A DNA stretch of 55,313 bases from a virus (taxonomy: Duplodnaviria > Caudoviricetes). Below the pieces are notes generated by a model. The model did no database searches. It worked only from the letters and a program-made list of their open reading frames with translations, and was not told the DNA's origin. The position numbers and the translations under genes were made by a program. Within the stretch, counting starts at the first letter, position 1. Each line of letters starts with the position of its first letter. This document shows, piece after piece, positions 1 to 55,313 of this stretch. The stretch spans positions 1 through 55,313 of the IMG/VR virus record IMGVR_UViG_3300044676_002656, one strand, 5' to 3'.

Positions 1-225
1 CCGCAGTATTGTCAGCAGCGGTGGTATTTGCGTCTAAAGCTAAAGCACCTACAGCAGTATTACCTGTGCCTGTGGAGTTTGCGTTTAATGAATTATAGCC
101 CACTGCTGTGTTGTTACTTGCTGTGGTGTTTGCGCCTAATGCGTCTCTACCAACGGCAACATTTGATCCGCCTGTTGTGTTGGCTTCTAGTGAGCTGCGA
201 CCCAAGGCTGTATTGTTAGATGCTG
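1..225. repeat. Terminal overlap, copy 1 (equals 55089-55313; 224/225 identical)
   Basis: Direct comparison of the two ends. The single mismatch is G128 vs A55216, synonymous AAC/AAT on the coding minus strand. Confidence 0.95.
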
Positions 226-1300
226 TGGTGTTAGCTGTTAATGCGCCATATCCAACTGCTACGTTTTCACCTCCAGTAGTAATCGCATCACCTGCAAGAC
301 CACCGATGAGGGTATTGTTTGTGCCTGTGGTTATATCATTACCTGCCGCATGTCCTACAGCGACGTTGTACCCTGCACCATCATAGTTTAAAGCGGCTAA
401 AGTCGCATACCCAACAGCAACATTAGAACTTCCAGTGTCTTCTGATTGTAATGCATTCTTTCCTATTGCAACGTTAGTGTCACCCGTAGTAATCGCAGTA
501 CCTGCTTCATCGCCTACGACAACATTATAATTACCACCGCTTACAATGCTGTTACCTGCGTTGACACCTAGTCTTAGGTTGCTTGTTCCTGCTGAAGCAG
601 TAATTAAGTCTGCACCATCTGCAAGCGTTACGTCTCCGCTGATACCAAGGGTTCCAGATATATCAGCATTCCCATTAACATCAATAGTGGCAGCCGCAAT
701 CTGAATTTCCGTATCCGCTACAATGTCTAACTGGCCGTCTACGCTTGAGTTAATGTAGATCGCAGTGTCGCGGAACTGAACTTTGTCTGTTGTACTAAGT
801 TCTATATTGGTGCCGCCTGACGTATTACCAGCCGTCAAAACCTCAGCCAGCGTATCGGTAACACCCGGATCAACACCCGCCATCGCGTCAACCACTGATG
901 CGCCAGAGCCTGCGCCGTCAAGGTAAACGACTGCCGTCTTGCCGGTGGCAATCGTGACGTTCGCGCCTGAGCCTTGAGAGATAGCAATCGATTGAGAACC
1001 AGTGGTCGCGTTCTCGATGAACATAACCCGAGATACCGTATTAGGCGCAATCGTACAGGTTCTCGTCGCGGTCAAACTACCCGCAGACGTAATCTTAAAG
1101 TACATTGCGCGAGCAGGATCAGAAGCACCATCGGCAACGGTAGTTGTCGCATCTGCATCTGAGCTAAAGACTTGCTGGGTAGCGTAGCCTAGTGCTTCAC
1201 CGATAAGTTCTAAATTGGTATTTGTGGATGTTCCCCAAGTTCCCGATTCGTCCCCTGTGGAAATCTCTTTTAATCGAAGGTCATTTACATAAGTTGCCAT
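1..1300 (-). CDS. Tail fibre protein, N-terminal part. Continues through the circular junction into 55088-52648, about 1246 aa in total.
   Basis: Absent from the ORF track. Manual translation from ATG 1300 gives MATYVNDLRLKEISTGDESGTWGTSTNTNLELIGEALGY..., open to base 1 and in frame with ORF 52648..55293. Contains N-x-A-[VI]-G repeats. Confidence 0.88.
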   Translation of the reverse strand, partial: MATYVNDLRLKEISTGDESGTWGTSTNTNLELIGEALGYATQQVFSSDADATTTVADGASDPARAMYFKITSAGSLTATRTCTIAPNTVSRVMFIENATTGSQSIAISQGSGANVTIATGKTAVVYLDGAGSGASVVDAMAGVDPGVTDTLAEVLTAGNTSGGTNIELSTTDKVQFRDTAIYINSSVDGQLDIVADTEIQIAAATIDVNGNADISGTLGISGDVTLADGADLITASAGTSNLRLGVNAGNSIVSGGNYNVVVGDEAGTAITTGDTNVAIGKNALQSEDTGSSNVAVGYATLAALNYDGAGYNVAVGHAAGNDITTGTNNTLIGGLAGDAITTGGENVAVGYGALTANTTASNNTALGRSSLEANTTGGSNVAVGRDALGANTTASNNTAVGYNSLNANSTGTGNTAVGALALDANTTAADNTA

Positions 1301-2002
1301 TTAAGCTACCTCTTGCCAATTTGGTGTTTGGCTGTCATCAATACTTGACCAGCCAGGTGTTTGAGATTCATCAACGTTCTGCCAATTTGCATCTTGCCCA
1401 GGAATGATGTTGCCCCAGACCAAGGCTTGGCCGACTTGACTTTGAGCACTAAGTCCAGAAGGTTCAATAACGACATTACCAACAAAGCTAATATCCCCGA
1501 CTGCACCCGTTGCAGAAACACCCGTGACAGGGAAGACGTTGCTTGTTCGAGTTGTAACAGTTCCGACCGATCCAGTTGCCGATAATCCTGTCGGAATTGT
1601 AACCGCTGAAGCTGTAACCGTAACCGAACCAATTGCGCTTGTAGCGGAGACTCCGTCAACTGAAACAATAGCGTCAGCCGCAACCGTAACGGATCCAACA
1701 GCTCCCGTCCCGGAAACGCCTGTGACCGAGATATTTGCATCAGCCGTAACCGTAACGGATCCAACAGATCCCGTAGCCGAAACTCCAGTAACTGATATGT
1801 TTGCATCAGCGGTAACCGATACGTCATTAGTCGAGGCAGTTGCTGAAAGCCCAGAAACTGTAACGTTTGAATCGGCTGTAACCGTAACCGAGCCGACTGC
1901 AGCAACGGCTCCTGGAACTGCAATATTTTCGCCCCAAGCGCCTTCGCCCCAACCCTGTGTTGAGCTATTCCAGCCTTGAAACGCAACAATGACATCTGCC
2001 AC
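1301..2002 (-). CDS. Virion structural protein with Val/Thr/Gly/Ser ~21-aa repeats (tail-associated)
   Basis: Repeats like SVTVTADANISVTGVSATGSVG, an N-terminal WGEGAWG, and position in the tail gene block. Confidence 0.65.
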   Translation of the reverse strand: MADVIVAFQGWNSSTQGWGEGAWGENIAVPGAVAAVGSVTVTADSNVTVSGLSATASTNDVSVTADANISVTGVSATGSVGSVTVTADANISVTGVSGTGAVGSVTVAADAIVSVDGVSATSAIGSVTVTASAVTIPTGLSATGSVGTVTTRTSNVFPVTGVSATGAVGDISFVGNVVIEPSGLSAQSQVGQALVWGNIIPGQDANWQNVDESQTPGWSSIDDSQTPNWQEVA

Positions 2003-2011
2003 ATGTTAGTC

Positions 2012-2482
2012 CTATGCAATCCTAATTATTGCAGTACTTGCTCCAGCCGCAGGAAATTGAATTGTAAAATCTCCTGACGTTGATGTCTTGTCTGCACCAA
2101 AATCAAGAACAACTACAGCTCTATCTGCTGTGCCTGCGGTTGTAGATGAGTTATAAATTAGTGCGCCCCTCGCTGTAATGGTGCTACTTGACCACGTTGT
2201 ATCTGCAAAGTCTGTAAGCGCCGTAGTCGAAGATGTAGTAGGAGTAACATTAGTCAAGGTGTTTCCACCTGCGGTGTAATTAGTTCCTGATACTTCATTA
2301 CTCGTAGAGTACGCTGTAGTTGTTGCGCTTAAACTTGCACTAGATGTATACAAAGCAATCTTAAAAACGTTTCCGCTTCCAGTTGTCGTTGTTGTTCCTC
2401 CGCCAGATCCGCTTGTAAAATTATGAATTCCCTGAAGAATCTCTTGCTTAAACGAAGTAGTCATTGCTTGAGTAATAGCCAT
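2012..2482 (-). CDS. Putative virion structural protein
   Basis: MAITQAMTTSFKQEIL...FKIALYTSSA...LDFGADKTS...FTIQFP pattern typical of phage tail-region proteins; Thr/Ser rich. Confidence 0.65.
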   Translation of the reverse strand: MAITQAMTTSFKQEILQGIHNFTSGSGGGTTTTTGSGNVFKIALYTSSASLSATTTAYSTSNEVSGTNYTAGGNTLTNVTPTTSSTTALTDFADTTWSSSTITARGALIYNSSTTAGTADRAVVVLDFGADKTSTSGDFTIQFPAAGASTAIIRIA

Positions 2483-2772
2483 TATACGGTCCTCAATATT
2501 TCAGCCACATTATCATGGCCGTTTGATTTAAAAATATTATACAAAGTTGTTCTGTCGCTCTTTATTGATTGATCGCAAGCCGCAACAATAACCCAGTACA
2601 TTCGCTCTTTAAAAGCTTCTGCTTGAGCCTTAATCACAGGATCCGCAGTGTCGCTAATACTAATTATTTTAGCGACTGCATTAGCCGCAATCTCTTCTGA
2701 ATTCATCCCACGATTACTTGTGGTTTGAACGTTTACTGAACCTGGTGTTGCCGAGACTTCTACACTAAACAA
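2482..2772 (-). CDS. Hypothetical phage protein
   Basis: 96-aa ORF coupled to the next gene by a TAATG overlap. Confidence 0.65.
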   Translation of the reverse strand: MFSVEVSATPGSVNVQTTSNRGMNSEEIAANAVAKIISISDTADPVIKAQAEAFKERMYWVIVAACDQSIKSDRTTLYNIFKSNGHDNVAEILRTV

Positions 2773-2774
2773 GA

Positions 2775-3410
2775 TTAACCCCTCGAAATATCATATCTAT
2801 ATTCATCCCTTGAACCATATCCAGCACCAAGCCTTCTTAGTCCGTCAAGACCCATTTGGAATCTCTGCTCATATCCACCAACTTCTTCCGGAACTTTTAA
2901 GAAAGTTGCAGCTTCAATAAGCGTTCCATAAAAAAGAGCGTCTGGAGCGTTTGTGGAAAGCCATGTAGTTCCAGAATCTGCACCAGCCGTTAATGAAGCA
3001 GGCCGATACTTGTAATGCAACTCAAACTCATAATTTGCATCTGGCGTAGGTGCTAGTATAAAGCTTGTGTCATCAAACAATGCATAATACTTAGGGAGCC
3101 CAGTTGTCGTTGGATTGGGCGTATAGTCTCTTATAAATGAGACATGCTTAAAGAGAAGGTATGTGTAAACGTTACCTGAAACAACTGCAAGACTGTAAGG
3201 CGCTAAAAAGTCTGTTGGCGCTGAAAGGTAAGTGTTGTTAGCAGAAGATGTTCCGTCAACGTTTTTTCTAAAAACAGGAAGCTCTACGTTCTTTAATATT
3301 CTTTCTTCAGCTTCTTGAATGAAGACAGGAAGATTATTAATAAAAGTAGTTTCTGCCGTTTCGCAGTAATTTTCTACCGCTGTTTTTAAACTTGCGTATG
3401 TAAAGCTCAT
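2775..3410 (-). CDS. Putative head-tail adaptor / tail tubular protein
   Basis: TYASLKTAVENY...FIQEAEERI...GLPKYYA...APTPD...TWLSTNAPDALFYGTL adaptor-like pattern; gene position. Confidence 0.6.
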   Translation of the reverse strand: MSFTYASLKTAVENYCETAETTFINNLPVFIQEAEERILKNVELPVFRKNVDGTSSANNTYLSAPTDFLAPYSLAVVSGNVYTYLLFKHVSFIRDYTPNPTTTGLPKYYALFDDTSFILAPTPDANYEFELHYKYRPASLTAGADSGTTWLSTNAPDALFYGTLIEAATFLKVPEEVGGYEQRFQMGLDGLRRLGAGYGSRDEYRYDISRG

Positions 3411-3742
3411 CCTGTCACCACTGTTACAGTGCCTACTTCCCCGGTTCCTGCCAAGCCATCAAACTCTGACCCGATAGAATCTCCTGTCGTTGTAATCATC
3501 TGATTAGGATCTATAGTCCTAACCACCCCAGAGCCTGACGTAAAGTCAGACTGAGGTCTTGGATTTCTTAAGGCTTGAGCATCAGATACATGAGGAAGAG
3601 GCTCTAACTGAGGCTCTTTAGGCTCATAGCATTCACTGCAAACTCTAAATCCTGTCCATTCTCTGCGAAGCTGTGTGTTCTTATACCTAAATCCACATCT
3701 GTCACATATCGCAATGGCATACTTCCCAGAAGCGTAGGCCAT
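3407..3742 (-). CDS. Zn-ribbon protein in the virion module
   Basis: CDRC...CSEC motif; coupled to both neighbours. Confidence 0.65.
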   Translation of the reverse strand: MAYASGKYAIAICDRCGFRYKNTQLRREWTGFRVCSECYEPKEPQLEPLPHVSDAQALRNPRPQSDFTSGSGVVRTIDPNQMITTTGDSIGSEFDGLAGTGEVGTVTVVTG

Positions 3743-4422
3743 TACGCCCTCCTATAATTTCTTAAACTTGGCGCAACAAATAATGAAGCTCTACTTTCGT
3801 CTTGATCAGCAGCTCTTGCGAACTCTTCTTCATAAAAAGCCTTAAGCATTTCTACTCTATCTGGCGCTTTCTTTAAAGCAATATAGTAAGACAATCCAGC
3901 AGCCAAGCAAGGATAAAACCTAAACGGCATTTGCATTGTGTTGGCGCTTGCACCTGCATCTTCAATTCGAACTAATCGATTAATGATCAATTGATCCGTG
4001 TTGTTTTCAGAAGCAGGCCAAATGTAAAGCTTTGGCGTTATGAGCTTGTCCAGGAACCATTGGCTTGGTCTTGACTGAGTATTCTTGTTAGGAATATTCC
4101 AATAGGCAGATCGACTAACTTGAGCCATTTGTATATCGGTTGTTTCCCCACCTTCGGTTCTTCTAATAACAACATCTAAAACGTCTATTGTAGAGCCTGT
4201 AAGCTCAATAAACTCTGCGCCTTGAGTTAACGTTGTAGACGTATTCTGTATCGTCCACTGATTTAACCCACGGTTGGCCCAGTCAGCCAGCAAGAGATTC
4301 AGGGATCGCCTTGCGGTAATCCCGTCATAACCCGTGCGAAACTCTAGACCGCAGCGCTCAAACGCTTCTTCTATATATTCCGCGACATCTGGCTCAAAAT
4401 CTCTGGTCCCAGAAGTTGTCAT
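3742..4422 (-). CDS. Putative head-tail adaptor / connector protein
   Basis: IEEAFERCG...ARRSLNLLLADWANRGLNQW...IPNK...RPSQ...YIWP; position downstream of the capsid gene. Confidence 0.6.
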   Translation of the reverse strand: MTTSGTRDFEPDVAEYIEEAFERCGLEFRTGYDGITARRSLNLLLADWANRGLNQWTIQNTSTTLTQGAEFIELTGSTIDVLDVVIRRTEGGETTDIQMAQVSRSAYWNIPNKNTQSRPSQWFLDKLITPKLYIWPASENNTDQLIINRLVRIEDAGASANTMQMPFRFYPCLAAGLSYYIALKKAPDRVEMLKAFYEEEFARAADQDESRASLFVAPSLRNYRRA

Positions 4423-4823
4423 TAATATTCCTTTATCAGATCAAGAATAACAGTGTATGTATCACCGGAACTTGCGCCTATTGTTGTAAACAAAATGTCA
4501 CCTGTCACACCGCTGCCAGCATTATTTGGTATACCAGTAAACGGAGTGTAATCATGGTAACCATTGCTGTCAGGGGATAGCCCGATAATCAGAGTATTTG
4601 CCGTTGCATCGCATAACAGCTCAACTCCCATCCCAACACACTGCCACCAAATTTGCGTAACAGTTACTTTAGTACAGGCTTTACCAGATGAGTTTGTGCT
4701 CAAAGCAGAAACATCAACTTTGACCACGTTTGACTCACCAGTTCCATCACTGACATTGGTAAACTTTAGGACGGCTTTACGTTCGCCGTCCTGAATGGTT
4801 TGCGAAGTTACTGCATCAGCCAT
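4422..4823 (-). CDS. Putative virion structural protein
   Basis: 133-aa beta-rich ORF with an AGGAG RBS, in the structural operon. Confidence 0.6.
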   Translation of the reverse strand: MADAVTSQTIQDGERKAVLKFTNVSDGTGESNVVKVDVSALSTNSSGKACTKVTVTQIWWQCVGMGVELLCDATANTLIIGLSPDSNGYHDYTPFTGIPNNAGSGVTGDILFTTIGASSGDTYTVILDLIKEY

Positions 4824-4846
4824 TGTTATTCTCCTAAATTAATTGA

Positions 4847-5356
4847 TTAAGCATCAGCAAAAGGAGTAACAATCGTTCCACTGCCTAGCAGCAAAGAGTC
4901 ATGAACTAAGTACGTTGCAGCGTCAATAGCAGTAATTTTAATAACACTGCCGACAAGTCCACCTTTGGTTGAGCCATTTAAGGTGATGACATCGTTAGAC
5001 GCCGCAGGAACGAATGCTTTGTTAGTGCTATCATCGATAGCGACAATAGCTGCGCCGACAAACTTATCAGTGCCGTCAGTCAAGATATCAAGATCAGTCG
5101 CTGCGGTTTCCACATAAAAGAAAAACGAAGCGCCGATGTTGTTTGCTTGATCGGGAGAAGTAGGATCATTGGGAGTGGCTGAAGAAATAGAAGGCAAAGT
5201 AAACTTGCCATCAGCATCGTTCAGCATAATAATTTTACCGGCATGAGTCGCAACGGTTAGGGTTGTGTCCGCAGATAAGCTAACACTGCTGTTTACACCG
5301 GCAGTAATAAAGCCAGCTAAAGATTTAACGGGACCAGAAAAAGTAGTTTGTGCCAT
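4847..5356 (-). CDS. Putative capsid-associated or decoration protein (start MAQTTFSGPV)
   Basis: ATG 5356 preceded by GAGGTGA RBS; first gene after the major capsid terminator. Confidence 0.6.
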   Translation of the reverse strand: MAQTTFSGPVKSLAGFITAGVNSSVSLSADTTLTVATHAGKIIMLNDADGKFTLPSISSATPNDPTSPDQANNIGASFFFYVETAATDLDILTDGTDKFVGAAIVAIDDSTNKAFVPAASNDVITLNGSTKGGLVGSVIKITAIDAATYLVHDSLLLGSGTIVTPFADA

Positions 5357-5361
5357 GGTTT

Positions 5362-5425
5362 TCACCTCTTACGAAAGGATTCGTTTTAGCGTCTTCGTAA
5401 CGTCCGCTGAGTCGGTCGCTAAAAC
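5362..5425 (-). ncRNA. Candidate cis-regulatory pseudoknot in a 5' leader
   Basis: 9-bp stem 5383-5391/5417-5425. Loop segment 5394-5400 is complementary to 5369-5375, which abuts the RBS at 5362-5368. Confidence 0.45.
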
Positions 5426-5466
5426 TAATTTGTCTCAGTTCATACAGTCTAGATCAAATTTGAAAT

Positions 5467-5495
5467 AAAAAAAAGGTGGTCAAACGACCACCTTT
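5467..5495 (-). terminator. Rho-independent terminator after the major capsid gene
   Basis: Minus strand AAAGGTGGTC-GTTT-GACCACC followed by a T8 tract. Confidence 0.85.
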
Positions 5496-5516
5496 CTCTT
5501 TGTTTCACATGAAACA

Positions 5517-6425
5517 TTAAGCGCCTTGTGAACCAAATACACAGCGAGGGTTGCTGTAGCCAAAGCTGTAACGAGCTCGAGCCTTATAGCGAACATTGCC
5601 GGTATCGAAATCGCCTTCCATAGAAGTAGAAATCGGGCTTCTTTCAAAGTGCTTAAACCCATCTGGGCAGTCACTCAGCAAGAACCATGCATCAGTGTCT
5701 GACAAGAAATGGTTGATTGCATAACCTTGCGGAAGCATGCCCATATTCTTAACAGCATTGATGTCATTGTCTGCTGTGCCTACTCGTCCAGGAGTCTCGA
5801 GCAAACGATCAACTACGAACTGAAGCTGAGGCGGAACAATCAGCTTGGTTCCCTGAAGGGCCAAGATCATGTTTCGATCATCAACAAAAGTTGACATAGT
5901 GATAAGTGCGTTTTCAAGCGAAGTCTCGTTTAAATCGGACATAGTAGCTGCCCGATTTGCAAGAGTACCGCCATAAGCAAGTGGGTGTGCTGTGCTGACC
6001 AAAGGTTGGCCGTCACCACCAGCAAAGTTAGCATTAAACGCATTGTTTAAAACATTAGCAGCTTTAACCTGCTTGGTGTGCGCCATACTACGGGCCAAAG
6101 CCTTTGTATAACGTGCGCCGAGCCGGTCATAGAGATTGTCTTCAACAGCTTCTTCTGTCAAAGCAAATGCCAATGCCACGGTTTCGTGGGTGTAACGAGC
6201 AGTAAAGCCTTCAGAAGCGTTATCAAAAGATACGCCTTGACCTTCAGTCTTAACTTTTGCGTCACCGAAACCTACGATCAAAACTTCTTCTTCGAATGCA
6301 CGATCAGAAGATTCTGTTTCATAGATTTCATCATGCTCGTTATCATAACGAGCGTATTCCATACCAAATAAAGCATTGAGGCCAGGCTCTAGCTCTTTGG
6401 CTAATTGGGCTCTTGAAATAGCCAT
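5517..6425 (-). CDS. Major capsid protein (gpT-like, HK97-fold family)
   Basis: MAISRAQLAKELEPGLNALFG...KLIVPPQL...DTDAWFL...GDFDTGNVRYKARARYSFG; strong RBS; followed by a terminator. Confidence 0.88.
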   Translation of the reverse strand: MAISRAQLAKELEPGLNALFGMEYARYDNEHDEIYETESSDRAFEEEVLIVGFGDAKVKTEGQGVSFDNASEGFTARYTHETVALAFALTEEAVEDNLYDRLGARYTKALARSMAHTKQVKAANVLNNAFNANFAGGDGQPLVSTAHPLAYGGTLANRAATMSDLNETSLENALITMSTFVDDRNMILALQGTKLIVPPQLQFVVDRLLETPGRVGTADNDINAVKNMGMLPQGYAINHFLSDTDAWFLLSDCPDGFKHFERSPISTSMEGDFDTGNVRYKARARYSFGYSNPRCVFGSQGA

Positions 6426-6436
6426 ATATTAACTCC

Positions 6437-7045
6437 TTAAGCTAAACCAACTTGCTTTTGGCCAAACAGATGATTCTGAATGGTGACAAGCACGTTAGTA
6501 TTGGCTGAACCTACATCTGAATTGTCTGGGTCACCAGAAATATCCAGGGCTTTAAACGGTAATGTCGCTGTTGTAGCGCCGGTAGAAACATCAAGCTCTA
6601 CATAAGAGAGGCCTGAATCTGTGCTACCAGTACCAGAGTTATCAACAAGGTCGAAATTACCCCACAGATCTGCAATCGGGAATGCTGCGTCTGCTTGAAT
6701 TTCAAAAACATCCATAGGATGATCGAAAATAAAAGCAATTGCATCAGTCGCTGCATTTCCAGGCCAATAGTTACTCCAAGTAGGAGTGCTGGTCGTAGGA
6801 TCTGTGTAGAAACAACCGTTAAATACACCGACAATAATGTCGGAAGTTGCTGAACCGCCGTCTGCACGCGCAATTCGAGTAACAATACCAGATGTAGTTT
6901 GGGTAACAATGTCACCCGCGTAGATCTTAGTAGTGTTAGTCGCATCAGCAGTCGTTATTCTATAACGAGACTGACCAGAAGAATTGTAATTCCCCTGAAT
7001 ATTACGAACATACCGGAGGCCAAATGGGGCGTCTTTATTCGCCAT
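6437..7045 (-). CDS. Capsid-associated protein (start MANKDAPFGL)
   Basis: ATG 7045 with AAGGAG RBS; beta-rich; immediately upstream of the major capsid gene. Confidence 0.6.
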   Translation of the reverse strand: MANKDAPFGLRYVRNIQGNYNSSGQSRYRITTADATNTTKIYAGDIVTQTTSGIVTRIARADGGSATSDIIVGVFNGCFYTDPTTSTPTWSNYWPGNAATDAIAFIFDHPMDVFEIQADAAFPIADLWGNFDLVDNSGTGSTDSGLSYVELDVSTGATTATLPFKALDISGDPDNSDVGSANTNVLVTIQNHLFGQKQVGLA

Positions 7046-7078
7046 TTTAGTTCTCCTTAAACACAATCAAAAATGGTT

Positions 7079-7561
7079 CTATTTCCTAGAACCGCCAAAG
7101 GTTACCTTACTCTTCCTTTCATTAGAAAAAGGCATTGAGGGATGTTCATCTTTCATCAAATTATTGTCAACCGCGCTCATTTGGTTTTCAGTTTTATTTT
7201 GAAAGTAAGCATTCCGCTCGTTTGCTGTTTCTTCTGGGATTTTTGCAAGCATCAAACCACCAACACCAACACTTCCTGCTTGAGATCCGCTTTCATTCAT
7301 AGGCAAATCATAGCCTGCAACTTCAGCCGGACTGACTACTTCGTAGCCTTCTCGCAATCGCATGTGAACATTAGTCTTATCATCCTCGCCTCGAATGTGC
7401 GTTCTCAGCCATCGATACTTCATCCCTGGAGGAGGTTCGGGTGTTTCTAAAATTTGAGGTGGCGTCCATGGTCTTCGAGCTCGTAAAGCATCCCTAGTAT
7501 CAGAACTCCGTGGAGTCCTTTTCATTCCAGATCCGCCTTTTTCTTTTATGTCTTCGCTCAT
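7079..7561 (-). CDS. Conserved head-module protein of unknown function
   Basis: PWTPPQIL...YRWLR...REGYEVV...VGGLMLAKIPEE motif; lies between scaffold and capsid genes. Confidence 0.6.
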   Translation of the reverse strand: MSEDIKEKGGSGMKRTPRSSDTRDALRARRPWTPPQILETPEPPPGMKYRWLRTHIRGEDDKTNVHMRLREGYEVVSPAEVAGYDLPMNESGSQAGSVGVGGLMLAKIPEETANERNAYFQNKTENQMSAVDNNLMKDEHPSMPFSNERKSKVTFGGSRK

Positions 7562-8640
7562 GATCTTTCCAACCTCATTTTTTGTTTAGCATATTCTTTG
7601 AATGGAACACCTAGTTTTTTGGCAAGCTGTTGCTCGCTAGGTGACAACTCAATCCTACGGTCATTTTGATTGCGTCCACTTCCTTTTATGCGCGTACCGG
7701 AAACAACGGTTTGGACGGGTTTATTAGTGTTTCCTGCGGGTCGTTCATTCTGAAACTTGTGAGGTAGTTCCTGTCGAATTCTGCGATTAATTTCAGAATA
7801 GTACTCTTGTGACTCCAAGTCAATTCCTGATCGGACAAGCTCATCATGCACAGCAAAGGCTACATTAGTCATAACCCTATCAGTTCCAAACCACTCATTC
7901 TTAGCAGCCCACTCCTGTGCTCTCTCTGAAGGCTCAAGATACTGAGGCTCTTCTTGCACATAGTTATCTGGAATTTGATATTCAGGTTCAAATTCCTGCT
8001 GCCTAGAAGCCCATTGCTGATAGTCTTCTTTATACTTTGCAAGCTCTCGCTTGTATTGAGCTAAAGAACTTCTGTCAGCTTCGGTTCTGGCAATAAGCTG
8101 TTGAGCTTCTGCCATAGCTTCTGGATCTCCAGATTCGTAAGCTTTCTGAAGGTTTCTTTTAGCAGAATCAGCTTGCGCCTCAACTCGACCTTGAAACTCT
8201 TTAGAATAACTTTCTTGTATCTGTAGATTTTGGGCCGCTGAATTAACGCTGGTTTGTTTATACTTGTTTGAAAGCTCTCTGTTCTGATCCTGCAATTGCT
8301 TTGCGTATTGAATCGCTTGCAGTTCTCGACGTTGAAACTCTTTCGCCTGTTTAACAGCCTTGTTAATTCGGTCCTGAGCACTTCTTACCTTTCGGTCAGC
8401 TTCAGATTCTGCGCCATCATCTTCCTCATAATCGAAATCTTCTTCTACTACATCTTCTGTAGCAGGAGATATTTCGGCAAGTTCTTCATCAGAAAGCTCT
8501 ACATAAGTAGACTCTTCTTGAACTTCATCGTTAGATTTTCTTGCATACTCTGGTACTGCTGCGCTTTCTATATCTTTATCGCTAATATTTAAATCAACGT
8601 CGATATCAGATAAAGCTTCGCTTAACGTTTGTTCTGACAT
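7558..8640 (-). CDS. Putative capsid scaffolding protein
   Basis: Acidic N-terminus, long coiled coil, C-terminal LSPSEQQLAKKLGVPFKEYAKQK; position upstream of the capsid gene. Confidence 0.65.
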   Translation of the reverse strand: MSEQTLSEALSDIDVDLNISDKDIESAAVPEYARKSNDEVQEESTYVELSDEELAEISPATEDVVEEDFDYEEDDGAESEADRKVRSAQDRINKAVKQAKEFQRRELQAIQYAKQLQDQNRELSNKYKQTSVNSAAQNLQIQESYSKEFQGRVEAQADSAKRNLQKAYESGDPEAMAEAQQLIARTEADRSSLAQYKRELAKYKEDYQQWASRQQEFEPEYQIPDNYVQEEPQYLEPSERAQEWAAKNEWFGTDRVMTNVAFAVHDELVRSGIDLESQEYYSEINRRIRQELPHKFQNERPAGNTNKPVQTVVSGTRIKGSGRNQNDRRIELSPSEQQLAKKLGVPFKEYAKQKMRLERS

Positions 8641-8648
8641 GTTTCACC

Positions 8649-9092
8649 TCAAGTTGCGGACTTGATGTCATCGGGATCCATAATGGTCCCAATCACTTCA
8701 TCATCATTAATAATTCGAACTTCAGAATCATCCTCTAAAGAGAATCTAGCTCCTGAGTATCGACCTATTAACACCCATTGACCTTCCTCACACCAAGGCA
8801 TGCCATTAAACTTATCAGCATCTTGGTAGGCTAGTGGGCCTACTTTTAAGACATAGGCAACAACAGTCGCCAGACCTTCCTTATCCACGGTTTTTTTGGT
8901 TAAAACAATACCACCGTCAGTTACGCCTTTGCCTTTATAAGGTAAAACAAGAAGTCGCCAACCTGTGGGGTTGGGCATTCTTTCCAGTAGTGTTTTATCC
9001 AGAAGTTCTGGATTTAGAACACGCTCTTGACTACTCACATATGCGTCAGTTAATGACGATTTAGCGAGAGTATCTGCTGACAGATTACTCAT
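8649..9092 (-). CDS. groES: GroES-like co-chaperonin (Cpn10)
   Basis: PTGWRLLVLP...TDGGIVL...VLKVGP...GQWVLIGRYSG...VRIINDDEVIG matches the Cpn10 signature. Confidence 0.85.
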   Translation of the reverse strand: MSNLSADTLAKSSLTDAYVSSQERVLNPELLDKTLLERMPNPTGWRLLVLPYKGKGVTDGGIVLTKKTVDKEGLATVVAYVLKVGPLAYQDADKFNGMPWCEEGQWVLIGRYSGARFSLEDDSEVRIINDDEVIGTIMDPDDIKSAT

Positions 9093-9282
9093 CGGGGTCT
9101 CCTTCAAATTGCAACGCTTCTTTTAGTTCAGCGCGAAGGGTGCGAAGCATCGATAATTCACCCATCACGAATTTGTAGTCCTCCATTGTCTTTATGTTGC
9201 CACCGGTCAAAAACTCCACATGACCTTCTTCAAGCTTTTTAAGCTTATTAAATATGTATGATGCTAATGCGACTGCGTCCAT
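9085..9282 (-). CDS. Small hypothetical protein
   Basis: 65 aa, helical, coupled to both neighbours. Confidence 0.65.
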   Translation of the reverse strand: MDAVALASYIFNKLKKLEEGHVEFLTGGNIKTMEDYKFVMGELSMLRTLRAELKEALQFEGDPDE

Positions 9283-11471
9283 TAAAATACACCGCCCCCA
9301 TCACGCGGACCCGATGGACCGCCTGGAAGCGCGTCTTCATCGTAAGGTTTAGGTGGTTTTGGAGCACCAAGTCCTGCATAAGGTGCCAGCGGAGACATCG
9401 GCATTGGTTGTCCATACCCACCAAACTGAGTTTGCGGTATTGGGGATGTCGGCATTTGATAGCTTGGCGTGCTTGTTATGTTTGCGCCAGACTGCATTTG
9501 TCTAACAAAGTCTTCTCGCACCTTAGGATCATAAGATTGGCCAAGAATGTTTCTTGGAACAAACTGATCTCGCATACCCTTAAGCGGATCCATGTCAATA
9601 AAGGTAGGAGGCTTAGGAGCCGGTGATTCGGGTAATGGATCTGGCGCAGGCTGCACTGGCATATCTGGCAGTGTAGGCGCGGGGTCTGCACTTGTTGGCG
9701 GTTTCCAATCTGCGGGTTTGCTTCCTTGAACCCAACCCGGTGCAGGACTCCATCCTCCGCTTGACGCCATCCATTCTTCACCCGTTGTAGGGTTGTAGAA
9801 AGGAACCATAACCATCGTTGACGGTCCTCCAGAATGCGTAAAGCCTGGAGGTGCAGGTCCCGTTTTAGGTCCATCTCTTGGACCTTCTCCATATGGATAT
9901 CCTGGCGGCATATCGGGAGGCGTGGGCTCTTCAGTTCCAGATGTAAGCCACGAACTTTCAAAACTAGGATCTAATGCTTTGATTTGATTAGCCAGTGCTT
10001 GAAGTCCTTTCCAATGCTCTGGGCCAGGATCAACAATAAATCGCATTCCATCCATCGTTTCATATTGTTTTTTTAACCGATCAAGCTCGCTCATGTTTGG
10101 ATCAACATCAAATATAGGTGGGATCGTTGGAGCAGGTCCTTCACCCTCTTTTATTATGTCCGTTAATCCGCGCCCGTCTAAAATATCAGGAGGCGTGGGA
10201 GGTGTGGGCTCTGGGTCTTGTTGTTGTGGTTGAGAAAAATTAAATTGATTGTAATCATCCCCTTTGTACCCAAGCTTTGCTATAAATTCTTCAGGAGTAT
10301 AGGTGTTAGTAGCCGCATCTCCTTCAAAACCAAAAGCACTTACATCTTCAATAAAGGTGTTAGTCTTAGGATCGTAGCTTGAGGTTAGTTTAAAGTCTTG
10401 AGCACCTGGAGAATTGTTGTACTTGTCAACCAGTTGGTCAGCAGTAAAGTTTACTGTTTTAACTTCAGGCGAATAATCTTGGAATTTACCAACTTCTCCA
10501 ATTGCACTTAATAAACTTCTACCGTCCTTTCTAGCAAAGGTTTGATTCATAGCGTTAGAATCTAATTGTTCGCCAGTTCCAAATTGATTTCTTGCAACTT
10601 GATACAGGACGCTTTCATCTGTAATGCCGAGATTGCTCATCAATGCTTTAGTGTAATTAAGTTGTTTAGGCGTTAAGTCATTAAGGCTAAATGGTTTTTC
10701 TGCTGCTTTAGCATCGGCTGCTGCTTTAGCATCTGCCGCTTTCTTTGCATCGGCTGCTTTCTTTGCATCGGCTGCTTTCTTTGCATCTGCGGCTGCTTTT
10801 GCTTCTCTTATTCTTTTCGCTTCTTGTTGCCTTATTTGTAGCTGCTCGCCACGACGAAACAGCTCTCGTTCCTCAAGAATTCGTATTTGCTCTAATCTTG
10901 CAGCTTTCTTGATACCAGCTTGTTCAGCAGCTTTATTAGCCGCTGCTAATTCAGCTTTATCTGCAGCCGCTTTAGCTTCTCTTTCTTTTAAGGCTTTCGC
11001 AGCGGCAGCTTCTTTATCTGCACGCCTCTTCTCTGCTTCAGCTCTTTTTGCGGCAAGTTCTTCTGCTTTCGCCTTTGCTTCCGCAATCCTTTTGTCAGCA
11101 GCTTCTTTAGCCTTTTTATCCCTTGCTTTTTTGGCAGAAGCTTCTGCCATTTGTATCATTCTTCTTGAAGCATCTTCTCTTTGCTTTCTTGAATTAACTT
11201 CGGCCTCTGCCCTAGCTAACTCATTCGCTTCTTTTTGAGCGGCAAGCTTTAATCTTTTATCCTCAGCAGCCTGAGCGTTTTTTTGCTTTAGCTCTTTTGC
11301 AGCTTTATCTTTTGCAGCTTTGGCCTTAGCTTCTTTTTCTTTTTTCTCTCGAGCCTTTTTTGCTATTGCAGCATAGATAGCAGATGTTCCAGATCGAGAT
11401 GCCGGATTCCCAGTTTCTCTTTCTATGGACGATGGCTTACTTCTGCCTACTTGTTTTCTTCTTCCCGCCAT
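9282..11471 (-). CDS. Low-complexity protein with a Lys/Ala/Glu coiled coil and a Pro-rich C-terminus
   Basis: 729-aa ORF with TAATG coupling at both ends; AADAKK repeats. Confidence 0.7.
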   Translation of the reverse strand: MAGRRKQVGRSKPSSIERETGNPASRSGTSAIYAAIAKKAREKKEKEAKAKAAKDKAAKELKQKNAQAAEDKRLKLAAQKEANELARAEAEVNSRKQREDASRRMIQMAEASAKKARDKKAKEAADKRIAEAKAKAEELAAKRAEAEKRRADKEAAAAKALKEREAKAAADKAELAAANKAAEQAGIKKAARLEQIRILEERELFRRGEQLQIRQQEAKRIREAKAAADAKKAADAKKAADAKKAADAKAAADAKAAEKPFSLNDLTPKQLNYTKALMSNLGITDESVLYQVARNQFGTGEQLDSNAMNQTFARKDGRSLLSAIGEVGKFQDYSPEVKTVNFTADQLVDKYNNSPGAQDFKLTSSYDPKTNTFIEDVSAFGFEGDAATNTYTPEEFIAKLGYKGDDYNQFNFSQPQQQDPEPTPPTPPDILDGRGLTDIIKEGEGPAPTIPPIFDVDPNMSELDRLKKQYETMDGMRFIVDPGPEHWKGLQALANQIKALDPSFESSWLTSGTEEPTPPDMPPGYPYGEGPRDGPKTGPAPPGFTHSGGPSTMVMVPFYNPTTGEEWMASSGGWSPAPGWVQGSKPADWKPPTSADPAPTLPDMPVQPAPDPLPESPAPKPPTFIDMDPLKGMRDQFVPRNILGQSYDPKVREDFVRQMQSGANITSTPSYQMPTSPIPQTQFGGYGQPMPMSPLAPYAGLGAPKPPKPYDEDALPGGPSGPRDGGGVF
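10701..10800 (-). repeat. 18-bp coding tandem repeats (AADAKK)
   Basis: TGCATCGGCTGCTTTCTT units and variants. Confidence 0.8.
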
Positions 11472-12778
11472 TAGTACATCGCCTGCATATTAAATTTTGG
11501 CATTCCACCCATTATTGGTTGAGCGTAAGGATTGTAAGATTGCTGCTGTTGCGGCTGTTGTTGATTAAAACCGCCACCGTACATCCCGCCGCCATACTGC
11601 GGTTGTTGCATTTGTGGCTGACCGTACATACCACCGCCCATACCACCGCCGTACATACCACCGCCCATACCACCGCCGCCGTACTGTTGTTGTGGTGGTT
11701 GACCGTACATACCACCACCGTACATTCCGCCGCCCATCCCACCACCGAATCCACCACCGTACATTGGAGGTCTTTGGGGCTGGCCATACATGCCACCACC
11801 GCCGTACATGCCACCACCATATTGCGGTTGTGGTCTTGGGTACATCGGCGGTTGTGGATACATGGGTGGTCGTTGCGGTTGCTGACCGTACATGCCGCCG
11901 TTATATTGCTGTCCGTACAAAGGACCTCGAGGCTGTTGAGGCTGTGGGAATCTTTGTCGCCCACCGCCGCCAAATGGCCCTTGAGGTTGCGGCCTTTGTT
12001 GAGGCATTCTAGCTCTCGTATCTTGATATGGCATTTGACTTGGCATCGGACGTTGGGCGCCAAATATACCGCTTAAGAACTCTTTGCTTAGTCCGGACTG
12101 CGTTGCCTTCCGTTCATTCAGGTTCTCTTGCGAGGCTCCAGGAGGTTGGTAAAATTCTCCTCGCCCTTGAGGCGGATTATTCCCGCGCATTTGGTTTTGC
12201 CGGAAGGACTGGGAGTCAGCAACGCCTTGAGGGCGAATGGGAGATTGAGCCAATCCTGGAGGAGGCCCCATCATCGCTGGCTGAGCTCTTAGTACGGGTT
12301 CGTTATTCCCCATAGGAAACTGCGATCTAAATGAAGAACCATCGGAATTACGACCCTCGTACTGAGGGTTTGGAGAACCTCGCATTTGCCCAGTTTGTTG
12401 ACCTATGCGACCAAAAAGATCTTGAAGACCGCCGCCAAATCCACCGCCATTTCTTTGAAGGTTTCCGCCAAAAAGTTTTTTTAACGAATTGTATGGATTT
12501 TGCTGTTGAGGGCCTCTCGGAAACCCTTCAAGAGCTCCGCCCGTACCGCGTGGATTGAACACTTTAAATTCTGGATTATATCCAGGATTTTTATCGTAAA
12601 AACTATTTCTGTCGCTTTCGCTTAATCCGCTAATTTGTTCTTTAATTTTTTTATTAAAATCTATTCCTTCTTGTTCTGTAGGCATCCTAATGCCCCTACC
12701 GAACATATCGATACTTTCTTGGATACGTTCTAAAGGACTTAGATTTTGTTGAACAACAAAAGGACTAAACTGGCTCAT
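11471..12778 (-). CDS. Gly/Gln/Pro/Met/Tyr-rich, prion-like disordered protein
   Basis: 435-aa ORF with repeated GGMYGG and MYGQP; TAATG coupling. Confidence 0.7.
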   Translation of the reverse strand: MSQFSPFVVQQNLSPLERIQESIDMFGRGIRMPTEQEGIDFNKKIKEQISGLSESDRNSFYDKNPGYNPEFKVFNPRGTGGALEGFPRGPQQQNPYNSLKKLFGGNLQRNGGGFGGGLQDLFGRIGQQTGQMRGSPNPQYEGRNSDGSSFRSQFPMGNNEPVLRAQPAMMGPPPGLAQSPIRPQGVADSQSFRQNQMRGNNPPQGRGEFYQPPGASQENLNERKATQSGLSKEFLSGIFGAQRPMPSQMPYQDTRARMPQQRPQPQGPFGGGGRQRFPQPQQPRGPLYGQQYNGGMYGQQPQRPPMYPQPPMYPRPQPQYGGGMYGGGGMYGQPQRPPMYGGGFGGGMGGGMYGGGMYGQPPQQQYGGGGMGGGMYGGGMGGGMYGQPQMQQPQYGGGMYGGGFNQQQPQQQQSYNPYAQPIMGGMPKFNMQAMY

Positions 12779-12975
12779 TAGAATACGCCTTCGAAGTTCG
12801 TACCTCGTTGTGCCGCACCACCGCCTCGAGACTTACCTTTGCCCATACCAGGCTTAGGCGAAGCAGATGCCTCAACAGATTCAATAGACGCGTACTTAAC
12901 GCGGCCTTGATCCTTAACAGTGAATCCGCCTTTGTCTACTTTAGGCTCTTTAAAGCTTGTTGTTCTCTTAATCAT
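12778..12975 (-). CDS. Small basic protein with C-terminal RGGGAAQRG motif
   Basis: 65 aa, directly after the portal gene. Confidence 0.7.
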   Translation of the reverse strand: MIKRTTSFKEPKVDKGGFTVKDQGRVKYASIESVEASASPKPGMGKGKSRGGGAAQRGTNFEGVF

Positions 12976-12977
12976 GA

Positions 12978-15644
12978 TTAGTTCCCAAATATGTTTTTGG
13001 TCATTTTCTCAGCTACGTTAGCCATTTGTATAGACTCTTGAAGCTTTAGCCTATCTTGAGCAGTCTTATTCTTCATGTCAGCAATATCAGCCTGTAGATC
13101 CATACGCTCTTGATCCATTGAATAATCCTTCTCAATGCGTTCCTCGTCAAGTCCAAATCGCTGTTGAGCCTCCTTGGCCTTACGCTCTAAGTCCATAGAC
13201 TTAATGTTAAGTTCCTCTCGACGTAACTCAACAAGCGGGTCGTCGGAATCTTCTGCTTCAAAGATCGGAGCAACTTTCTCCATCAACTGTACGGTAATCT
13301 GTGCAACTTTAGCCTCAATCATGGCCTGCATAGGGTTAGGCGGCGGAGGTCCAGGTGGTTGCATTCCTCCCATCGGAGGTGGTCCCATCGGTGGTGGGGG
13401 TCCCATGGGAGCCCCTCCTTGTGGAGGCATCGCTGAAGGGTTGACGCCTGGAGGACCACTTGGAGGAGCACCCATGGGTCCGCCCGAAGGTGGAGGCCCC
13501 ATACCCGGAGGAGGCCCCATCATCTGCATTTGTTGTTGCATCTGCTGTACTTCTGGATCTTGCATCGCTTGCTGTCTGGCCATGAGATCAATGTGCTGGT
13601 AAACATGCGCTTGAATCATAGCGCGAAGCTGCGGGTTTGTCTTAACAACCGCAGAGTTATAAACCGTAATGTGCGACTCAATATGCGCTTCATGGTCCTG
13701 ATCTGGGAACGGTGTCGCAGGCTGCATCATCATGAAGTTTGCATTCTCCATAGCAGGTGCCATCGGCATAGGCTGTGGTGGAGGCGGAGGTGGTGGCAGT
13801 ATCTGCTCTACCTGCTGAACACCCATCGCTTCGTACATGCGCTTATAAGCATTGTACATTCCCATCGGACCATGGATCTCAGGATTAGACTGGACCATCT
13901 GCATCATTTCTTGAGCAAGCATAACGCGCTGACTCATAGAGAAAATGTTGGGATCACTGACCGGAATGATATCTATTCGGTCATCAAAGTCCTGCTGCTT
14001 AATCCCAGGATTACCATTAGCAATCATGTATGGATAGGCAGGCGGCAAGTAATCCTTAAAGAGCTTCGCAAGGAGGTTAAACTCAATACGCTGCGAATAA
14101 TGCAATCGCTTATGAATCGCGCTCATAACGCGGCTACCGCGCTCAAGCAACGCAATCGTTGTCCCGACCGGCGCTTCCTGATTACCATCACCTACCTGCA
14201 TATCACCAATTGAGGCGAACCGCTTACCGGCATCAACCAACATGCCAAGCAGGTTCAGGAGGGTGGCGCTTGGCTCTTTAAACGGCAGAGGCATTAGCGC
14301 ATCACGCAATGAGCCTCCCGGTGCATCCATATCTCGGAACTCGCCTGGCTGTAAAGGCGTATCCGCATCTCGAATACGAATGCCACGCGCTTTAAAACCA
14401 GCAGGAAGATTCGCTAAAGTTCCCGCATCAATCAACTGCCGGAGAATAGAGGTTGCCCCACGGGACAAACCACCGATCATATGCGTTAGACCGAAGCCGT
14501 AAAAACCCACACCAGGTAGAAACTTATACTGAACAAAATAATCAATGCGCTTACGCATAGGATCTTCTTGATTGTAGTTTCTGCGAATGGATAGAACTTG
14601 AGACTGAGACCGCGAAATGGTGACAATATACGGGAGCTTAATGCCCGTTTCTTCGCCCTCTGCATCAAGGTCTTCATACCCTGGGATCTCAAGATCAACG
14701 TGCATCTCAAGAATCTCACACTGGTCAGAATTGGAATTGCCAGATGGCTTAACGCCTTGGAGTTCATCAAGCTCCTCCTCAATCTCACTATCATTCAAAA
14801 AGCTAGATGAGCGTTCAGCAGCCTTTGACTTCTTGTAAAAACCAGCAGCTTGAAGCTTCTTAACGTCATTGATAGGCATATCAACAACGTGCGTAATCCG
14901 AACAGCATTGTCCAAGCTCGTTGCGCCATAAGGTACAACCAAGTCTTCAGATGGAATAAAACGCGATACAGGTCGATCAAGCGTCTGATCAAAGTGAACC
15001 TTGCGGAATGCACTACCCGACAGCGGGAGATAAAATAACATCTGATCAGTCTCAGGGTCATACTCGCGCATAACCTGAGTGATCTGGTAATTCATGTATT
15101 CCTGTACCCGCGCTGCCTGGAGGTCAGTCTGTGGCGTACCCATTCCTACGACTTGAGTCTTTACAGGACCCCCAGGCGGCAGCATTTCCTTATAAGCTTG
15201 CGCTTGGAACTGCGTGACGGATTCAGCAAGCAAAGGATGAACAATCCCAGAAGCACCCTCAAAAGGCTCGCTCCTGTCCTCAAACTTCATACCAAGGAAC
15301 TCTAAACCTTCCTTGTAAGTCTTCTCCCACTCTTGGCGAGAAGCCAAGTCAGACTTATAATCAGCAACACAATCATTGTAGATTCGGCCTAAATCAGCAC
15401 GATCAAGAACTTCAGCAAGGTTTTCATAAAAGTCTTCAACGTCCGTTCCCATCTGCACAGGAGGCGGCATGCCAATCAGCATGGTGCCGTCTTCAAGAGT
15501 CTCTATACCTTCTTCGTCATCAAAACCAGGGCCAAGGATCTCGTCAAAAGACTCATCCTCTACATCAATCTGGACCTCTTTCGAATTGTCTTCGATATCT
15601 AGCTCACTGATATCAACGTCATCGACACCGCGTTCAATAGCCAT
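12978..15644 (-). CDS. Portal protein (P22-like)
   Basis: HPLLAESVTQFQAQAYKE, LPLSGSAFRKV, FLPGVGFYGFGL, LRQLIDAGTLANLP; Pro-rich insert and coiled-coil tail; downstream of TerL. Confidence 0.88.
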   Translation of the reverse strand: MAIERGVDDVDISELDIEDNSKEVQIDVEDESFDEILGPGFDDEEGIETLEDGTMLIGMPPPVQMGTDVEDFYENLAEVLDRADLGRIYNDCVADYKSDLASRQEWEKTYKEGLEFLGMKFEDRSEPFEGASGIVHPLLAESVTQFQAQAYKEMLPPGGPVKTQVVGMGTPQTDLQAARVQEYMNYQITQVMREYDPETDQMLFYLPLSGSAFRKVHFDQTLDRPVSRFIPSEDLVVPYGATSLDNAVRITHVVDMPINDVKKLQAAGFYKKSKAAERSSSFLNDSEIEEELDELQGVKPSGNSNSDQCEILEMHVDLEIPGYEDLDAEGEETGIKLPYIVTISRSQSQVLSIRRNYNQEDPMRKRIDYFVQYKFLPGVGFYGFGLTHMIGGLSRGATSILRQLIDAGTLANLPAGFKARGIRIRDADTPLQPGEFRDMDAPGGSLRDALMPLPFKEPSATLLNLLGMLVDAGKRFASIGDMQVGDGNQEAPVGTTIALLERGSRVMSAIHKRLHYSQRIEFNLLAKLFKDYLPPAYPYMIANGNPGIKQQDFDDRIDIIPVSDPNIFSMSQRVMLAQEMMQMVQSNPEIHGPMGMYNAYKRMYEAMGVQQVEQILPPPPPPPQPMPMAPAMENANFMMMQPATPFPDQDHEAHIESHITVYNSAVVKTNPQLRAMIQAHVYQHIDLMARQQAMQDPEVQQMQQQMQMMGPPPGMGPPPSGGPMGAPPSGPPGVNPSAMPPQGGAPMGPPPPMGPPPMGGMQPPGPPPPNPMQAMIEAKVAQITVQLMEKVAPIFEAEDSDDPLVELRREELNIKSMDLERKAKEAQQRFGLDEERIEKDYSMDQERMDLQADIADMKNKTAQDRLKLQESIQMANVAEKMTKNIFGN

Positions 15645-15647
15645 TCA

Positions 15648-15977
15648 TTAGCCCCACTTGTTTTCCCACTTGGTTCCAAAACCCTTCTTCTTCTTGAACG
15701 TAATCTTGGGCTTTTTCTTTTTGACTTCGCCGCCGCGTTTGAATTCCGGAAACTTCATACGGGGATTGTCTTTCTCTGGGAACATTTCCTCAAGATCATC
15801 GTCTTTCTTGCCCTTCTTGATCATGATCATAACGGAACTTTTTCTCTCAGGCATCTCTTCCGTTAGGTAATCCATAAGATCACCCTCATTCTCTCGAAGC
15901 TCTTCAAGCAAAGACTCATCTTCAGAGCCCTCAAGCAGGCGCATGACCTTCTTGTACATATCAGAGTTAGACTTCAT
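15648..15977 (-). CDS. Small protein with acidic N-half, FKRGG motif and basic C-half
   Basis: 109-aa ORF between the conserved hypothetical gene and the portal. Confidence 0.65.
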   Translation of the reverse strand: MKSNSDMYKKVMRLLEGSEDESLLEELRENEGDLMDYLTEEMPERKSSVMIMIKKGKKDDDLEEMFPEKDNPRMKFPEFKRGGEVKKKKPKITFKKKKGFGTKWENKWG

Positions 15978-15980
15978 AAA

Positions 15981-16655
15981 TTATTCCTTGTCCGCATACA
16001 AGTTATCAAACACCTGATTTACATCTAACGTGTAATCTAGGTCAGACTTGCTGTAATGAATATGCTGTGAAGGCTTAAAGTCCGGAGCACCTTCACCCGT
16101 CTGAAACCAAGCAGGGTGCGTCACCCTAACTCTGTTGTTTGGTAACGCTACAATATTTCCAGTCCATTCGCCAGCATCAAGCAACTCAAGTACATGCGAC
16201 TGCTTATGCTGTGCCGGATCATCAGCGATCTCATTCTCCGCGTAGTCTACCGTAAAAAGATATTTCGCAGGATAAAATTCACCATCAATCTTAGCGAGCC
16301 AAGGACAAGGTGTACAACGGTCAAGGACGTAAACAGCATGAGTATGAGAACTGCAATCCCAAGGTTGAGCAGCCCAGACAGGCATTGGCTCAGGCCATTC
16401 CTCAAAAGGCGTATCAGCGACCAGCGCGGTAATGGGCATTCTTGCCCACATGGCGCCTCCATGTACGTTGGGTTCATCTTCATTAGCTTCGCATCCAGTA
16501 AAGATAACTTGAAACGAAAGACAGCGAGTAGGCATGGTAGTCACGGCGACAACCATAGCGTGTAAAAACTCGCCATGGTATCGCTCATGATTAACCGTGT
16601 ATTCCCTTCTTACCCACGCCTTAAAGTGTGGAATGTTGCTTTGGAGGTAGGCCAT
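15981..16655 (-). CDS. Conserved phage hypothetical protein
   Basis: Globular 224 aa (MAYLQSNIPHF...GGAMWARMPI...QPWDC...QHKQSH...ALPNNR). Confidence 0.7.
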   Translation of the reverse strand: MAYLQSNIPHFKAWVRREYTVNHERYHGEFLHAMVVAVTTMPTRCLSFQVIFTGCEANEDEPNVHGGAMWARMPITALVADTPFEEWPEPMPVWAAQPWDCSSHTHAVYVLDRCTPCPWLAKIDGEFYPAKYLFTVDYAENEIADDPAQHKQSHVLELLDAGEWTGNIVALPNNRVRVTHPAWFQTGEGAPDFKPSQHIHYSKSDLDYTLDVNQVFDNLYADKE

Positions 16656-16657
16656 GC

Positions 16658-17983
16658 TTAACGCATAGCCCTGCCAAACCCTCGTTTAGCGGCACCGACC
16701 CCGCGAGCACTCTTCTTCTTTACAGTGCCGCCGTTCTTGTAACCAGGCGCCATCTTGCCGCCCATCTTGCCACCTTTCGAAGCCATCTTGCTCTTCATGG
16801 CCGCACCGCCCATGTTCATGCCGCGTGGCGTACTACCACCTGACCGGCGTCCTGCGGCACCGCGCATGGCCATTGCCTTCTTAGCAGCAGCAAGTTTTTC
16901 TTCTCGAGGTCCGGATCGTCCTACAGGTGCTCTTTTTCCTGCCGAAGCATTTAGCAAAGCCATGCGTTGAGCAGCACTTAGACCAGAAGCAGTGCCGCGT
17001 TGTTGTGTCGCAGCAGAAGGAAGAGCGCCAAGCTTTGTTGTGTCAATCGGCTTCATACCAACTGCACCACCCATGTTCATGCCGCGTGGCTTTGCTCTTT
17101 TACCTTTACCCATGCCGCCTTTTGCGCCAGCTCGCTTGCCAGGCGCATAACCGTACTTATCAGAAAGATCCTGGATAACACTCGTAGACTGCTTACTGCC
17201 CTCCCGTCCTTGAACAGAATCAAGAAGCCGTCTTTGGGCCGGACTTAAAGTAGCTCGGCTTTGAGCGCGTGTCTTTGGTGGAACCGTCTTCGTTCCGCCG
17301 CGAATAGGTGAGCCACCACCTGTAACGCCTGGAGCTGTTCGCTTAGACATACCTACCGCACCTTTATTTTTCATCATTCCGCCTGCTTGTTTTTTTACGG
17401 GAGCTTTCTTCTTGTTTCGGAGAAAGTCAATCATTCCGCGCTCACCACCAAATTTTTCATCATCACCCAACAACGCTCGGGCAATAACACCACCGAAAGG
17501 ACGGAACTTTGCATCCTTTCCAAATATCAATCCGCGCTTCTTACCCTTAGTATCAACCTTGGGAACAACACCTTTACCAGTTGCCTTCTTGGCAATATCC
17601 TCGATCTCCTTATCGGTGATCTCAACCTTAGGATCCGTCTTCTTCCGAGCCTTAATTACTGCCGCAATTCGACGATCAATATCAGCCATTTCTTCATCAG
17701 TAATGCTTTTTGCGGAAGACTTGGGTTTTTTTAGAGCAGCATCAAGCGCAGCAGTCCTAGAATTATTAGAAGTGTTGTCGAAACTATCATCACTCTTGTA
17801 AGTCGGCTTCTTAGGATTGTCTTTCTTAGGCTTAAAAAGAGAAGAATCAGCCATAGCGGCAGCTCTTGAGGAGCTAGAAGTGTTGTCAAAATTATCACCC
17901 ATCTTGTACTTGGGTTTGTTCAGAGAAAGCTTTTCTTCTTTTCGTTTTTTAACTCTTGCTGTCGCCCTTGGATCTGCTGCCAT
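16658..17983 (-). CDS. Highly basic Lys/Arg/Gly-rich protein; putative internal DNA-binding core protein
   Basis: 441 aa with several xxxGG motifs and C-terminal RGVGAAKRG. Confidence 0.65.
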   Translation of the reverse strand: MAADPRATARVKKRKEEKLSLNKPKYKMGDNFDNTSSSSRAAAMADSSLFKPKKDNPKKPTYKSDDSFDNTSNNSRTAALDAALKKPKSSAKSITDEEMADIDRRIAAVIKARKKTDPKVEITDKEIEDIAKKATGKGVVPKVDTKGKKRGLIFGKDAKFRPFGGVIARALLGDDEKFGGERGMIDFLRNKKKAPVKKQAGGMMKNKGAVGMSKRTAPGVTGGGSPIRGGTKTVPPKTRAQSRATLSPAQRRLLDSVQGREGSKQSTSVIQDLSDKYGYAPGKRAGAKGGMGKGKRAKPRGMNMGGAVGMKPIDTTKLGALPSAATQQRGTASGLSAAQRMALLNASAGKRAPVGRSGPREEKLAAAKKAMAMRGAAGRRSGGSTPRGMNMGGAAMKSKMASKGGKMGGKMAPGYKNGGTVKKKSARGVGAAKRGFGRAMR

Positions 17984-18004
17984 GATCGTGTCCTTATCTC
18001 GAGA

Positions 18005-19483
18005 TTAATAATATGCGCGTTTGTCTCGGTATACTTCTTCTTCAGCCTCGTCAGAATGAAGGTTGATAAAGTTACCTTGTCTGAATCTTAGTATAGCTTG
18101 GGTCGTTGAGTCTACATAATCATCGTTCTCGCCAAACGGGAAAGCAGCACACTCCTCAATCACCTCTTCCGCAAAAACAAAGTCAGGCGCCCATACCATT
18201 CCAGACTCAAATACAGGGCTAACAGCATGAACCCGTGTCATCTTGTCATTACCACGGCTAGGCCGGTAGTTCACAACAGGTATGCCCATCGCCCTCAACT
18301 CATGCGTCAACGGCGTACCACTCGCCTGCGCCTCAACAAGCACCATATCCGGCTCATATTCCTTATACCGCTCCAAAGCAACCTGCTTTAACTCGGGGAA
18401 ATCCCAACGGCCACGGTCAGCATCCAACAGAATCAACGCATCACTACCACCCTCACTCGGCGTGAAAACACCCCAAGTCGTAATCGCACTGTAATCCGCA
18501 GTCTGACTCTTACTAAACGCCGTATCGTAACTCTGAATAATATAATGACAGTTAGGCGGCTGATCCTTCTCCCAGATATTCCACCACTCCCGCTTAATAA
18601 TCGCACCTTCCTCAGATGTCGGGTTCTGCTGGTACTGAGCATTCCACTTCGAAATCGGAATAGACGCCTTAACAGATTCCAATTCCTCACGCTTCCAAAA
18701 CTCCGGCCACAAAACATTACCAGAATCCTCAAAGATCGCAGGCAACTCGATAATATCCCACTGGTCAGAATGCGTTTCCGTCTGCCGCTTCAATAACCGA
18801 CCCGTCAAATCCAATGTGGACCATCGGGTCATCACAATAACAATGGTCCCACCTGGCTGAAGACGCTGACGGGGACCCGAGGTATACCACTCATAACATG
18901 CATCCAACAGGTTCACGCTCATCGCGTCCTGCTCAGAATGCGGATCATCAATAATTAATAAATCTGCACCCCGCCCCGCGATGGCACCACCGACTCCCGC
19001 TGCAAAATATTCACCCCCCGCACTCGTCTGCCACTTACCCGCACTTTTTGAGTCCGAGGCCAAAGAAACTTCTGAAAAAAGATTACTATATTCTGGGGTG
19101 TCCATAAGGTTCCGGACCTTTCGGCCAAAATTTATGGACAGATCAGCAGTGTGAGTCGTCTGCATAATCTTCATTTCTGGCTTGAGTCCCATGATCCAAG
19201 ACGGAAAGTAAACAGATGCAAACTCAGATTTGGTATGACGGGGGGGCATGTTTACGATCAATCGCTTACATTTTCCCTGGGCCACTTCCGTTAATTTTTC
19301 CGCAATAATTCGATGGTGGTCCCCCTCAATGAATCCCGGCCATATGTACCGGATGTACTCCATGAAAGAGCTTTTGCATTTTTCTTGAGAGTCCATCAGC
19401 TTGAGCCGTTCCTGAAGCATCAGGATCTCTTTCATCTCAGATTCAGCAATATGACCTAGTTGCGGCATTTCATAAAATTTCAT
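18005..19483 (-). CDS. terL: Terminase large subunit
   Basis: IVNMPPRHTKSEF (Walker A), LLIIDDPH (Walker B), VMTRW, nuclease motifs QSYDTAFS/DYSA and DDYVDS. Confidence 0.92.
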   Translation of the reverse strand: MKFYEMPQLGHIAESEMKEILMLQERLKLMDSQEKCKSSFMEYIRYIWPGFIEGDHHRIIAEKLTEVAQGKCKRLIVNMPPRHTKSEFASVYFPSWIMGLKPEMKIMQTTHTADLSINFGRKVRNLMDTPEYSNLFSEVSLASDSKSAGKWQTSAGGEYFAAGVGGAIAGRGADLLIIDDPHSEQDAMSVNLLDACYEWYTSGPRQRLQPGGTIVIVMTRWSTLDLTGRLLKRQTETHSDQWDIIELPAIFEDSGNVLWPEFWKREELESVKASIPISKWNAQYQQNPTSEEGAIIKREWWNIWEKDQPPNCHYIIQSYDTAFSKSQTADYSAITTWGVFTPSEGGSDALILLDADRGRWDFPELKQVALERYKEYEPDMVLVEAQASGTPLTHELRAMGIPVVNYRPSRGNDKMTRVHAVSPVFESGMVWAPDFVFAEEVIEECAAFPFGENDDYVDSTTQAILRFRQGNFINLHSDEAEEEVYRDKRAYY

Positions 19484-19717
19484 AATTGTGGCTGGTGAAC
19501 GTTATATATATACAGAACAAAAAGCTACCCCCTCAAAAGGGGGGGACGGGGTCGCAAGCGACGACTTTTCAAAAAACGCCAAATCTTCGAAAGGGACCCG
19601 CCGATTGTTAGAGGATCATGTTGATCATGCCAGCTTGCGCTGGCATCTTTTCGCTCCGCTCAGTCATCATTGAAGTGTCATATTGATAAAGATATATGCA
19701 TAAACTTTGCTTTGTTG

Positions 19718-19745
19718 TTGATTCGGATGTTGTCATTGGTACTAT
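19718..19745 (+). promoter_or_regulatory. Sigma70-like early promoter
   Basis: TTGATT-16 bp-TACTAT with extended -10 TG, upstream of the first plus-strand gene. Confidence 0.5.
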
Positions 19746-19816
19746 TATCTGTTATTGTTTAGCTCTGTTATTCAATAAAGGATAACAGTTAATCAAAGCA
19801 ATTAAGGAAGTTTAAT

Positions 19817-20038
19817 ATGCAATACGGAAACAGTAAGGATATGTTCAAAGAGATCGGTATCGTTGATTCGCGATTATTCGCGGTCAGATCATCGTTGGAA
19901 AAATTGCACGAGACATTCTGCTACATGGATCTCGGCCAGCGCCGAATCTTAAAAGAATGGTTTGATTCTCACGAATCAATCACCGATGCAATCAATGCAT
20001 TTGCAGAATTAGAAGAAGGCAATTTCGCCGATCTATAA
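19817..20038 (+). CDS. Early hypothetical protein
   Basis: 73 aa; AAGGAAG RBS. Confidence 0.7.
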   Translation: MQYGNSKDMFKEIGIVDSRLFAVRSSLEKLHETFCYMDLGQRRILKEWFDSHESITDAINAFAELEEGNFADL

Positions 20039-20045
20039 ACCAAAC

Positions 20046-20063
20046 GGGCGCCTTCGGGCGCCC
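20046..20063 (+). repeat. GGGCGCC-TTCG-GGCGCCC hairpin, copy 1
   Basis: Perfect 7-bp stem with C(UUCG)G loop; no U tract. Confidence 0.85.
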
Positions 20064-20080
20064 AAATCGGAGTGCTAACA

Positions 20081-20242
20081 ATGGATAAGATTGGATACAG
20101 GACAGAGGACGGTTACACAATTCTCTTTAATGATAAGGGCGAGCTGGTCGATGGCGATATGATTTGGCCAAATGAGTCTGATTTTTTAAGAGCGATTGAA
20201 GCCGGATGGTTCGACGCGACACCGATTTTCAACCAAAAATAA
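20081..20242 (+). CDS. Small early protein (53 aa, MDKIGYRTEDGY...)
   Basis: Manual translation; GGAG RBS; fills the space between hairpins 1 and 2. Confidence 0.65.
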   Translation: MDKIGYRTEDGYTILFNDKGELVDGDMIWPNESDFLRAIEAGWFDATPIFNQK

Positions 20243-20247
20243 ACCTC

Positions 20248-20265
20248 AGGCGCCTTCGGGCGCCT
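20248..20265 (+). repeat. AGGCGCC-TTCG-GGCGCCT hairpin, copy 2
   Basis: Same core with a compensatory A-T outer pair. Confidence 0.85.
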
Positions 20266-20286
20266 TCATTCAATTAAGGGATTGAT

Positions 20287-20604
20287 ATGAACATTAAAAG
20301 ATTAGTAAAAGAGATTGCACGGTTAGAGAAGTCTAATGATGTGTTGGCGCTTAAGGCGCTCAAAAAAGAGCTGGACACCTTGAAAAAGGCACCCGCGAAT
20401 GCCATTCGAAATTCGATCGGCGTCAATGAAAAAGGGTTTACCCGATTCAACCATAAGCCGGACAATATGATTGTCACGTCCCGCGATGCTGGCAAGATCA
20501 TCGGGTCCATCAACTGGGAGGGACAGCGATGGGATTGGGGTTTAACGGTCCGAACACCGAGCCCAGCGATCCAGAAAGTCGTGACCATAAATCCATTCAT
20601 CTAA
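20287..20604 (+). CDS. Early hypothetical protein
   Basis: 105 aa; AAGGGA RBS. Confidence 0.7.
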   Translation: MNIKRLVKEIARLEKSNDVLALKALKKELDTLKKAPANAIRNSIGVNEKGFTRFNHKPDNMIVTSRDAGKIIGSINWEGQRWDWGLTVRTPSPAIQKVVTINPFI

Positions 20605-20610
20605 TCAATC

Positions 20611-20628
20611 GGGCGCCTTCGGGCGCCC
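20611..20628 (+). repeat. GGGCGCC-TTCG-GGCGCCC hairpin, copy 3
   Basis: Identical to copy 1. Confidence 0.85.
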
Positions 20629-20644
20629 ACACTGGAGAATCAAA

Positions 20645-20815
20645 ATGAAGTATCAATTTCAAGGCAAGCAATACCCAACCATTCAAGCGATGGTGCTGGC
20701 AGTAAACCCGATCATCAATGCATGGCCTGACGAGCAAATCGAGCTGTTCTACGTCAACAATGTATTGCCATTCGATAACCGATCAATCACGGAGATTATG
20801 AACGATGACAATTAA
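20645..20815 (+). CDS. Small early protein (56 aa, MKYQFQGKQY...)
   Basis: Manual translation; GGAG RBS. Confidence 0.6.
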   Translation: MKYQFQGKQYPTIQAMVLAVNPIINAWPDEQIELFYVNNVLPFDNRSITEIMNDDN

Positions 20816-20984
20816 TCGAGCACAGAGAATCGCGCTCCATCGCAAATGGATGCAGAACGACAACGGGATGTCATACCGGCAATTCAGAAGGTCCATCGTT
20901 CCAGGTATCGCGGGAAATTTTTTCATGGTCCAATGGTCAGGCATGTGGTTGGGCGTCGAAGATGACGGATACACTCACAGTTAA
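20805..20984 (+). CDS. Small early protein (59 aa, ends WSGMWLGVEDDGYTHS)
   Basis: Manual translation; overlaps the upstream stop; followed by a terminator. Confidence 0.65.
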   Translation: MTINRAQRIALHRKWMQNDNGMSYRQFRRSIVPGIAGNFFMVQWSGMWLGVEDDGYTHS

Positions 20985-20988
20985 AGAC

Positions 20989-21011
20989 AAGGACCTTCGG
21001 GTCCTTTTTTT
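20989..21011 (+). terminator. Rho-independent terminator
   Basis: AAGGACC-TTCG-GGTCCTT followed by a T tract. Confidence 0.85.
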
Positions 21012-21058
21012 ATGGGCGCTTACCTGGAACAGGCGTCCGCTGCCGGTCGCGCAATCTA

Positions 21059-21135
21059 ATATATAAAAATAGAAAGGTCGCAAGCTCGCAAGCTCGCGCT
21101 ATATATAAAAGCCTCGAGGTCGCAAGCTCGCAAGC
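21059..21135 (+). repeat. 42-bp-period direct repeat (ATATATAAAA...AGGTCGCAAGCTCGCAAGC)
   Basis: ATATATAAAA at 21059 and 21101; a 19-mer at 21075 and 21117. Confidence 0.8.
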
Positions 21136-21150
21136 GAGCACCTGTAACCC

Positions 21151-21203
21151 TTGACAATAGAAAAAAGATAGTGCTTTTAATACCTGGCGCATCATGGTAG
21201 AAT
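21151..21203 (+). promoter_or_regulatory. Sigma70-like promoter region
   Basis: TTGACA at 21151 and extended -10 TGgTAGAAT at 21195-21203. They are too far apart to be one promoter, so possibly two overlapping ones. Confidence 0.45.
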
Positions 21204-21234
21204 TCAACAACCAAGCAACTAATAAGGTGAAACA

Positions 21235-21849
21235 ATGAAAGTATCAGAAGCGAGAGAGAATGTCGGCGGGTTATCCAACCCGTCAAAAATGCCGAGCAAA
21301 TCCTACGGTCTACCCGCGCAAGCGTGCAAGGTCGGCGGGCAATTGCGAAACGTCAAAGGTTCAACCTGCGAGAATTGCTATGCTTACGATCGCGGTATGT
21401 ATGTGATGCCGGTCGTCAAGAAAGCGCAAGCGCGGCGCCTGGAAAAAATCACGCGCGAGGATTGGGCGCCAAGCATGGCGCGAGCAATCAATAAAGATAA
21501 GTATTTCCGCTGGCATGACTCCGGCGACATTCAGGACGCGGATCACTTCGCTAAGATTGTAGAAGTCGCACGCGCAACGCCCGACTGCCTCCACTGGTTG
21601 CCAACACGCGAAGCGCAAACGGTCGCGGCTTATACCGGCACGATTCCTGATAACTTGATTGTCAGAGTATCGGCCGCGATGGTAGACGGTCCCAAGCCCA
21701 AGCGATTCCGGAACACTTCAACCGTTCACGCTCGAACTATCCCCACCAATTCTCATATATGCCCAGCACCTAAGCAGGACAACGAATGCCGCGACTGTCG
21801 CGCATGCTGGGATAAAGACGTTGCCAACATCAGTTACCACCAGCACTAG
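21235..21849 (+). CDS. GP88-like Cys-rich protein (radical-SAM-like)
   Basis: SKMP...C...CENCYA, FRWHDSGD, HWLPTRE, C-terminal CPA...CRDCRACW. Confidence 0.75.
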   Translation: MKVSEARENVGGLSNPSKMPSKSYGLPAQACKVGGQLRNVKGSTCENCYAYDRGMYVMPVVKKAQARRLEKITREDWAPSMARAINKDKYFRWHDSGDIQDADHFAKIVEVARATPDCLHWLPTREAQTVAAYTGTIPDNLIVRVSAAMVDGPKPKRFRNTSTVHARTIPTNSHICPAPKQDNECRDCRACWDKDVANISYHQH

Positions 21850-21857
21850 GAGAGCAA

Positions 21858-22004
21858 ATGTATAAAGTCAACCTAAGAGACCGAGCCGACCGCGAAAGCG
21901 GTTGGTTTGATTCAGAGATCACCGGCACGCACGACCACTGCTATTCGCAAGTCCGCACGCTGTCACTCGACCTGCACTTCGAAGTTCGGATCGTCAAAAA
22001 ATGA
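21858..22004 (+). CDS. Small protein (48 aa, MYKVNLRDRAD...)
   Basis: Manual translation; AGGAG RBS. Confidence 0.55.
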   Translation: MYKVNLRDRADRESGWFDSEITGTHDHCYSQVRTLSLDLHFEVRIVKK

Positions 22005-22107
22005 GCCGCGAAGCCGCAAGCACGCAAGCGCCCTAGGCCGCAAGCAAATTGCCGCGTGTTGCAACATTCAAACAGACGCACGCACAAGCCGCAGGAAGGC
22101 CGCAAGC
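22005..22107 (+). repeat. Cluster of (GGC)CGCAAGC motifs
   Basis: Copies at 22013, 22023, 22036 and 22098 in an intergenic region. Confidence 0.65.
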
Positions 22108-22240
22108 AGACCCCCTGCCAATGCCCTTACCGACCCCTCAAACGCCCCTCACAGGGCTCTGTGGGAGGGGGAGGGCGCTATTCCCCACAACTTTTACCCA
22201 CAAAATGGGCGAATTCTCTTAGCGCTCTTTACACAGGGTG

Positions 22241-22270
22241 TTGACTCAACAACAAAGCAAATGATAAGAT
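22241..22270 (+). promoter_or_regulatory. Sigma70-like promoter
   Basis: TTGACT-18 bp-TAAGAT with extended -10 TG. Confidence 0.55.
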
Positions 22271-22304
22271 CGAAAACCCAAAGCAAACTAAAGGAAGACG
22301 CAAC

Positions 22305-22856
22305 ATGGAATCAAGAATCTCACTGAAGAACATCAAGCATGCGGCATTCGCATCACACGAAACGCATTGTTTCGAAGCGACTGTCTGCCTTGATGGCGAC
22401 CGAGCATGCAAGGTAGAGAATGACGGCAAAGGTGGATCCGATCATTACTACCCATACAAGGGCCAATCAAACGAAAGCTTCAACATCATGATCGTTAAGC
22501 TTCGAGAGGCATGCGCCGATCAGCTCAAGGTCGAAGATCCGGAGACCTACGAGCAATTCTGCCCAAGGTCAGAAAACAATGATGTGGACTATAGACGTCT
22601 CGGTGATACCTGCATTGAAATCGTTGTCTGCAACACCCTCAACACCTCGCTCATCAAGAAAGACATCAAGCGATTGATGCGTGCGAAGGTCCAACTGATT
22701 GAAGTCTCAAGCGGCAAGATATACGAGATCAAGTCCAAGCCTTTACCGGAAACCATAGAGCGGGTGAAGAAGCAATACGAGCCCGAATATCTCGTCTTGA
22801 ACACGCTGTCCGAAGAAGAACAGTTCTATCACTGGACCAAGACCACGGAGGCTTAA
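22305..22856 (+). CDS. Early hypothetical protein
   Basis: 183 aa; SHETHCFEAT...ENDGKGG; AAGGAAG RBS. Confidence 0.75.
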   Translation: MESRISLKNIKHAAFASHETHCFEATVCLDGDRACKVENDGKGGSDHYYPYKGQSNESFNIMIVKLREACADQLKVEDPETYEQFCPRSENNDVDYRRLGDTCIEIVVCNTLNTSLIKKDIKRLMRAKVQLIEVSSGKIYEIKSKPLPETIERVKKQYEPEYLVLNTLSEEEQFYHWTKTTEA

Positions 22857-22859
22857 GCA

Positions 22860-23150
22860 ATGGCAAATCTAAAGATCAATGATTTCATCCTAATGATTGA
22901 CGATCTGGCTGAGGTTCTGCTTGAGCGTGACAGTGTCGAGCTGAGGTATGAGTACGATGCCAAGTTCGATAGCTGGCACTTGGACGCGGAAGGCCAGAGC
23001 GATTACGAGGACTACACCGAAGAGGCCGAGGCTATCCTTCGGAAGATTGGCATAGGTCGCGAAGATGACGAGCCCTTGTTCGGATCCGATGTTGACCTTG
23101 ATCCCAACGTTGACCCCGCAGAAGGGACCATGGGTTGGGAGGGATCTTAA
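22860..23150 (+). CDS. Highly acidic small protein (possible DNA mimic)
   Basis: 96 aa, strongly Asp/Glu-rich; GGAGG RBS. Confidence 0.65.
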   Translation: MANLKINDFILMIDDLAEVLLERDSVELRYEYDAKFDSWHLDAEGQSDYEDYTEEAEAILRKIGIGREDDEPLFGSDVDLDPNVDPAEGTMGWEGS

Positions 23151-23338
23151 TGTTCGAGCAAGAAAGAAAAGCAATTGTGGGTCTCGCTATGGTTGTGATC
23201 ATAGCGATGGCCTTCATCTGGGTATCCAACGAAGACTACAAGCACGAAGTCGAGATGGAAAATCAATACCGCGAGATGGTATGCGCGGGTCACTGGCCGG
23301 ATTACTGGCAAACCAATCCAAACTGTAAGGGGAATTAA
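23150..23338 (+). CDS. Small single-TM membrane protein (start MFEQERK)
   Basis: TAATG coupling; hydrophobic IVGLAMVVIIAMAFIWV; C-terminal CAGHWPDY...C. Confidence 0.65.
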   Translation: MFEQERKAIVGLAMVVIIAMAFIWVSNEDYKHEVEMENQYREMVCAGHWPDYWQTNPNCKGN

Positions 23339-23339
23339 G

Positions 23340-23738
23340 ATGGGTATGTTTTCATGGTTAACAAACGACACGGGTGAATCCGTGACCAACAGATACACAG
23401 ACGAAGGCGCGTTGCCGGTCTATCTTCATGACAACGAGGGTAACGTGTGGCATGAGCCCGACTACGAAGGTTATGGTGAGTTCGGTGGCGTAGACTACTA
23501 CGAACTCCTCGCCAAGATGAACGGTCTCAAGACCCGAGGCGAAGGCATTGACCTTGAGTGTGACTTCTTCGAGTACATGTCCGCATCTCCTGAAGGTGCA
23601 AAGGAAATCATCTTTCCCAACATCGTTGAATCAAAAAGATGGACATGGGTAAACGAAGCGCCCTTGCATTGTCCTAACCAAGGATTCTTTAGCCTTCATC
23701 CAAGGGAAGAAGATGAAGACTTCGAGGATTACCTATGA
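23340..23738 (+). CDS. Hypothetical protein
   Basis: MGMFSWLTND...YEGYGEFGGVDYYELLAKMN...CPNQGFF. Confidence 0.7.
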   Translation: MGMFSWLTNDTGESVTNRYTDEGALPVYLHDNEGNVWHEPDYEGYGEFGGVDYYELLAKMNGLKTRGEGIDLECDFFEYMSASPEGAKEIIFPNIVESKRWTWVNEAPLHCPNQGFFSLHPREEDEDFEDYL

Positions 23739-23944
23739 TCAATTGTGACATATGCGGTACAGACACCAACGATGAAAAATCAAAGTGCGTCACTCACTCA
23801 GATTGGGTGGCGCATGGTGAGACTATGCCAAGCTGGATCTGCAACACTTGTTACACAAAAGGTGACTACGGTGACTTCGAAGACTTGATTCAGACAAGAA
23901 TAGGCAATGCAGAACTGCTGAGGAGGATGAATGAAAGTCCTTGA
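23735..23944 (+). CDS. Small Zn-binding protein
   Basis: CDIC...CNTC; ATGA overlap. Confidence 0.6.
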   Translation: MINCDICGTDTNDEKSKCVTHSDWVAHGETMPSWICNTCYTKGDYGDFEDLIQTRIGNAELLRRMNESP

Positions 23945-24863
23945 CCTCTTCTCCGGCATCGGTGGTTTCTCTCTCGGCCTTGAGTGGGCTGGGATGGAGA
24001 CCATCGCGATGTGCGAGAAGGATAAATTTTGCAGACAGGTTCTGGCTAAGCACTGGCCGGACATCACCATTCACGAAGACATAAGGAAATTAGATGGACG
24101 AGAATATAAAAACGCAATTGACGTTGTTTGTGGAGGATTCCCCTGCCAACCATTCTCAGTTGCAGGCAAGCAACTTGGAAAGGCAGATGACCGTCACCTC
24201 TGGCCTGAAATGTTACGAGTCATCAAAGAGTCGGCTCCCACTTGGGTCATTGGCGAAAACGTTTCTGGGTTCGTCCGGATGGCACTCGACGATGTGTGCT
24301 CTGACTTGGAAGGTGAAGGCTACCGAGTCCAATCGTTTGTTATTCCGGCTTGTGCCGTCGAAGCCCACCACCGCAGAGACAGATGCTGGGTTGTGGCCTA
24401 CTCCGACGAGAATGACCGGCGGCGAAGAGATAGCACCATCTCACAGGAACGGCACACATGGATGGAACATCGGAGCGGCGGTCAAGGACAGCCTCTCATC
24501 GAATCCGATTCGGATGTGGCCGACCCCCACTCTTCACGGGAACTACAACCGCAAGGGTCTGAGCAAGAAATCAGGCGATGGATTGGAGACAGCCGTGAGG
24601 ATGTGGCCGACACCGAGAGCGAGCGAGTACAAAGACTGCGGTCCTGTGGGCTCAAAGAGTCACACGCATATGGACCGGCGCTCGTACCTCTGTGCGAAGG
24701 CGAAGGATTCGGATCGACCTACTGGGAAACTGAGCCCGATGTGGACCGAGTGGTTGATGGGGTTCCCAATCGGGTGGACCGAATTAGATCCCTCGGAAAC
24801 GCGGTAGTCCCTCAGCTTGTACAACGAATAGGAGAAATGATCTATGCCGAGCACCAAAGATGA
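23931..24863 (+). CDS. dcm: C5 cytosine DNA methyltransferase, main (alpha) chain
   Basis: Motif I DLFSGIGG, IV GGFPCQPFS, VI ENV, VIII HRRDRCW, X LGNAVVPQ; no motif IX in this frame. Confidence 0.9.
   Translation: MKVLDLFSGIGGFSLGLEWAGMETIAMCEKDKFCRQVLAKHWPDITIHEDIRKLDGREYKNAIDVVCGGFPCQPFSVAGKQLGKADDRHLWPEMLRVIKESAPTWVIGENVSGFVRMALDDVCSDLEGEGYRVQSFVIPACAVEAHHRRDRCWVVAYSDENDRRRRDSTISQERHTWMEHRSGGQGQPLIESDSDVADPHSSRELQPQGSEQEIRRWIGDSREDVADTESERVQRLRSCGLKESHAYGPALVPLCEGEGFGSTYWETEPDVDRVVDGVPNRVDRIRSLGNAVVPQLVQRIGEMIYAEHQR
24094..24807 (+). CDS. Nested +1-frame methyltransferase beta chain (WPTP repeats plus motif IX)
   Basis: 237-aa ORF inside dcm; AAGGA 6 nt before the ATG; ends LSPMWTEWLMGFPIGWTEL. 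Confidence 0.72.
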   Translation: MDENIKTQLTLFVEDSPANHSQLQASNLERQMTVTSGLKCYESSKSRLPLGSLAKTFLGSSGWHSTMCALTWKVKATESNRLLFRLVPSKPTTAETDAGLWPTPTRMTGGEEIAPSHRNGTHGWNIGAAVKDSLSSNPIRMWPTPTLHGNYNRKGLSKKSGDGLETAVRMWPTPRASEYKDCGPVGSKSHTHMDRRSYLCAKAKDSDRPTGKLSPMWTEWLMGFPIGWTELDPSETR

Positions 24864-25197
24864 CGCCATCCTTGACGCGGATGACCCCGCTGCGAGCCTG
24901 GAAATTGTTGAAAAAATCGAGAAGCGAGGTGGGTTTCGGCCCAACTCCTCCTTCATGCACAAGAAAAAGAAAGCTCGCAAGTACAATTGCGATTGGTGTG
25001 GCATTGAGTTCGCAAGCACACACGTTCGCAACACCAAGAGATTTTGCAGTGATGCTCATCGGTGGAAGGAATACAACCTTGCCCGTAGTTTCGCCGCGAA
25101 GAAGCGTCTGACTGACAAAGCTCGCAAGAGTGGAAGCTTCAGACCACCATCAAGGGACGCAAGTGCCTTACTACTCAAAGCAAGAAAAGGAAAATAA
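24844..25197 (+). CDS. Basic Zn-finger protein
   Basis: CDWC...FCSDAH; Lys/Arg rich. Confidence 0.65.
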   Translation: MPSTKDDAILDADDPAASLEIVEKIEKRGGFRPNSSFMHKKKKARKYNCDWCGIEFASTHVRNTKRFCSDAHRWKEYNLARSFAAKKRLTDKARKSGSFRPPSRDASALLLKARKGK

Positions 25198-25198
25198 G

Positions 25199-25579
25199 AT
25201 GACAAAGAAATACAGAACGAAGCAAACCGTAATCGATGAGCAAAAAGAGCAGATCAAAGATCTTGAAGACAAAATAAAATTTGCGGGATTCCGAGAAGAT
25301 ACATACAAGAATAGGATTAAGTATGAAGCCAGAAAGTTTTCGGACGTTATTGGCGCTGAAGCATCGATCACCGTATGCGAAGATCACTATAGGCCGGACA
25401 CGCCAGCGACGGTTCTAGCCAACATTCAAGTTTTCGAAGAACTCTTTGACAATGAAGTTGGCGGAGAAATGAAGACCAATCTCCTCAAAGAGATGGACAA
25501 ACTTTCCGAAGCTTTATCTGAGTTTTACAGCGCCCTTGAATGTGAGGTTCGCATCAACATGAGCATCAATCGCTACTAA
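25199..25579 (+). CDS. Hypothetical coiled-coil protein (start MTKKYRT)
   Basis: ATG 25199 after AAAGGA; last plus-strand early gene. Confidence 0.65.
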   Translation: MTKKYRTKQTVIDEQKEQIKDLEDKIKFAGFREDTYKNRIKYEARKFSDVIGAEASITVCEDHYRPDTPATVLANIQVFEELFDNEVGGEMKTNLLKEMDKLSEALSEFYSALECEVRINMSINRY

Positions 25580-25580
25580 C

Positions 25581-25889
25581 CTAACCCTCCCCTTCGGTCT
25601 CATCTCGAGGCCGGAGGTGGAGGATGTTTGAGTTCGCCATGCTTCCCATCCGCTCATTAATTAATATTAACTGTTCGTGATTATCAGGTATTGCCCAAAA
25701 ATCTTTATCAAGCAGGGGCTGCCACCTTCCGAATTTCTGCACCTTGACCTCTATGTTCGGAAACCTAACATTTCGAAAATGTTCAGCGACTTCTTCCGCA
25801 GATTCCTTGCATGTGTAATGCCCATCCTTGAACCCAGTACCTACAAGAATAACGTCATAGTAGTCTTCGTGACTGTTATGCATCATCAT
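25581..25889 (-). CDS. Hypothetical protein
   Basis: About 102 aa; overlaps the TerS stop. Confidence 0.6.
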   Translation of the reverse strand: MMMHNSHEDYYDVILVGTGFKDGHYTCKESAEEVAEHFRNVRFPNIEVKVQKFGRWQPLLDKDFWAIPDNHEQLILINERMGSMANSNILHLRPRDETEGEG

Positions 25890-26637
25890 CTATCTCCTCA
25901 CTCTCCTCATCGTCATCTTCCCAGAACGAATCATCATCCTCGTCCGCCTCCTCATCAAGATCGTCATCACTTACGACATCGTCCTCGACATCTTCAACCT
26001 CGGCCTCGAGATCCTCCTCCTCGAGATCCTCCACCTCCACCTCATGCTCCTGATCAATGACCTCCACCTCTGATGGATTAATCACCTTGGGCGCAAGTTC
26101 ATTCTTCTCAATCAAAGCCATGAGTCTTGCCTCCACCTCTGAGCGGTCCATCTGATCGATCTTACCGGTCTTGATCTCCTTCTTATCAATCATCAACCCA
26201 GCAAGCTTTGCCCGTCCCAGCTCCGCCTGTACTGCCGCACCGTAGACACCATCCTCCATCGCCGCATCCCGAATCTTTTGCAGGTCACGCGCAACCTTCT
26301 CAAAAGTAATCTCATACTTTCTCTGCTCAAGATCCTTCATCTCCTGAATCTTTCCTTGGATATGGGTATACCTTGGATCGTTCAGCATCTTGGTCGCAGC
26401 GACTGCGGGAAATGAGTACCCTGCTCGATGAGCGCATTCGGTATTGGTCAGATCATGATAGACATACAACTGAATGAACCGTTCTTGCTTCGGCGTAAAC
26501 TTCATCTGCTTACGTCTTGGCTTGTACTGTTCTGGGTTCCTGAGAATGTCCTTACCTGGAGGAATCTTAAAGTCACCCGCCTCAGCCTCACGCATCACCT
26601 CTGAAACCTCATGCTTCATCTCGCCTGCATCACTCAT
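25876..26637 (-). CDS. terS: Terminase small subunit-like HTH protein with acidic tail
   Basis: FTPKQERFIQLYV...TECAHRAGYS...ATKML, AAVQAELGRAKLAGL; ATG 26637 with AGGAGG RBS. Confidence 0.72.
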   Translation of the reverse strand: MSDAGEMKHEVSEVMREAEAGDFKIPPGKDILRNPEQYKPRRKQMKFTPKQERFIQLYVYHDLTNTECAHRAGYSFPAVAATKMLNDPRYTHIQGKIQEMKDLEQRKYEITFEKVARDLQKIRDAAMEDGVYGAAVQAELGRAKLAGLMIDKKEIKTGKIDQMDRSEVEARLMALIEKNELAPKVINPSEVEVIDQEHEVEVEDLEEEDLEAEVEDVEDDVVSDDDLDEEADEDDDSFWEDDDEESEEIDDDA

Positions 26638-26699
26638 TTTTAAATCTCCTCCTACAACCCGCCACAAAATTTTTTTATTTTCTCAAGCCCTCTAAGAAT

Positions 26700-26950
26700 A
26701 CAAGAGAGAGTACACCGATAGGGAGATATTTTTAATATATCTCTCCCTCTCTTTAGAGAGCATACCTACCATACCATCATACCACCCTTATAAATCAATG
26801 ACTTACGAAGTAGGTATAGTAGGCATGACGTAGGTATGACATATAGTGACCATACCTACCTACTTTCCCTATGTATTTCAAACACTTACCGACTTATCCA
26901 CAGGGGGTAGGTATGATTTCAGATTTTTCATTTCATACCTACCTAAGTGA
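26700..26950. other. Putative replication origin
   Basis: Non-coding. CATACCTAC/GTAGGTATG iterons in both orientations, IHF consensus 26793-26805, DnaA box 26894-26902, AT-cored inverted repeat 26721-26747. Confidence 0.6.
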
Positions 26951-26984
26951 CCACTAACCTCACCTATTTTGCCTAGAAAATCCA

Positions 26985-27173
26985 TTAACTTTCATCCCTA
27001 AGTGTTTTCCCATCGCCTGGGATAAGGTCACCCATCTCCTCCATCATCGCATCAAAACGCGCCTGCTTTTCTGACCGCAGGGTCGCCAATAGATCCTGCA
27101 GCTGTTCTGACCGCAGGGTCGCCAATGCATCCCGTAGCATCTCGGTTGTCACCTTCTTCTTCTCTTCACTCAT
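26985..27173 (-). CDS. Small protein with internal 12-aa duplication (start MSEEKKK)
   Basis: AAGGAG RBS; 22-bp repeat at 27069 and 27105 (LATLRSE twice). Confidence 0.6.
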   Translation of the reverse strand: MSEEKKKVTTEMLRDALATLRSEQLQDLLATLRSEKQARFDAMMEEMGDLIPGDGKTLRDES

Positions 27174-27303
27174 TGTGTTGCTCCTTCTTTCTGTTATGAT
27201 TCGTTCTGTCGCGGCATCCCTTAACCGTGACACATACCTTAGTTGCTTTGGGTATAACTACATCGGGGCTCTTTCCGGCGCCTCGGTGTAGTTTCTAAGC
27301 AAT

Positions 27304-28110
27304 CTAATCCCCGCAAAAACACGACATCGATTCCTCTTCTTCAAAGTCAAACAACTGTCCTTGATCGGACGCCATGATCTTAAGCTCCCTGTAAGACGGG
27401 TGCTGTCGCCGGAATACGTTACCGATCCTTTCCTCTTGCTCTATCCACCAGTCCGCCATGTCCGGCTGCTCCCTGATGATAGACAGCTTCCTTGATACAC
27501 TCTTGAAGAAGCACAGGTCACAGTTAGACAAGGGGCTCTCACCATTCTGAGACATCGGAAGCTCTAACTTGAATGATTGCTGGGACCAAAAGAAATCGAT
27601 GTCATGAAGCGTCACACCGGCATCTGCTAGTGGCAGAGCGTAGTTTTCTTTTGCTCGCTGTTTTGCCACCCGCCTCTGCTCGTCCGCCCTTATTCCAACC
27701 GCTGTTAAGAACGGATCATGACCCAGGGACTCCATGTACTTATTGATCGGCACTACCTTCAACTGCTCGGTGCATGCTCTGATCCTATCGTTAGGAATGA
27801 ACTTCTTCTGGGAGATTAGGTTGTGAAAAGGCTCGCCCTTCCTCGATGCCGTCTCGTAATCTACAACGATTCCGGCCTTCTTTTCCTTGATGAACTCGAG
27901 CCAAACAATAGGCACATCCCATTCCTTTGAGCACCTATCAACGAAATCAAGGGTCTGGGGCATCTCTTTACCCGTGTTAGAAAAGGCAACAACAACGTAC
28001 TCAGGAAGCTTCCCGCCATGCGCCTCAAGAACTTTGTAAAGCATGTATGCTGATGTACGCCCACCGCTAAAGCTTATGACCGCTGGCTCATCAATTAGGT
28101 ATGGGTTCAC
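27304..28110 (-). CDS. PAPS reductase-like protein (adenine nucleotide alpha-hydrolase superfamily)
   Basis: ISFSGGRTS PP-loop, NTGKE, CTEQLK, GIRADE, NCDLCF, C-terminal CFC. Confidence 0.82.
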   Translation of the reverse strand: MNPYLIDEPAVISFSGGRTSAYMLYKVLEAHGGKLPEYVVVAFSNTGKEMPQTLDFVDRCSKEWDVPIVWLEFIKEKKAGIVVDYETASRKGEPFHNLISQKKFIPNDRIRACTEQLKVVPINKYMESLGHDPFLTAVGIRADEQRRVAKQRAKENYALPLADAGVTLHDIDFFWSQQSFKLELPMSQNGESPLSNCDLCFFKSVSRKLSIIREQPDMADWWIEQEERIGNVFRRQHPSYRELKIMASDQGQLFDFEEEESMSCFCGD

Positions 28111-28313
28111 GAAAGCTCCTTCTCGATAAGTATCTGGGCATAGTGAATCACCTTCCGGAGATCATCGACCCCGCCCTTGCCACGCCACCTACTAATGTAC
28201 TTCACGATGTTCGCCTCACACCAATTCAAATTATTGGCGAGTATGTACTCGGTTGGTTGGATCATCATCAACTTATAATGATTTCCACCTATCTGATCGT
28301 CAAATGCGCTCAT
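28107..28313 (-). CDS. DUF3310 / T7 gp1.7-like protein
   Basis: QIGGNHYK...IQPTEYI...NIVKYISR...KGGVDDLRK...Y. Confidence 0.82.
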   Translation of the reverse strand: MSAFDDQIGGNHYKLMMIQPTEYILANNLNWCEANIVKYISRWRGKGGVDDLRKVIHYAQILIEKELS

Positions 28314-28447
28314 TACACCTCCTTCTCAATGTGATCGCTGATCCTCTGAAGCAGCACCATCATCCTGTCCACCTTCTCGACCATGTCATCGTACTTTCCC
28401 ATGACCTCCTCCACCTCCCGATCGTTTAAATCCAGACTAACTTTCAT
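28313..28447 (-). CDS. Small hypothetical protein (start MKVSLDLND)
   Basis: 44 aa; overlaps the prim-pol stop; TAATG coupled to the next gene. Confidence 0.55.
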   Translation of the reverse strand: MKVSLDLNDREVEEVMGKYDDMVEKVDRMMVLLQRISDHIEKEV

Positions 28448-30500
28448 CACCCGCTCCTTCCGCCTCGACTTCCCACGGCTTTGCCGCCGTGCTCGTACCA
28501 AGATAATGCCACATCGCCATGCCCGGTTCTGAATGGGTATGCACGATATGACTTAAGTGTTTCTGAACGTGAGTGACTGCACGCTGACAGGCATTCACGC
28601 CATTTGCTTTCTTGTGTCGCTTGAGGGCAGTCTTCGCCAAGAACTCCAGCTCTGCCCTCTTATAAAATTCGTTTTCTTTCATCGCCTTCATGACGATTCC
28701 CGCTATCTCTACCTCGTCTTCTGCTATCTCTTCATCACTCTTCTTGTTTGGTGTCCGAGTGAAGTCGCTGACCTCCCACAAACCATCATCGAAGTTGAAC
28801 AACGATATATGTTCCTGTGGATCTGCTGCGTTACGCGCCTCATAAAAGATATTGATGTTAGGTTTCTCGCCCATCAATTTGATCCCGCTGTCGAACCAAC
28901 CCGCGAACACCGACCCACCTCGAGCTGACAGGAAGGACCGGTCATCCGCCCTCTCTTTACCCGTATGGTGCGCGATGATTGTCGCCACGTTGTTCATCTC
29001 CATGAGCATATCAACCCGATCCAAAAGCTTTCTGATCTCGGTGTTGCTGTTCTCCTCACCATCAAAGAAGTTAATGATCGGATCAATCATCACGATGTCT
29101 GGGTTGTGGAACGCTACCTCATCACTGAACGCTTGGATGTCGCTATCCTTCATGAGATTCTTTCTGAGCCGTCCACTGATAATGAGGTTATCAAACCCCA
29201 TCTGCCGGACCTCATCGTTCGTTGAGAATCTTTGGTAGTACATCTCGACGCGCTGCTTCAAGAACTCTGCAATGATCTCAGCCTGAAACCACATCACCTT
29301 GAGCGGTTTTGTAAAAGGCTGACCCATGAAGTCAGTACCGGTCGTTGCACCTGCCGCGAACGCGCCAAGCCAGTTGGACTTACCGATCTTAGGCTTACCC
29401 AACAAGAGCACCCGACTGTTCTCGAAGATGAACTTATCACCCCAGTACTGCTCAATGGTATCGTCCTCCATGGACTGCCACTCAAAGCTACTGAAGGGTA
29501 CTAAACCAAGGGGTCCTGACTCTGGTTTTTGAGGGGTATCAATAGGATCTTCCTGCTCCTGGATCTCCTTTAGATCTTCGGTCAATCCTGTGTTCCACGT
29601 TGATGTGTTCCACTGGTTGATGCCGCTCTCAGCTAGGTCTGGGTTCCGCTTGATATGCCCTTGACATATAGACATAACTGTTTTGGTTGCTTCTACCAAG
29701 TCCATCGGCGGTGAACAGCTTTGATTCCAGTCCTGCGCCTTGATCAGAACTTCCCGAAGACCCCATCCTTCTTTGATCCACTTGCCGACCAACCGTGCGA
29801 GGGTGTCGTTGCGACTACCTTCGACCTTGGGATCCTCGGTGAGCTTCTCTCTGATGCTTGGGACTTCCCCAGTTTTGGGATCGACAGAGTTAAAGCCATG
29901 GATGTGTTGCAGGTCTACACCCGACAGCAATGGCAGATCATCGATTGATGTTACGCCATAGGACTGCTCACACTCTAAGCGATAACCTACGCTGGGCGCG
30001 ATCATCACATACCCGCCATCACCACGGACATCGATCTTATTCTTACCGACACTGTTTCGAATGTCATCGGGTCCGAGAGCGTAGAAGTAATGGGTGCCAC
30101 CTCGAGGCGTTATCTGTTTTAGCGGTGTGCGCGTAATGCCACCAGACTCTATCCATTTAACGGCTTCGTCACTGTCTGCATCGACAACGGCAAATGCTAT
30201 GCCGGTTATGACAGCCCAGTTTGCTTCAGGGTATTGTGAATGCCACTGCTTTATTTCTTCTTCGCTCGGTTGAATGGTTTGATAGTGCGTCCATTTAACT
30301 CGAGGTGTCTTCGCCCATTTTGCTTTAAGCGCATCAGCGGTATCGAAGGGATGCCGACTGCGAAAGTACTGCGGTACTGTTTCTTTTGGAGAACCACACG
30401 GTATGACATGAAAGCCAAGCTCCCACATTGCATGCAGCCAATCAGACTTATGATCAGGCTCTAGATTTTCTCCACAAAATTTCTGCTGGAAAAAATGCAT
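28437..30500 (-). CDS. Bifunctional primase-polymerase fused to a RepA/AAA_25 helicase
   Basis: Prim-pol motifs VVDAD, TPRGGTHYF, IDVRGDGGY; PriCT-like GSRNDTL; Walker A GKPKIGKS; IDPI; HHTGK; RGGS. Confidence 0.85.
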   Translation of the reverse strand: MHFFQQKFCGENLEPDHKSDWLHAMWELGFHVIPCGSPKETVPQYFRSRHPFDTADALKAKWAKTPRVKWTHYQTIQPSEEEIKQWHSQYPEANWAVITGIAFAVVDADSDEAVKWIESGGITRTPLKQITPRGGTHYFYALGPDDIRNSVGKNKIDVRGDGGYVMIAPSVGYRLECEQSYGVTSIDDLPLLSGVDLQHIHGFNSVDPKTGEVPSIREKLTEDPKVEGSRNDTLARLVGKWIKEGWGLREVLIKAQDWNQSCSPPMDLVEATKTVMSICQGHIKRNPDLAESGINQWNTSTWNTGLTEDLKEIQEQEDPIDTPQKPESGPLGLVPFSSFEWQSMEDDTIEQYWGDKFIFENSRVLLLGKPKIGKSNWLGAFAAGATTGTDFMGQPFTKPLKVMWFQAEIIAEFLKQRVEMYYQRFSTNDEVRQMGFDNLIISGRLRKNLMKDSDIQAFSDEVAFHNPDIVMIDPIINFFDGEENSNTEIRKLLDRVDMLMEMNNVATIIAHHTGKERADDRSFLSARGGSVFAGWFDSGIKLMGEKPNINIFYEARNAADPQEHISLFNFDDGLWEVSDFTRTPNKKSDEEIAEDEVEIAGIVMKAMKENEFYKRAELEFLAKTALKRHKKANGVNACQRAVTHVQKHLSHIVHTHSEPGMAMWHYLGTSTAAKPWEVEAEGAGDES

Positions 30501-30501
30501 A

Positions 30502-30735
30502 TCAATTCACCCTTGCTATTCGCCTCTTTGATCCGTCTTCCCGCGCCGATTCAATCTTGTAATCAATCGACTTCGCTGCTTGCCTGATTGATCTCAACTG
30601 CTGTAGCTTAGGATCGTTCGACTCATCTATGGTAAAAGAATCACCGACATCCAGCCGAAGCAGTATCTTCTGCCACCTACCTGGGCCACGGGTCTTGCGA
30701 CCTACGCCCACACCTTTTTCAATTACGATATCCAC
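30502..30735 (-). CDS. Small basic DNA-binding-like protein
   Basis: IEKGV...LDVGDSF...RIAR pattern; AAGGAG RBS. Confidence 0.6.
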   Translation of the reverse strand: MDIVIEKGVGVGRKTRGPGRWQKILLRLDVGDSFTIDESNDPKLQQLRSIRQAAKSIDYKIESAREDGSKRRIARVN

Positions 30736-30866
30736 TGTGCCACTCCTTGTTGTTTGTTCACCCGATCATACTCCAACACAAAAGAGATAACAACCTAGTA
30801 AAAAAGTGTTGCTTTTATCTTGTGGCTATGAGAAAGTTTGTTTCGAGAAGAGAGAAGGAGTGTGTA

Positions 30867-31277
30867 ATGCAGTACGAAGAAGTCGTAGGTCTGTTAATCG
30901 CTGCCAGAAAGGTAAAGGTGGAGATCGATAGTAAGATAAAGCGTTTAGAAAGAGAAGTACTAGAAACAAAATTTGCGAATGACGCTGTTCAGCCGATACG
31001 CAATCAGGGAGGTGAGCGCACCGTAGAAGGTGTGACTTTTGAGATCAAACGTACCTACGTTTGGGATCAAGAACTCTTAGCAGAAGCGTTAAAGATGTAC
31101 CCTTCTGTTGAGGATTGGCCCTCCTTTGTAACCCCCGTCAACGAAGTTAAAGTCAACCTGACTAAGTTTAAGCAGTTCTGTCTGGACCATGCAGACCATC
31201 CGCTTTTACCTAAGATTCATGGTGCGATGTCAGCTAAGTTTGGCGACCCTAAAATCAAAGCAATAAAGGAGGTATGA
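30867..31277 (+). CDS. Hypothetical protein (start MQYEEVV)
   Basis: AAGGAG RBS at 30855; first gene of the rightward replication operon. Confidence 0.65.
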   Translation: MQYEEVVGLLIAARKVKVEIDSKIKRLEREVLETKFANDAVQPIRNQGGERTVEGVTFEIKRTYVWDQELLAEALKMYPSVEDWPSFVTPVNEVKVNLTKFKQFCLDHADHPLLPKIHGAMSAKFGDPKIKAIKEV

Positions 31278-31278
31278 C

Positions 31279-32040
31279 ATGTCGTTACTACAGCAAGTAA
31301 CTACGGCACGGGAAGTGATTCCCGACGAACCATTGCCGCCGGTCAGGATTAATATCCAAGGCACGGATGGTATTGGTAAGAGCACGTTCGGAGCAGGAGC
31401 CCCCAACGTAATCTTTATACAGGCAGAGGATGGCCTGAACTTCATCGAGGGTGTGGCAAGGTTTCCGCTTGCCAATGAGTGGAGCGATATCATTAGCCAG
31501 ATCGCAACGTTGGCCAATGAAGATCACTCTTATAAGTCATTGGTGCTCGACACCACGGATGCCGCAGCCCTTAAGACTGAGGCCCATGTGTGTGAAAAGA
31601 ATGGCTGGGATAGCATTGACGCGCCTGGATTTGGCAAAGGTTATACCGCTGTCCGAGAACAGTGGGTCAAACTGCTAGATGGTTTAAACTTTTTGCATCG
31701 GCACAAGGCAATGAACATCATTCTCTTGAGCCATGTTGCGATCAAGCCATTTAACGATGCGGTTCATGAGTCTTATGACCGGTGGGAAATGAAGTGCAAC
31801 AAGAATGTTAACGCACTCATTAAAGACTGGGTGGACTTTAACCTTTTTGCAAACTATCAGACGGAAACGATCAAGGATGGTAGCAAAACACGCGGTGTTT
31901 CATACGGTAAGCGAGCCTTGCATACGCAATTCGCCGCCGCATTCGATGCCAAATCAAGAGTAGCACTACCGCCTAAGATTGATCTTAGCTGGAATGCATT
32001 CGTCACTAGCTATGCAGATGCCCTGCAAGCTTCATCTTAA
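31279..32040 (+). CDS. Sak4-like AAA_24 ATPase (single-strand annealing recombinase)
   Basis: GTDGIGKST Walker A, EDG, LVLDT, GFGKGY, LLSH, DAKSR; adjacent to SSB. Confidence 0.78.
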   Translation: MSLLQQVTTAREVIPDEPLPPVRINIQGTDGIGKSTFGAGAPNVIFIQAEDGLNFIEGVARFPLANEWSDIISQIATLANEDHSYKSLVLDTTDAAALKTEAHVCEKNGWDSIDAPGFGKGYTAVREQWVKLLDGLNFLHRHKAMNIILLSHVAIKPFNDAVHESYDRWEMKCNKNVNALIKDWVDFNLFANYQTETIKDGSKTRGVSYGKRALHTQFAAAFDAKSRVALPPKIDLSWNAFVTSYADALQASS

Positions 32041-32056
32041 TAAGTAGGAGATTCCA

Positions 32057-32551
32057 ATGGGAATATTAGATCAAGGTATTGACTGGAGCGCAGTCGAAGT
32101 AGGCGGTGGGATGACGGACAACGGTCCTGTCCCCCCAGGTGAGTACACCGTTGAGGCGGTCAAGTACGAGGAGAAGACCTCGAAGGCAGGTAATGTTTTC
32201 CTTGCGTTTGAGTTCAAAATCCTCGGGCCAAGCCATGCAAACATGCGCTTGTGGGAGAACTTTGTCATCACTGGCAGTTCAAATGTCGGCAAGGCTCGGC
32301 TTAAAAGCTTCGTTTCCTCTGCCGGTGGCGATGTGAATCAGGTTCTCGGGTCCGCCCTTGTGAACTCTGTTATGAACACGCCGGTCAATGTTGTGACTGA
32401 CATTGAGCAGTCTAAGAATCCAGAGTATCCGGATCCCAAGGCTCGCATTAAGAGCTTCTTGCCAGCCAAGGCAGCACAGGCACAGCCTGCACAACCCGCA
32501 GCACAACCTGTTGCACAACCAGCAGTCCAGACTTCGAACTGGTCAGCGTAA
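32057..32551 (+). CDS. ssb: DUF669-like single-stranded DNA-binding protein
   Basis: PVPPGEY...KTSKAGN...EFKI...LWENF; QPA-rich tail. Confidence 0.72.
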   Translation: MGILDQGIDWSAVEVGGGMTDNGPVPPGEYTVEAVKYEEKTSKAGNVFLAFEFKILGPSHANMRLWENFVITGSSNVGKARLKSFVSSAGGDVNQVLGSALVNSVMNTPVNVVTDIEQSKNPEYPDPKARIKSFLPAKAAQAQPAQPAAQPVAQPAVQTSNWSA

Positions 32552-32765
32552 GAAATTCACCCTGAAAAGGGTGAAAAGGGTGAAAAGTATTTGAGAAGGC
32601 TTGACCCGACAAAACTTTTCAAAAGACTGCGGCTGCTTGAAGTAGATAGGTGATTTGGGTTTAAGACATGCCCTCTTGGGGTCACCTCGAAACTAAAAAC
32701 AGCTTGCTTGAGCTGGCCTGATCCACCAGTAGTCGCAACGGATCATCCCTTATTAGGAGAGATAT
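32552..32765 (+). ncRNA. Candidate structured intergenic RNA
   Basis: Five consecutive predicted stems, including a GAAA-capped 8-bp hairpin, in a 214-bp gap. Confidence 0.4.
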
Positions 32766-33029
32766 ATGGACGAGATAGACCAGATAGAAATAACCTTTAG
32801 CAATGAGGAGATGGAAGCTGTTTATGAGAATCTAAAGTATTGGCTTAGGGCCATGGTCGAAAAAGACTACACCTTAGAAGCTATATCAGAAGTCATGAGC
32901 ACTTACTCACTCATACACGCATACACATTCGCTGATCATGAGAGCGTTGATAAATCGATTCAAAGTATTAAAGAGAAGGTTTCAGTCAACTTACTTAACA
33001 GCGTCACAGGAGAAGGAATAGTTCACTAA
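32766..33029 (+). CDS. Hypothetical protein
   Basis: 87 aa; AGGAG RBS; TAATG coupled to the helicase. Confidence 0.7.
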   Translation: MDEIDQIEITFSNEEMEAVYENLKYWLRAMVEKDYTLEAISEVMSTYSLIHAYTFADHESVDKSIQSIKEKVSVNLLNSVTGEGIVH

Positions 33030-34711
33030 TGGAACTCAGAAACTACCAGAAAAAAGCTTTAGACAAAGCTCTCTGTTGGTTAGATAAGAAGATTACAAAC
33101 CCACTCATCGTGCTCCCTACCGGAGCTGGTAAGACCGTTGTATTCACTACGCTAATCCAAGAGCTTTACAATCGGAATCCCTCTAGCAGATTCTTAATCA
33201 TTGCTCACCGGCAAGAACTCATATCACAAGCGGAAGAAAAGCTTCTAGCAGTTTGGCCGAATGCACCCTGCGGTGTGCTCGCTGCAAGCTTAAAAAGATT
33301 TGATAACACCGCGCCAATCATAATTGCCAGCCGAGATACACTGGCCTCTAGGACAAGGCTTGATAAATCATTGCCGGTTGACTATATCATCATCGATGAG
33401 GCCCACCATGTAGGCCCAGACTTGGATAGTAGATACCGGAAGATCATCAATCACTTCGAAGAGATCGGGTGTCCAAAGATCTTGGGTGTAACCGCTACGC
33501 CATACCGGATGGGACAAGGCTACATCTATGGGAAAAAGGATCACTTCTTTGAGGGCATTGCCCACTCAGTGACCATCCCTGAACTCATCAAGGATAAGTA
33601 CTTGTGCCGGTTGTCAGCGTTTGCTGTAGCCAAGGAAGCTGTCATTGATGCGAGCAAGGCTAGGCTTAAGTTTAAGGGCGGTGATTATCGTGAGTCAGAT
33701 CTAGAAGAGCTGGCCATCTCCGATAAGACTATTTATAACATCATTCAAGACTGGCTTGAGAAGGCTTATCTCAAAGGCAGAACCAGCACTGTATTCTTTT
33801 GTGTGACCGTTCTTCATGCTCAAAAGATGTGCATGTTTCTAAGACGCTCTGGTATCAGGGCTGCGTTTGTGACAGGTGAAACGCCCAAGGCTGAAAGGCA
33901 AAGTATTCTTGACAGCTTTGAGCGGGGAGATATTAACGCGCTTTGTAATGTCGCGGTCTTGACGGAAGGTTGGGATGCGCCAAGGACTGATTGCATTGCG
34001 ATCCTACGTCCGACCAAGTCGCTCGGGCTCTATGTCCAGATATGTGGCAGGGGTATGCGTACCTGGCCTGACAAAGAAGATTGCTTGCTTCTAGACTACG
34101 GCGGCAACATGGAACGGCATGGTTGCATTGACACTGCAACACCAAAAAGATCAGCAACAATAGAGGGAAATGCGATTTGGATCTGCAATGAATGCTTTAG
34201 TGTCAATGACATTGAGTACAGCCATTGCATTGCGTGTGATGCGGCCAAGCCTGTCGCAGAAGAACTTCTCGAATTAGATTTAATGGTTGGGGCTAAACCA
34301 GGGCCAGGTGGTCCGCCAGACTTGGTTGAAACAGACGAATCTGTTGAAGGGTATGTCCTTTCAGATGAGATCCCTGAATCAGCAAAGTCTGTTTACAGAA
34401 CAGACACAGTGACTTCGGTCCTCGCCAAGAAGAAGATCTCAAAGAATGGTAATGCTTATCTTAGCGTTGACTTCGCATGTCAGGGTGCTTACTGGCCTCA
34501 GTCAACCGCGCTCATGGTGGGTATGTACGGTAAGGCCGGTGAGATGGCAGCTATGAAGTGGAAGATCATGTCGAACCAAAACATTTATGTCCCAAGGGAT
34601 ATAGATGAAGCTGTTAGGCTAATCAATGAAGGGGGCGCCTTCGACGAAGTGCGCGAAATAAACTTAAAGAAAGAGGGGAAATACTGGAATGTTATCGGCA
34701 TCAATATTTAA
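33029..34711 (+). CDS. SF2 DEAH helicase (RadD/YejH-like)
   Basis: LRNYQ, PTGAGKT, DEAH, TATP, LTEGWD, QICGRGMR, Zn ribbon CNEC...CIAC. Confidence 0.9.
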   Translation: MELRNYQKKALDKALCWLDKKITNPLIVLPTGAGKTVVFTTLIQELYNRNPSSRFLIIAHRQELISQAEEKLLAVWPNAPCGVLAASLKRFDNTAPIIIASRDTLASRTRLDKSLPVDYIIIDEAHHVGPDLDSRYRKIINHFEEIGCPKILGVTATPYRMGQGYIYGKKDHFFEGIAHSVTIPELIKDKYLCRLSAFAVAKEAVIDASKARLKFKGGDYRESDLEELAISDKTIYNIIQDWLEKAYLKGRTSTVFFCVTVLHAQKMCMFLRRSGIRAAFVTGETPKAERQSILDSFERGDINALCNVAVLTEGWDAPRTDCIAILRPTKSLGLYVQICGRGMRTWPDKEDCLLLDYGGNMERHGCIDTATPKRSATIEGNAIWICNECFSVNDIEYSHCIACDAAKPVAEELLELDLMVGAKPGPGGPPDLVETDESVEGYVLSDEIPESAKSVYRTDTVTSVLAKKKISKNGNAYLSVDFACQGAYWPQSTALMVGMYGKAGEMAAMKWKIMSNQNIYVPRDIDEAVRLINEGGAFDEVREINLKKEGKYWNVIGINI

Positions 34712-35777
34712 CAGGATAGATGAAGTTATCTCAGAGCAGAACGACAGGAACCGTGGACACATGGGGTTCAGTGGTATTGGCGATGATGATGAGAGAAAGA
34801 TTTGGCTCAACTTTCATTGGTGCTTAAGCTCCAGCTTTGACGGCAGAATGCTTAGGCTCTTTGATCTGGGCAATCGGATCGAGGATCAAGTCGTTGACTA
34901 CATCAAGAGCACCAATGTCATTGGCGTTTCTCCGGTTGACAAAGATGGCAAGCAGTATCGAGCAAGCGCTCTTGGCGGACACTTCTCTGGTTCCTGCGAT
35001 GGGTTTGTCAGAAAGGTTTTGCCAGAAGCGATGGAAGAAGTTCTGCTGCTTGAGGTCAAGAGCGCCAACGACAAACGGTTTAAGGAGCTGTGCAAGCTGG
35101 CCGACTATCAGGGATGGAGTAAGACATATCAGTGGCAGATTCACGCTTACATGGGGATCTTTGGTGTCAAGAAGACGCTTGCTGTGGTGGTCAACAAAAA
35201 CAACAGCGAGATCTACTCTGAGATCATTGACTACAACCCTGAGATCTGGGATCAGGCACAGGAGAAAGCCAAGCGGATCATCGCTAGTGACGCGCCAGGT
35301 GATGGCATGAACGAAAAGGATTGGCGATTGAAGAATGAATCGTCGGTGTATCGAGATGTCTATCTTGGCAAGCGACTACCAGCGTCCGTTAACTGCCGGA
35401 ACTGTAAGAGTTCTAAGGCGATCACGGAGTCCAATGGAGCCGTCTGGCGATGCTTTAGGTTTGGCAAGAACCTTACACTCGATGAGCAAAGGAACGGCTG
35501 TAAGGACCACCTATGGATGCCTGCTCTGGTTCCTGCGGACCATCTGCCAGAGAAGAGCACTGAGGATAAGATCGCTTATCAATCAGGAATAGTTGTGTTC
35601 TTTAATACGGTATCTAAAGGGCTTGACAAACAGTCATTTAGCAGTCCCGAATTGCGAGAACTGTCGAAGGCTAACTTCGATCCTGATCTAATGATGGGAC
35701 CTAATCACATTCGGGAGAACTTTGATGCTGAGTTCGTAGCTGTGCATGTGATGGATGAGGATCAGATACCGTTCTAG
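34689..35777 (+). CDS. Cas4-like PD-(D/E)XK exonuclease
   Basis: SGSCDG...LLEVKS...QIHAYM, CRNC...C...C cluster; ends DEDQIPF. Confidence 0.75.
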   Translation: MLSASIFNRIDEVISEQNDRNRGHMGFSGIGDDDERKIWLNFHWCLSSSFDGRMLRLFDLGNRIEDQVVDYIKSTNVIGVSPVDKDGKQYRASALGGHFSGSCDGFVRKVLPEAMEEVLLLEVKSANDKRFKELCKLADYQGWSKTYQWQIHAYMGIFGVKKTLAVVVNKNNSEIYSEIIDYNPEIWDQAQEKAKRIIASDAPGDGMNEKDWRLKNESSVYRDVYLGKRLPASVNCRNCKSSKAITESNGAVWRCFRFGKNLTLDEQRNGCKDHLWMPALVPADHLPEKSTEDKIAYQSGIVVFFNTVSKGLDKQSFSSPELRELSKANFDPDLMMGPNHIRENFDAEFVAVHVMDEDQIPF

Positions 35778-36129
35778 CTGGCCATTCTCTTGGGTCTTTA
35801 ATGATGTGAACAATGACGCCGGGGTGGAGTGCTTCGACCAGTTTCTTTTTTAGCGAGAAGATCTGGGTCACGATGCCCTTGGTGTCTTCCACGACATACT
35901 GGTCCTTGCACCAGTACCTAAAGTCTGCGATGTACTTGCAGATCTTCTTGCCTTCGACCACGCAATCATAAGGAACCTGGACTTCGACCTGTTCGATCTC
36001 GCCATCTTCCTCTTTGCCTTTCAGGATCTTGTATCTTGCAGCTTCAAGCTTTGAGTCAAACTTGATGCCATCGTACTCTACCTTCTGAGCAAAGTACTTT
36101 CCGGTCTTCTTTTTACGTTGTGGTAACAA
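35701..36129 (-). CDS. DUF1064-like endonuclease
   Basis: DGIKFDSKLEAARY...YIADFRY...VVEDTKG...LKKKL. Confidence 0.8.
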   Translation of the reverse strand: MLPQRKKKTGKYFAQKVEYDGIKFDSKLEAARYKILKGKEEDGEIEQVEVQVPYDCVVEGKKICKYIADFRYWCKDQYVVEDTKGIVTQIFSLKKKLVEALHPGVIVHIIKDPREWPARTVSDPHPSHAQLRTQHQSSPECD

Positions 36130-36133
36130 TAGA

Positions 36134-39100
36134 TTAGGAACCCATTAGTTTATCTAATTCTATATCTCGCAGTGCTTCTATGCCACGGTTAAATAATGAT
36201 TGAGGTGGCGGAGGTGAAGGCGGTGGTACAGCACCAGGCATAGGTGGTGGCATGATAAAGCTCGGAGGTTGTGCCATCTGTTGTTGTCTTTCTTCAACAG
36301 CTTTTGGCGTGTATCTCATCTTAGAAAAATCTGCAAGACTAGATCCTATAGCCGTCATGTCAAATGGGTTTGAAACCTTATTGCTATCGCTTCTAATAGC
36401 TTCTGAAATTGTCTGACTGCTTGGGAAGAATGGAACAAATTGTTTTGCAAACAGTTCAGGAATATGAGGCGTCTTGGCTTTAGATAAAGACTTGTAAATA
36501 CTAGACTTATCAATGCCAAGTTTTTCTGCATCATCGATAGCAACGCTTAGGTCTCGCAATGCTTTAAACCTTTGTTCGTTAGCAAGAATATAAGCTTTAG
36601 TTACAGCCGAAGCTTCGACGTTTCCTCTAGACTTTGCGATCTGGTTAAAGATCCTAGAGGCTTCTCTTACCTGTCGAGCGGCTTCGTACCCTCTATACTG
36701 TAGGGTTTTTTCTATATCAAGCTTAATGGTTTTAACACCGCTTAAAGCTTCAACAAACTTACCCGCAGCATCAATCCTAACACCTCTTTTGTTAACACCG
36801 GACATTGCGTCTGCGCCCAAAGCCTGACCTATGGCCCTTGGAAAATCCTTTACATCGTAACCAATATAAGCCGGACTAGACACATCTCCCTTAAGAGATA
36901 TTGGGCTTATGCCTGGAGTTAAACCTTCTGCAAAATGAGCAAATCCTTTTGAAATCTTTAACCCAAGTGGGTCCGCATCGTTATATATCTGACCGCCATA
37001 AGCGTTTTTGTTTCGTCCAAGATTTAATATTTTTTCAGTAATAATTGACTCACTGAAAAACGGAGAAAAGAACTCACCACTACTTTCCCAGGCTGCATCA
37101 AGAGCTATATTTGAAAGATCTTTTTCTGCTGTAATGCCATTATTAACAGCATTAAATGCAGCTCTTGCTGGCTTAGTAAGATAGTCGTATGGGTTTGTGT
37201 AAGAAAAATTGTAAACCTCCGTGACATTGCCGTCCTTGTCAGAAGCGATTGGTATAAGTGTTGCATTCTTTTCCCAATCTTGAGCAAAAGATCTTTTAAA
37301 AGCATCTACTTGTTCTTGTGAAGATCCAGTGAGCATCATTGCAGAAGCGGAAAGACCGCCAGCTATGCCGCCATCTACAGCTAGACTTCCCATTAAACGC
37401 CTCATACCAATAGATCTAATCTCTGGAGATTCGCTTGCTAATTCTTTAATCGACCGACCAATTACGTTTCCGCTGGTTCTGATTATCTCAGCAGGAAACG
37501 CAATGAAGTTTCCTAAAGGAGCTTTTCTTAAGGTTTTAATGAACTCAGGAACCCTAGCGTAGTTAGGCACTGTATCCTTTACGATCTCGGCAGCTTCTCT
37601 TTGAAGAAAGTTTTCAAGTTGATCGCCCTTAAGCTGACTTGGCGTTAACCCAGACTGTTGCAAATCAATAATGTTTCGAGCATCGGTTACAGGTATGTTA
37701 GTCGGGCTCTTGCTAAAGGCATCTCTTAGTCTGCCAAGCTCCATCTCATAGCTATATATTTTCCAAACATCATCAGATCCTTGGTATAACTTTCCAGAAA
37801 ATCTGTTCTGAGTGTTCTCCGCTGCGCTAAGAACTTTTCTCATGATGTTACCACCAAGCACGCCACTCTTGGCCTGCAAAGCATCCTTGAAAAGACTTTC
37901 AAACTCACCCATTTTTGCGTTGGAATTAACAATTCCAAGCTCAATCATCTTTCTGTAATACTCATCAATGGCTTGTTTTGAACCGGCCTTGGCGTTACTT
38001 CTTGGAAGACTTAGTCCTTCACCAACTTTTCTTTGGCCTATTTGACTTAAGACTGTTTGCATGGAGTTTAATAACGTTTCGCCATTTCCAAAATTGCCAT
38101 TCTTTAACGCGAAGAAAGCTGCAGTCGTAGCGTTTCTTATCTGGGTAATAGGACTGTAGACCGTCTTTGCAACCTGGGACATACCTTTTATCCCGAGAAA
38201 GGTTGCATACAGTTTATTTAAAGGGCCATCTCCCAAGGTTGTTTTAGCATCCTCAAGGGCTCTTAAGTAATCTTTCTTGACGTACTTTCCTGCAAGTGGG
38301 CCAAACCTCATCTTCATTGATTCTGTTATTTCTCCAGTTGGATCTGGCGAACTAAAGCCAATCCTAGAGTAAGCGCCAAGGTCTTCTGGCCGAGTAATCT
38401 GAACGTTATCAAGTATGAACTTGCTTTCAGGAGGCAAAGAATCATTGTACTTAAGAAGATTTTTAAAATAACTTGCTTGAGACAACTGCTTTGATATCAC
38501 GTCAACAGTTTCAACGGCCTTAGTTCTCAGCCCAATCCTTTGTTCTTCTAAACTTCTTTGCCTAATGACGCCATCTTCGTAAGAAGATCCGTTCTTTCGG
38601 ACTCTTCCGATGACATCAGATCCGCCAGAGTATTCTCCCAAGAAGTCTCTAATAGCTGGAAGATTATCCAACTTCTTGTTTTTCAAAACTCCTTGCTTTA
38701 CACCCTTTAATGTTTCTTCTTCAAACATCATGTTAGGTTTCATCTTTGCATTTGAAAACTGAACGTTACTTCTCATAACGTTTAGTTGAGATAAAGCCTG
38801 ATCCGGAGTTAGCTCATCACCCGCCTGCCTGCTTGCTTCAATTATCTCTTCTTGAGCTGCTTTTATTTGTTCCATGCTGGGAACATATTCTTGAGAAGAC
38901 TTAATGGTTCTATAAAGCCTAGTGCCATAATATTTTTGGTTTGTTTCCCCAATAGCTTTTACCAAAGCCTTGTTAAGATCTGGATCAAGGAACTGATCTT
39001 CTTTTGAAAGAGATGTAGAAAGATTGTCTATATACCCTCTGAAATCTTCAGCTGATCTTAAAAGGCTGTAATCTTTTTTGCCAAACAAAGACTTCATATC

Positions 39101-40222
39101 AGATGAAGCTATCTCTTTATCAAGGCTTTCAAGAATGCTTCTTGCTTGCTGTCTGACAAGCTCTCGACTTACAGTCTTACCGCCTATCGTTCTGGGTTCA
39201 GCAAACATAAAGTCATTGAGAGCGTTTAATGCATATCTTTCATCTTCAGCGTTAAGCTTGCCAGCCTTCTTTAACGACTTTAATCCATTGTCTATTTCTT
39301 CAAAGCTGTTTCTTGCAAACTGATTGTCAGAAGATACTTGCTGCAACTTTATAGCATCAAGCTGCTTTGCCACTTCATTTGGCATTTTGCCCTGAAACGT
39401 AAAGTTATTCTTTAACTTAGAGTATGCCTTATCAATCATTCTCTTTCGAAGTTGAGGATTTTCTAATCCCGAATTAACTCCAGTTAGTTTGTATAAGGTT
39501 TCCTTATCTTTGACTGCACTCAATGCGCTTTCAGCTTTTTGAGCAGCCTTCTGAGCCATTGAAGTTCTTGAAACTGCGTCAGCAGTAGCGCCAATTCCAG
39601 CGCCAGCTAAACCTAGAATTTTTGGAGCACCAAGAACTATAGCTGCACCTTCAGCAGCAACCTTTAGCCTGTTGGTTAGTTCTGCAGCAGCTCTTTCAGA
39701 TCCTTCTAACTGATCCGTATCTATTCTTTTGGTAGGTCCTCCATCAAAAAAGTCACCGAGAGTCTCAACGTCAGGCGTTGTTGCCAGTACATCAGCAGCG
39801 CCAAACGCGCCAAGTTGTCCTGCTTTACCCAGCTTGTATGCTTTGGCAGCTTTTGCAGCTAGTCCGCCTGGAACGGCGAACTGAGTAAGAAATTTAACAG
39901 CTTCACCTAAGCCGGTTGATGTTGTTGGCTTGAACTGCGAATAAAACTCTCTAACCGTTTCTGCTTGGTTTGTTTCTCCATCAGAAACGAAATCAATTAT
40001 CTCCGCAGGAAAGCTTGCAAGTCCTTCAACCGCGCCAACCAATCCAGCGCCTATGGCTCTAGCTATTTCTCCTGGAGCGGAAACATCTTCTTCACCGAAT
40101 TCAACTGCTCTTTCCTGTATAGGATTGTTGTCGTAAAAATTTTGAGCAGATTTTAAAGCAAAAGCTTTATCATCCGTATCGACATCAACTGATCTTCCGT
40201 CAGGCAAATCTACAGTAATCAT
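36134..40222 (-). CDS. Large internal virion / DNA ejection protein
   Basis: 1362 aa, helical; last of the ejection-type cluster; KTVYSPITQIRN, VKDTVPNY, PLGNFIAFPAEIIR. Confidence 0.65.
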   Translation of the reverse strand: MITVDLPDGRSVDVDTDDKAFALKSAQNFYDNNPIQERAVEFGEEDVSAPGEIARAIGAGLVGAVEGLASFPAEIIDFVSDGETNQAETVREFYSQFKPTTSTGLGEAVKFLTQFAVPGGLAAKAAKAYKLGKAGQLGAFGAADVLATTPDVETLGDFFDGGPTKRIDTDQLEGSERAAAELTNRLKVAAEGAAIVLGAPKILGLAGAGIGATADAVSRTSMAQKAAQKAESALSAVKDKETLYKLTGVNSGLENPQLRKRMIDKAYSKLKNNFTFQGKMPNEVAKQLDAIKLQQVSSDNQFARNSFEEIDNGLKSLKKAGKLNAEDERYALNALNDFMFAEPRTIGGKTVSRELVRQQARSILESLDKEIASSDMKSLFGKKDYSLLRSAEDFRGYIDNLSTSLSKEDQFLDPDLNKALVKAIGETNQKYYGTRLYRTIKSSQEYVPSMEQIKAAQEEIIEASRQAGDELTPDQALSQLNVMRSNVQFSNAKMKPNMMFEEETLKGVKQGVLKNKKLDNLPAIRDFLGEYSGGSDVIGRVRKNGSSYEDGVIRQRSLEEQRIGLRTKAVETVDVISKQLSQASYFKNLLKYNDSLPPESKFILDNVQITRPEDLGAYSRIGFSSPDPTGEITESMKMRFGPLAGKYVKKDYLRALEDAKTTLGDGPLNKLYATFLGIKGMSQVAKTVYSPITQIRNATTAAFFALKNGNFGNGETLLNSMQTVLSQIGQRKVGEGLSLPRSNAKAGSKQAIDEYYRKMIELGIVNSNAKMGEFESLFKDALQAKSGVLGGNIMRKVLSAAENTQNRFSGKLYQGSDDVWKIYSYEMELGRLRDAFSKSPTNIPVTDARNIIDLQQSGLTPSQLKGDQLENFLQREAAEIVKDTVPNYARVPEFIKTLRKAPLGNFIAFPAEIIRTSGNVIGRSIKELASESPEIRSIGMRRLMGSLAVDGGIAGGLSASAMMLTGSSQEQVDAFKRSFAQDWEKNATLIPIASDKDGNVTEVYNFSYTNPYDYLTKPARAAFNAVNNGITAEKDLSNIALDAAWESSGEFFSPFFSESIITEKILNLGRNKNAYGGQIYNDADPLGLKISKGFAHFAEGLTPGISPISLKGDVSSPAYIGYDVKDFPRAIGQALGADAMSGVNKRGVRIDAAGKFVEALSGVKTIKLDIEKTLQYRGYEAARQVREASRIFNQIAKSRGNVEASAVTKAYILANEQRFKALRDLSVAIDDAEKLGIDKSSIYKSLSKAKTPHIPELFAKQFVPFFPSSQTISEAIRSDSNKVSNPFDMTAIGSSLADFSKMRYTPKAVEERQQQMAQPPSFIMPPPMPGAVPPPSPPPPQSLFNRGIEALRDIELDKLMGS

Positions 40223-42165
40223 TAGGTTGCGGAAGCTCCTGGCAATGTGACTCTAGGTTGAGATCCCACACCAGATGTACTAGGATCTGCCTTTTTCTCT
40301 CCTCCATAAGTAGAATTTACAGTATCTTCTATTTGTTCAACGGTCCCAGGCTTAAGTTGACCGGTATTTGAATCAACTAACAAAGGGTTTTTGTAAGCGG
40401 CTGTAAACAAGCTGGCCCTGAAGGCTTCTTTACCGTCTGAGGACTTCAGTAAAAGACTTAAAGCTTCTTCGTCTTTCATTCCTGGGTTTATAGATTTTAT
40501 AAGCTCATAGTTCTTTTCCATAGCCGTCTTGCCAGCCTGCTCATAATTCTTAAGCTTGGCCTGCTCAATCTCATAGTCCCGCCCACCTTCGTATACATCA
40601 GCAACAAAGCTTCTAGGAACAAAGCCTTCTGTAGGTTTAGAGGCTCTTATCAAGCCAGCTCGAAGCTTCTTATCTGAAAGAAGACCGCCAATAATATCAC
40701 CAGTTTTAGAAAGAAAGCTGGGTTCTGGCGGCGTTGGTGGTGGTTCCGTTATCGAAGCTTCTGCATCAGCAGCAGCCTGGGCAGCAGCAGCCTGGGCAGC
40801 AGCAGCTGCTTGAGCATCTATTGCCGCTTGATCTACAGCCTCTTCGTCGTCGCCAAAAAGGTTTGCAACAGTAAGTGCTATTGTTCCCGCTCCTCCTACA
40901 CCTCCGACGGTTAATGCAGCTTTCTGTTTTGTTGTCAGTGGCGGTTTGGCTAATGCTTCTATGCCACCTCTTGCTGCGCGTGTACCGCCTGCTGCTACGG
41001 CAGCTCGCTCCGAAGAAGAGGCCATAGGGATTACATTTCCAGAACTATCAAGAGGTATGCCTGGGTCTTGCATCTCGACATCGGGTCTATCTCCAGATCT
41101 AACTCTTGGTCTAGGAGCGCCAGGATCAAGCATCTCTATACCACGCCTAGCACTAGGATCCATCATCGGAATATCGGGAGGAATCAAGTCATCTGCGCTT
41201 CTCATAACATCATCTTGAACGTCAGGAATGTTATCAAAAGGGCTCCTGCCTCCTGCACCAAGAGATTCTTCAGCACTTCTAATAACATCATCTTCAAACT
41301 CAGGAATATCATCACCAGCTCTTCTTACATTTGCCGGTGACAAAACGCCGCCCATATCATCTATTCCTCCCTTAATACCGGCAGTGCCTTGTATAAGGTC
41401 CTCGGGAAGGTCAAGACTTCTTGCATCTTCAGCGTCAATCTCGCCCCGCTTCAACGCATCAAGCGTCTTTTCAATCCAAGGGCCACCTGATTTCTTAAGG
41501 AAGAGTATGCTATCGATTAAAACACCGCCAAGAGATCCTCCCGCAAACTTAGGAACGATTGATGCAATGCCACCATTCGCAAATCCTTGAGCGGCCATTA
41601 CCTGAGCGGCAAAGTCATCGCCATATGATTCAGCGACTCTTGCTCTAATAGCATCAGGATCTGGCTTCTGTCGAAGGTTGCTAATAGCACTAGCAACTTC
41701 CATAACTTCATCTGAAAACTGCGGTTCTTCATCTTCAAATAACCTTGGAACTTCTCCGGCAAGCCTAACGCCTTCAAACGCTCCAGCAGCTTTAGCGCCT
41801 GTACCGGCGGCGTCTTTTAAGGTGTCAAACTTTTCCATTTGATTTACAAGCTTGGATCCTTTGACGCCAGCCTTCATTAGTTTTGCAGCAGCATAGGCTG
41901 GCGGAAACGAAAGAAGCCCCATGGTCATATAATCAAGAGGGTCTGACGGATCAAAGATAATGTTAGTCAAGTCTCGAAGGTTCATTCCAGAACCTTGCTC
42001 AGTCTGCTCCATAGAAAAGAAGTCTTCGGCAACAAGACCGCCATCTTCAAACCCTTGAACAGGCGCAACACCCGCCATGATGCCGCCACCTTGGCGGGTC
42101 TGCGGTGTCTGGAACATAGGACGGTCATAAATTTCTGGACGGTACATCATATCTTGTCGGTTCAT
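40222..42165 (-). CDS. Putative internal virion / ejection protein
   Basis: 647 aa; FEDGG, FANGG and FAGG motifs; one Gly/Ala hydrophobic segment. Confidence 0.6.
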   Translation of the reverse strand: MNRQDMMYRPEIYDRPMFQTPQTRQGGGIMAGVAPVQGFEDGGLVAEDFFSMEQTEQGSGMNLRDLTNIIFDPSDPLDYMTMGLLSFPPAYAAAKLMKAGVKGSKLVNQMEKFDTLKDAAGTGAKAAGAFEGVRLAGEVPRLFEDEEPQFSDEVMEVASAISNLRQKPDPDAIRARVAESYGDDFAAQVMAAQGFANGGIASIVPKFAGGSLGGVLIDSILFLKKSGGPWIEKTLDALKRGEIDAEDARSLDLPEDLIQGTAGIKGGIDDMGGVLSPANVRRAGDDIPEFEDDVIRSAEESLGAGGRSPFDNIPDVQDDVMRSADDLIPPDIPMMDPSARRGIEMLDPGAPRPRVRSGDRPDVEMQDPGIPLDSSGNVIPMASSSERAAVAAGGTRAARGGIEALAKPPLTTKQKAALTVGGVGGAGTIALTVANLFGDDEEAVDQAAIDAQAAAAAQAAAAQAAADAEASITEPPPTPPEPSFLSKTGDIIGGLLSDKKLRAGLIRASKPTEGFVPRSFVADVYEGGRDYEIEQAKLKNYEQAGKTAMEKNYELIKSINPGMKDEEALSLLLKSSDGKEAFRASLFTAAYKNPLLVDSNTGQLKPGTVEQIEDTVNSTYGGEKKADPSTSGVGSQPRVTLPGASAT

Positions 42166-42172
42166 TTTCCTA

Positions 42173-44158
42173 TCATCCCCTGTTCTGCCATTGATTCCAA
42201 AGATCTAGACCTTGGCCTGCTAATCCTAAGTAACCAGCAACCTTGCCTGCGGTCCCTGGGTCTTGATAAGCCCCAACTTGATTAGACTGAGTGCCATACC
42301 CGCTTGAGTATTGCGGCAAGTATCCAGCTAATCCGCCAAGCATTTGCTGGCCACGCTGTAATCTCATGTACGGCTCATCAGCCATCTGTGTCGCAGCAGT
42401 GTATTGATTGCCGTAAGCGCGATCCTGAATGCCTCGACCTGTCTGTCCAAGCCCTGCCATGGTTCCGATCTGACCTGTAAGCATGTTGTATCCTTGCTGA
42501 CCAAGTCCGGCAATACCCGCAGCGCCTCCTCGTTGTGCAGATCCACTTGCGCCGTATGCGTCAAGGGCGGTCCCATACTGTTGTTGAGTCTGACCGAACA
42601 TACCGCTTGCTGCGCCTTGCATCCTACGCATTTGGTCTTCATAACTGCCCATGCCCATCTGTTGAGCTTGCCCGTACTGAGAGGCCATGCCTTGACCAAT
42701 GTCTGCACGTTGGCCAGCAGCGCCTATTTGAGCGCCAATACCTTGCATGCCAAGCTGACCACGTTGAGCAGCAGAGCTACCGATATCTCTACCAGCTTGC
42801 ATCCCAGCCTGACCTTGAGATTGAGCCGTGCTAAATGCTTGTTGACCCAACCGCGCTTGAAGTTCCGCTGTAGAGATACCCATGTCGGCAGCTTGCTTAG
42901 AAAGTTGAGCTTCATTCAATTTGCTTGTCATGCCAAGCTGACCGCCTTGAAATGCGCCAGACTGAGCCAGCTCTTCCGCAGATAAGCCCAAGTTTCCTGC
43001 CGCTTGCGCTGCTTGTAATCGAGTTGCTGCGCCAGCTTGGCCAAGGGACGATGTCAGTTGTCCAAGGTTTTGCTGACGGCCTTGAGCTTGCTCAAAGGAT
43101 TGCTGCGCTTGTTGCGCCGCTTGCTGATAGCCTTGAGATCTTAATTGAGCACCAGTTTTAGCCTGCTGCTGCAAGATATTTCTACCGATCTCAGCTTGCT
43201 CAATGCCGCCTCTAGATCCACCAAAAGCACCAGATTGAATGGCTTGAGCTTTTGCCTGCTGCCTCTGCTTGTTGCCAAGCCTTTCAATCTCTGCTTGTTC
43301 GGCATCGATTACGTTTTGAGTATACGGATCCATAAACCTATCAATAGTAGATGGATCAAATTGAGCACCGGTTCCTTTTAATGCCGCTATGCCTTCTTGA
43401 GCATATTTTCTAGATGATTCGCCAGCACTCTTTAATTCTCTTCCAGCTTGAGCTGTTTGGGCTCTTGCTCTTGTTGTCGCATCTAAAGCTCTTTGTTGAG
43501 CGGTTCCAACTTGAGATCCTATGCCGGAAGCTGCTGATCTTATATCAGCCTGCCCTGTTCGTGATTCAGAACCTGCCATTCGAGCGGAATCTAACGCCAT
43601 TCTCTGAGCTATCGCAGCTTCATCCGCAGAGCTTGCAGCGCCTTGTCTAATTAAATCTTCACCTTCTCTCATGTCAGCTTGAGCAAGATTAATTTGCCCA
43701 GGTATTTCTCTAGAAAGATCACCTAACTCTTGAGATGCACCTCGCATCATTGATCGCCCTTCGGCGTCGAGAAACTGTTGCCCCATGGTTGGATCATAAG
43801 CGCCAATGCTTTGCATATACAAAGCTCGAGCTTGAGGATCTCCATAAATCCCAGCCGTTCTGGGATCGAATGCTTGTCCAGACTGACGATACATTCTTTC
43901 CGCTTCAGCAAGCTGGCCACCAAAACCACCAAGGCCTTGAGCCATATTCCTAGCTTGAATCTCAAGCGGAGAAAGACCAGCGACTTGCTGAATCGGAATG
44001 GGAATCTGCTGGCTTATTAAACCTGGTTGATCAGGCGTTCCGAAGTAACTCGCCAAAAGGTTCCTTGAGGTAAGCTCTACCGCAGGATCATAATACTGCT
44101 GCGAAGCACTCGGAAGAACATATGGTTGTTCCTGATCAGTTAATACTGTTTCACTCAT
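42173..44158 (-). CDS. Gln/Ala/Gly-rich ejection (pilot-like) protein
   Basis: 661 aa; FMDPYTQNVI...GAFGGSR; helical. Confidence 0.62.
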   Translation of the reverse strand: MSETVLTDQEQPYVLPSASQQYYDPAVELTSRNLLASYFGTPDQPGLISQQIPIPIQQVAGLSPLEIQARNMAQGLGGFGGQLAEAERMYRQSGQAFDPRTAGIYGDPQARALYMQSIGAYDPTMGQQFLDAEGRSMMRGASQELGDLSREIPGQINLAQADMREGEDLIRQGAASSADEAAIAQRMALDSARMAGSESRTGQADIRSAASGIGSQVGTAQQRALDATTRARAQTAQAGRELKSAGESSRKYAQEGIAALKGTGAQFDPSTIDRFMDPYTQNVIDAEQAEIERLGNKQRQQAKAQAIQSGAFGGSRGGIEQAEIGRNILQQQAKTGAQLRSQGYQQAAQQAQQSFEQAQGRQQNLGQLTSSLGQAGAATRLQAAQAAGNLGLSAEELAQSGAFQGGQLGMTSKLNEAQLSKQAADMGISTAELQARLGQQAFSTAQSQGQAGMQAGRDIGSSAAQRGQLGMQGIGAQIGAAGQRADIGQGMASQYGQAQQMGMGSYEDQMRRMQGAASGMFGQTQQQYGTALDAYGASGSAQRGGAAGIAGLGQQGYNMLTGQIGTMAGLGQTGRGIQDRAYGNQYTAATQMADEPYMRLQRGQQMLGGLAGYLPQYSSGYGTQSNQVGAYQDPGTAGKVAGYLGLAGQGLDLWNQWQNRG

Positions 44159-46089
44159 CGTGACATCCCCGCAGCTTTTTCGCCCATCTTCTGAAGCGCA
44201 TACATAGCCCGTGCGCCTTCTCGTCTTTGATCGTGTTTGCCGCCATCAGCGCCCATCATATCGCCTATTCCTCGAACTGCTTTAGCGTTAACAACAAACT
44301 CACCATCGCTTAACATGGCGGGAATGTCATCAGATCTTTCAGTGCCAGGGCCGGATATTTGTCCGTTCTTTCTTGGAAAGTCAGTAGATCCACCTGCGCT
44401 AAATCCAGCAATACTACCTAAAGATCCGATACCGCCAATCCCTAACTCGCCAAGTCCTCCCCCGCTGATTTCTGAAATAGACCTATCAAAATCTTTTTTT
44501 CGTTGTTCCCATTCATCTAACGCGGTTTCGTATTCTTTTTGAGAAGCCATCTGACCTCTTCCGCTAAAAGGCGGAAAGTCAGACCGGACAGGTTTAGGAT
44601 AAATGGATTCATAGTAATCGTCTGTTTGAATCTCAACATCAGAATCGATGTCGTCTCTCGGTAAGCCCGTGTCGTCTCTCGGTAAGCCCGTGTCCGTGTC
44701 TCCAGGGGGCGTTGTCGTGCCGCCACCTGTCGTGCCGCCACCTGTCGAGGGTCTTTGATAAGTTGTTAAAGGACCAGAGCTTTGCAACGGTCTGCCACCG
44801 CCATAGTTTGCATACTGCATACCCTCAAGACCTTGATAGTTCATACCGTAAGGCGTGATCTCGCCCGAAGGTAGAAAGCTAGAGATGCCTCTGTATCGAG
44901 AATCCATTGTTTGCAAAGGACTTGGCGCAAACCGCTCAAAGTTTGCAGGATCGTTATAAACATTCATAGCCGCATTACGAGCAGCTAACTGCAAATCTGT
45001 GGGTTGAGTTTTATCTGTCGGCATAGTTGTGCCTCCTCCAGTTTGAGTTCCAGATCTATTCCCGCCGGAAGGCAAGTCTGGCCATTGAGGTATGTATACT
45101 GTCTCGTCATTAGGGCGTTGATCGTTAGGGCCATCCCTTCGATCTATTGGGTCATTAGGAGTCCCGCCACCTGTACCACCACCTGTGCCATTGTCTATAG
45201 GACCGGTTGTGGTGCCTCCGCCTGTACCATTATCTATAGGGCCAGTGGTCGTACCACCGCCAGTTCCATCTCCTACTGGTTCAGGATCAGGCGTGGGTGT
45301 CGGTGTGGGTGTAACGGGCGCAGTGGGTGGAGGATCAGGGTCAGGCGTAGGCGTAGGCGTAGGCGTAGGTGTCGGTGTAGGCGTGGGTGTGCCACCACCG
45401 CGAGGATTGCCGCTACCTGGTAATGGAAACGTTGGAAATCCACCACCTGGAAAGTTAGGGATCCCGCCTATCTGAATGTTACCTTCGCCTCCAAAGAATC
45501 TTTTTGCCCAAGCGGCAAGTCTTTCTAGAAAATTTGCGTCATCTTCTCCAGGCTCTTTTACCGGTCTTTCTTCGTCCTTAGTAACCGGGCTGGAGAAGTT
45601 ATCAGTAACAGCAGGGTCACTTGCCTGATTATTTTGTGCGATAAAGATGCTCATCGCTTTTTGAAATTCAGAACGCTCTTCGTCGCTTATTTCGCCATCC
45701 TCATTACGATCAAAGTCGCTAATCTGAGGGCCTTCATCAAAGTTAATATGGCTAAATGGCATATCAACGTTCAATGGAAGTTGTCCGCTACCGGTAAACT
45801 GTGAAGCGTTGGGGACGCCTAGTGTACCGCCAATGTTTCCTAAGCTTGCACCTGGCAGTCCGCCAAAAAAATTTCCCCAGGTTGAAGATCCAGCGATATC
45901 AGAAAAACCCCCAATTCTTCCGATATCGCTAGTTCGTAAAGAGCCTCCTCCCACAATGCCACCCCCAATTATAGAGCCACCGCCAAGGTTTGCCATTCGA
46001 CCCGAAGAACTTAAATTTGGCGTTCCGCCAAGGTGACTACCAATATGACCACCAGCCATCATCTTTATAGGTAACTTACGAATGCTCAT
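44155..46089 (-). CDS. Gly/Pro/Thr-rich putative ejection protein with EF-hand loop and C-terminal GPGT-SD-IPAMLSDGEFV domain
   Basis: 644 aa; PT repeats; motifs read directly from the translation. Confidence 0.65.
   Translation of the reverse strand: MSIRKLPIKMMAGGHIGSHLGGTPNLSSSGRMANLGGGSIIGGGIVGGGSLRTSDIGRIGGFSDIAGSSTWGNFFGGLPGASLGNIGGTLGVPNASQFTGSGQLPLNVDMPFSHINFDEGPQISDFDRNEDGEISDEERSEFQKAMSIFIAQNNQASDPAVTDNFSSPVTKDEERPVKEPGEDDANFLERLAAWAKRFFGGEGNIQIGGIPNFPGGGFPTFPLPGSGNPRGGGTPTPTPTPTPTPTPTPDPDPPPTAPVTPTPTPTPDPEPVGDGTGGGTTTGPIDNGTGGGTTTGPIDNGTGGGTGGGTPNDPIDRRDGPNDQRPNDETVYIPQWPDLPSGGNRSGTQTGGGTTMPTDKTQPTDLQLAARNAAMNVYNDPANFERFAPSPLQTMDSRYRGISSFLPSGEITPYGMNYQGLEGMQYANYGGGRPLQSSGPLTTYQRPSTGGGTTGGGTTTPPGDTDTGLPRDDTGLPRDDIDSDVEIQTDDYYESIYPKPVRSDFPPFSGRGQMASQKEYETALDEWEQRKKDFDRSISEISGGGLGELGIGGIGSLGSIAGFSAGGSTDFPRKNGQISGPGTERSDDIPAMLSDGEFVVNAKAVRGIGDMMGADGGKHDQRREGARAMYALQKMGEKAAGMSR
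44649..44747. repeat. Coding tandem repeats (21 bp x2, 15 bp x2)
   Basis: TGTCGTCTCTCGGTAAGCCCG at 44649 and 44670; TGTCGTGCCGCCACC at 44713 and 44728. Confidence 0.85.
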
Positions 46090-46425
46090 TTAACACTTCC
46101 ATCGGCGTCTTGCTTGACGCAATCTAGAGTTTGGGTTTCTCGCTGCTTTCGGAAACTGCTTCATCTGTCCAGCGGACCTCGCGCAATATGATTTTCTTCT
46201 AGCTGCTCTCTTGCCTGTAGGCTTGCTTTCTGTAACAGCGGTTTGCAATTTACTACCAGGATTAGCGCGTTTATGCGCTCTAACCCCAGCTTCTGTCATG
46301 CCAGCGCCTTCTTCCGTCTTTCGGTAGTTAGGTTTACTACCAGAAGTAGTGCGCCTAATCGGCCTGCCTCTATTCTTCTTAGCAGCACCACCTACCCTAA
46401 AGTTTTGCACATGACGCTTAAACAT
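46090..46425 (-). CDS. Small basic protein (DUF6321-like)
   Basis: NPGSKLQTAV...RRKSYCARSAG...NSRLRQARRRWKC. Confidence 0.7.
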   Translation of the reverse strand: MFKRHVQNFRVGGAAKKNRGRPIRRTTSGSKPNYRKTEEGAGMTEAGVRAHKRANPGSKLQTAVTESKPTGKRAARRKSYCARSAGQMKQFPKAARNPNSRLRQARRRWKC

Positions 46426-46910
46426 TAAGAATACCTTGTCTTCTTTCTTCTATCCGGCATAACAGCACCGCAGCCTCGATGATTACTTTTAGTGAAGAAC
46501 CCGCCATCTTTTGCTGTCCTGTACTGCTTAGTCTTATCAGCAATCTTCTTAGGCTGTGATGAAAACTGCTTGCCAGCTTTTGTATCCTCTCTTTTAGCCT
46601 TAGTCGTTGCCGCATACTCTTGGCTCGATAGCGCCTGTCTTGCTTTCCTAGGCAAGTACCGCTCACCGGTAGCTTTAGGTCCCTGCGTAGACGGCTTGCC
46701 AGACTTTGTTCCCCAATCCTGCTTGCTCCACTGAGAAAGCTTGTTACTACTTTTTTTCTTCGGGCCTGAGTAAGTACCACCAGAACCTTTGTAATACTTT
46801 ACAGCAAGTTGCATTGCTCGAGCAGAGTGTTTGCCACCCATCTTAGCCTTGGCTCTGGACTTAGCTGCCGCCCACTTCGCTGGATCTTTTTTGGTTGCTG
46901 TAGCTGTCAT
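46425..46910 (-). CDS. Small basic protein (DUF5872-like)
   Basis: HSARAMQLA...GGTYSG...LSQWSKQDWGTKSG...ERYLP. Confidence 0.7.
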   Translation of the reverse strand: MTATATKKDPAKWAAAKSRAKAKMGGKHSARAMQLAVKYYKGSGGTYSGPKKKSSNKLSQWSKQDWGTKSGKPSTQGPKATGERYLPRKARQALSSQEYAATTKAKREDTKAGKQFSSQPKKIADKTKQYRTAKDGGFFTKSNHRGCGAVMPDRRKKTRYS

Positions 46911-47026
46911 TAGTTTATCTTAGTTACTGGTCTTTTGTTAGGCAACATGCTAGAGAAACCTCTAGGTTTTACATACTGAGGTGGTGGTGCTTTAACGACA
47001 GAATCAACTCTCTTTATATCATTCAT
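46910..47026 (-). CDS. 38-aa basic peptide (MNDIKRVDSVVKAPPPQYVKPRGFSSMLPNKRPVTKIN)
   Basis: Manual translation; TAATG coupled on both sides, filling the gap exactly. Confidence 0.6.
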   Translation of the reverse strand: MNDIKRVDSVVKAPPPQYVKPRGFSSMLPNKRPVTKIN

Positions 47027-47355
47027 TAATCAATCTTCACAGTTATAGAACCATTAGTTATAACCTGAACTTCTCCAACGCCGGTAGATCCCTGTAGGCC
47101 AGCGGTCGATGGCGTTGATATGTTTACAAACTCATTGCCAGTATAGACTTGCAGGGCATTTATACTTAGATTCCAAATGACATCGCCTGCGTTAAACTGT
47201 AATTCCGATATGCTTTGATTTGTAAACTGAGGCGTTGCGCTTGGATCATACGCATTTAAATTAAGCTCTATAAGCCTGATCGCCTTGTTAAATACATCCT
47301 TGCCAACAGTCTCAGAGTTGGCAAACGGCAGTGCCGTATTAAGTATCTTAGCCAT
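47026..47355 (-). CDS. Tail-associated protein
   Basis: 109 aa directly after the nozzle gene; TAATG coupling. Confidence 0.55.
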   Translation of the reverse strand: MAKILNTALPFANSETVGKDVFNKAIRLIELNLNAYDPSATPQFTNQSISELQFNAGDVIWNLSINALQVYTGNEFVNISTPSTAGLQGSTGVGEVQVITNGSITVKID

Positions 47356-49235
47356 TATCTGCGACCATTAGGTTGTATATCTAATCGCGTTCCCCCAATC
47401 CTAAAGCCAACATCTATCTTTTGAGCATTTGTACCATCATCATCAGATTCAAATCGAAGAGCCGCCTGCCTTGCTCTAGCTCTCATATCTATCTTGTTAG
47501 TAGTGCTTGTGAATGACGATGTCTGATCCGTTGTAAAGCTCTGTCCAGGATAGTCTCTTGTCTTGATCTGAACGTTAATCGTTTGGTCAGAACCAGATCC
47601 TTGAAACTTAACATCAGGGATAAAACGTTTAATAAACTGAAAGTCTTCACCTTCGCCTATGTCAAAGTCAGCACTCTGAACAAAAACGTTATCCATTGGC
47701 TCGCCATCCGCGTTATAGCCAATCTCATGAGAGTATAAGTACGGCGTGTCGCCATGCTTACCAGCAGCAGTTGGAAGATTAAAGATACCTTCGTCCAACC
47801 AAGCTGTTCTAGATAGCTGACCAATAGACCAAGTGTTTTCTACATAGTTAAATGTCACATAAAGATCAACGGCAGTGGCGCCAAGGCTGCAATAAAACCA
47901 GCTAACCTCATCAAACTGCTTGTTCAACGTACCGACAACTTGAAAAGATTGTCCTTCGTCAAGGTTATCAAAAACGTAAGAATGTACAGTGCAAGGGACG
48001 GGCTCAACAGATCCGTTATACCTGTAGAATCCTTTCTTATCCATCCAGAATATTCCAGATGGAGAGTTAACCATTGCATTTGGTCCAATCAAGCTTACGC
48101 CTTCGTTTAAAAGATTAAGGCCAAAGGTTAGCGGCGGTCCAATAAACTGTAGGCTATAAAGCGCAACGTCAGTCCAGATCAAAGTTTCTTGTCTAGCTCT
48201 TACAGCGCCAATAATCTCAGACCCAGCAGAACATCTTAAAGACCCTGCTGTGTTGTCGGACCTGGGCTCCCAGTCTGAAATGTTTTCTTGGTCAGAAAAT
48301 GCTACAAGTAACGGATCAATATCACCGCTTCTTATTCCAGCAACAATAGGATCTGCGCCTAATACAATGGCGTGTCGATCAACGTCAGAGATAAGGACTT
48401 GAAGCCCTTTTGTCGGCGCAAGGTTAGAGCCAGCTAAAGAGTTTAACGCCACAGCTCTAGTATTAAGTCCGTTAGACTTATCCCAATAGTAAAGTCCTCC
48501 AGCTCTTGGGCAGGCAAACAGGTCTTCACCAAAATTATCCATAGACCACAGCCGAAGCTGATTTGCATCTGTTAAAGAGCTAGTTGAGCCCCAGGTTCCA
48601 GAACCCCATCCGCCAACACCCCAACCTGTACCGTCAACAAAGACATCTAGACCAACTGTTATTTGATACGCAGCAACAGTAGAAGATCCGCCATTACCAG
48701 TATCACTGCCATTAGCCGTGACTGTAGCGCCATCTGTGTCTTTTGCCGTGATGGTATAGGTGTTTGTCGTTGGGACTGAAACAATCTGATACTCTTGGTT
48801 TAAAACGTCTGCAATAATGTTTCCGCCTAATGACGCTGCATCTGAAAAAGTAACAAAGTCGTTTATGTTTGCGCCATGGTTTGAATCAGTGATCGTTAAG
48901 GTTGAAGAACCATTGACAGCGGCAAAGGTAGCAGCGCCTGCAGCAGAAGTCTTTCTTATAGGGGTGATATCGTTGTAACTAGAACCTTCCTGGATGTACA
49001 GCTTGTATCGAGTTCCTAGTCCAAGAAGCTTTGTGCCGTCTAAGTCAACCCAGGCGTGTAGCTTTCTGCCAGTTCCTTCATAAGAGACAGATATATATTT
49101 TTCCCAACCGCCTATCTTTTCAGCAAACCCTTTTCTAAACCTAACAAGATTGCCATCAAACCAGCCTCCTTCTGCGGTGTAGCTAGTTCCCTGCTTGTTT
49201 ATACCTGGATTAAATATAAATTTTTGTAAAGGCAT
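47355..49235 (-). CDS. Tail nozzle / tubular protein B-like
   Basis: MPLQKFIFNPGINK...VRFRKG...EKIGGW, AFSDQE, LIWTD; beta-propeller-like; upstream of the ejection genes. Confidence 0.68.
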   Translation of the reverse strand: MPLQKFIFNPGINKQGTSYTAEGGWFDGNLVRFRKGFAEKIGGWEKYISVSYEGTGRKLHAWVDLDGTKLLGLGTRYKLYIQEGSSYNDITPIRKTSAAGAATFAAVNGSSTLTITDSNHGANINDFVTFSDAASLGGNIIADVLNQEYQIVSVPTTNTYTITAKDTDGATVTANGSDTGNGGSSTVAAYQITVGLDVFVDGTGWGVGGWGSGTWGSTSSLTDANQLRLWSMDNFGEDLFACPRAGGLYYWDKSNGLNTRAVALNSLAGSNLAPTKGLQVLISDVDRHAIVLGADPIVAGIRSGDIDPLLVAFSDQENISDWEPRSDNTAGSLRCSAGSEIIGAVRARQETLIWTDVALYSLQFIGPPLTFGLNLLNEGVSLIGPNAMVNSPSGIFWMDKKGFYRYNGSVEPVPCTVHSYVFDNLDEGQSFQVVGTLNKQFDEVSWFYCSLGATAVDLYVTFNYVENTWSIGQLSRTAWLDEGIFNLPTAAGKHGDTPYLYSHEIGYNADGEPMDNVFVQSADFDIGEGEDFQFIKRFIPDVKFQGSGSDQTINVQIKTRDYPGQSFTTDQTSSFTSTTNKIDMRARARQAALRFESDDDGTNAQKIDVGFRIGGTRLDIQPNGRR

Positions 49236-49236
49236 T

Positions 49237-49662
49237 TTATCTAACCTGATATTCTCCAGAGCTGATCATCTGGCAAATTTCTAATGAGCGGTCGCCAACC
49301 TGTTCAGCCCAGCGACTACGGTAAAACTCTTGGCCTGCTTCTTCGTATTTACCAGTAGCCATATGCCCAAGAGCCTTGACGAATGTTCTAAGTTTGGTCT
49401 GCCCAAGGTTAAACGACAAGTCAATTATGGCATCTTGGCGCACGCTGTCCAAACTTGAGAACCATTCATACTCTTGGGTTAGCTCTTTTCGGCAGCGTCT
49501 AATATCATTAACTAGCAAATATTCTATTTCGTCATCAGAAAGTCCAAGGCCAGATTCACTGATATTCCTACCAACGCCAATGGTCTCGTACCCAGCAGAG
49601 CACATATAGACCTTATCTCTAACGCCTTCGTGCCGCTTTAGCATATTAACTAATCGCATCAT
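49237..49662 (-). CDS. Endolysin, T4-lysozyme-like (GH24)
   Basis: LKRHEG...Y.CSAGYETIGVGRN, DLSFNLG, SRWAEQVGDR. Confidence 0.85.
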   Translation of the reverse strand: MMRLVNMLKRHEGVRDKVYMCSAGYETIGVGRNISESGLGLSDDEIEYLLVNDIRRCRKELTQEYEWFSSLDSVRQDAIIDLSFNLGQTKLRTFVKALGHMATGKYEEAGQEFYRSRWAEQVGDRSLEICQMISSGEYQVR

Positions 49663-50135
49663 TCGTCATGCTTATGTGATGCGCCGTAGTAGAAACTGAT
49701 AATAGATGAGACGATCCCACCCAAATAACCAAGCACAAGATTAACAATGCCATTGTCTGTAGCAACAGGGTCTTGTAGCGTGACCAGCGCGATGTAACCT
49801 CCGAAGAATAGGACGCAAGTAACCGCAATAAATTTTGGCGTCCAGTCACCTTTGAAAGCCATCCGAGCATTCTGGATGTCGTCTGTTTCAAGTTTAAAAA
49901 CATCTACGTCTAGCTCCTTCATCCGCGCCTGAAAATCAAATTCCGCTTTTTTAATTTCTGCAAGTTGTTCGGGGGTTGCCGCTTGGACGGCTTTCTCAAT
50001 GCTCTTTTCATCAGCCTTGCACCCTAATACATTAGCAATAGTTTGTGCCGCAGCACCACCTAAAGGCCCACCGAGCGCCTTCCCAATAGTGGGTGCTAAC
50101 GTACCGATTAATCCTTTGATGGCGTTAAATTTCAT
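49659..50135 (-). CDS. Putative holin
   Basis: APTIGKALGGPLGG N-terminus; two C-terminal TM helices ending FYYGAS; overlaps the lysin start. Confidence 0.65.
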   Translation of the reverse strand: MKFNAIKGLIGTLAPTIGKALGGPLGGAAAQTIANVLGCKADEKSIEKAVQAATPEQLAEIKKAEFDFQARMKELDVDVFKLETDDIQNARMAFKGDWTPKFIAVTCVLFFGGYIALVTLQDPVATDNGIVNLVLGYLGGIVSSIISFYYGASHKHDE

Positions 50136-50332
50136 TGGGTCAGAACCAAGCCAACAATAGCGAGTAAAGAAGTAATCATGACGGGGTAGATGCCCCAGAT
50201 CATTTTCTCCAGTTTATCGAACCGCGCAGAACCAGAATCTAGGCGTTTGTTGATAGCGTCATACCGCAAGGCGCATTCAGCTTCATGAATCTCAATCTTC
50301 TTTAACGCTTTGCTTGCATGAGTCTCGGCCAT
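50132..50332 (-). CDS. Small coiled-coil protein with C-terminal TM (XhlA-like)
   Basis: HEAECALRY...RFDKLEKMIWG followed by a hydrophobic tail. Confidence 0.6.
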   Translation of the reverse strand: MAETHASKALKKIEIHEAECALRYDAINKRLDSGSARFDKLEKMIWGIYPVMITSLLAIVGLVLTQ

Positions 50333-51117
50333 TAGTTATTTCCATTCCAAATGTAGACAATTTCAAAAGCTGCGCTAATCGCAATATCAGCCCCCGCGCT
50401 GTCGCCAATCGCTCGATACTCAATATCGGTTTTCTCCTCAAACTCGAGAGGCAGGCTATAGGTCAAAGTCGTCTGGCTTTCCGCTTTCACAAACCGATCT
50501 TTCACCTGAAATACTTCGCCGTATGGCCGAGCAACCAGTGACGCTGTGCAGTATTTGTTGTTTTGGGTAGTCGCTACTGTAACATCAGTTTGCAACAAGT
50601 ACGCCGTGTGGTTGGCCGGAACCGTCCAAATCGCCATCAAAGTCTGGTTGTCGCCAATCGCAATCGTTGCGTATTTATTAGCTGGAACCCCAGAGGTGAC
50701 TGTGCCGGTGCCTGCATAAATAACCCCCGCATTTTCACCGCCTGACCCAGCAGAATTAACCACCATGCGGAAGATGCGTAAGTAAGAATTCGTTGTAGTA
50801 ACAGCAGTCTGGCCGTTCAAGGTTACGGTCTCGCTAATCTCGGAATAATTAGCATCTAAACCAGACAACGTAACCGTTCGAGCGCCAGTCCCAGCACTGG
50901 TATCATCAGTCGAAGAAGACGATACGGACAACTGTGTGGCGGCTGCTAAATAAGAATAGAGTCCACCCTGCGCCCATACCGTTTCAAGGCTATCGTCAAT
51001 ATCAGGATTAAAACCGAACTTATGGACATCGTAATGCCAAGCAACTTGCCCTCGGGCCACTTGAAGTTCAAATGGCTCGCTAGTCCCAACTCTTGTTATA
51101 GAGCTTATTTGGCTCAT
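50332..51117 (-). CDS. Putative virion structural protein
   Basis: 261 aa, beta/Thr-rich; KFGFNPD, GTGARTV, LDANY. Confidence 0.6.
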   Translation of the reverse strand: MSQISSITRVGTSEPFELQVARGQVAWHYDVHKFGFNPDIDDSLETVWAQGGLYSYLAAATQLSVSSSSTDDTSAGTGARTVTLSGLDANYSEISETVTLNGQTAVTTTNSYLRIFRMVVNSAGSGGENAGVIYAGTGTVTSGVPANKYATIAIGDNQTLMAIWTVPANHTAYLLQTDVTVATTQNNKYCTASLVARPYGEVFQVKDRFVKAESQTTLTYSLPLEFEEKTDIEYRAIGDSAGADIAISAAFEIVYIWNGNN

Positions 51118-51377
51118 TAGTTCACTAATTCTGCTTCAGGTTCTTCAACCACTTGGATTGATTCACGCAGAGCGTTTTCACGAAAGCCTAATGCAACCTG
51201 TAGATTAATACTCTGCTGCTGTGCTGCCGCAATTTGATTCTGCAAATCACCAAGCTGTTTGCGCAGGTTAACCACCTCGACGTAGTGCACTTTGGTGTCG
51301 TTACCAAGTTCATTTACGTCATACTCCTGATCGTCAATCGTTAAAATTACGGGTTGCTGCTCTTGTTGCTCACTCAT
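51117..51377 (-). CDS. Small coiled-coil protein (start MSEQQEQQ)
   Basis: LTIDDQEY followed by a coiled coil; AGGAG RBS. Confidence 0.6.
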   Translation of the reverse strand: MSEQQEQQPVILTIDDQEYDVNELGNDTKVHYVEVVNLRKQLGDLQNQIAAAQQQSINLQVALGFRENALRESIQVVEEPEAELVN

Positions 51378-51783
51378 ACCTACTCCTAGTTGGTTGCTGT
51401 TGCTTGTTCCAAAGCTCAAAAAGCGTTTCAATCTTATCTTCTTGAGTTTCAGTGGTTCCGTCTAGTCTACCTAATTTTATCTCAATTGCATTGAGCTGTT
51501 GGCGCAAAGAAAGAATTTCTTCCTGCTGGCTCTCTAACGCCATAATCTTGGCGTTCTGAATCAAATCGTCGGGTAACGCGCCTCGCAAACCTAAAGGCCA
51601 TTCACGAACAAATTTTGCATTTTCCCGAACCGTTATGCTCTGTATATCAATATCGTGCTCAACTGTCGTGATCCGAGTGTCCAACGTAATGTACGCTGTT
51701 GTCGCCATCACCAAGCCTGCACCTAAAGCAATAAGGTTCCGTAAAGGAATCTCAACGGTTGTGTCTTCGCTAATCTCCGCCAC
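51370..51783 (-). CDS. Membrane-anchored coiled-coil protein
   Basis: N-terminal TM; C-terminal KIETLFELWNK. Confidence 0.6.
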   Translation of the reverse strand: MAEISEDTTVEIPLRNLIALGAGLVMATTAYITLDTRITTVEHDIDIQSITVRENAKFVREWPLGLRGALPDDLIQNAKIMALESQQEEILSLRQQLNAIEIKLGRLDGTTETQEDKIETLFELWNKQQQPTRSRYE

Positions 51784-51935
51784 TACTTGTTCCTGTTATT
51801 CCACAGCTCAAACAGTGTGCGGATCTTCTCCTTAATCTGCTCGATATCAGCGTGCATCTTGGCAAGCACGATAACCAAAGTTACAAATCCCAAGGCGATA
51901 GGCCAGATAGCCCCGATAGCGTCTAATGCGTCCAT
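51783..51935 (-). CDS. Small membrane protein (start MDALDAIG)
   Basis: TM followed by KIRTLFELWNN. Confidence 0.6.
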   Translation of the reverse strand: MDALDAIGAIWPIALGFVTLVIVLAKMHADIEQIKEKIRTLFELWNNRNK

Positions 51936-51937
51936 AC

Positions 51938-52378
51938 CTACTTCACAATCGTGTATATGATTGTGAAACATATATACAACCCGACACAAACCAAGACACA
52001 TCCAACTGCAAGACCTGCGTAGTGCATCCGCTGATTTATCTTCTTTACATGTGCATTCTTAGCCTCTAATCGAGCCTTTCGGGCTTTAGCCTGAAACACA
52101 ATAAAGTCGTCCCATAGTCCAGCCCGTCCGTAGTAGACCATAAAATCTTGCAGCTCTTGCTCTGCCCGAGCTATTTGCTCCAAAGCCATAAATTCTTCTG
52201 CGTCAGAAGCAAACAAAGACTTCTTGTTCTTTTGTTGCCTAGCCTTTAGATCTTCTTTAGCATTGACCATCTGACCGATTTGGCTAAAACAATCGTGCAA
52301 GTCCTTGCCGTTGCCAATAAACTGCTTAACTACTCCAAAAGCAGTATTAAAGGCAACAAGCTCTGCAATCATTACCAA
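51938..52378 (-). CDS. Hypothetical protein with C-terminal TM
   Basis: 146 aa; helical, hydrophobic C-terminus. Confidence 0.6.
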   Translation of the reverse strand: MVMIAELVAFNTAFGVVKQFIGNGKDLHDCFSQIGQMVNAKEDLKARQQKNKKSLFASDAEEFMALEQIARAEQELQDFMVYYGRAGLWDDFIVFQAKARKARLEAKNAHVKKINQRMHYAGLAVGCVLVCVGLYICFTIIYTIVK

Positions 52379-52387
52379 GGCTTCCTT

Positions 52388-52633
52388 TTAAGACGCTGTG
52401 TAGCCATTACCTGCGCTGATAGCTGCATTAACTGCGGTCATGTCTTCGCTGCCCCAATCTTCTTTGGCGACCATAAGCTCAAGGTGCTGAGTGTTACGAT
52501 CAACACAGTCTTGACGGTCTTCGGCAGATTCATCCGCCATAGAGTCTCCTGCGATAATCGCGTTGATAAGAGATACACTGTCACCCATTGCTGAGTAGTC
52601 TTGTGCTAGTTGTTCTGCTGTTCGGTCTTCCAT
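52388..52633 (-). CDS. Small acidic protein after the tail fibre (possible fibre assembly or accessory protein)
   Basis: 81 aa; AAGGAG RBS. Confidence 0.6.
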   Translation of the reverse strand: MEDRTAEQLAQDYSAMGDSVSLINAIIAGDSMADESAEDRQDCVDRNTQHLELMVAKEDWGSEDMTAVNAAISAGNGYTAS

Positions 52634-52647
52634 TGTTTATCTCCTTG

Positions 52648-55313
52648 TTAAGATTCTAGTGCCTCAATACGGGCGGTTAATGATTCGATAATTGCCTGTT
52701 GGTCTTGGATGGCTTTGACAAGGATTGGTAGAAACTTGTTGTACTGAAGCCCGTACTGTTTACCATCCTCAGTTACATTAGATACAAGATTTGTTTTATC
52801 AGAAATCTTATATCCAGCAGCTTCTTCAAGAGCTATAACTGGTTGCGCTTTAAAACCAACATCCAGCCAGTCTTCTTTGTGAGTACCGTCTGGAGTCTGT
52901 GCATTAAGGTCGTACCCTTCAGCAAACTTATCACCATACTTAGAACGCTTGTCCCAGTAATAAGTTACAGGTTCTAAGGCTTTTACAAAGTCTAAGCCAA
53001 GGTCTAGAGGTGTGAAGTCTGTCTTGTCTCGCTCGTCAGATGGGGAAATAGTTTGTACTTGAGCATAAATAGCAACAATATTTTCATCGCCAAGACAGAT
53101 ATTATTGCTATGCGTAGTGATATTGCCGCCCGGACTTCCTGTAAAACCTGCATCATGTCCTAAAAATAGATTGTTGCTACCAGAGGTTACGTTATACCCA
53201 GCCGATTTGCCTACTGCCGTATTATCGGTGCCTGTTACAACGCCGTTACTCATTGAGAAATAACCTACAGAGGTATTAGAGCTTCCAGTGGTCATTAGGT
53301 CACCAGCAGTAGCACCAATGAGGGTATTTTCAGTGCCTGTGGTTACTGACGCACCCGCATCATATCCCAATGCTGTGTTGTTGGATGCGGTGGTGTTTTT
53401 ATTAAGTGAGCCTCTACCCACAGCAGTATTATATGCTCCTGTAGTAGTATCACCTAAAGCACCCGAACCTACCGCAGTGTTATAACTTGCTGTAGTGTTG
53501 GCTTGCAACGAACCTTTACCAGTAGCTGTGTTTTCTGTGCCTGTGGTGTTTGCGCCTAAAGCGTCATAACCAATTGCCGTGTTGTTACTTGCTGTGGTGT
53601 TAGCGTCAAGTGCATTACGACCTACGGCTACGTTGTTAGTGCCTGTTGTGGATGAAGACATCGCACTCGTACCCACAGCCGTGTTGCTATGTGCGCTTGT
53701 AGCTACAAAAAGAGTGTTTACGCCTAACGCAACATTACCTTCCCCTGTCATTGCACCGCTTAAAGCACCGTAACCTACTGCAGTAGAGTAGGATGCTGTA
53801 GTAGCCCCATCACCAGCAAGACCACCTATGAGCGTATTGTAAATGCCTGTGGTGACTGCGGTTCCTGCAAATGCACCAAGTGCTGTGTTATAGGTGTTAG
53901 TAGGTACAGTAAGGTTTTGAGCAGCCAGTGCATTGAAACCAACAGCAACAGAGTAATCGCCTTTTGTGTCAGACGTTAGTGCCTGATGCCCTATTGCAAC
54001 AACGCCATAGCCTGTCGTGGATGCGTCCAAAGCCAAAGAACCCACTGCTACATTATCAGCGCCTGTGGTGTTTGCTGTTAAAGCAGAATAACCCACCGCG
54101 GTGTTATTAATAGCTGTGGTATTTGCACCTAAAGCGGATGCCCCAACAGCTACGTTGTAGTATCCCGTGGTATTTGCATCGGCAGCAAGACCACCAATGA
54201 AGGTATTGTGTGTGCCTGTGGTTACTGATAGACCAGCATTACGCCCAACCGCAGTATTATATGTTGCGGTTGTAGAAGTGAAGTTTTGAGTTAATAACGC
54301 CTGATAACCAATAGCAGTTGAACTGCCCCCTTTAGTATCTGAACTCAATGCTGCTCTGCCTACTGCTACGTTGTAATCTGCTTCAGTGAGCGCATCTCCT
54401 GCTAAAGCACCGATGAGGGTGTTTTCAACGCCTGTGGTTACTGACGCACCCGCATCATATCCCACTGCTGTATTGTAAGCATTTGTTGCCGAAGTAAAGT
54501 TTTGATTCTGTAAAACACCATAGCCTACCGCAGTTGACCTTGAACCAAGAGTGTCTGTAGTTAGTGCTGATCGCCCTATTGCCGTGTTTCGGTCTGCGTT
54601 AGTAAAAGCATCACCAGCATTGTATCCAAGCAAGACGTTGTTGCCTCCCGTGGTAATTGCGGCTCCTGCGTTGTAGCCAACTGCGGTATTGTTTGGGCCT
54701 GTGGTGTTTGCAAATAAAGCACGATACCCACTAGCTGTGTTGTTAGAGGCGGTAGTATTTGCGTATAAACTTTGCTGTCCAGTGGCTGTGTTGTAGCTAC
54801 CAGTAGTGTTCGTTTGCAAAGTTCCCAAACCAAAGGCAGAGTTATAATTACCTGTAGTGTTCGCTGTTAATGACTGCCAACCTGTAGCTGTGTTTTCTGT
54901 GCCTGTGGTGTTTGCGTTTAAAGAGTTGAAGCCCACTGCTGTGTTGTTACTTGCTGTGGTGTTTGCTAATAAAGCACCCCGACCAAAAGCAGAATTATTC
55001 TCGCCTGTTGTAGTAAGTTTTAATGCACTTACCCCCACCGCAGTATTATTTGCAGCCGTAGTATTTGTCGTTAATGCCTGATAACCAACCGCAGTATTGT
55101 CAGCAGCGGTGGTATTTGCGTCTAAAGCTAAAGCACCTACAGCAGTATTACCTGTGCCTGTGGAGTTTGCGTTTAATGAATTATAGCCCACTGCTGTGTT
55201 GTTACTTGCTGTGGTATTTGCGCCTAATGCGTCTCTACCAACGGCAACATTTGATCCGCCTGTTGTGTTGGCTTCTAGTGAGCTGCGACCCAAGGCTGTA
55301 TTGTTAGATGCTG
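52648..55313 (-). CDS. Tail fibre, repeat shaft and C-terminal S74 intramolecular chaperone (continuation of 1300-1)
   Basis: 14-aa NTTASNNTAVGxxAL repeats; SDERDKTDF...LEPVTYYW...GFKAQ...YNKFLPILVKAIQD followed by a coiled coil. Confidence 0.88.
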   Translation of the reverse strand, partial: ASNNTALGRSSLEANTTGGSNVAVGRDALGANTTASNNTAVGYNSLNANSTGTGNTAVGALALDANTTAADNTAVGYQALTTNTTAANNTAVGVSALKLTTTGENNSAFGRGALLANTTASNNTAVGFNSLNANTTGTENTATGWQSLTANTTGNYNSAFGLGTLQTNTTGSYNTATGQQSLYANTTASNNTASGYRALFANTTGPNNTAVGYNAGAAITTGGNNVLLGYNAGDAFTNADRNTAIGRSALTTDTLGSRSTAVGYGVLQNQNFTSATNAYNTAVGYDAGASVTTGVENTLIGALAGDALTEADYNVAVGRAALSSDTKGGSSTAIGYQALLTQNFTSTTATYNTAVGRNAGLSVTTGTHNTFIGGLAADANTTGYYNVAVGASALGANTTAINNTAVGYSALTANTTGADNVAVGSLALDASTTGYGVVAIGHQALTSDTKGDYSVAVGFNALAAQNLTVPTNTYNTALGAFAGTAVTTGIYNTLIGGLAGDGATTASYSTAVGYGALSGAMTGEGNVALGVNTLFVATSAHSNTAVGTSAMSSSTTGTNNVAVGRNALDANTTASNNTAIGYDALGANTTGTENTATGKGSLQANTTASYNTAVGSGALGDTTTGAYNTAVGRGSLNKNTTASNNTALGYDAGASVTTGTENTLIGATAGDLMTTGSSNTSVGYFSMSNGVVTGTDNTAVGKSAGYNVTSGSNNLFLGHDAGFTGSPGGNITTHSNNICLGDENIVAIYAQVQTISPSDERDKTDFTPLDLGLDFVKALEPVTYYWDKRSKYGDKFAEGYDLNAQTPDGTHKEDWLDVGFKAQPVIALEEAAGYKISDKTNLVSNVTEDGKQYGLQYNKFLPILVKAIQDQQAIIESLTARIEALES
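55089..55313. repeat. Terminal overlap, copy 2
   Basis: Matches 1-225. Confidence 0.95.

Follow-up and report, generated by a model that had tools for sequence, protein, structure and literature searches.

A single narrow pattern, (G)-[F/Y/M/L]-x-x-G-[G/D]-x-[V/I/A], recurs in six or more unrelated and largely disordered proteins of a marine podophage, and sequence comparison indicates that it is a genuine short linear motif. We estimate a probability of about 0.45 for our leading explanation, that the motif acts as an uncut beta-turn docking or joint handle on podophage ejection proteins, with the same element recurring in the tape-measure proteins of siphophages, within their Gly-rich C-terminal part. 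The window that we analysed is the whole 55,313-bp genome of an HTVC023P-like podophage, with a portal and adaptor of the SU10-podophage type (Pfam, PHROGs). The carriers probably travel inside the head and leave it before the DNA does; the papers searched on this phage group offered no virion proteomics for the 109-, 441-, 111- and 161-aa products (Table 1). How podophages choose and load the proteins that they inject is known for few model phages only. With a shared tag, the injected proteins of uncultured marine phages could be found from sequence, mutagenesis and mass spectrometry would have a defined target, and tape-measure processing might be linked to the loading of ejection proteins. 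No description of the motif was found in the literature searched.

Table 1. Motif sites, their carriers and related features in the window
Feature	Position	Strand	Description
Head module	5517..8640	-	360-, 160-, 209- and 302-aa proteins; no recognisable protease
GroES-like co-chaperonin	8649..9107	-	Pfam Cpn10; loop GVTDGGIVL, same pattern in a folded protein
729-aa protein	9282..11471	-	Ala/Lys-repeat, Pro-rich; ends in RDGGGVF
RDGGGVF	9285-9305	-	C-terminal end of 9282 ORF
65-aa protein	12778..12975	-	basic; conserved island PKPGMGKGKSRGGGAA, looser motif relative
109-aa ORF	15648..15977	-	acidic N-terminal part, FKRGGEV, Lys-rich tail ending GFG
FKRGGEV	15723-15743	-	in 15648 ORF
441-aa protein	16658..17983	-	basic mosaic, pI 10.9; four motif copies
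YKNGGTV	16721-16741	-	in 16658 ORF
MNMGGAA	16799-16819	-	in 16658 ORF
MNMGGAV	17060-17080	-	in 16658 ORF
KQAGGMM	17372-17392	-	in 16658 ORF
647-aa protein	40222..42165	-	acidic; conserved leader PMFQTPQ..GIMAGVAP closed by FEDGGLV
KFAGGSL	41530-41550	-	in 40222 ORF; unconserved
FANGGIA	41563-41583	-	second site in 40222 ORF
FEDGGLV	42031-42051	-	closes 40222 leader
644-aa protein	44155..46089	-	Gly/Pro/Thr-rich; weak N-terminal MMAGGHI; FSAGGST
Tape-measure-type module	44254-44382	-	in 44155 ORF
FSAGGST	44383-44403	-	directly before the tape-measure-type module
MMAGGHI	46042-46062	-	N-terminal, 44155 ORF
111-aa protein	46090..46425	-	pI 12.0; leader MFKRHVQNFRVGGAA and DUF6321 module
FRVGGAA	46381-46401	-	leader motif of 46090 ORF, in MFKRHVQNFRVGGAA
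161-aa protein	46425..46910	-	basic; AKDGGFF before conserved RGCGAVMPDRRKKTRYS end
AKDGGFF	46494-46514	-	in 46425 ORF

Motif definition and enrichment

The initial annotation had listed 13 strings of a loose form, [FYMAK]-x-x-G-G, as a shared signal on non-homologous proteins of the head and ejection blocks. All 13 were recovered in their ORFs on re-translating the coordinates, and the idea of a shared short signal held for the narrow motif. An all-against-all BLASTP of the carriers found them unrelated, except for one 25-residue tail common to the 109-aa product and the C-terminus of the 441-aa protein (48% identity). The loose form itself is what chance would produce. The two structural arms comprise 41 ORFs with 147 Gly-Gly run starts; a residue of this class stands at -3 in 36 of these, against 36.6 expected, and [FYM] in 13 against 15.0. 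Plain shuffles do give an apparent excess (45 observed, 33.8 expected), because Gly-Gly is itself over-represented (184 observed, 142.2 expected). MYGGG repeats make up a neighbouring 435-aa ORF.

With all Gly fixed, the refined form [FYMLIVW]..GG.[VILAM] was observed 18 times in the structural arms against 11.4 expected, a count reached by 35 of 1000 shuffles, while the 23 middle-block ORFs held 2 against 2.7 expected; the form was picked after looking, so this single-genome enrichment is weak. Profiles built without the tested family ranked 8 of 9 sites between 1 and 3 among 114–138 Gly-Gly sites (Gly-Gly fixed), a result that is inflated since the sites were picked partly by look. The consensus is loose between families because KQAGGMM has Lys at -3 and the family of the 161-aa protein often has its bulky residue at -4 (FAKDGG), so that only 5 of 31 members of that family fit the strict pattern.

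A somewhat unlikely alternative is that the sites share no function, the motif being a generic turn or "sticker" in Gly-rich disordered proteins that is locally conserved and was partly selected by eye. The chance-level count of the loose form (36 against 36.6), the modest excess of the refined one, the loose consensus and the MYGGG repeats of the 435-aa ORF are all in keeping with this, and the pattern also turns up in folded proteins, at conserved Gly-Gly sites of the capsid protein (LAYGGTL), the terminase (LQPGGTI) and the GroES-like protein (VTDGGIV). The ranking of 8 of 9 sites by profiles from other families argues the other way, as do the repeated placement of the motif at module borders and fusion joints and its recurrence in tape-measure proteins, both described below.

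Conservation in orthologues

The main support for the narrow motif is its conservation, as read from orthologue alignments of 36 structural-arm families. Conserved islands were found at 10 of 14 narrow-form Gly-Gly sites, compared with 7 of 25 sites that fit only the loose form and 15 of 85 others (narrow class versus other Gly-Gly sites, Mann–Whitney p = 9e-5), where orthologue counts are not independent events. Ten of the 13 strings first listed are conserved islands in divergent orthologues: FKRGGEV, KQAGGMM, MNMGGAV, MNMGGAA, YKNGGTV, FEDGGLV, FANGGIA, FSAGGST, FRVGGAA and AKDGGFF. That part of the original list stood, but FAGGSL (kept in 0 of 12 orthologues) and MMAGGHI (18% of 38) dropped out. 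The RDGGGVF end was kept only in close relatives (3–4, among 4–5 orthologues), and membership of the 729-aa product in the motif set is doubtful.

At several sites Gly-Gly was kept more often than its surroundings, with retention against flank identity of 83% and 5% for FANGGIA (12 orthologues), 93% and 44% for AKDGGFF (15 orthologues), 89% and 53% for FSAGGST, and 94% and 56% for KQAGGMM. All 10 distinct orthologue sequences in the family of the 109-aa product read [FM]-[KN]-[RK]-GG-[EA]-V, and the family of the 111-aa protein keeps F-x-x-GG-x-[VA] while the x positions vary. Within the 441-aa family, the strict motif occurs 2.70 times per protein against 0.66 expected with Gly fixed (120 cluster representatives). 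The FEDGGLV site is Gly-Gly in 64 of 120 representatives, Gly-Asp in 52 and something else in 4; Gly-Asp variants were also seen in the orthologue alignment of the 644-aa family. Comparable sites occur in gp47, gp82, gp84 (residue 9) and gp42 of HTVC027P, a distant relative.

Position at module borders

Judged from the alignments, the motif is placed at module borders, where it closes N-terminal leaders, precedes basic tails and marks the cassette joints of the 441-aa protein. The leader of the 647-aa protein is present in all 120 representatives and ends at the motif, whether it is N-terminal (59) or internal (61); an internal leader is preceded by an extra N-terminal domain, and the joint reads GMNQGGMMY in the loci inspected. 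Beyond the motif, similarity of the body is absent in 4 representatives, shorter than 100 residues in 24, 100–300 residues in 62 and at least 300 in 30.

The 111-aa protein matches DUF6321 (PF19846) over residues 40–109 with 44.6 bits against a cut-off of 28.5, and its motif-bearing leader sits outside that domain. The DUF6321 module was found without the leader in 126 phage records, with matches beginning at residue 22–42. Of the loci with the DUF6321 gene in the ejection block, 29 of 33 have the tag, compared with 2 of 33, 0 of 7 and 0 of 1 loci elsewhere; addition of the motif to DUF6321 only in the ejection block again counts against a turn with no shared function.

The 441-aa protein, for which no match was found in Pfam, PHROGs or phage records, had been read initially as a polyprotein of DNA-condensing peptides. 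We found no support for this: the family is a mosaic in which cassettes between motif copies come and go, the motif stands at the joints, and deletions span one motif copy to the next. A further suggestion, that motifs sit at compositional boundaries, was clear only in the 109- and 111-aa proteins among the 13 sites examined, with net charges before and after the motif of -1 and +10 in the former and +2 and +7 in the latter.

A module common to tape-measure proteins

Residues 544–625 of the 644-aa protein match six tape-measure PHROGs (E = 4.5e-8 to 4.7e-4) as well as the tape-measure sequences of PDB entries 8zdo_S (E = 2e-8) and 8rk3_A (E = 1.1e-5). A tblastn search with this module matched 157 phage records, and most among the matches listed fell under tape-measure genes. 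The 644-aa product and siphophage tape-measure genes have in common a GPGT..SD.IPA.LS.GEFV module preceded by [FYL]-[AS]-x-G-G, to which no function is assigned in the tape-measure literature examined. The invariant module is predicted to be disordered as an AlphaFold2 monomer (pLDDT ~50), as would be expected if it folds on a partner. The 644-aa product was also considered as a tail-length ruler and rejected; neither a tail tube nor a sheath family was found with Pfam or PHROGs in this podophage, and the protein therefore has a shared module rather than being a tape measure.

Siphophage tape-measure proteins exit the virion by way of the tail, ahead of the DNA, as the podophage carriers would. 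The podophage differs in having the motif on six or more proteins, often in an N-terminal leader or in tandem. In two-sequence searches, the module profile matched lambda gpH weakly and in the GEFV part only (E = 0.006) and gave no notable score with T5 pb2. Lambda gpH holds three motif copies (FATGGF, YATGGY and RDGGLF), the last within residues 818–849, which are described as ordered on gpI in the text of PMC12617516.

Cleavage or docking

The head module encodes an acidic coiled-coil 360-aa protein (likely the scaffold, from its sequence), a 160-aa protein, a 209-aa protein and the 302-aa major capsid protein. No family was found for the 160- and 360-aa ORFs, and the 209-aa product, the one head unknown whose fold was modelled, has a predicted fold resembling capsid decoration proteins. 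Searches of all 64 ORFs against Pfam and PHROGs returned no peptidase family other than a self-cleaving fibre chaperone (PF13884) in the tail fibre, which agrees with the initial observation that no prohead protease is recognisable.

The accompanying proposal, that xxxGG is a cleavage signal, was not supported for a cut after Gly-Gly: Gly-Asp replaces Gly-Gly, copies occur in tandem, and T5 pb2 is cut before AEGG. The adenovirus protease and ASFV pS273R mature proteins at Gly-Gly-X sites, the adenain-type consensus (M/L/I)-x-G-G|x placing Met, Leu or Ile at P4. Their sites resemble ours in placing a hydrophobic residue upstream of Gly-Gly in virion core proteins. In the ten conserved sites here, the bulky residue instead occupies P5, and P4 reads K, Q, N, N, K, E, A, S, R and K (Met, Leu or Ile in 0 of 10). 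Gly-Asp is tolerated, and no such cysteine protease was found among the 64 ORFs. These enzymes also cut after Gly-Gly, whereas the sole mapped phage cut, in T5 pb2, lies before it.

That cut follows R1127 in the text of PMC10038345, and the next residues are AEGGMMYPG (R|AEGGMM). Lambda gpH loses ~14 kDa from the Gly-rich region with its three motif copies, the cut site and catalyst being described as unknown in the text of PMC12617516. These two cases keep proteolytic processing a live rival, although we regard it as unlikely. On this view a host protease, or else an activity that is autocatalytic or has escaped recognition, would cut at or beside the motif and so free leaders, tails or cassettes, either in assembly or once ejection has taken place. 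Leaders that form the best-conserved portion of their protein and stop at a fixed short motif are typical of cleaved targeting peptides, and a chymotrypsin-like cut before x-x-G-G would fit F/Y/M/L at -3. The T5 cut, however, follows Arg and not a bulky hydrophobic residue, conservation extends to the +2 residue, an unusual feature where a cut follows Gly-Gly, and the RDGGLF copy of lambda is uncut within its ordered segment (text of PMC12617516). The main text of the paper on Bacteroides phage crAss001 (Bayfield et al. 2023, PMC10172136) contains neither "cleav" nor "proteoly". The fibre chaperone as the one peptidase among 64 ORFs and the decoration-like 209-aa head protein also weigh against processing, and motif copies 8–12 residues apart (441- and 644-aa families) would yield tiny peptides. 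Together, this spacing, Gly-Asp at the FEDGGLV site in 52 of 120 representatives, the presence of the pattern in folded proteins of the window and the lack of a recognisable protease argue against a Gly-Gly cut and for a beta-turn handle.

In the docking explanation that we prefer, two hydrophobic residues would flank a tight Gly-Gly or Gly-Asp turn that folds only on binding. Through the handle, a variable body would be joined to a portable module (leader, tail or cassette), and the carriers may be docked on a common putative partner, or on each other, during procapsid loading or while they queue in the portal-tail channel. No such partner was found. The loading signal put forward as the other half of the original proposal is close to this and may apply.

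The GroES-like protein suggests another reading, which we consider highly improbable, namely that the motif, imitating the mobile loop of GroES, would bring host GroEL to the disordered cargo. Its GVTDGGIVL, with Gly-Gly kept in 92% of 36 orthologues, is at what we take to be the loop position, going by the E. coli loop sequence. The sequence GG-I-A-x-L or GG-[IL]-[AM] appears in several tags, and the HTVC023P type counts GroES among its 13 core genes (text of PMC9599517). Most tags, however, are GG-x-V with a polar x and do not have three hydrophobic residues. The tape-measure proteins of lambda and T5 carry the motif as well, and to our knowledge neither phage has a GroES gene.

Comparison with known systems

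The gp21 prohead protease strips the internal proteins of T4 of a capsid-targeting leader with a Leu/Ile-x-Glu end. Like the 111-aa protein, they are small and basic, with a short conserved N-terminal leader apart from the functional module; in the podophage, by contrast, no gp21-type protease or Leu/Ile-x-Glu site was found, and the packaging of the carriers is presumed. Double-glycine bacteriocin leaders have hydrophobic residues at -4, -7 and -12 and are cut by C39 peptidase domains. Their short amphipathic N-terminal form ending in Gly-Gly is similar to MFRRYAEEF-x-x-GG of the 111-aa family. The hydrophobic residues of that family are instead at -5, -9 and -12, many motif copies are internal or C-terminal, and no C39 domain was found in the 64 ORFs (Pfam, PHROGs). 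The cargo of crAss001, as described in the text of PMC10172136, consists of large, partly unfolded proteins that reside in head and tail until they are expelled, ahead of the DNA, with different short segments docking on portal and tail-barrel proteins. Our carriers resemble it by description; the main text of that paper mentions neither the motif nor cleavage.

A broader, tentative claim, which we think rather unlikely, is that the motif is a general address label of proteins expelled before the DNA (podophage ejection proteins, crAss-like cargo and, at their C-terminal region, the tape-measure proteins of siphophages) that would be read by a conserved feature of the portal-tail channel or tail tip and would also be the place where the tape-measure proteins of T5 and lambda are cut. 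If this were true, injected proteins would be predictable from sequence, and the cleavage site and mechanism of gpH would become directly testable.

The loose motif against chance

The initial annotation had proposed that a loose motif, [FYMAK]-x-x-G-G, marks otherwise unrelated head and ejection proteins. All 13 of the strings that it listed are present in the window. The [FYMAK] class, however, makes up about a quarter of all residues, and the motif fails the Gly-matched background test suggested alongside it: of the 147 places where a Gly-Gly run begins in the 41 structural-arm ORFs, 36 have one of these residues at position -3 (36.6 expected) and 13 have [FYM] there (15.0 expected). Plain shuffles gave an apparent excess (45 observed vs 33.8) because Gly-Gly itself is in excess (184 vs 142.2). 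Nine further matches fall in an unlisted 435-aa protein with 20% Gly, MYGGG, GGGM and QPQ repeats and a prion-like composition, for which orthologues were found in 4 loci only.

A narrower, conserved form

Orthologue alignments were built for 36 structural-arm families from 240 related IMG/VR loci, taken around the terminase, the 47355 gene (ORFs are named by start coordinate) and the capsid gene. A narrower form emerged, with a bulky residue at -3, Gly-Gly, Val/Ile/Ala at +2 and often Gly at -4, which we refer to as the tag. Conserved islands contain 10 of the 14 narrow-form Gly-Gly sites, compared with 15/85 other Gly-Gly sites. Ten of the 13 listed strings are kept among orthologues, while FAGGSL and MMAGGHI are not; RDGGGVF, at the end of the 9282 product, has few orthologues and is kept only among the close ones. 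In the family of the 46090 product (the 111-aa DUF6321 protein), the leader follows the pattern MF[RK]R..[EQ]EF-x-x-GG-x-[VA], with x positions that vary freely. Sequence comparison among the carriers agreed with the earlier statement that they are not homologous to one another.

Profiles made from other families, with Gly-Gly held fixed, placed 8 of 9 sites 1st to 3rd among 114-138 sites, a ranking that overstates the case because the choice of sites was guided in part by their appearance. With Gly fixed, the refined pattern occurs 18 times in this genome against 11.4 expected (35 of 1000 shuffles reach 18), and is thus only modestly enriched within this genome alone; the middle block has 2 against 2.7 expected. 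We regard it as doubtful, rather than far-fetched, that the tag copies have no common function. A literature search found no description of the tag, and the available parts of the HTVC023P-type paper (PMC9599517) and the crAss001 paper (PMC10172136) do not mention it.

Position of the tag at module borders

The tag closes N-terminal leaders at residues 9-15 of the 46090 product and residues 39-45 of the 40222 product (647 aa), in the latter coming after that protein's best-conserved 25 residues. It also stands before the Lys-rich tails of the 15648 (109 aa) and 16658 (441 aa) products, whose two ends are alike, ahead of the conserved end of the 46425 product (161 aa), and immediately before an invariant module in the 44155 product (644 aa). 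The 40222 leader was found in 120/120 database representatives; 59 have it at the N-terminus and 61 have an extra PF20106 domain ahead of it, and sequence divergence begins immediately after the tag. Five orthologues from the related loci (L098, L102, L109, L116, L138) have an extra N-terminal domain of 45 residues, PF20106 in the database rows, and its joint with the PMFQTPQ leader is a further tag copy, GMNQGGMMY.

The DUF6321 module has matches in 126 phage records (84 are cyanophage records by name), which begin at residue 22-42 and so leave out the leader. For the ejection-block DUF6321 gene of this genome and loci L082-L242, a Gly-Gly leader is present in 29/33 loci, compared with 2/33, 0/7 and, for HTVC027P, 0/1 for DUF6321 outside the ejection block (head block in relatives). 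The 120 representatives of the 441-aa family average 2.70 copies of the strict motif per protein, where 0.66 would be expected; stretches between tag copies are gained and lost, and one such change runs directly from copy to copy. This distribution over leaders, tails, cassettes and DUF6321 genes therefore describes the tag as an add-on at module borders.

The 441-aa gene is at most 84% identical to those of L002-L007, where the terminase is 99-100% identical. It is hypervariable: its N-terminal half comes in alternative versions, and cassettes have been gained and lost. A search of 50,697 phage records returned nothing for the protein, which has no annotated relative. We found nothing in support of the earlier suggestion that it is a polyprotein of DNA-condensing peptides; the family is a fast-changing mosaic.

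Likeness to tape-measure proteins

Within the 44155 product, residues 544-625 have matches among tape-measure PHROGs, in the PDB tape-measure sequences 8zdo_S and 8rk3_A, and in 157 phage records, most of the listed rows of the latter falling under tape-measure genes. The T5 tape measure, pb2, is cleaved after R1127 according to the available text of PMC10038345; the pb2 sequence around this position is FVPR/AEGGMMYPG (slash, cut). The lambda tape measure, gpH, has FATGGF, YATGGY and RDGGLF, all inside the Gly-rich region that loses ~14 kDa. In the accessible part of PMC12617516, both the site and the catalyst of gpH cleavage are given as unknown, and residues 818-849, RDGGLF included, are ordered on gpI. 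A profile of the 44155 module, run against a two-sequence database of gpH and pb2, picked up only a GEFV stretch in gpH (E = 0.006), and pb2 gave no notable hit; the likeness to T5 and lambda is therefore one of a short motif and not of homology. In the JBD30 paper the module is unseen because the tape measure is resolved for its last 33 residues only.

Cut site or uncut handle

Cleavage after Gly-Gly had been suggested by comparison with the adenovirus protease, adenain, together with the remark that no prohead protease was recognisable. The remark holds: among 64 ORFs, Pfam and PHROGs gave no peptidase family except the self-cleaving fibre chaperone, a result that argues against a Gly-Gly cut. 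The comparison does not, as the sites are out of adenain register. Several other points weigh against a cut: FEDGGLV in the 40222 family is Gly-Asp in 52/120 representatives, tag copies are spaced 8-12 residues apart, the residue at +2 is kept, T5 pb2 is cleaved ahead of the motif, and the 209-aa head protein is decoration-like by predicted fold. We therefore consider proteolytic processing an unlikely role for the tag.

Both Gly-Gly and Gly-Asp favour turns. In folded proteins of the window, conserved Gly-Gly sites show the same pattern as the tag, which speaks for a turn, as does the C-terminal part of the 44155 product (125 residues): as an AlphaFold2 monomer it has a mean pLDDT of 56.9, falling to about 50 in the invariant module, which is predicted to be disordered. 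A 3-copy complex prediction of the same residues scored 0.02 against a mark of 0.42 and bears neither way. Given the points against a cut and those for a turn, we tentatively favour a putative docking or joint handle that stays uncut (probability roughly 0.45). Such a tag would form a turn that folds on binding. Residues 61-69 of the GroES-like protein, GVTDGGIVL, follow the same pattern at the place that corresponds, by the E. coli sequence, to the GroEL-binding loop of GroES; that the tag mimics this loop is very improbable.

Genome context and other structural proteins

The window is an entire assembly, a single contig of 55,313 bp, with structural genes in two minus-strand arms and replication genes between them.

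Features of the genome and their coordinates
Feature	Coordinates	Strand	Location or remark
Fibre ORF	2-1300	-	truncated by window start
209-aa protein	6437-7066	-	beside capsid gene
GroES-like gene	8649-9107	-	first arm
435-aa protein	11471-12778	-	between portal and GroES-like gene
SU10-type portal	12978-15644	-	first arm
224-aa acidic Cys/His-rich protein	15981-16655	-	between two tagged genes upstream of portal
441-aa protein	16658-17983	-	
Terminase large subunit	18005-19483	-	first arm
Acidic coiled-coil 360-aa protein		-	first arm
302-aa HK97-type capsid protein		-	first arm
SU10-type adaptors		-	first arm
C-5 cytosine DNA methylase	23931-24863	+	replication block
PAPS-reductase-domain protein	27304-28110	-	replication block
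DUF3310 protein	28107-28313	-	replication block
Second arm	36134-55293	-	4 large unannotated proteins, 2 small basic ones; PHROG 'virion structural protein', lysozyme, repeat-rich fibre
DUF6321 gene	46090-46425	-	ejection block
ORF at window end	52648-55311	-	truncated by window end

Portals of Pelagibacter phages HTVC027P and HTVC023P share 51-53% identity with the one encoded here, and those of Roseobacter phages CRP-901/902 share 44%. PDB sequence searches gave no useful match for the 209-aa, 224-aa and 360-aa ORFs, and for the 47355 product a sole match, 9nwi_Y, 'Capsid and scaffold protein' (E = 6e-7). The 209-aa protein, which probably starts at Met8, has a predicted all-beta fold (pLDDT 77); among solved structures, the closest chains come from proteins that decorate or stabilise the capsids of HFTV1, Sf11, TW1 and Pam3 (E ~0.005-0.2), weak but consistent structural matches that suggest a decoration-like protein. 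In the ESM Atlas, the 160-aa ORF resembles unnamed viral clusters only. The 224-aa protein has no Pfam match; its hits are PHROG 3704, which carries the label ferredoxin, and viral clusters of the ESM Atlas with the automatic name 'putative PurM' (score 0.90). A protease role was considered for it and dropped.

Bases 1-127 are repeated exactly at 55089-55215. The two truncated ORFs at the window ends have common repeats (100% over 52 aa) and are probably a single repeat-rich tail-fibre gene, interrupted at the opening point of a circular or permuted genome; this gene has a C-terminal PF13884 (Peptidase_S74) chaperone domain.
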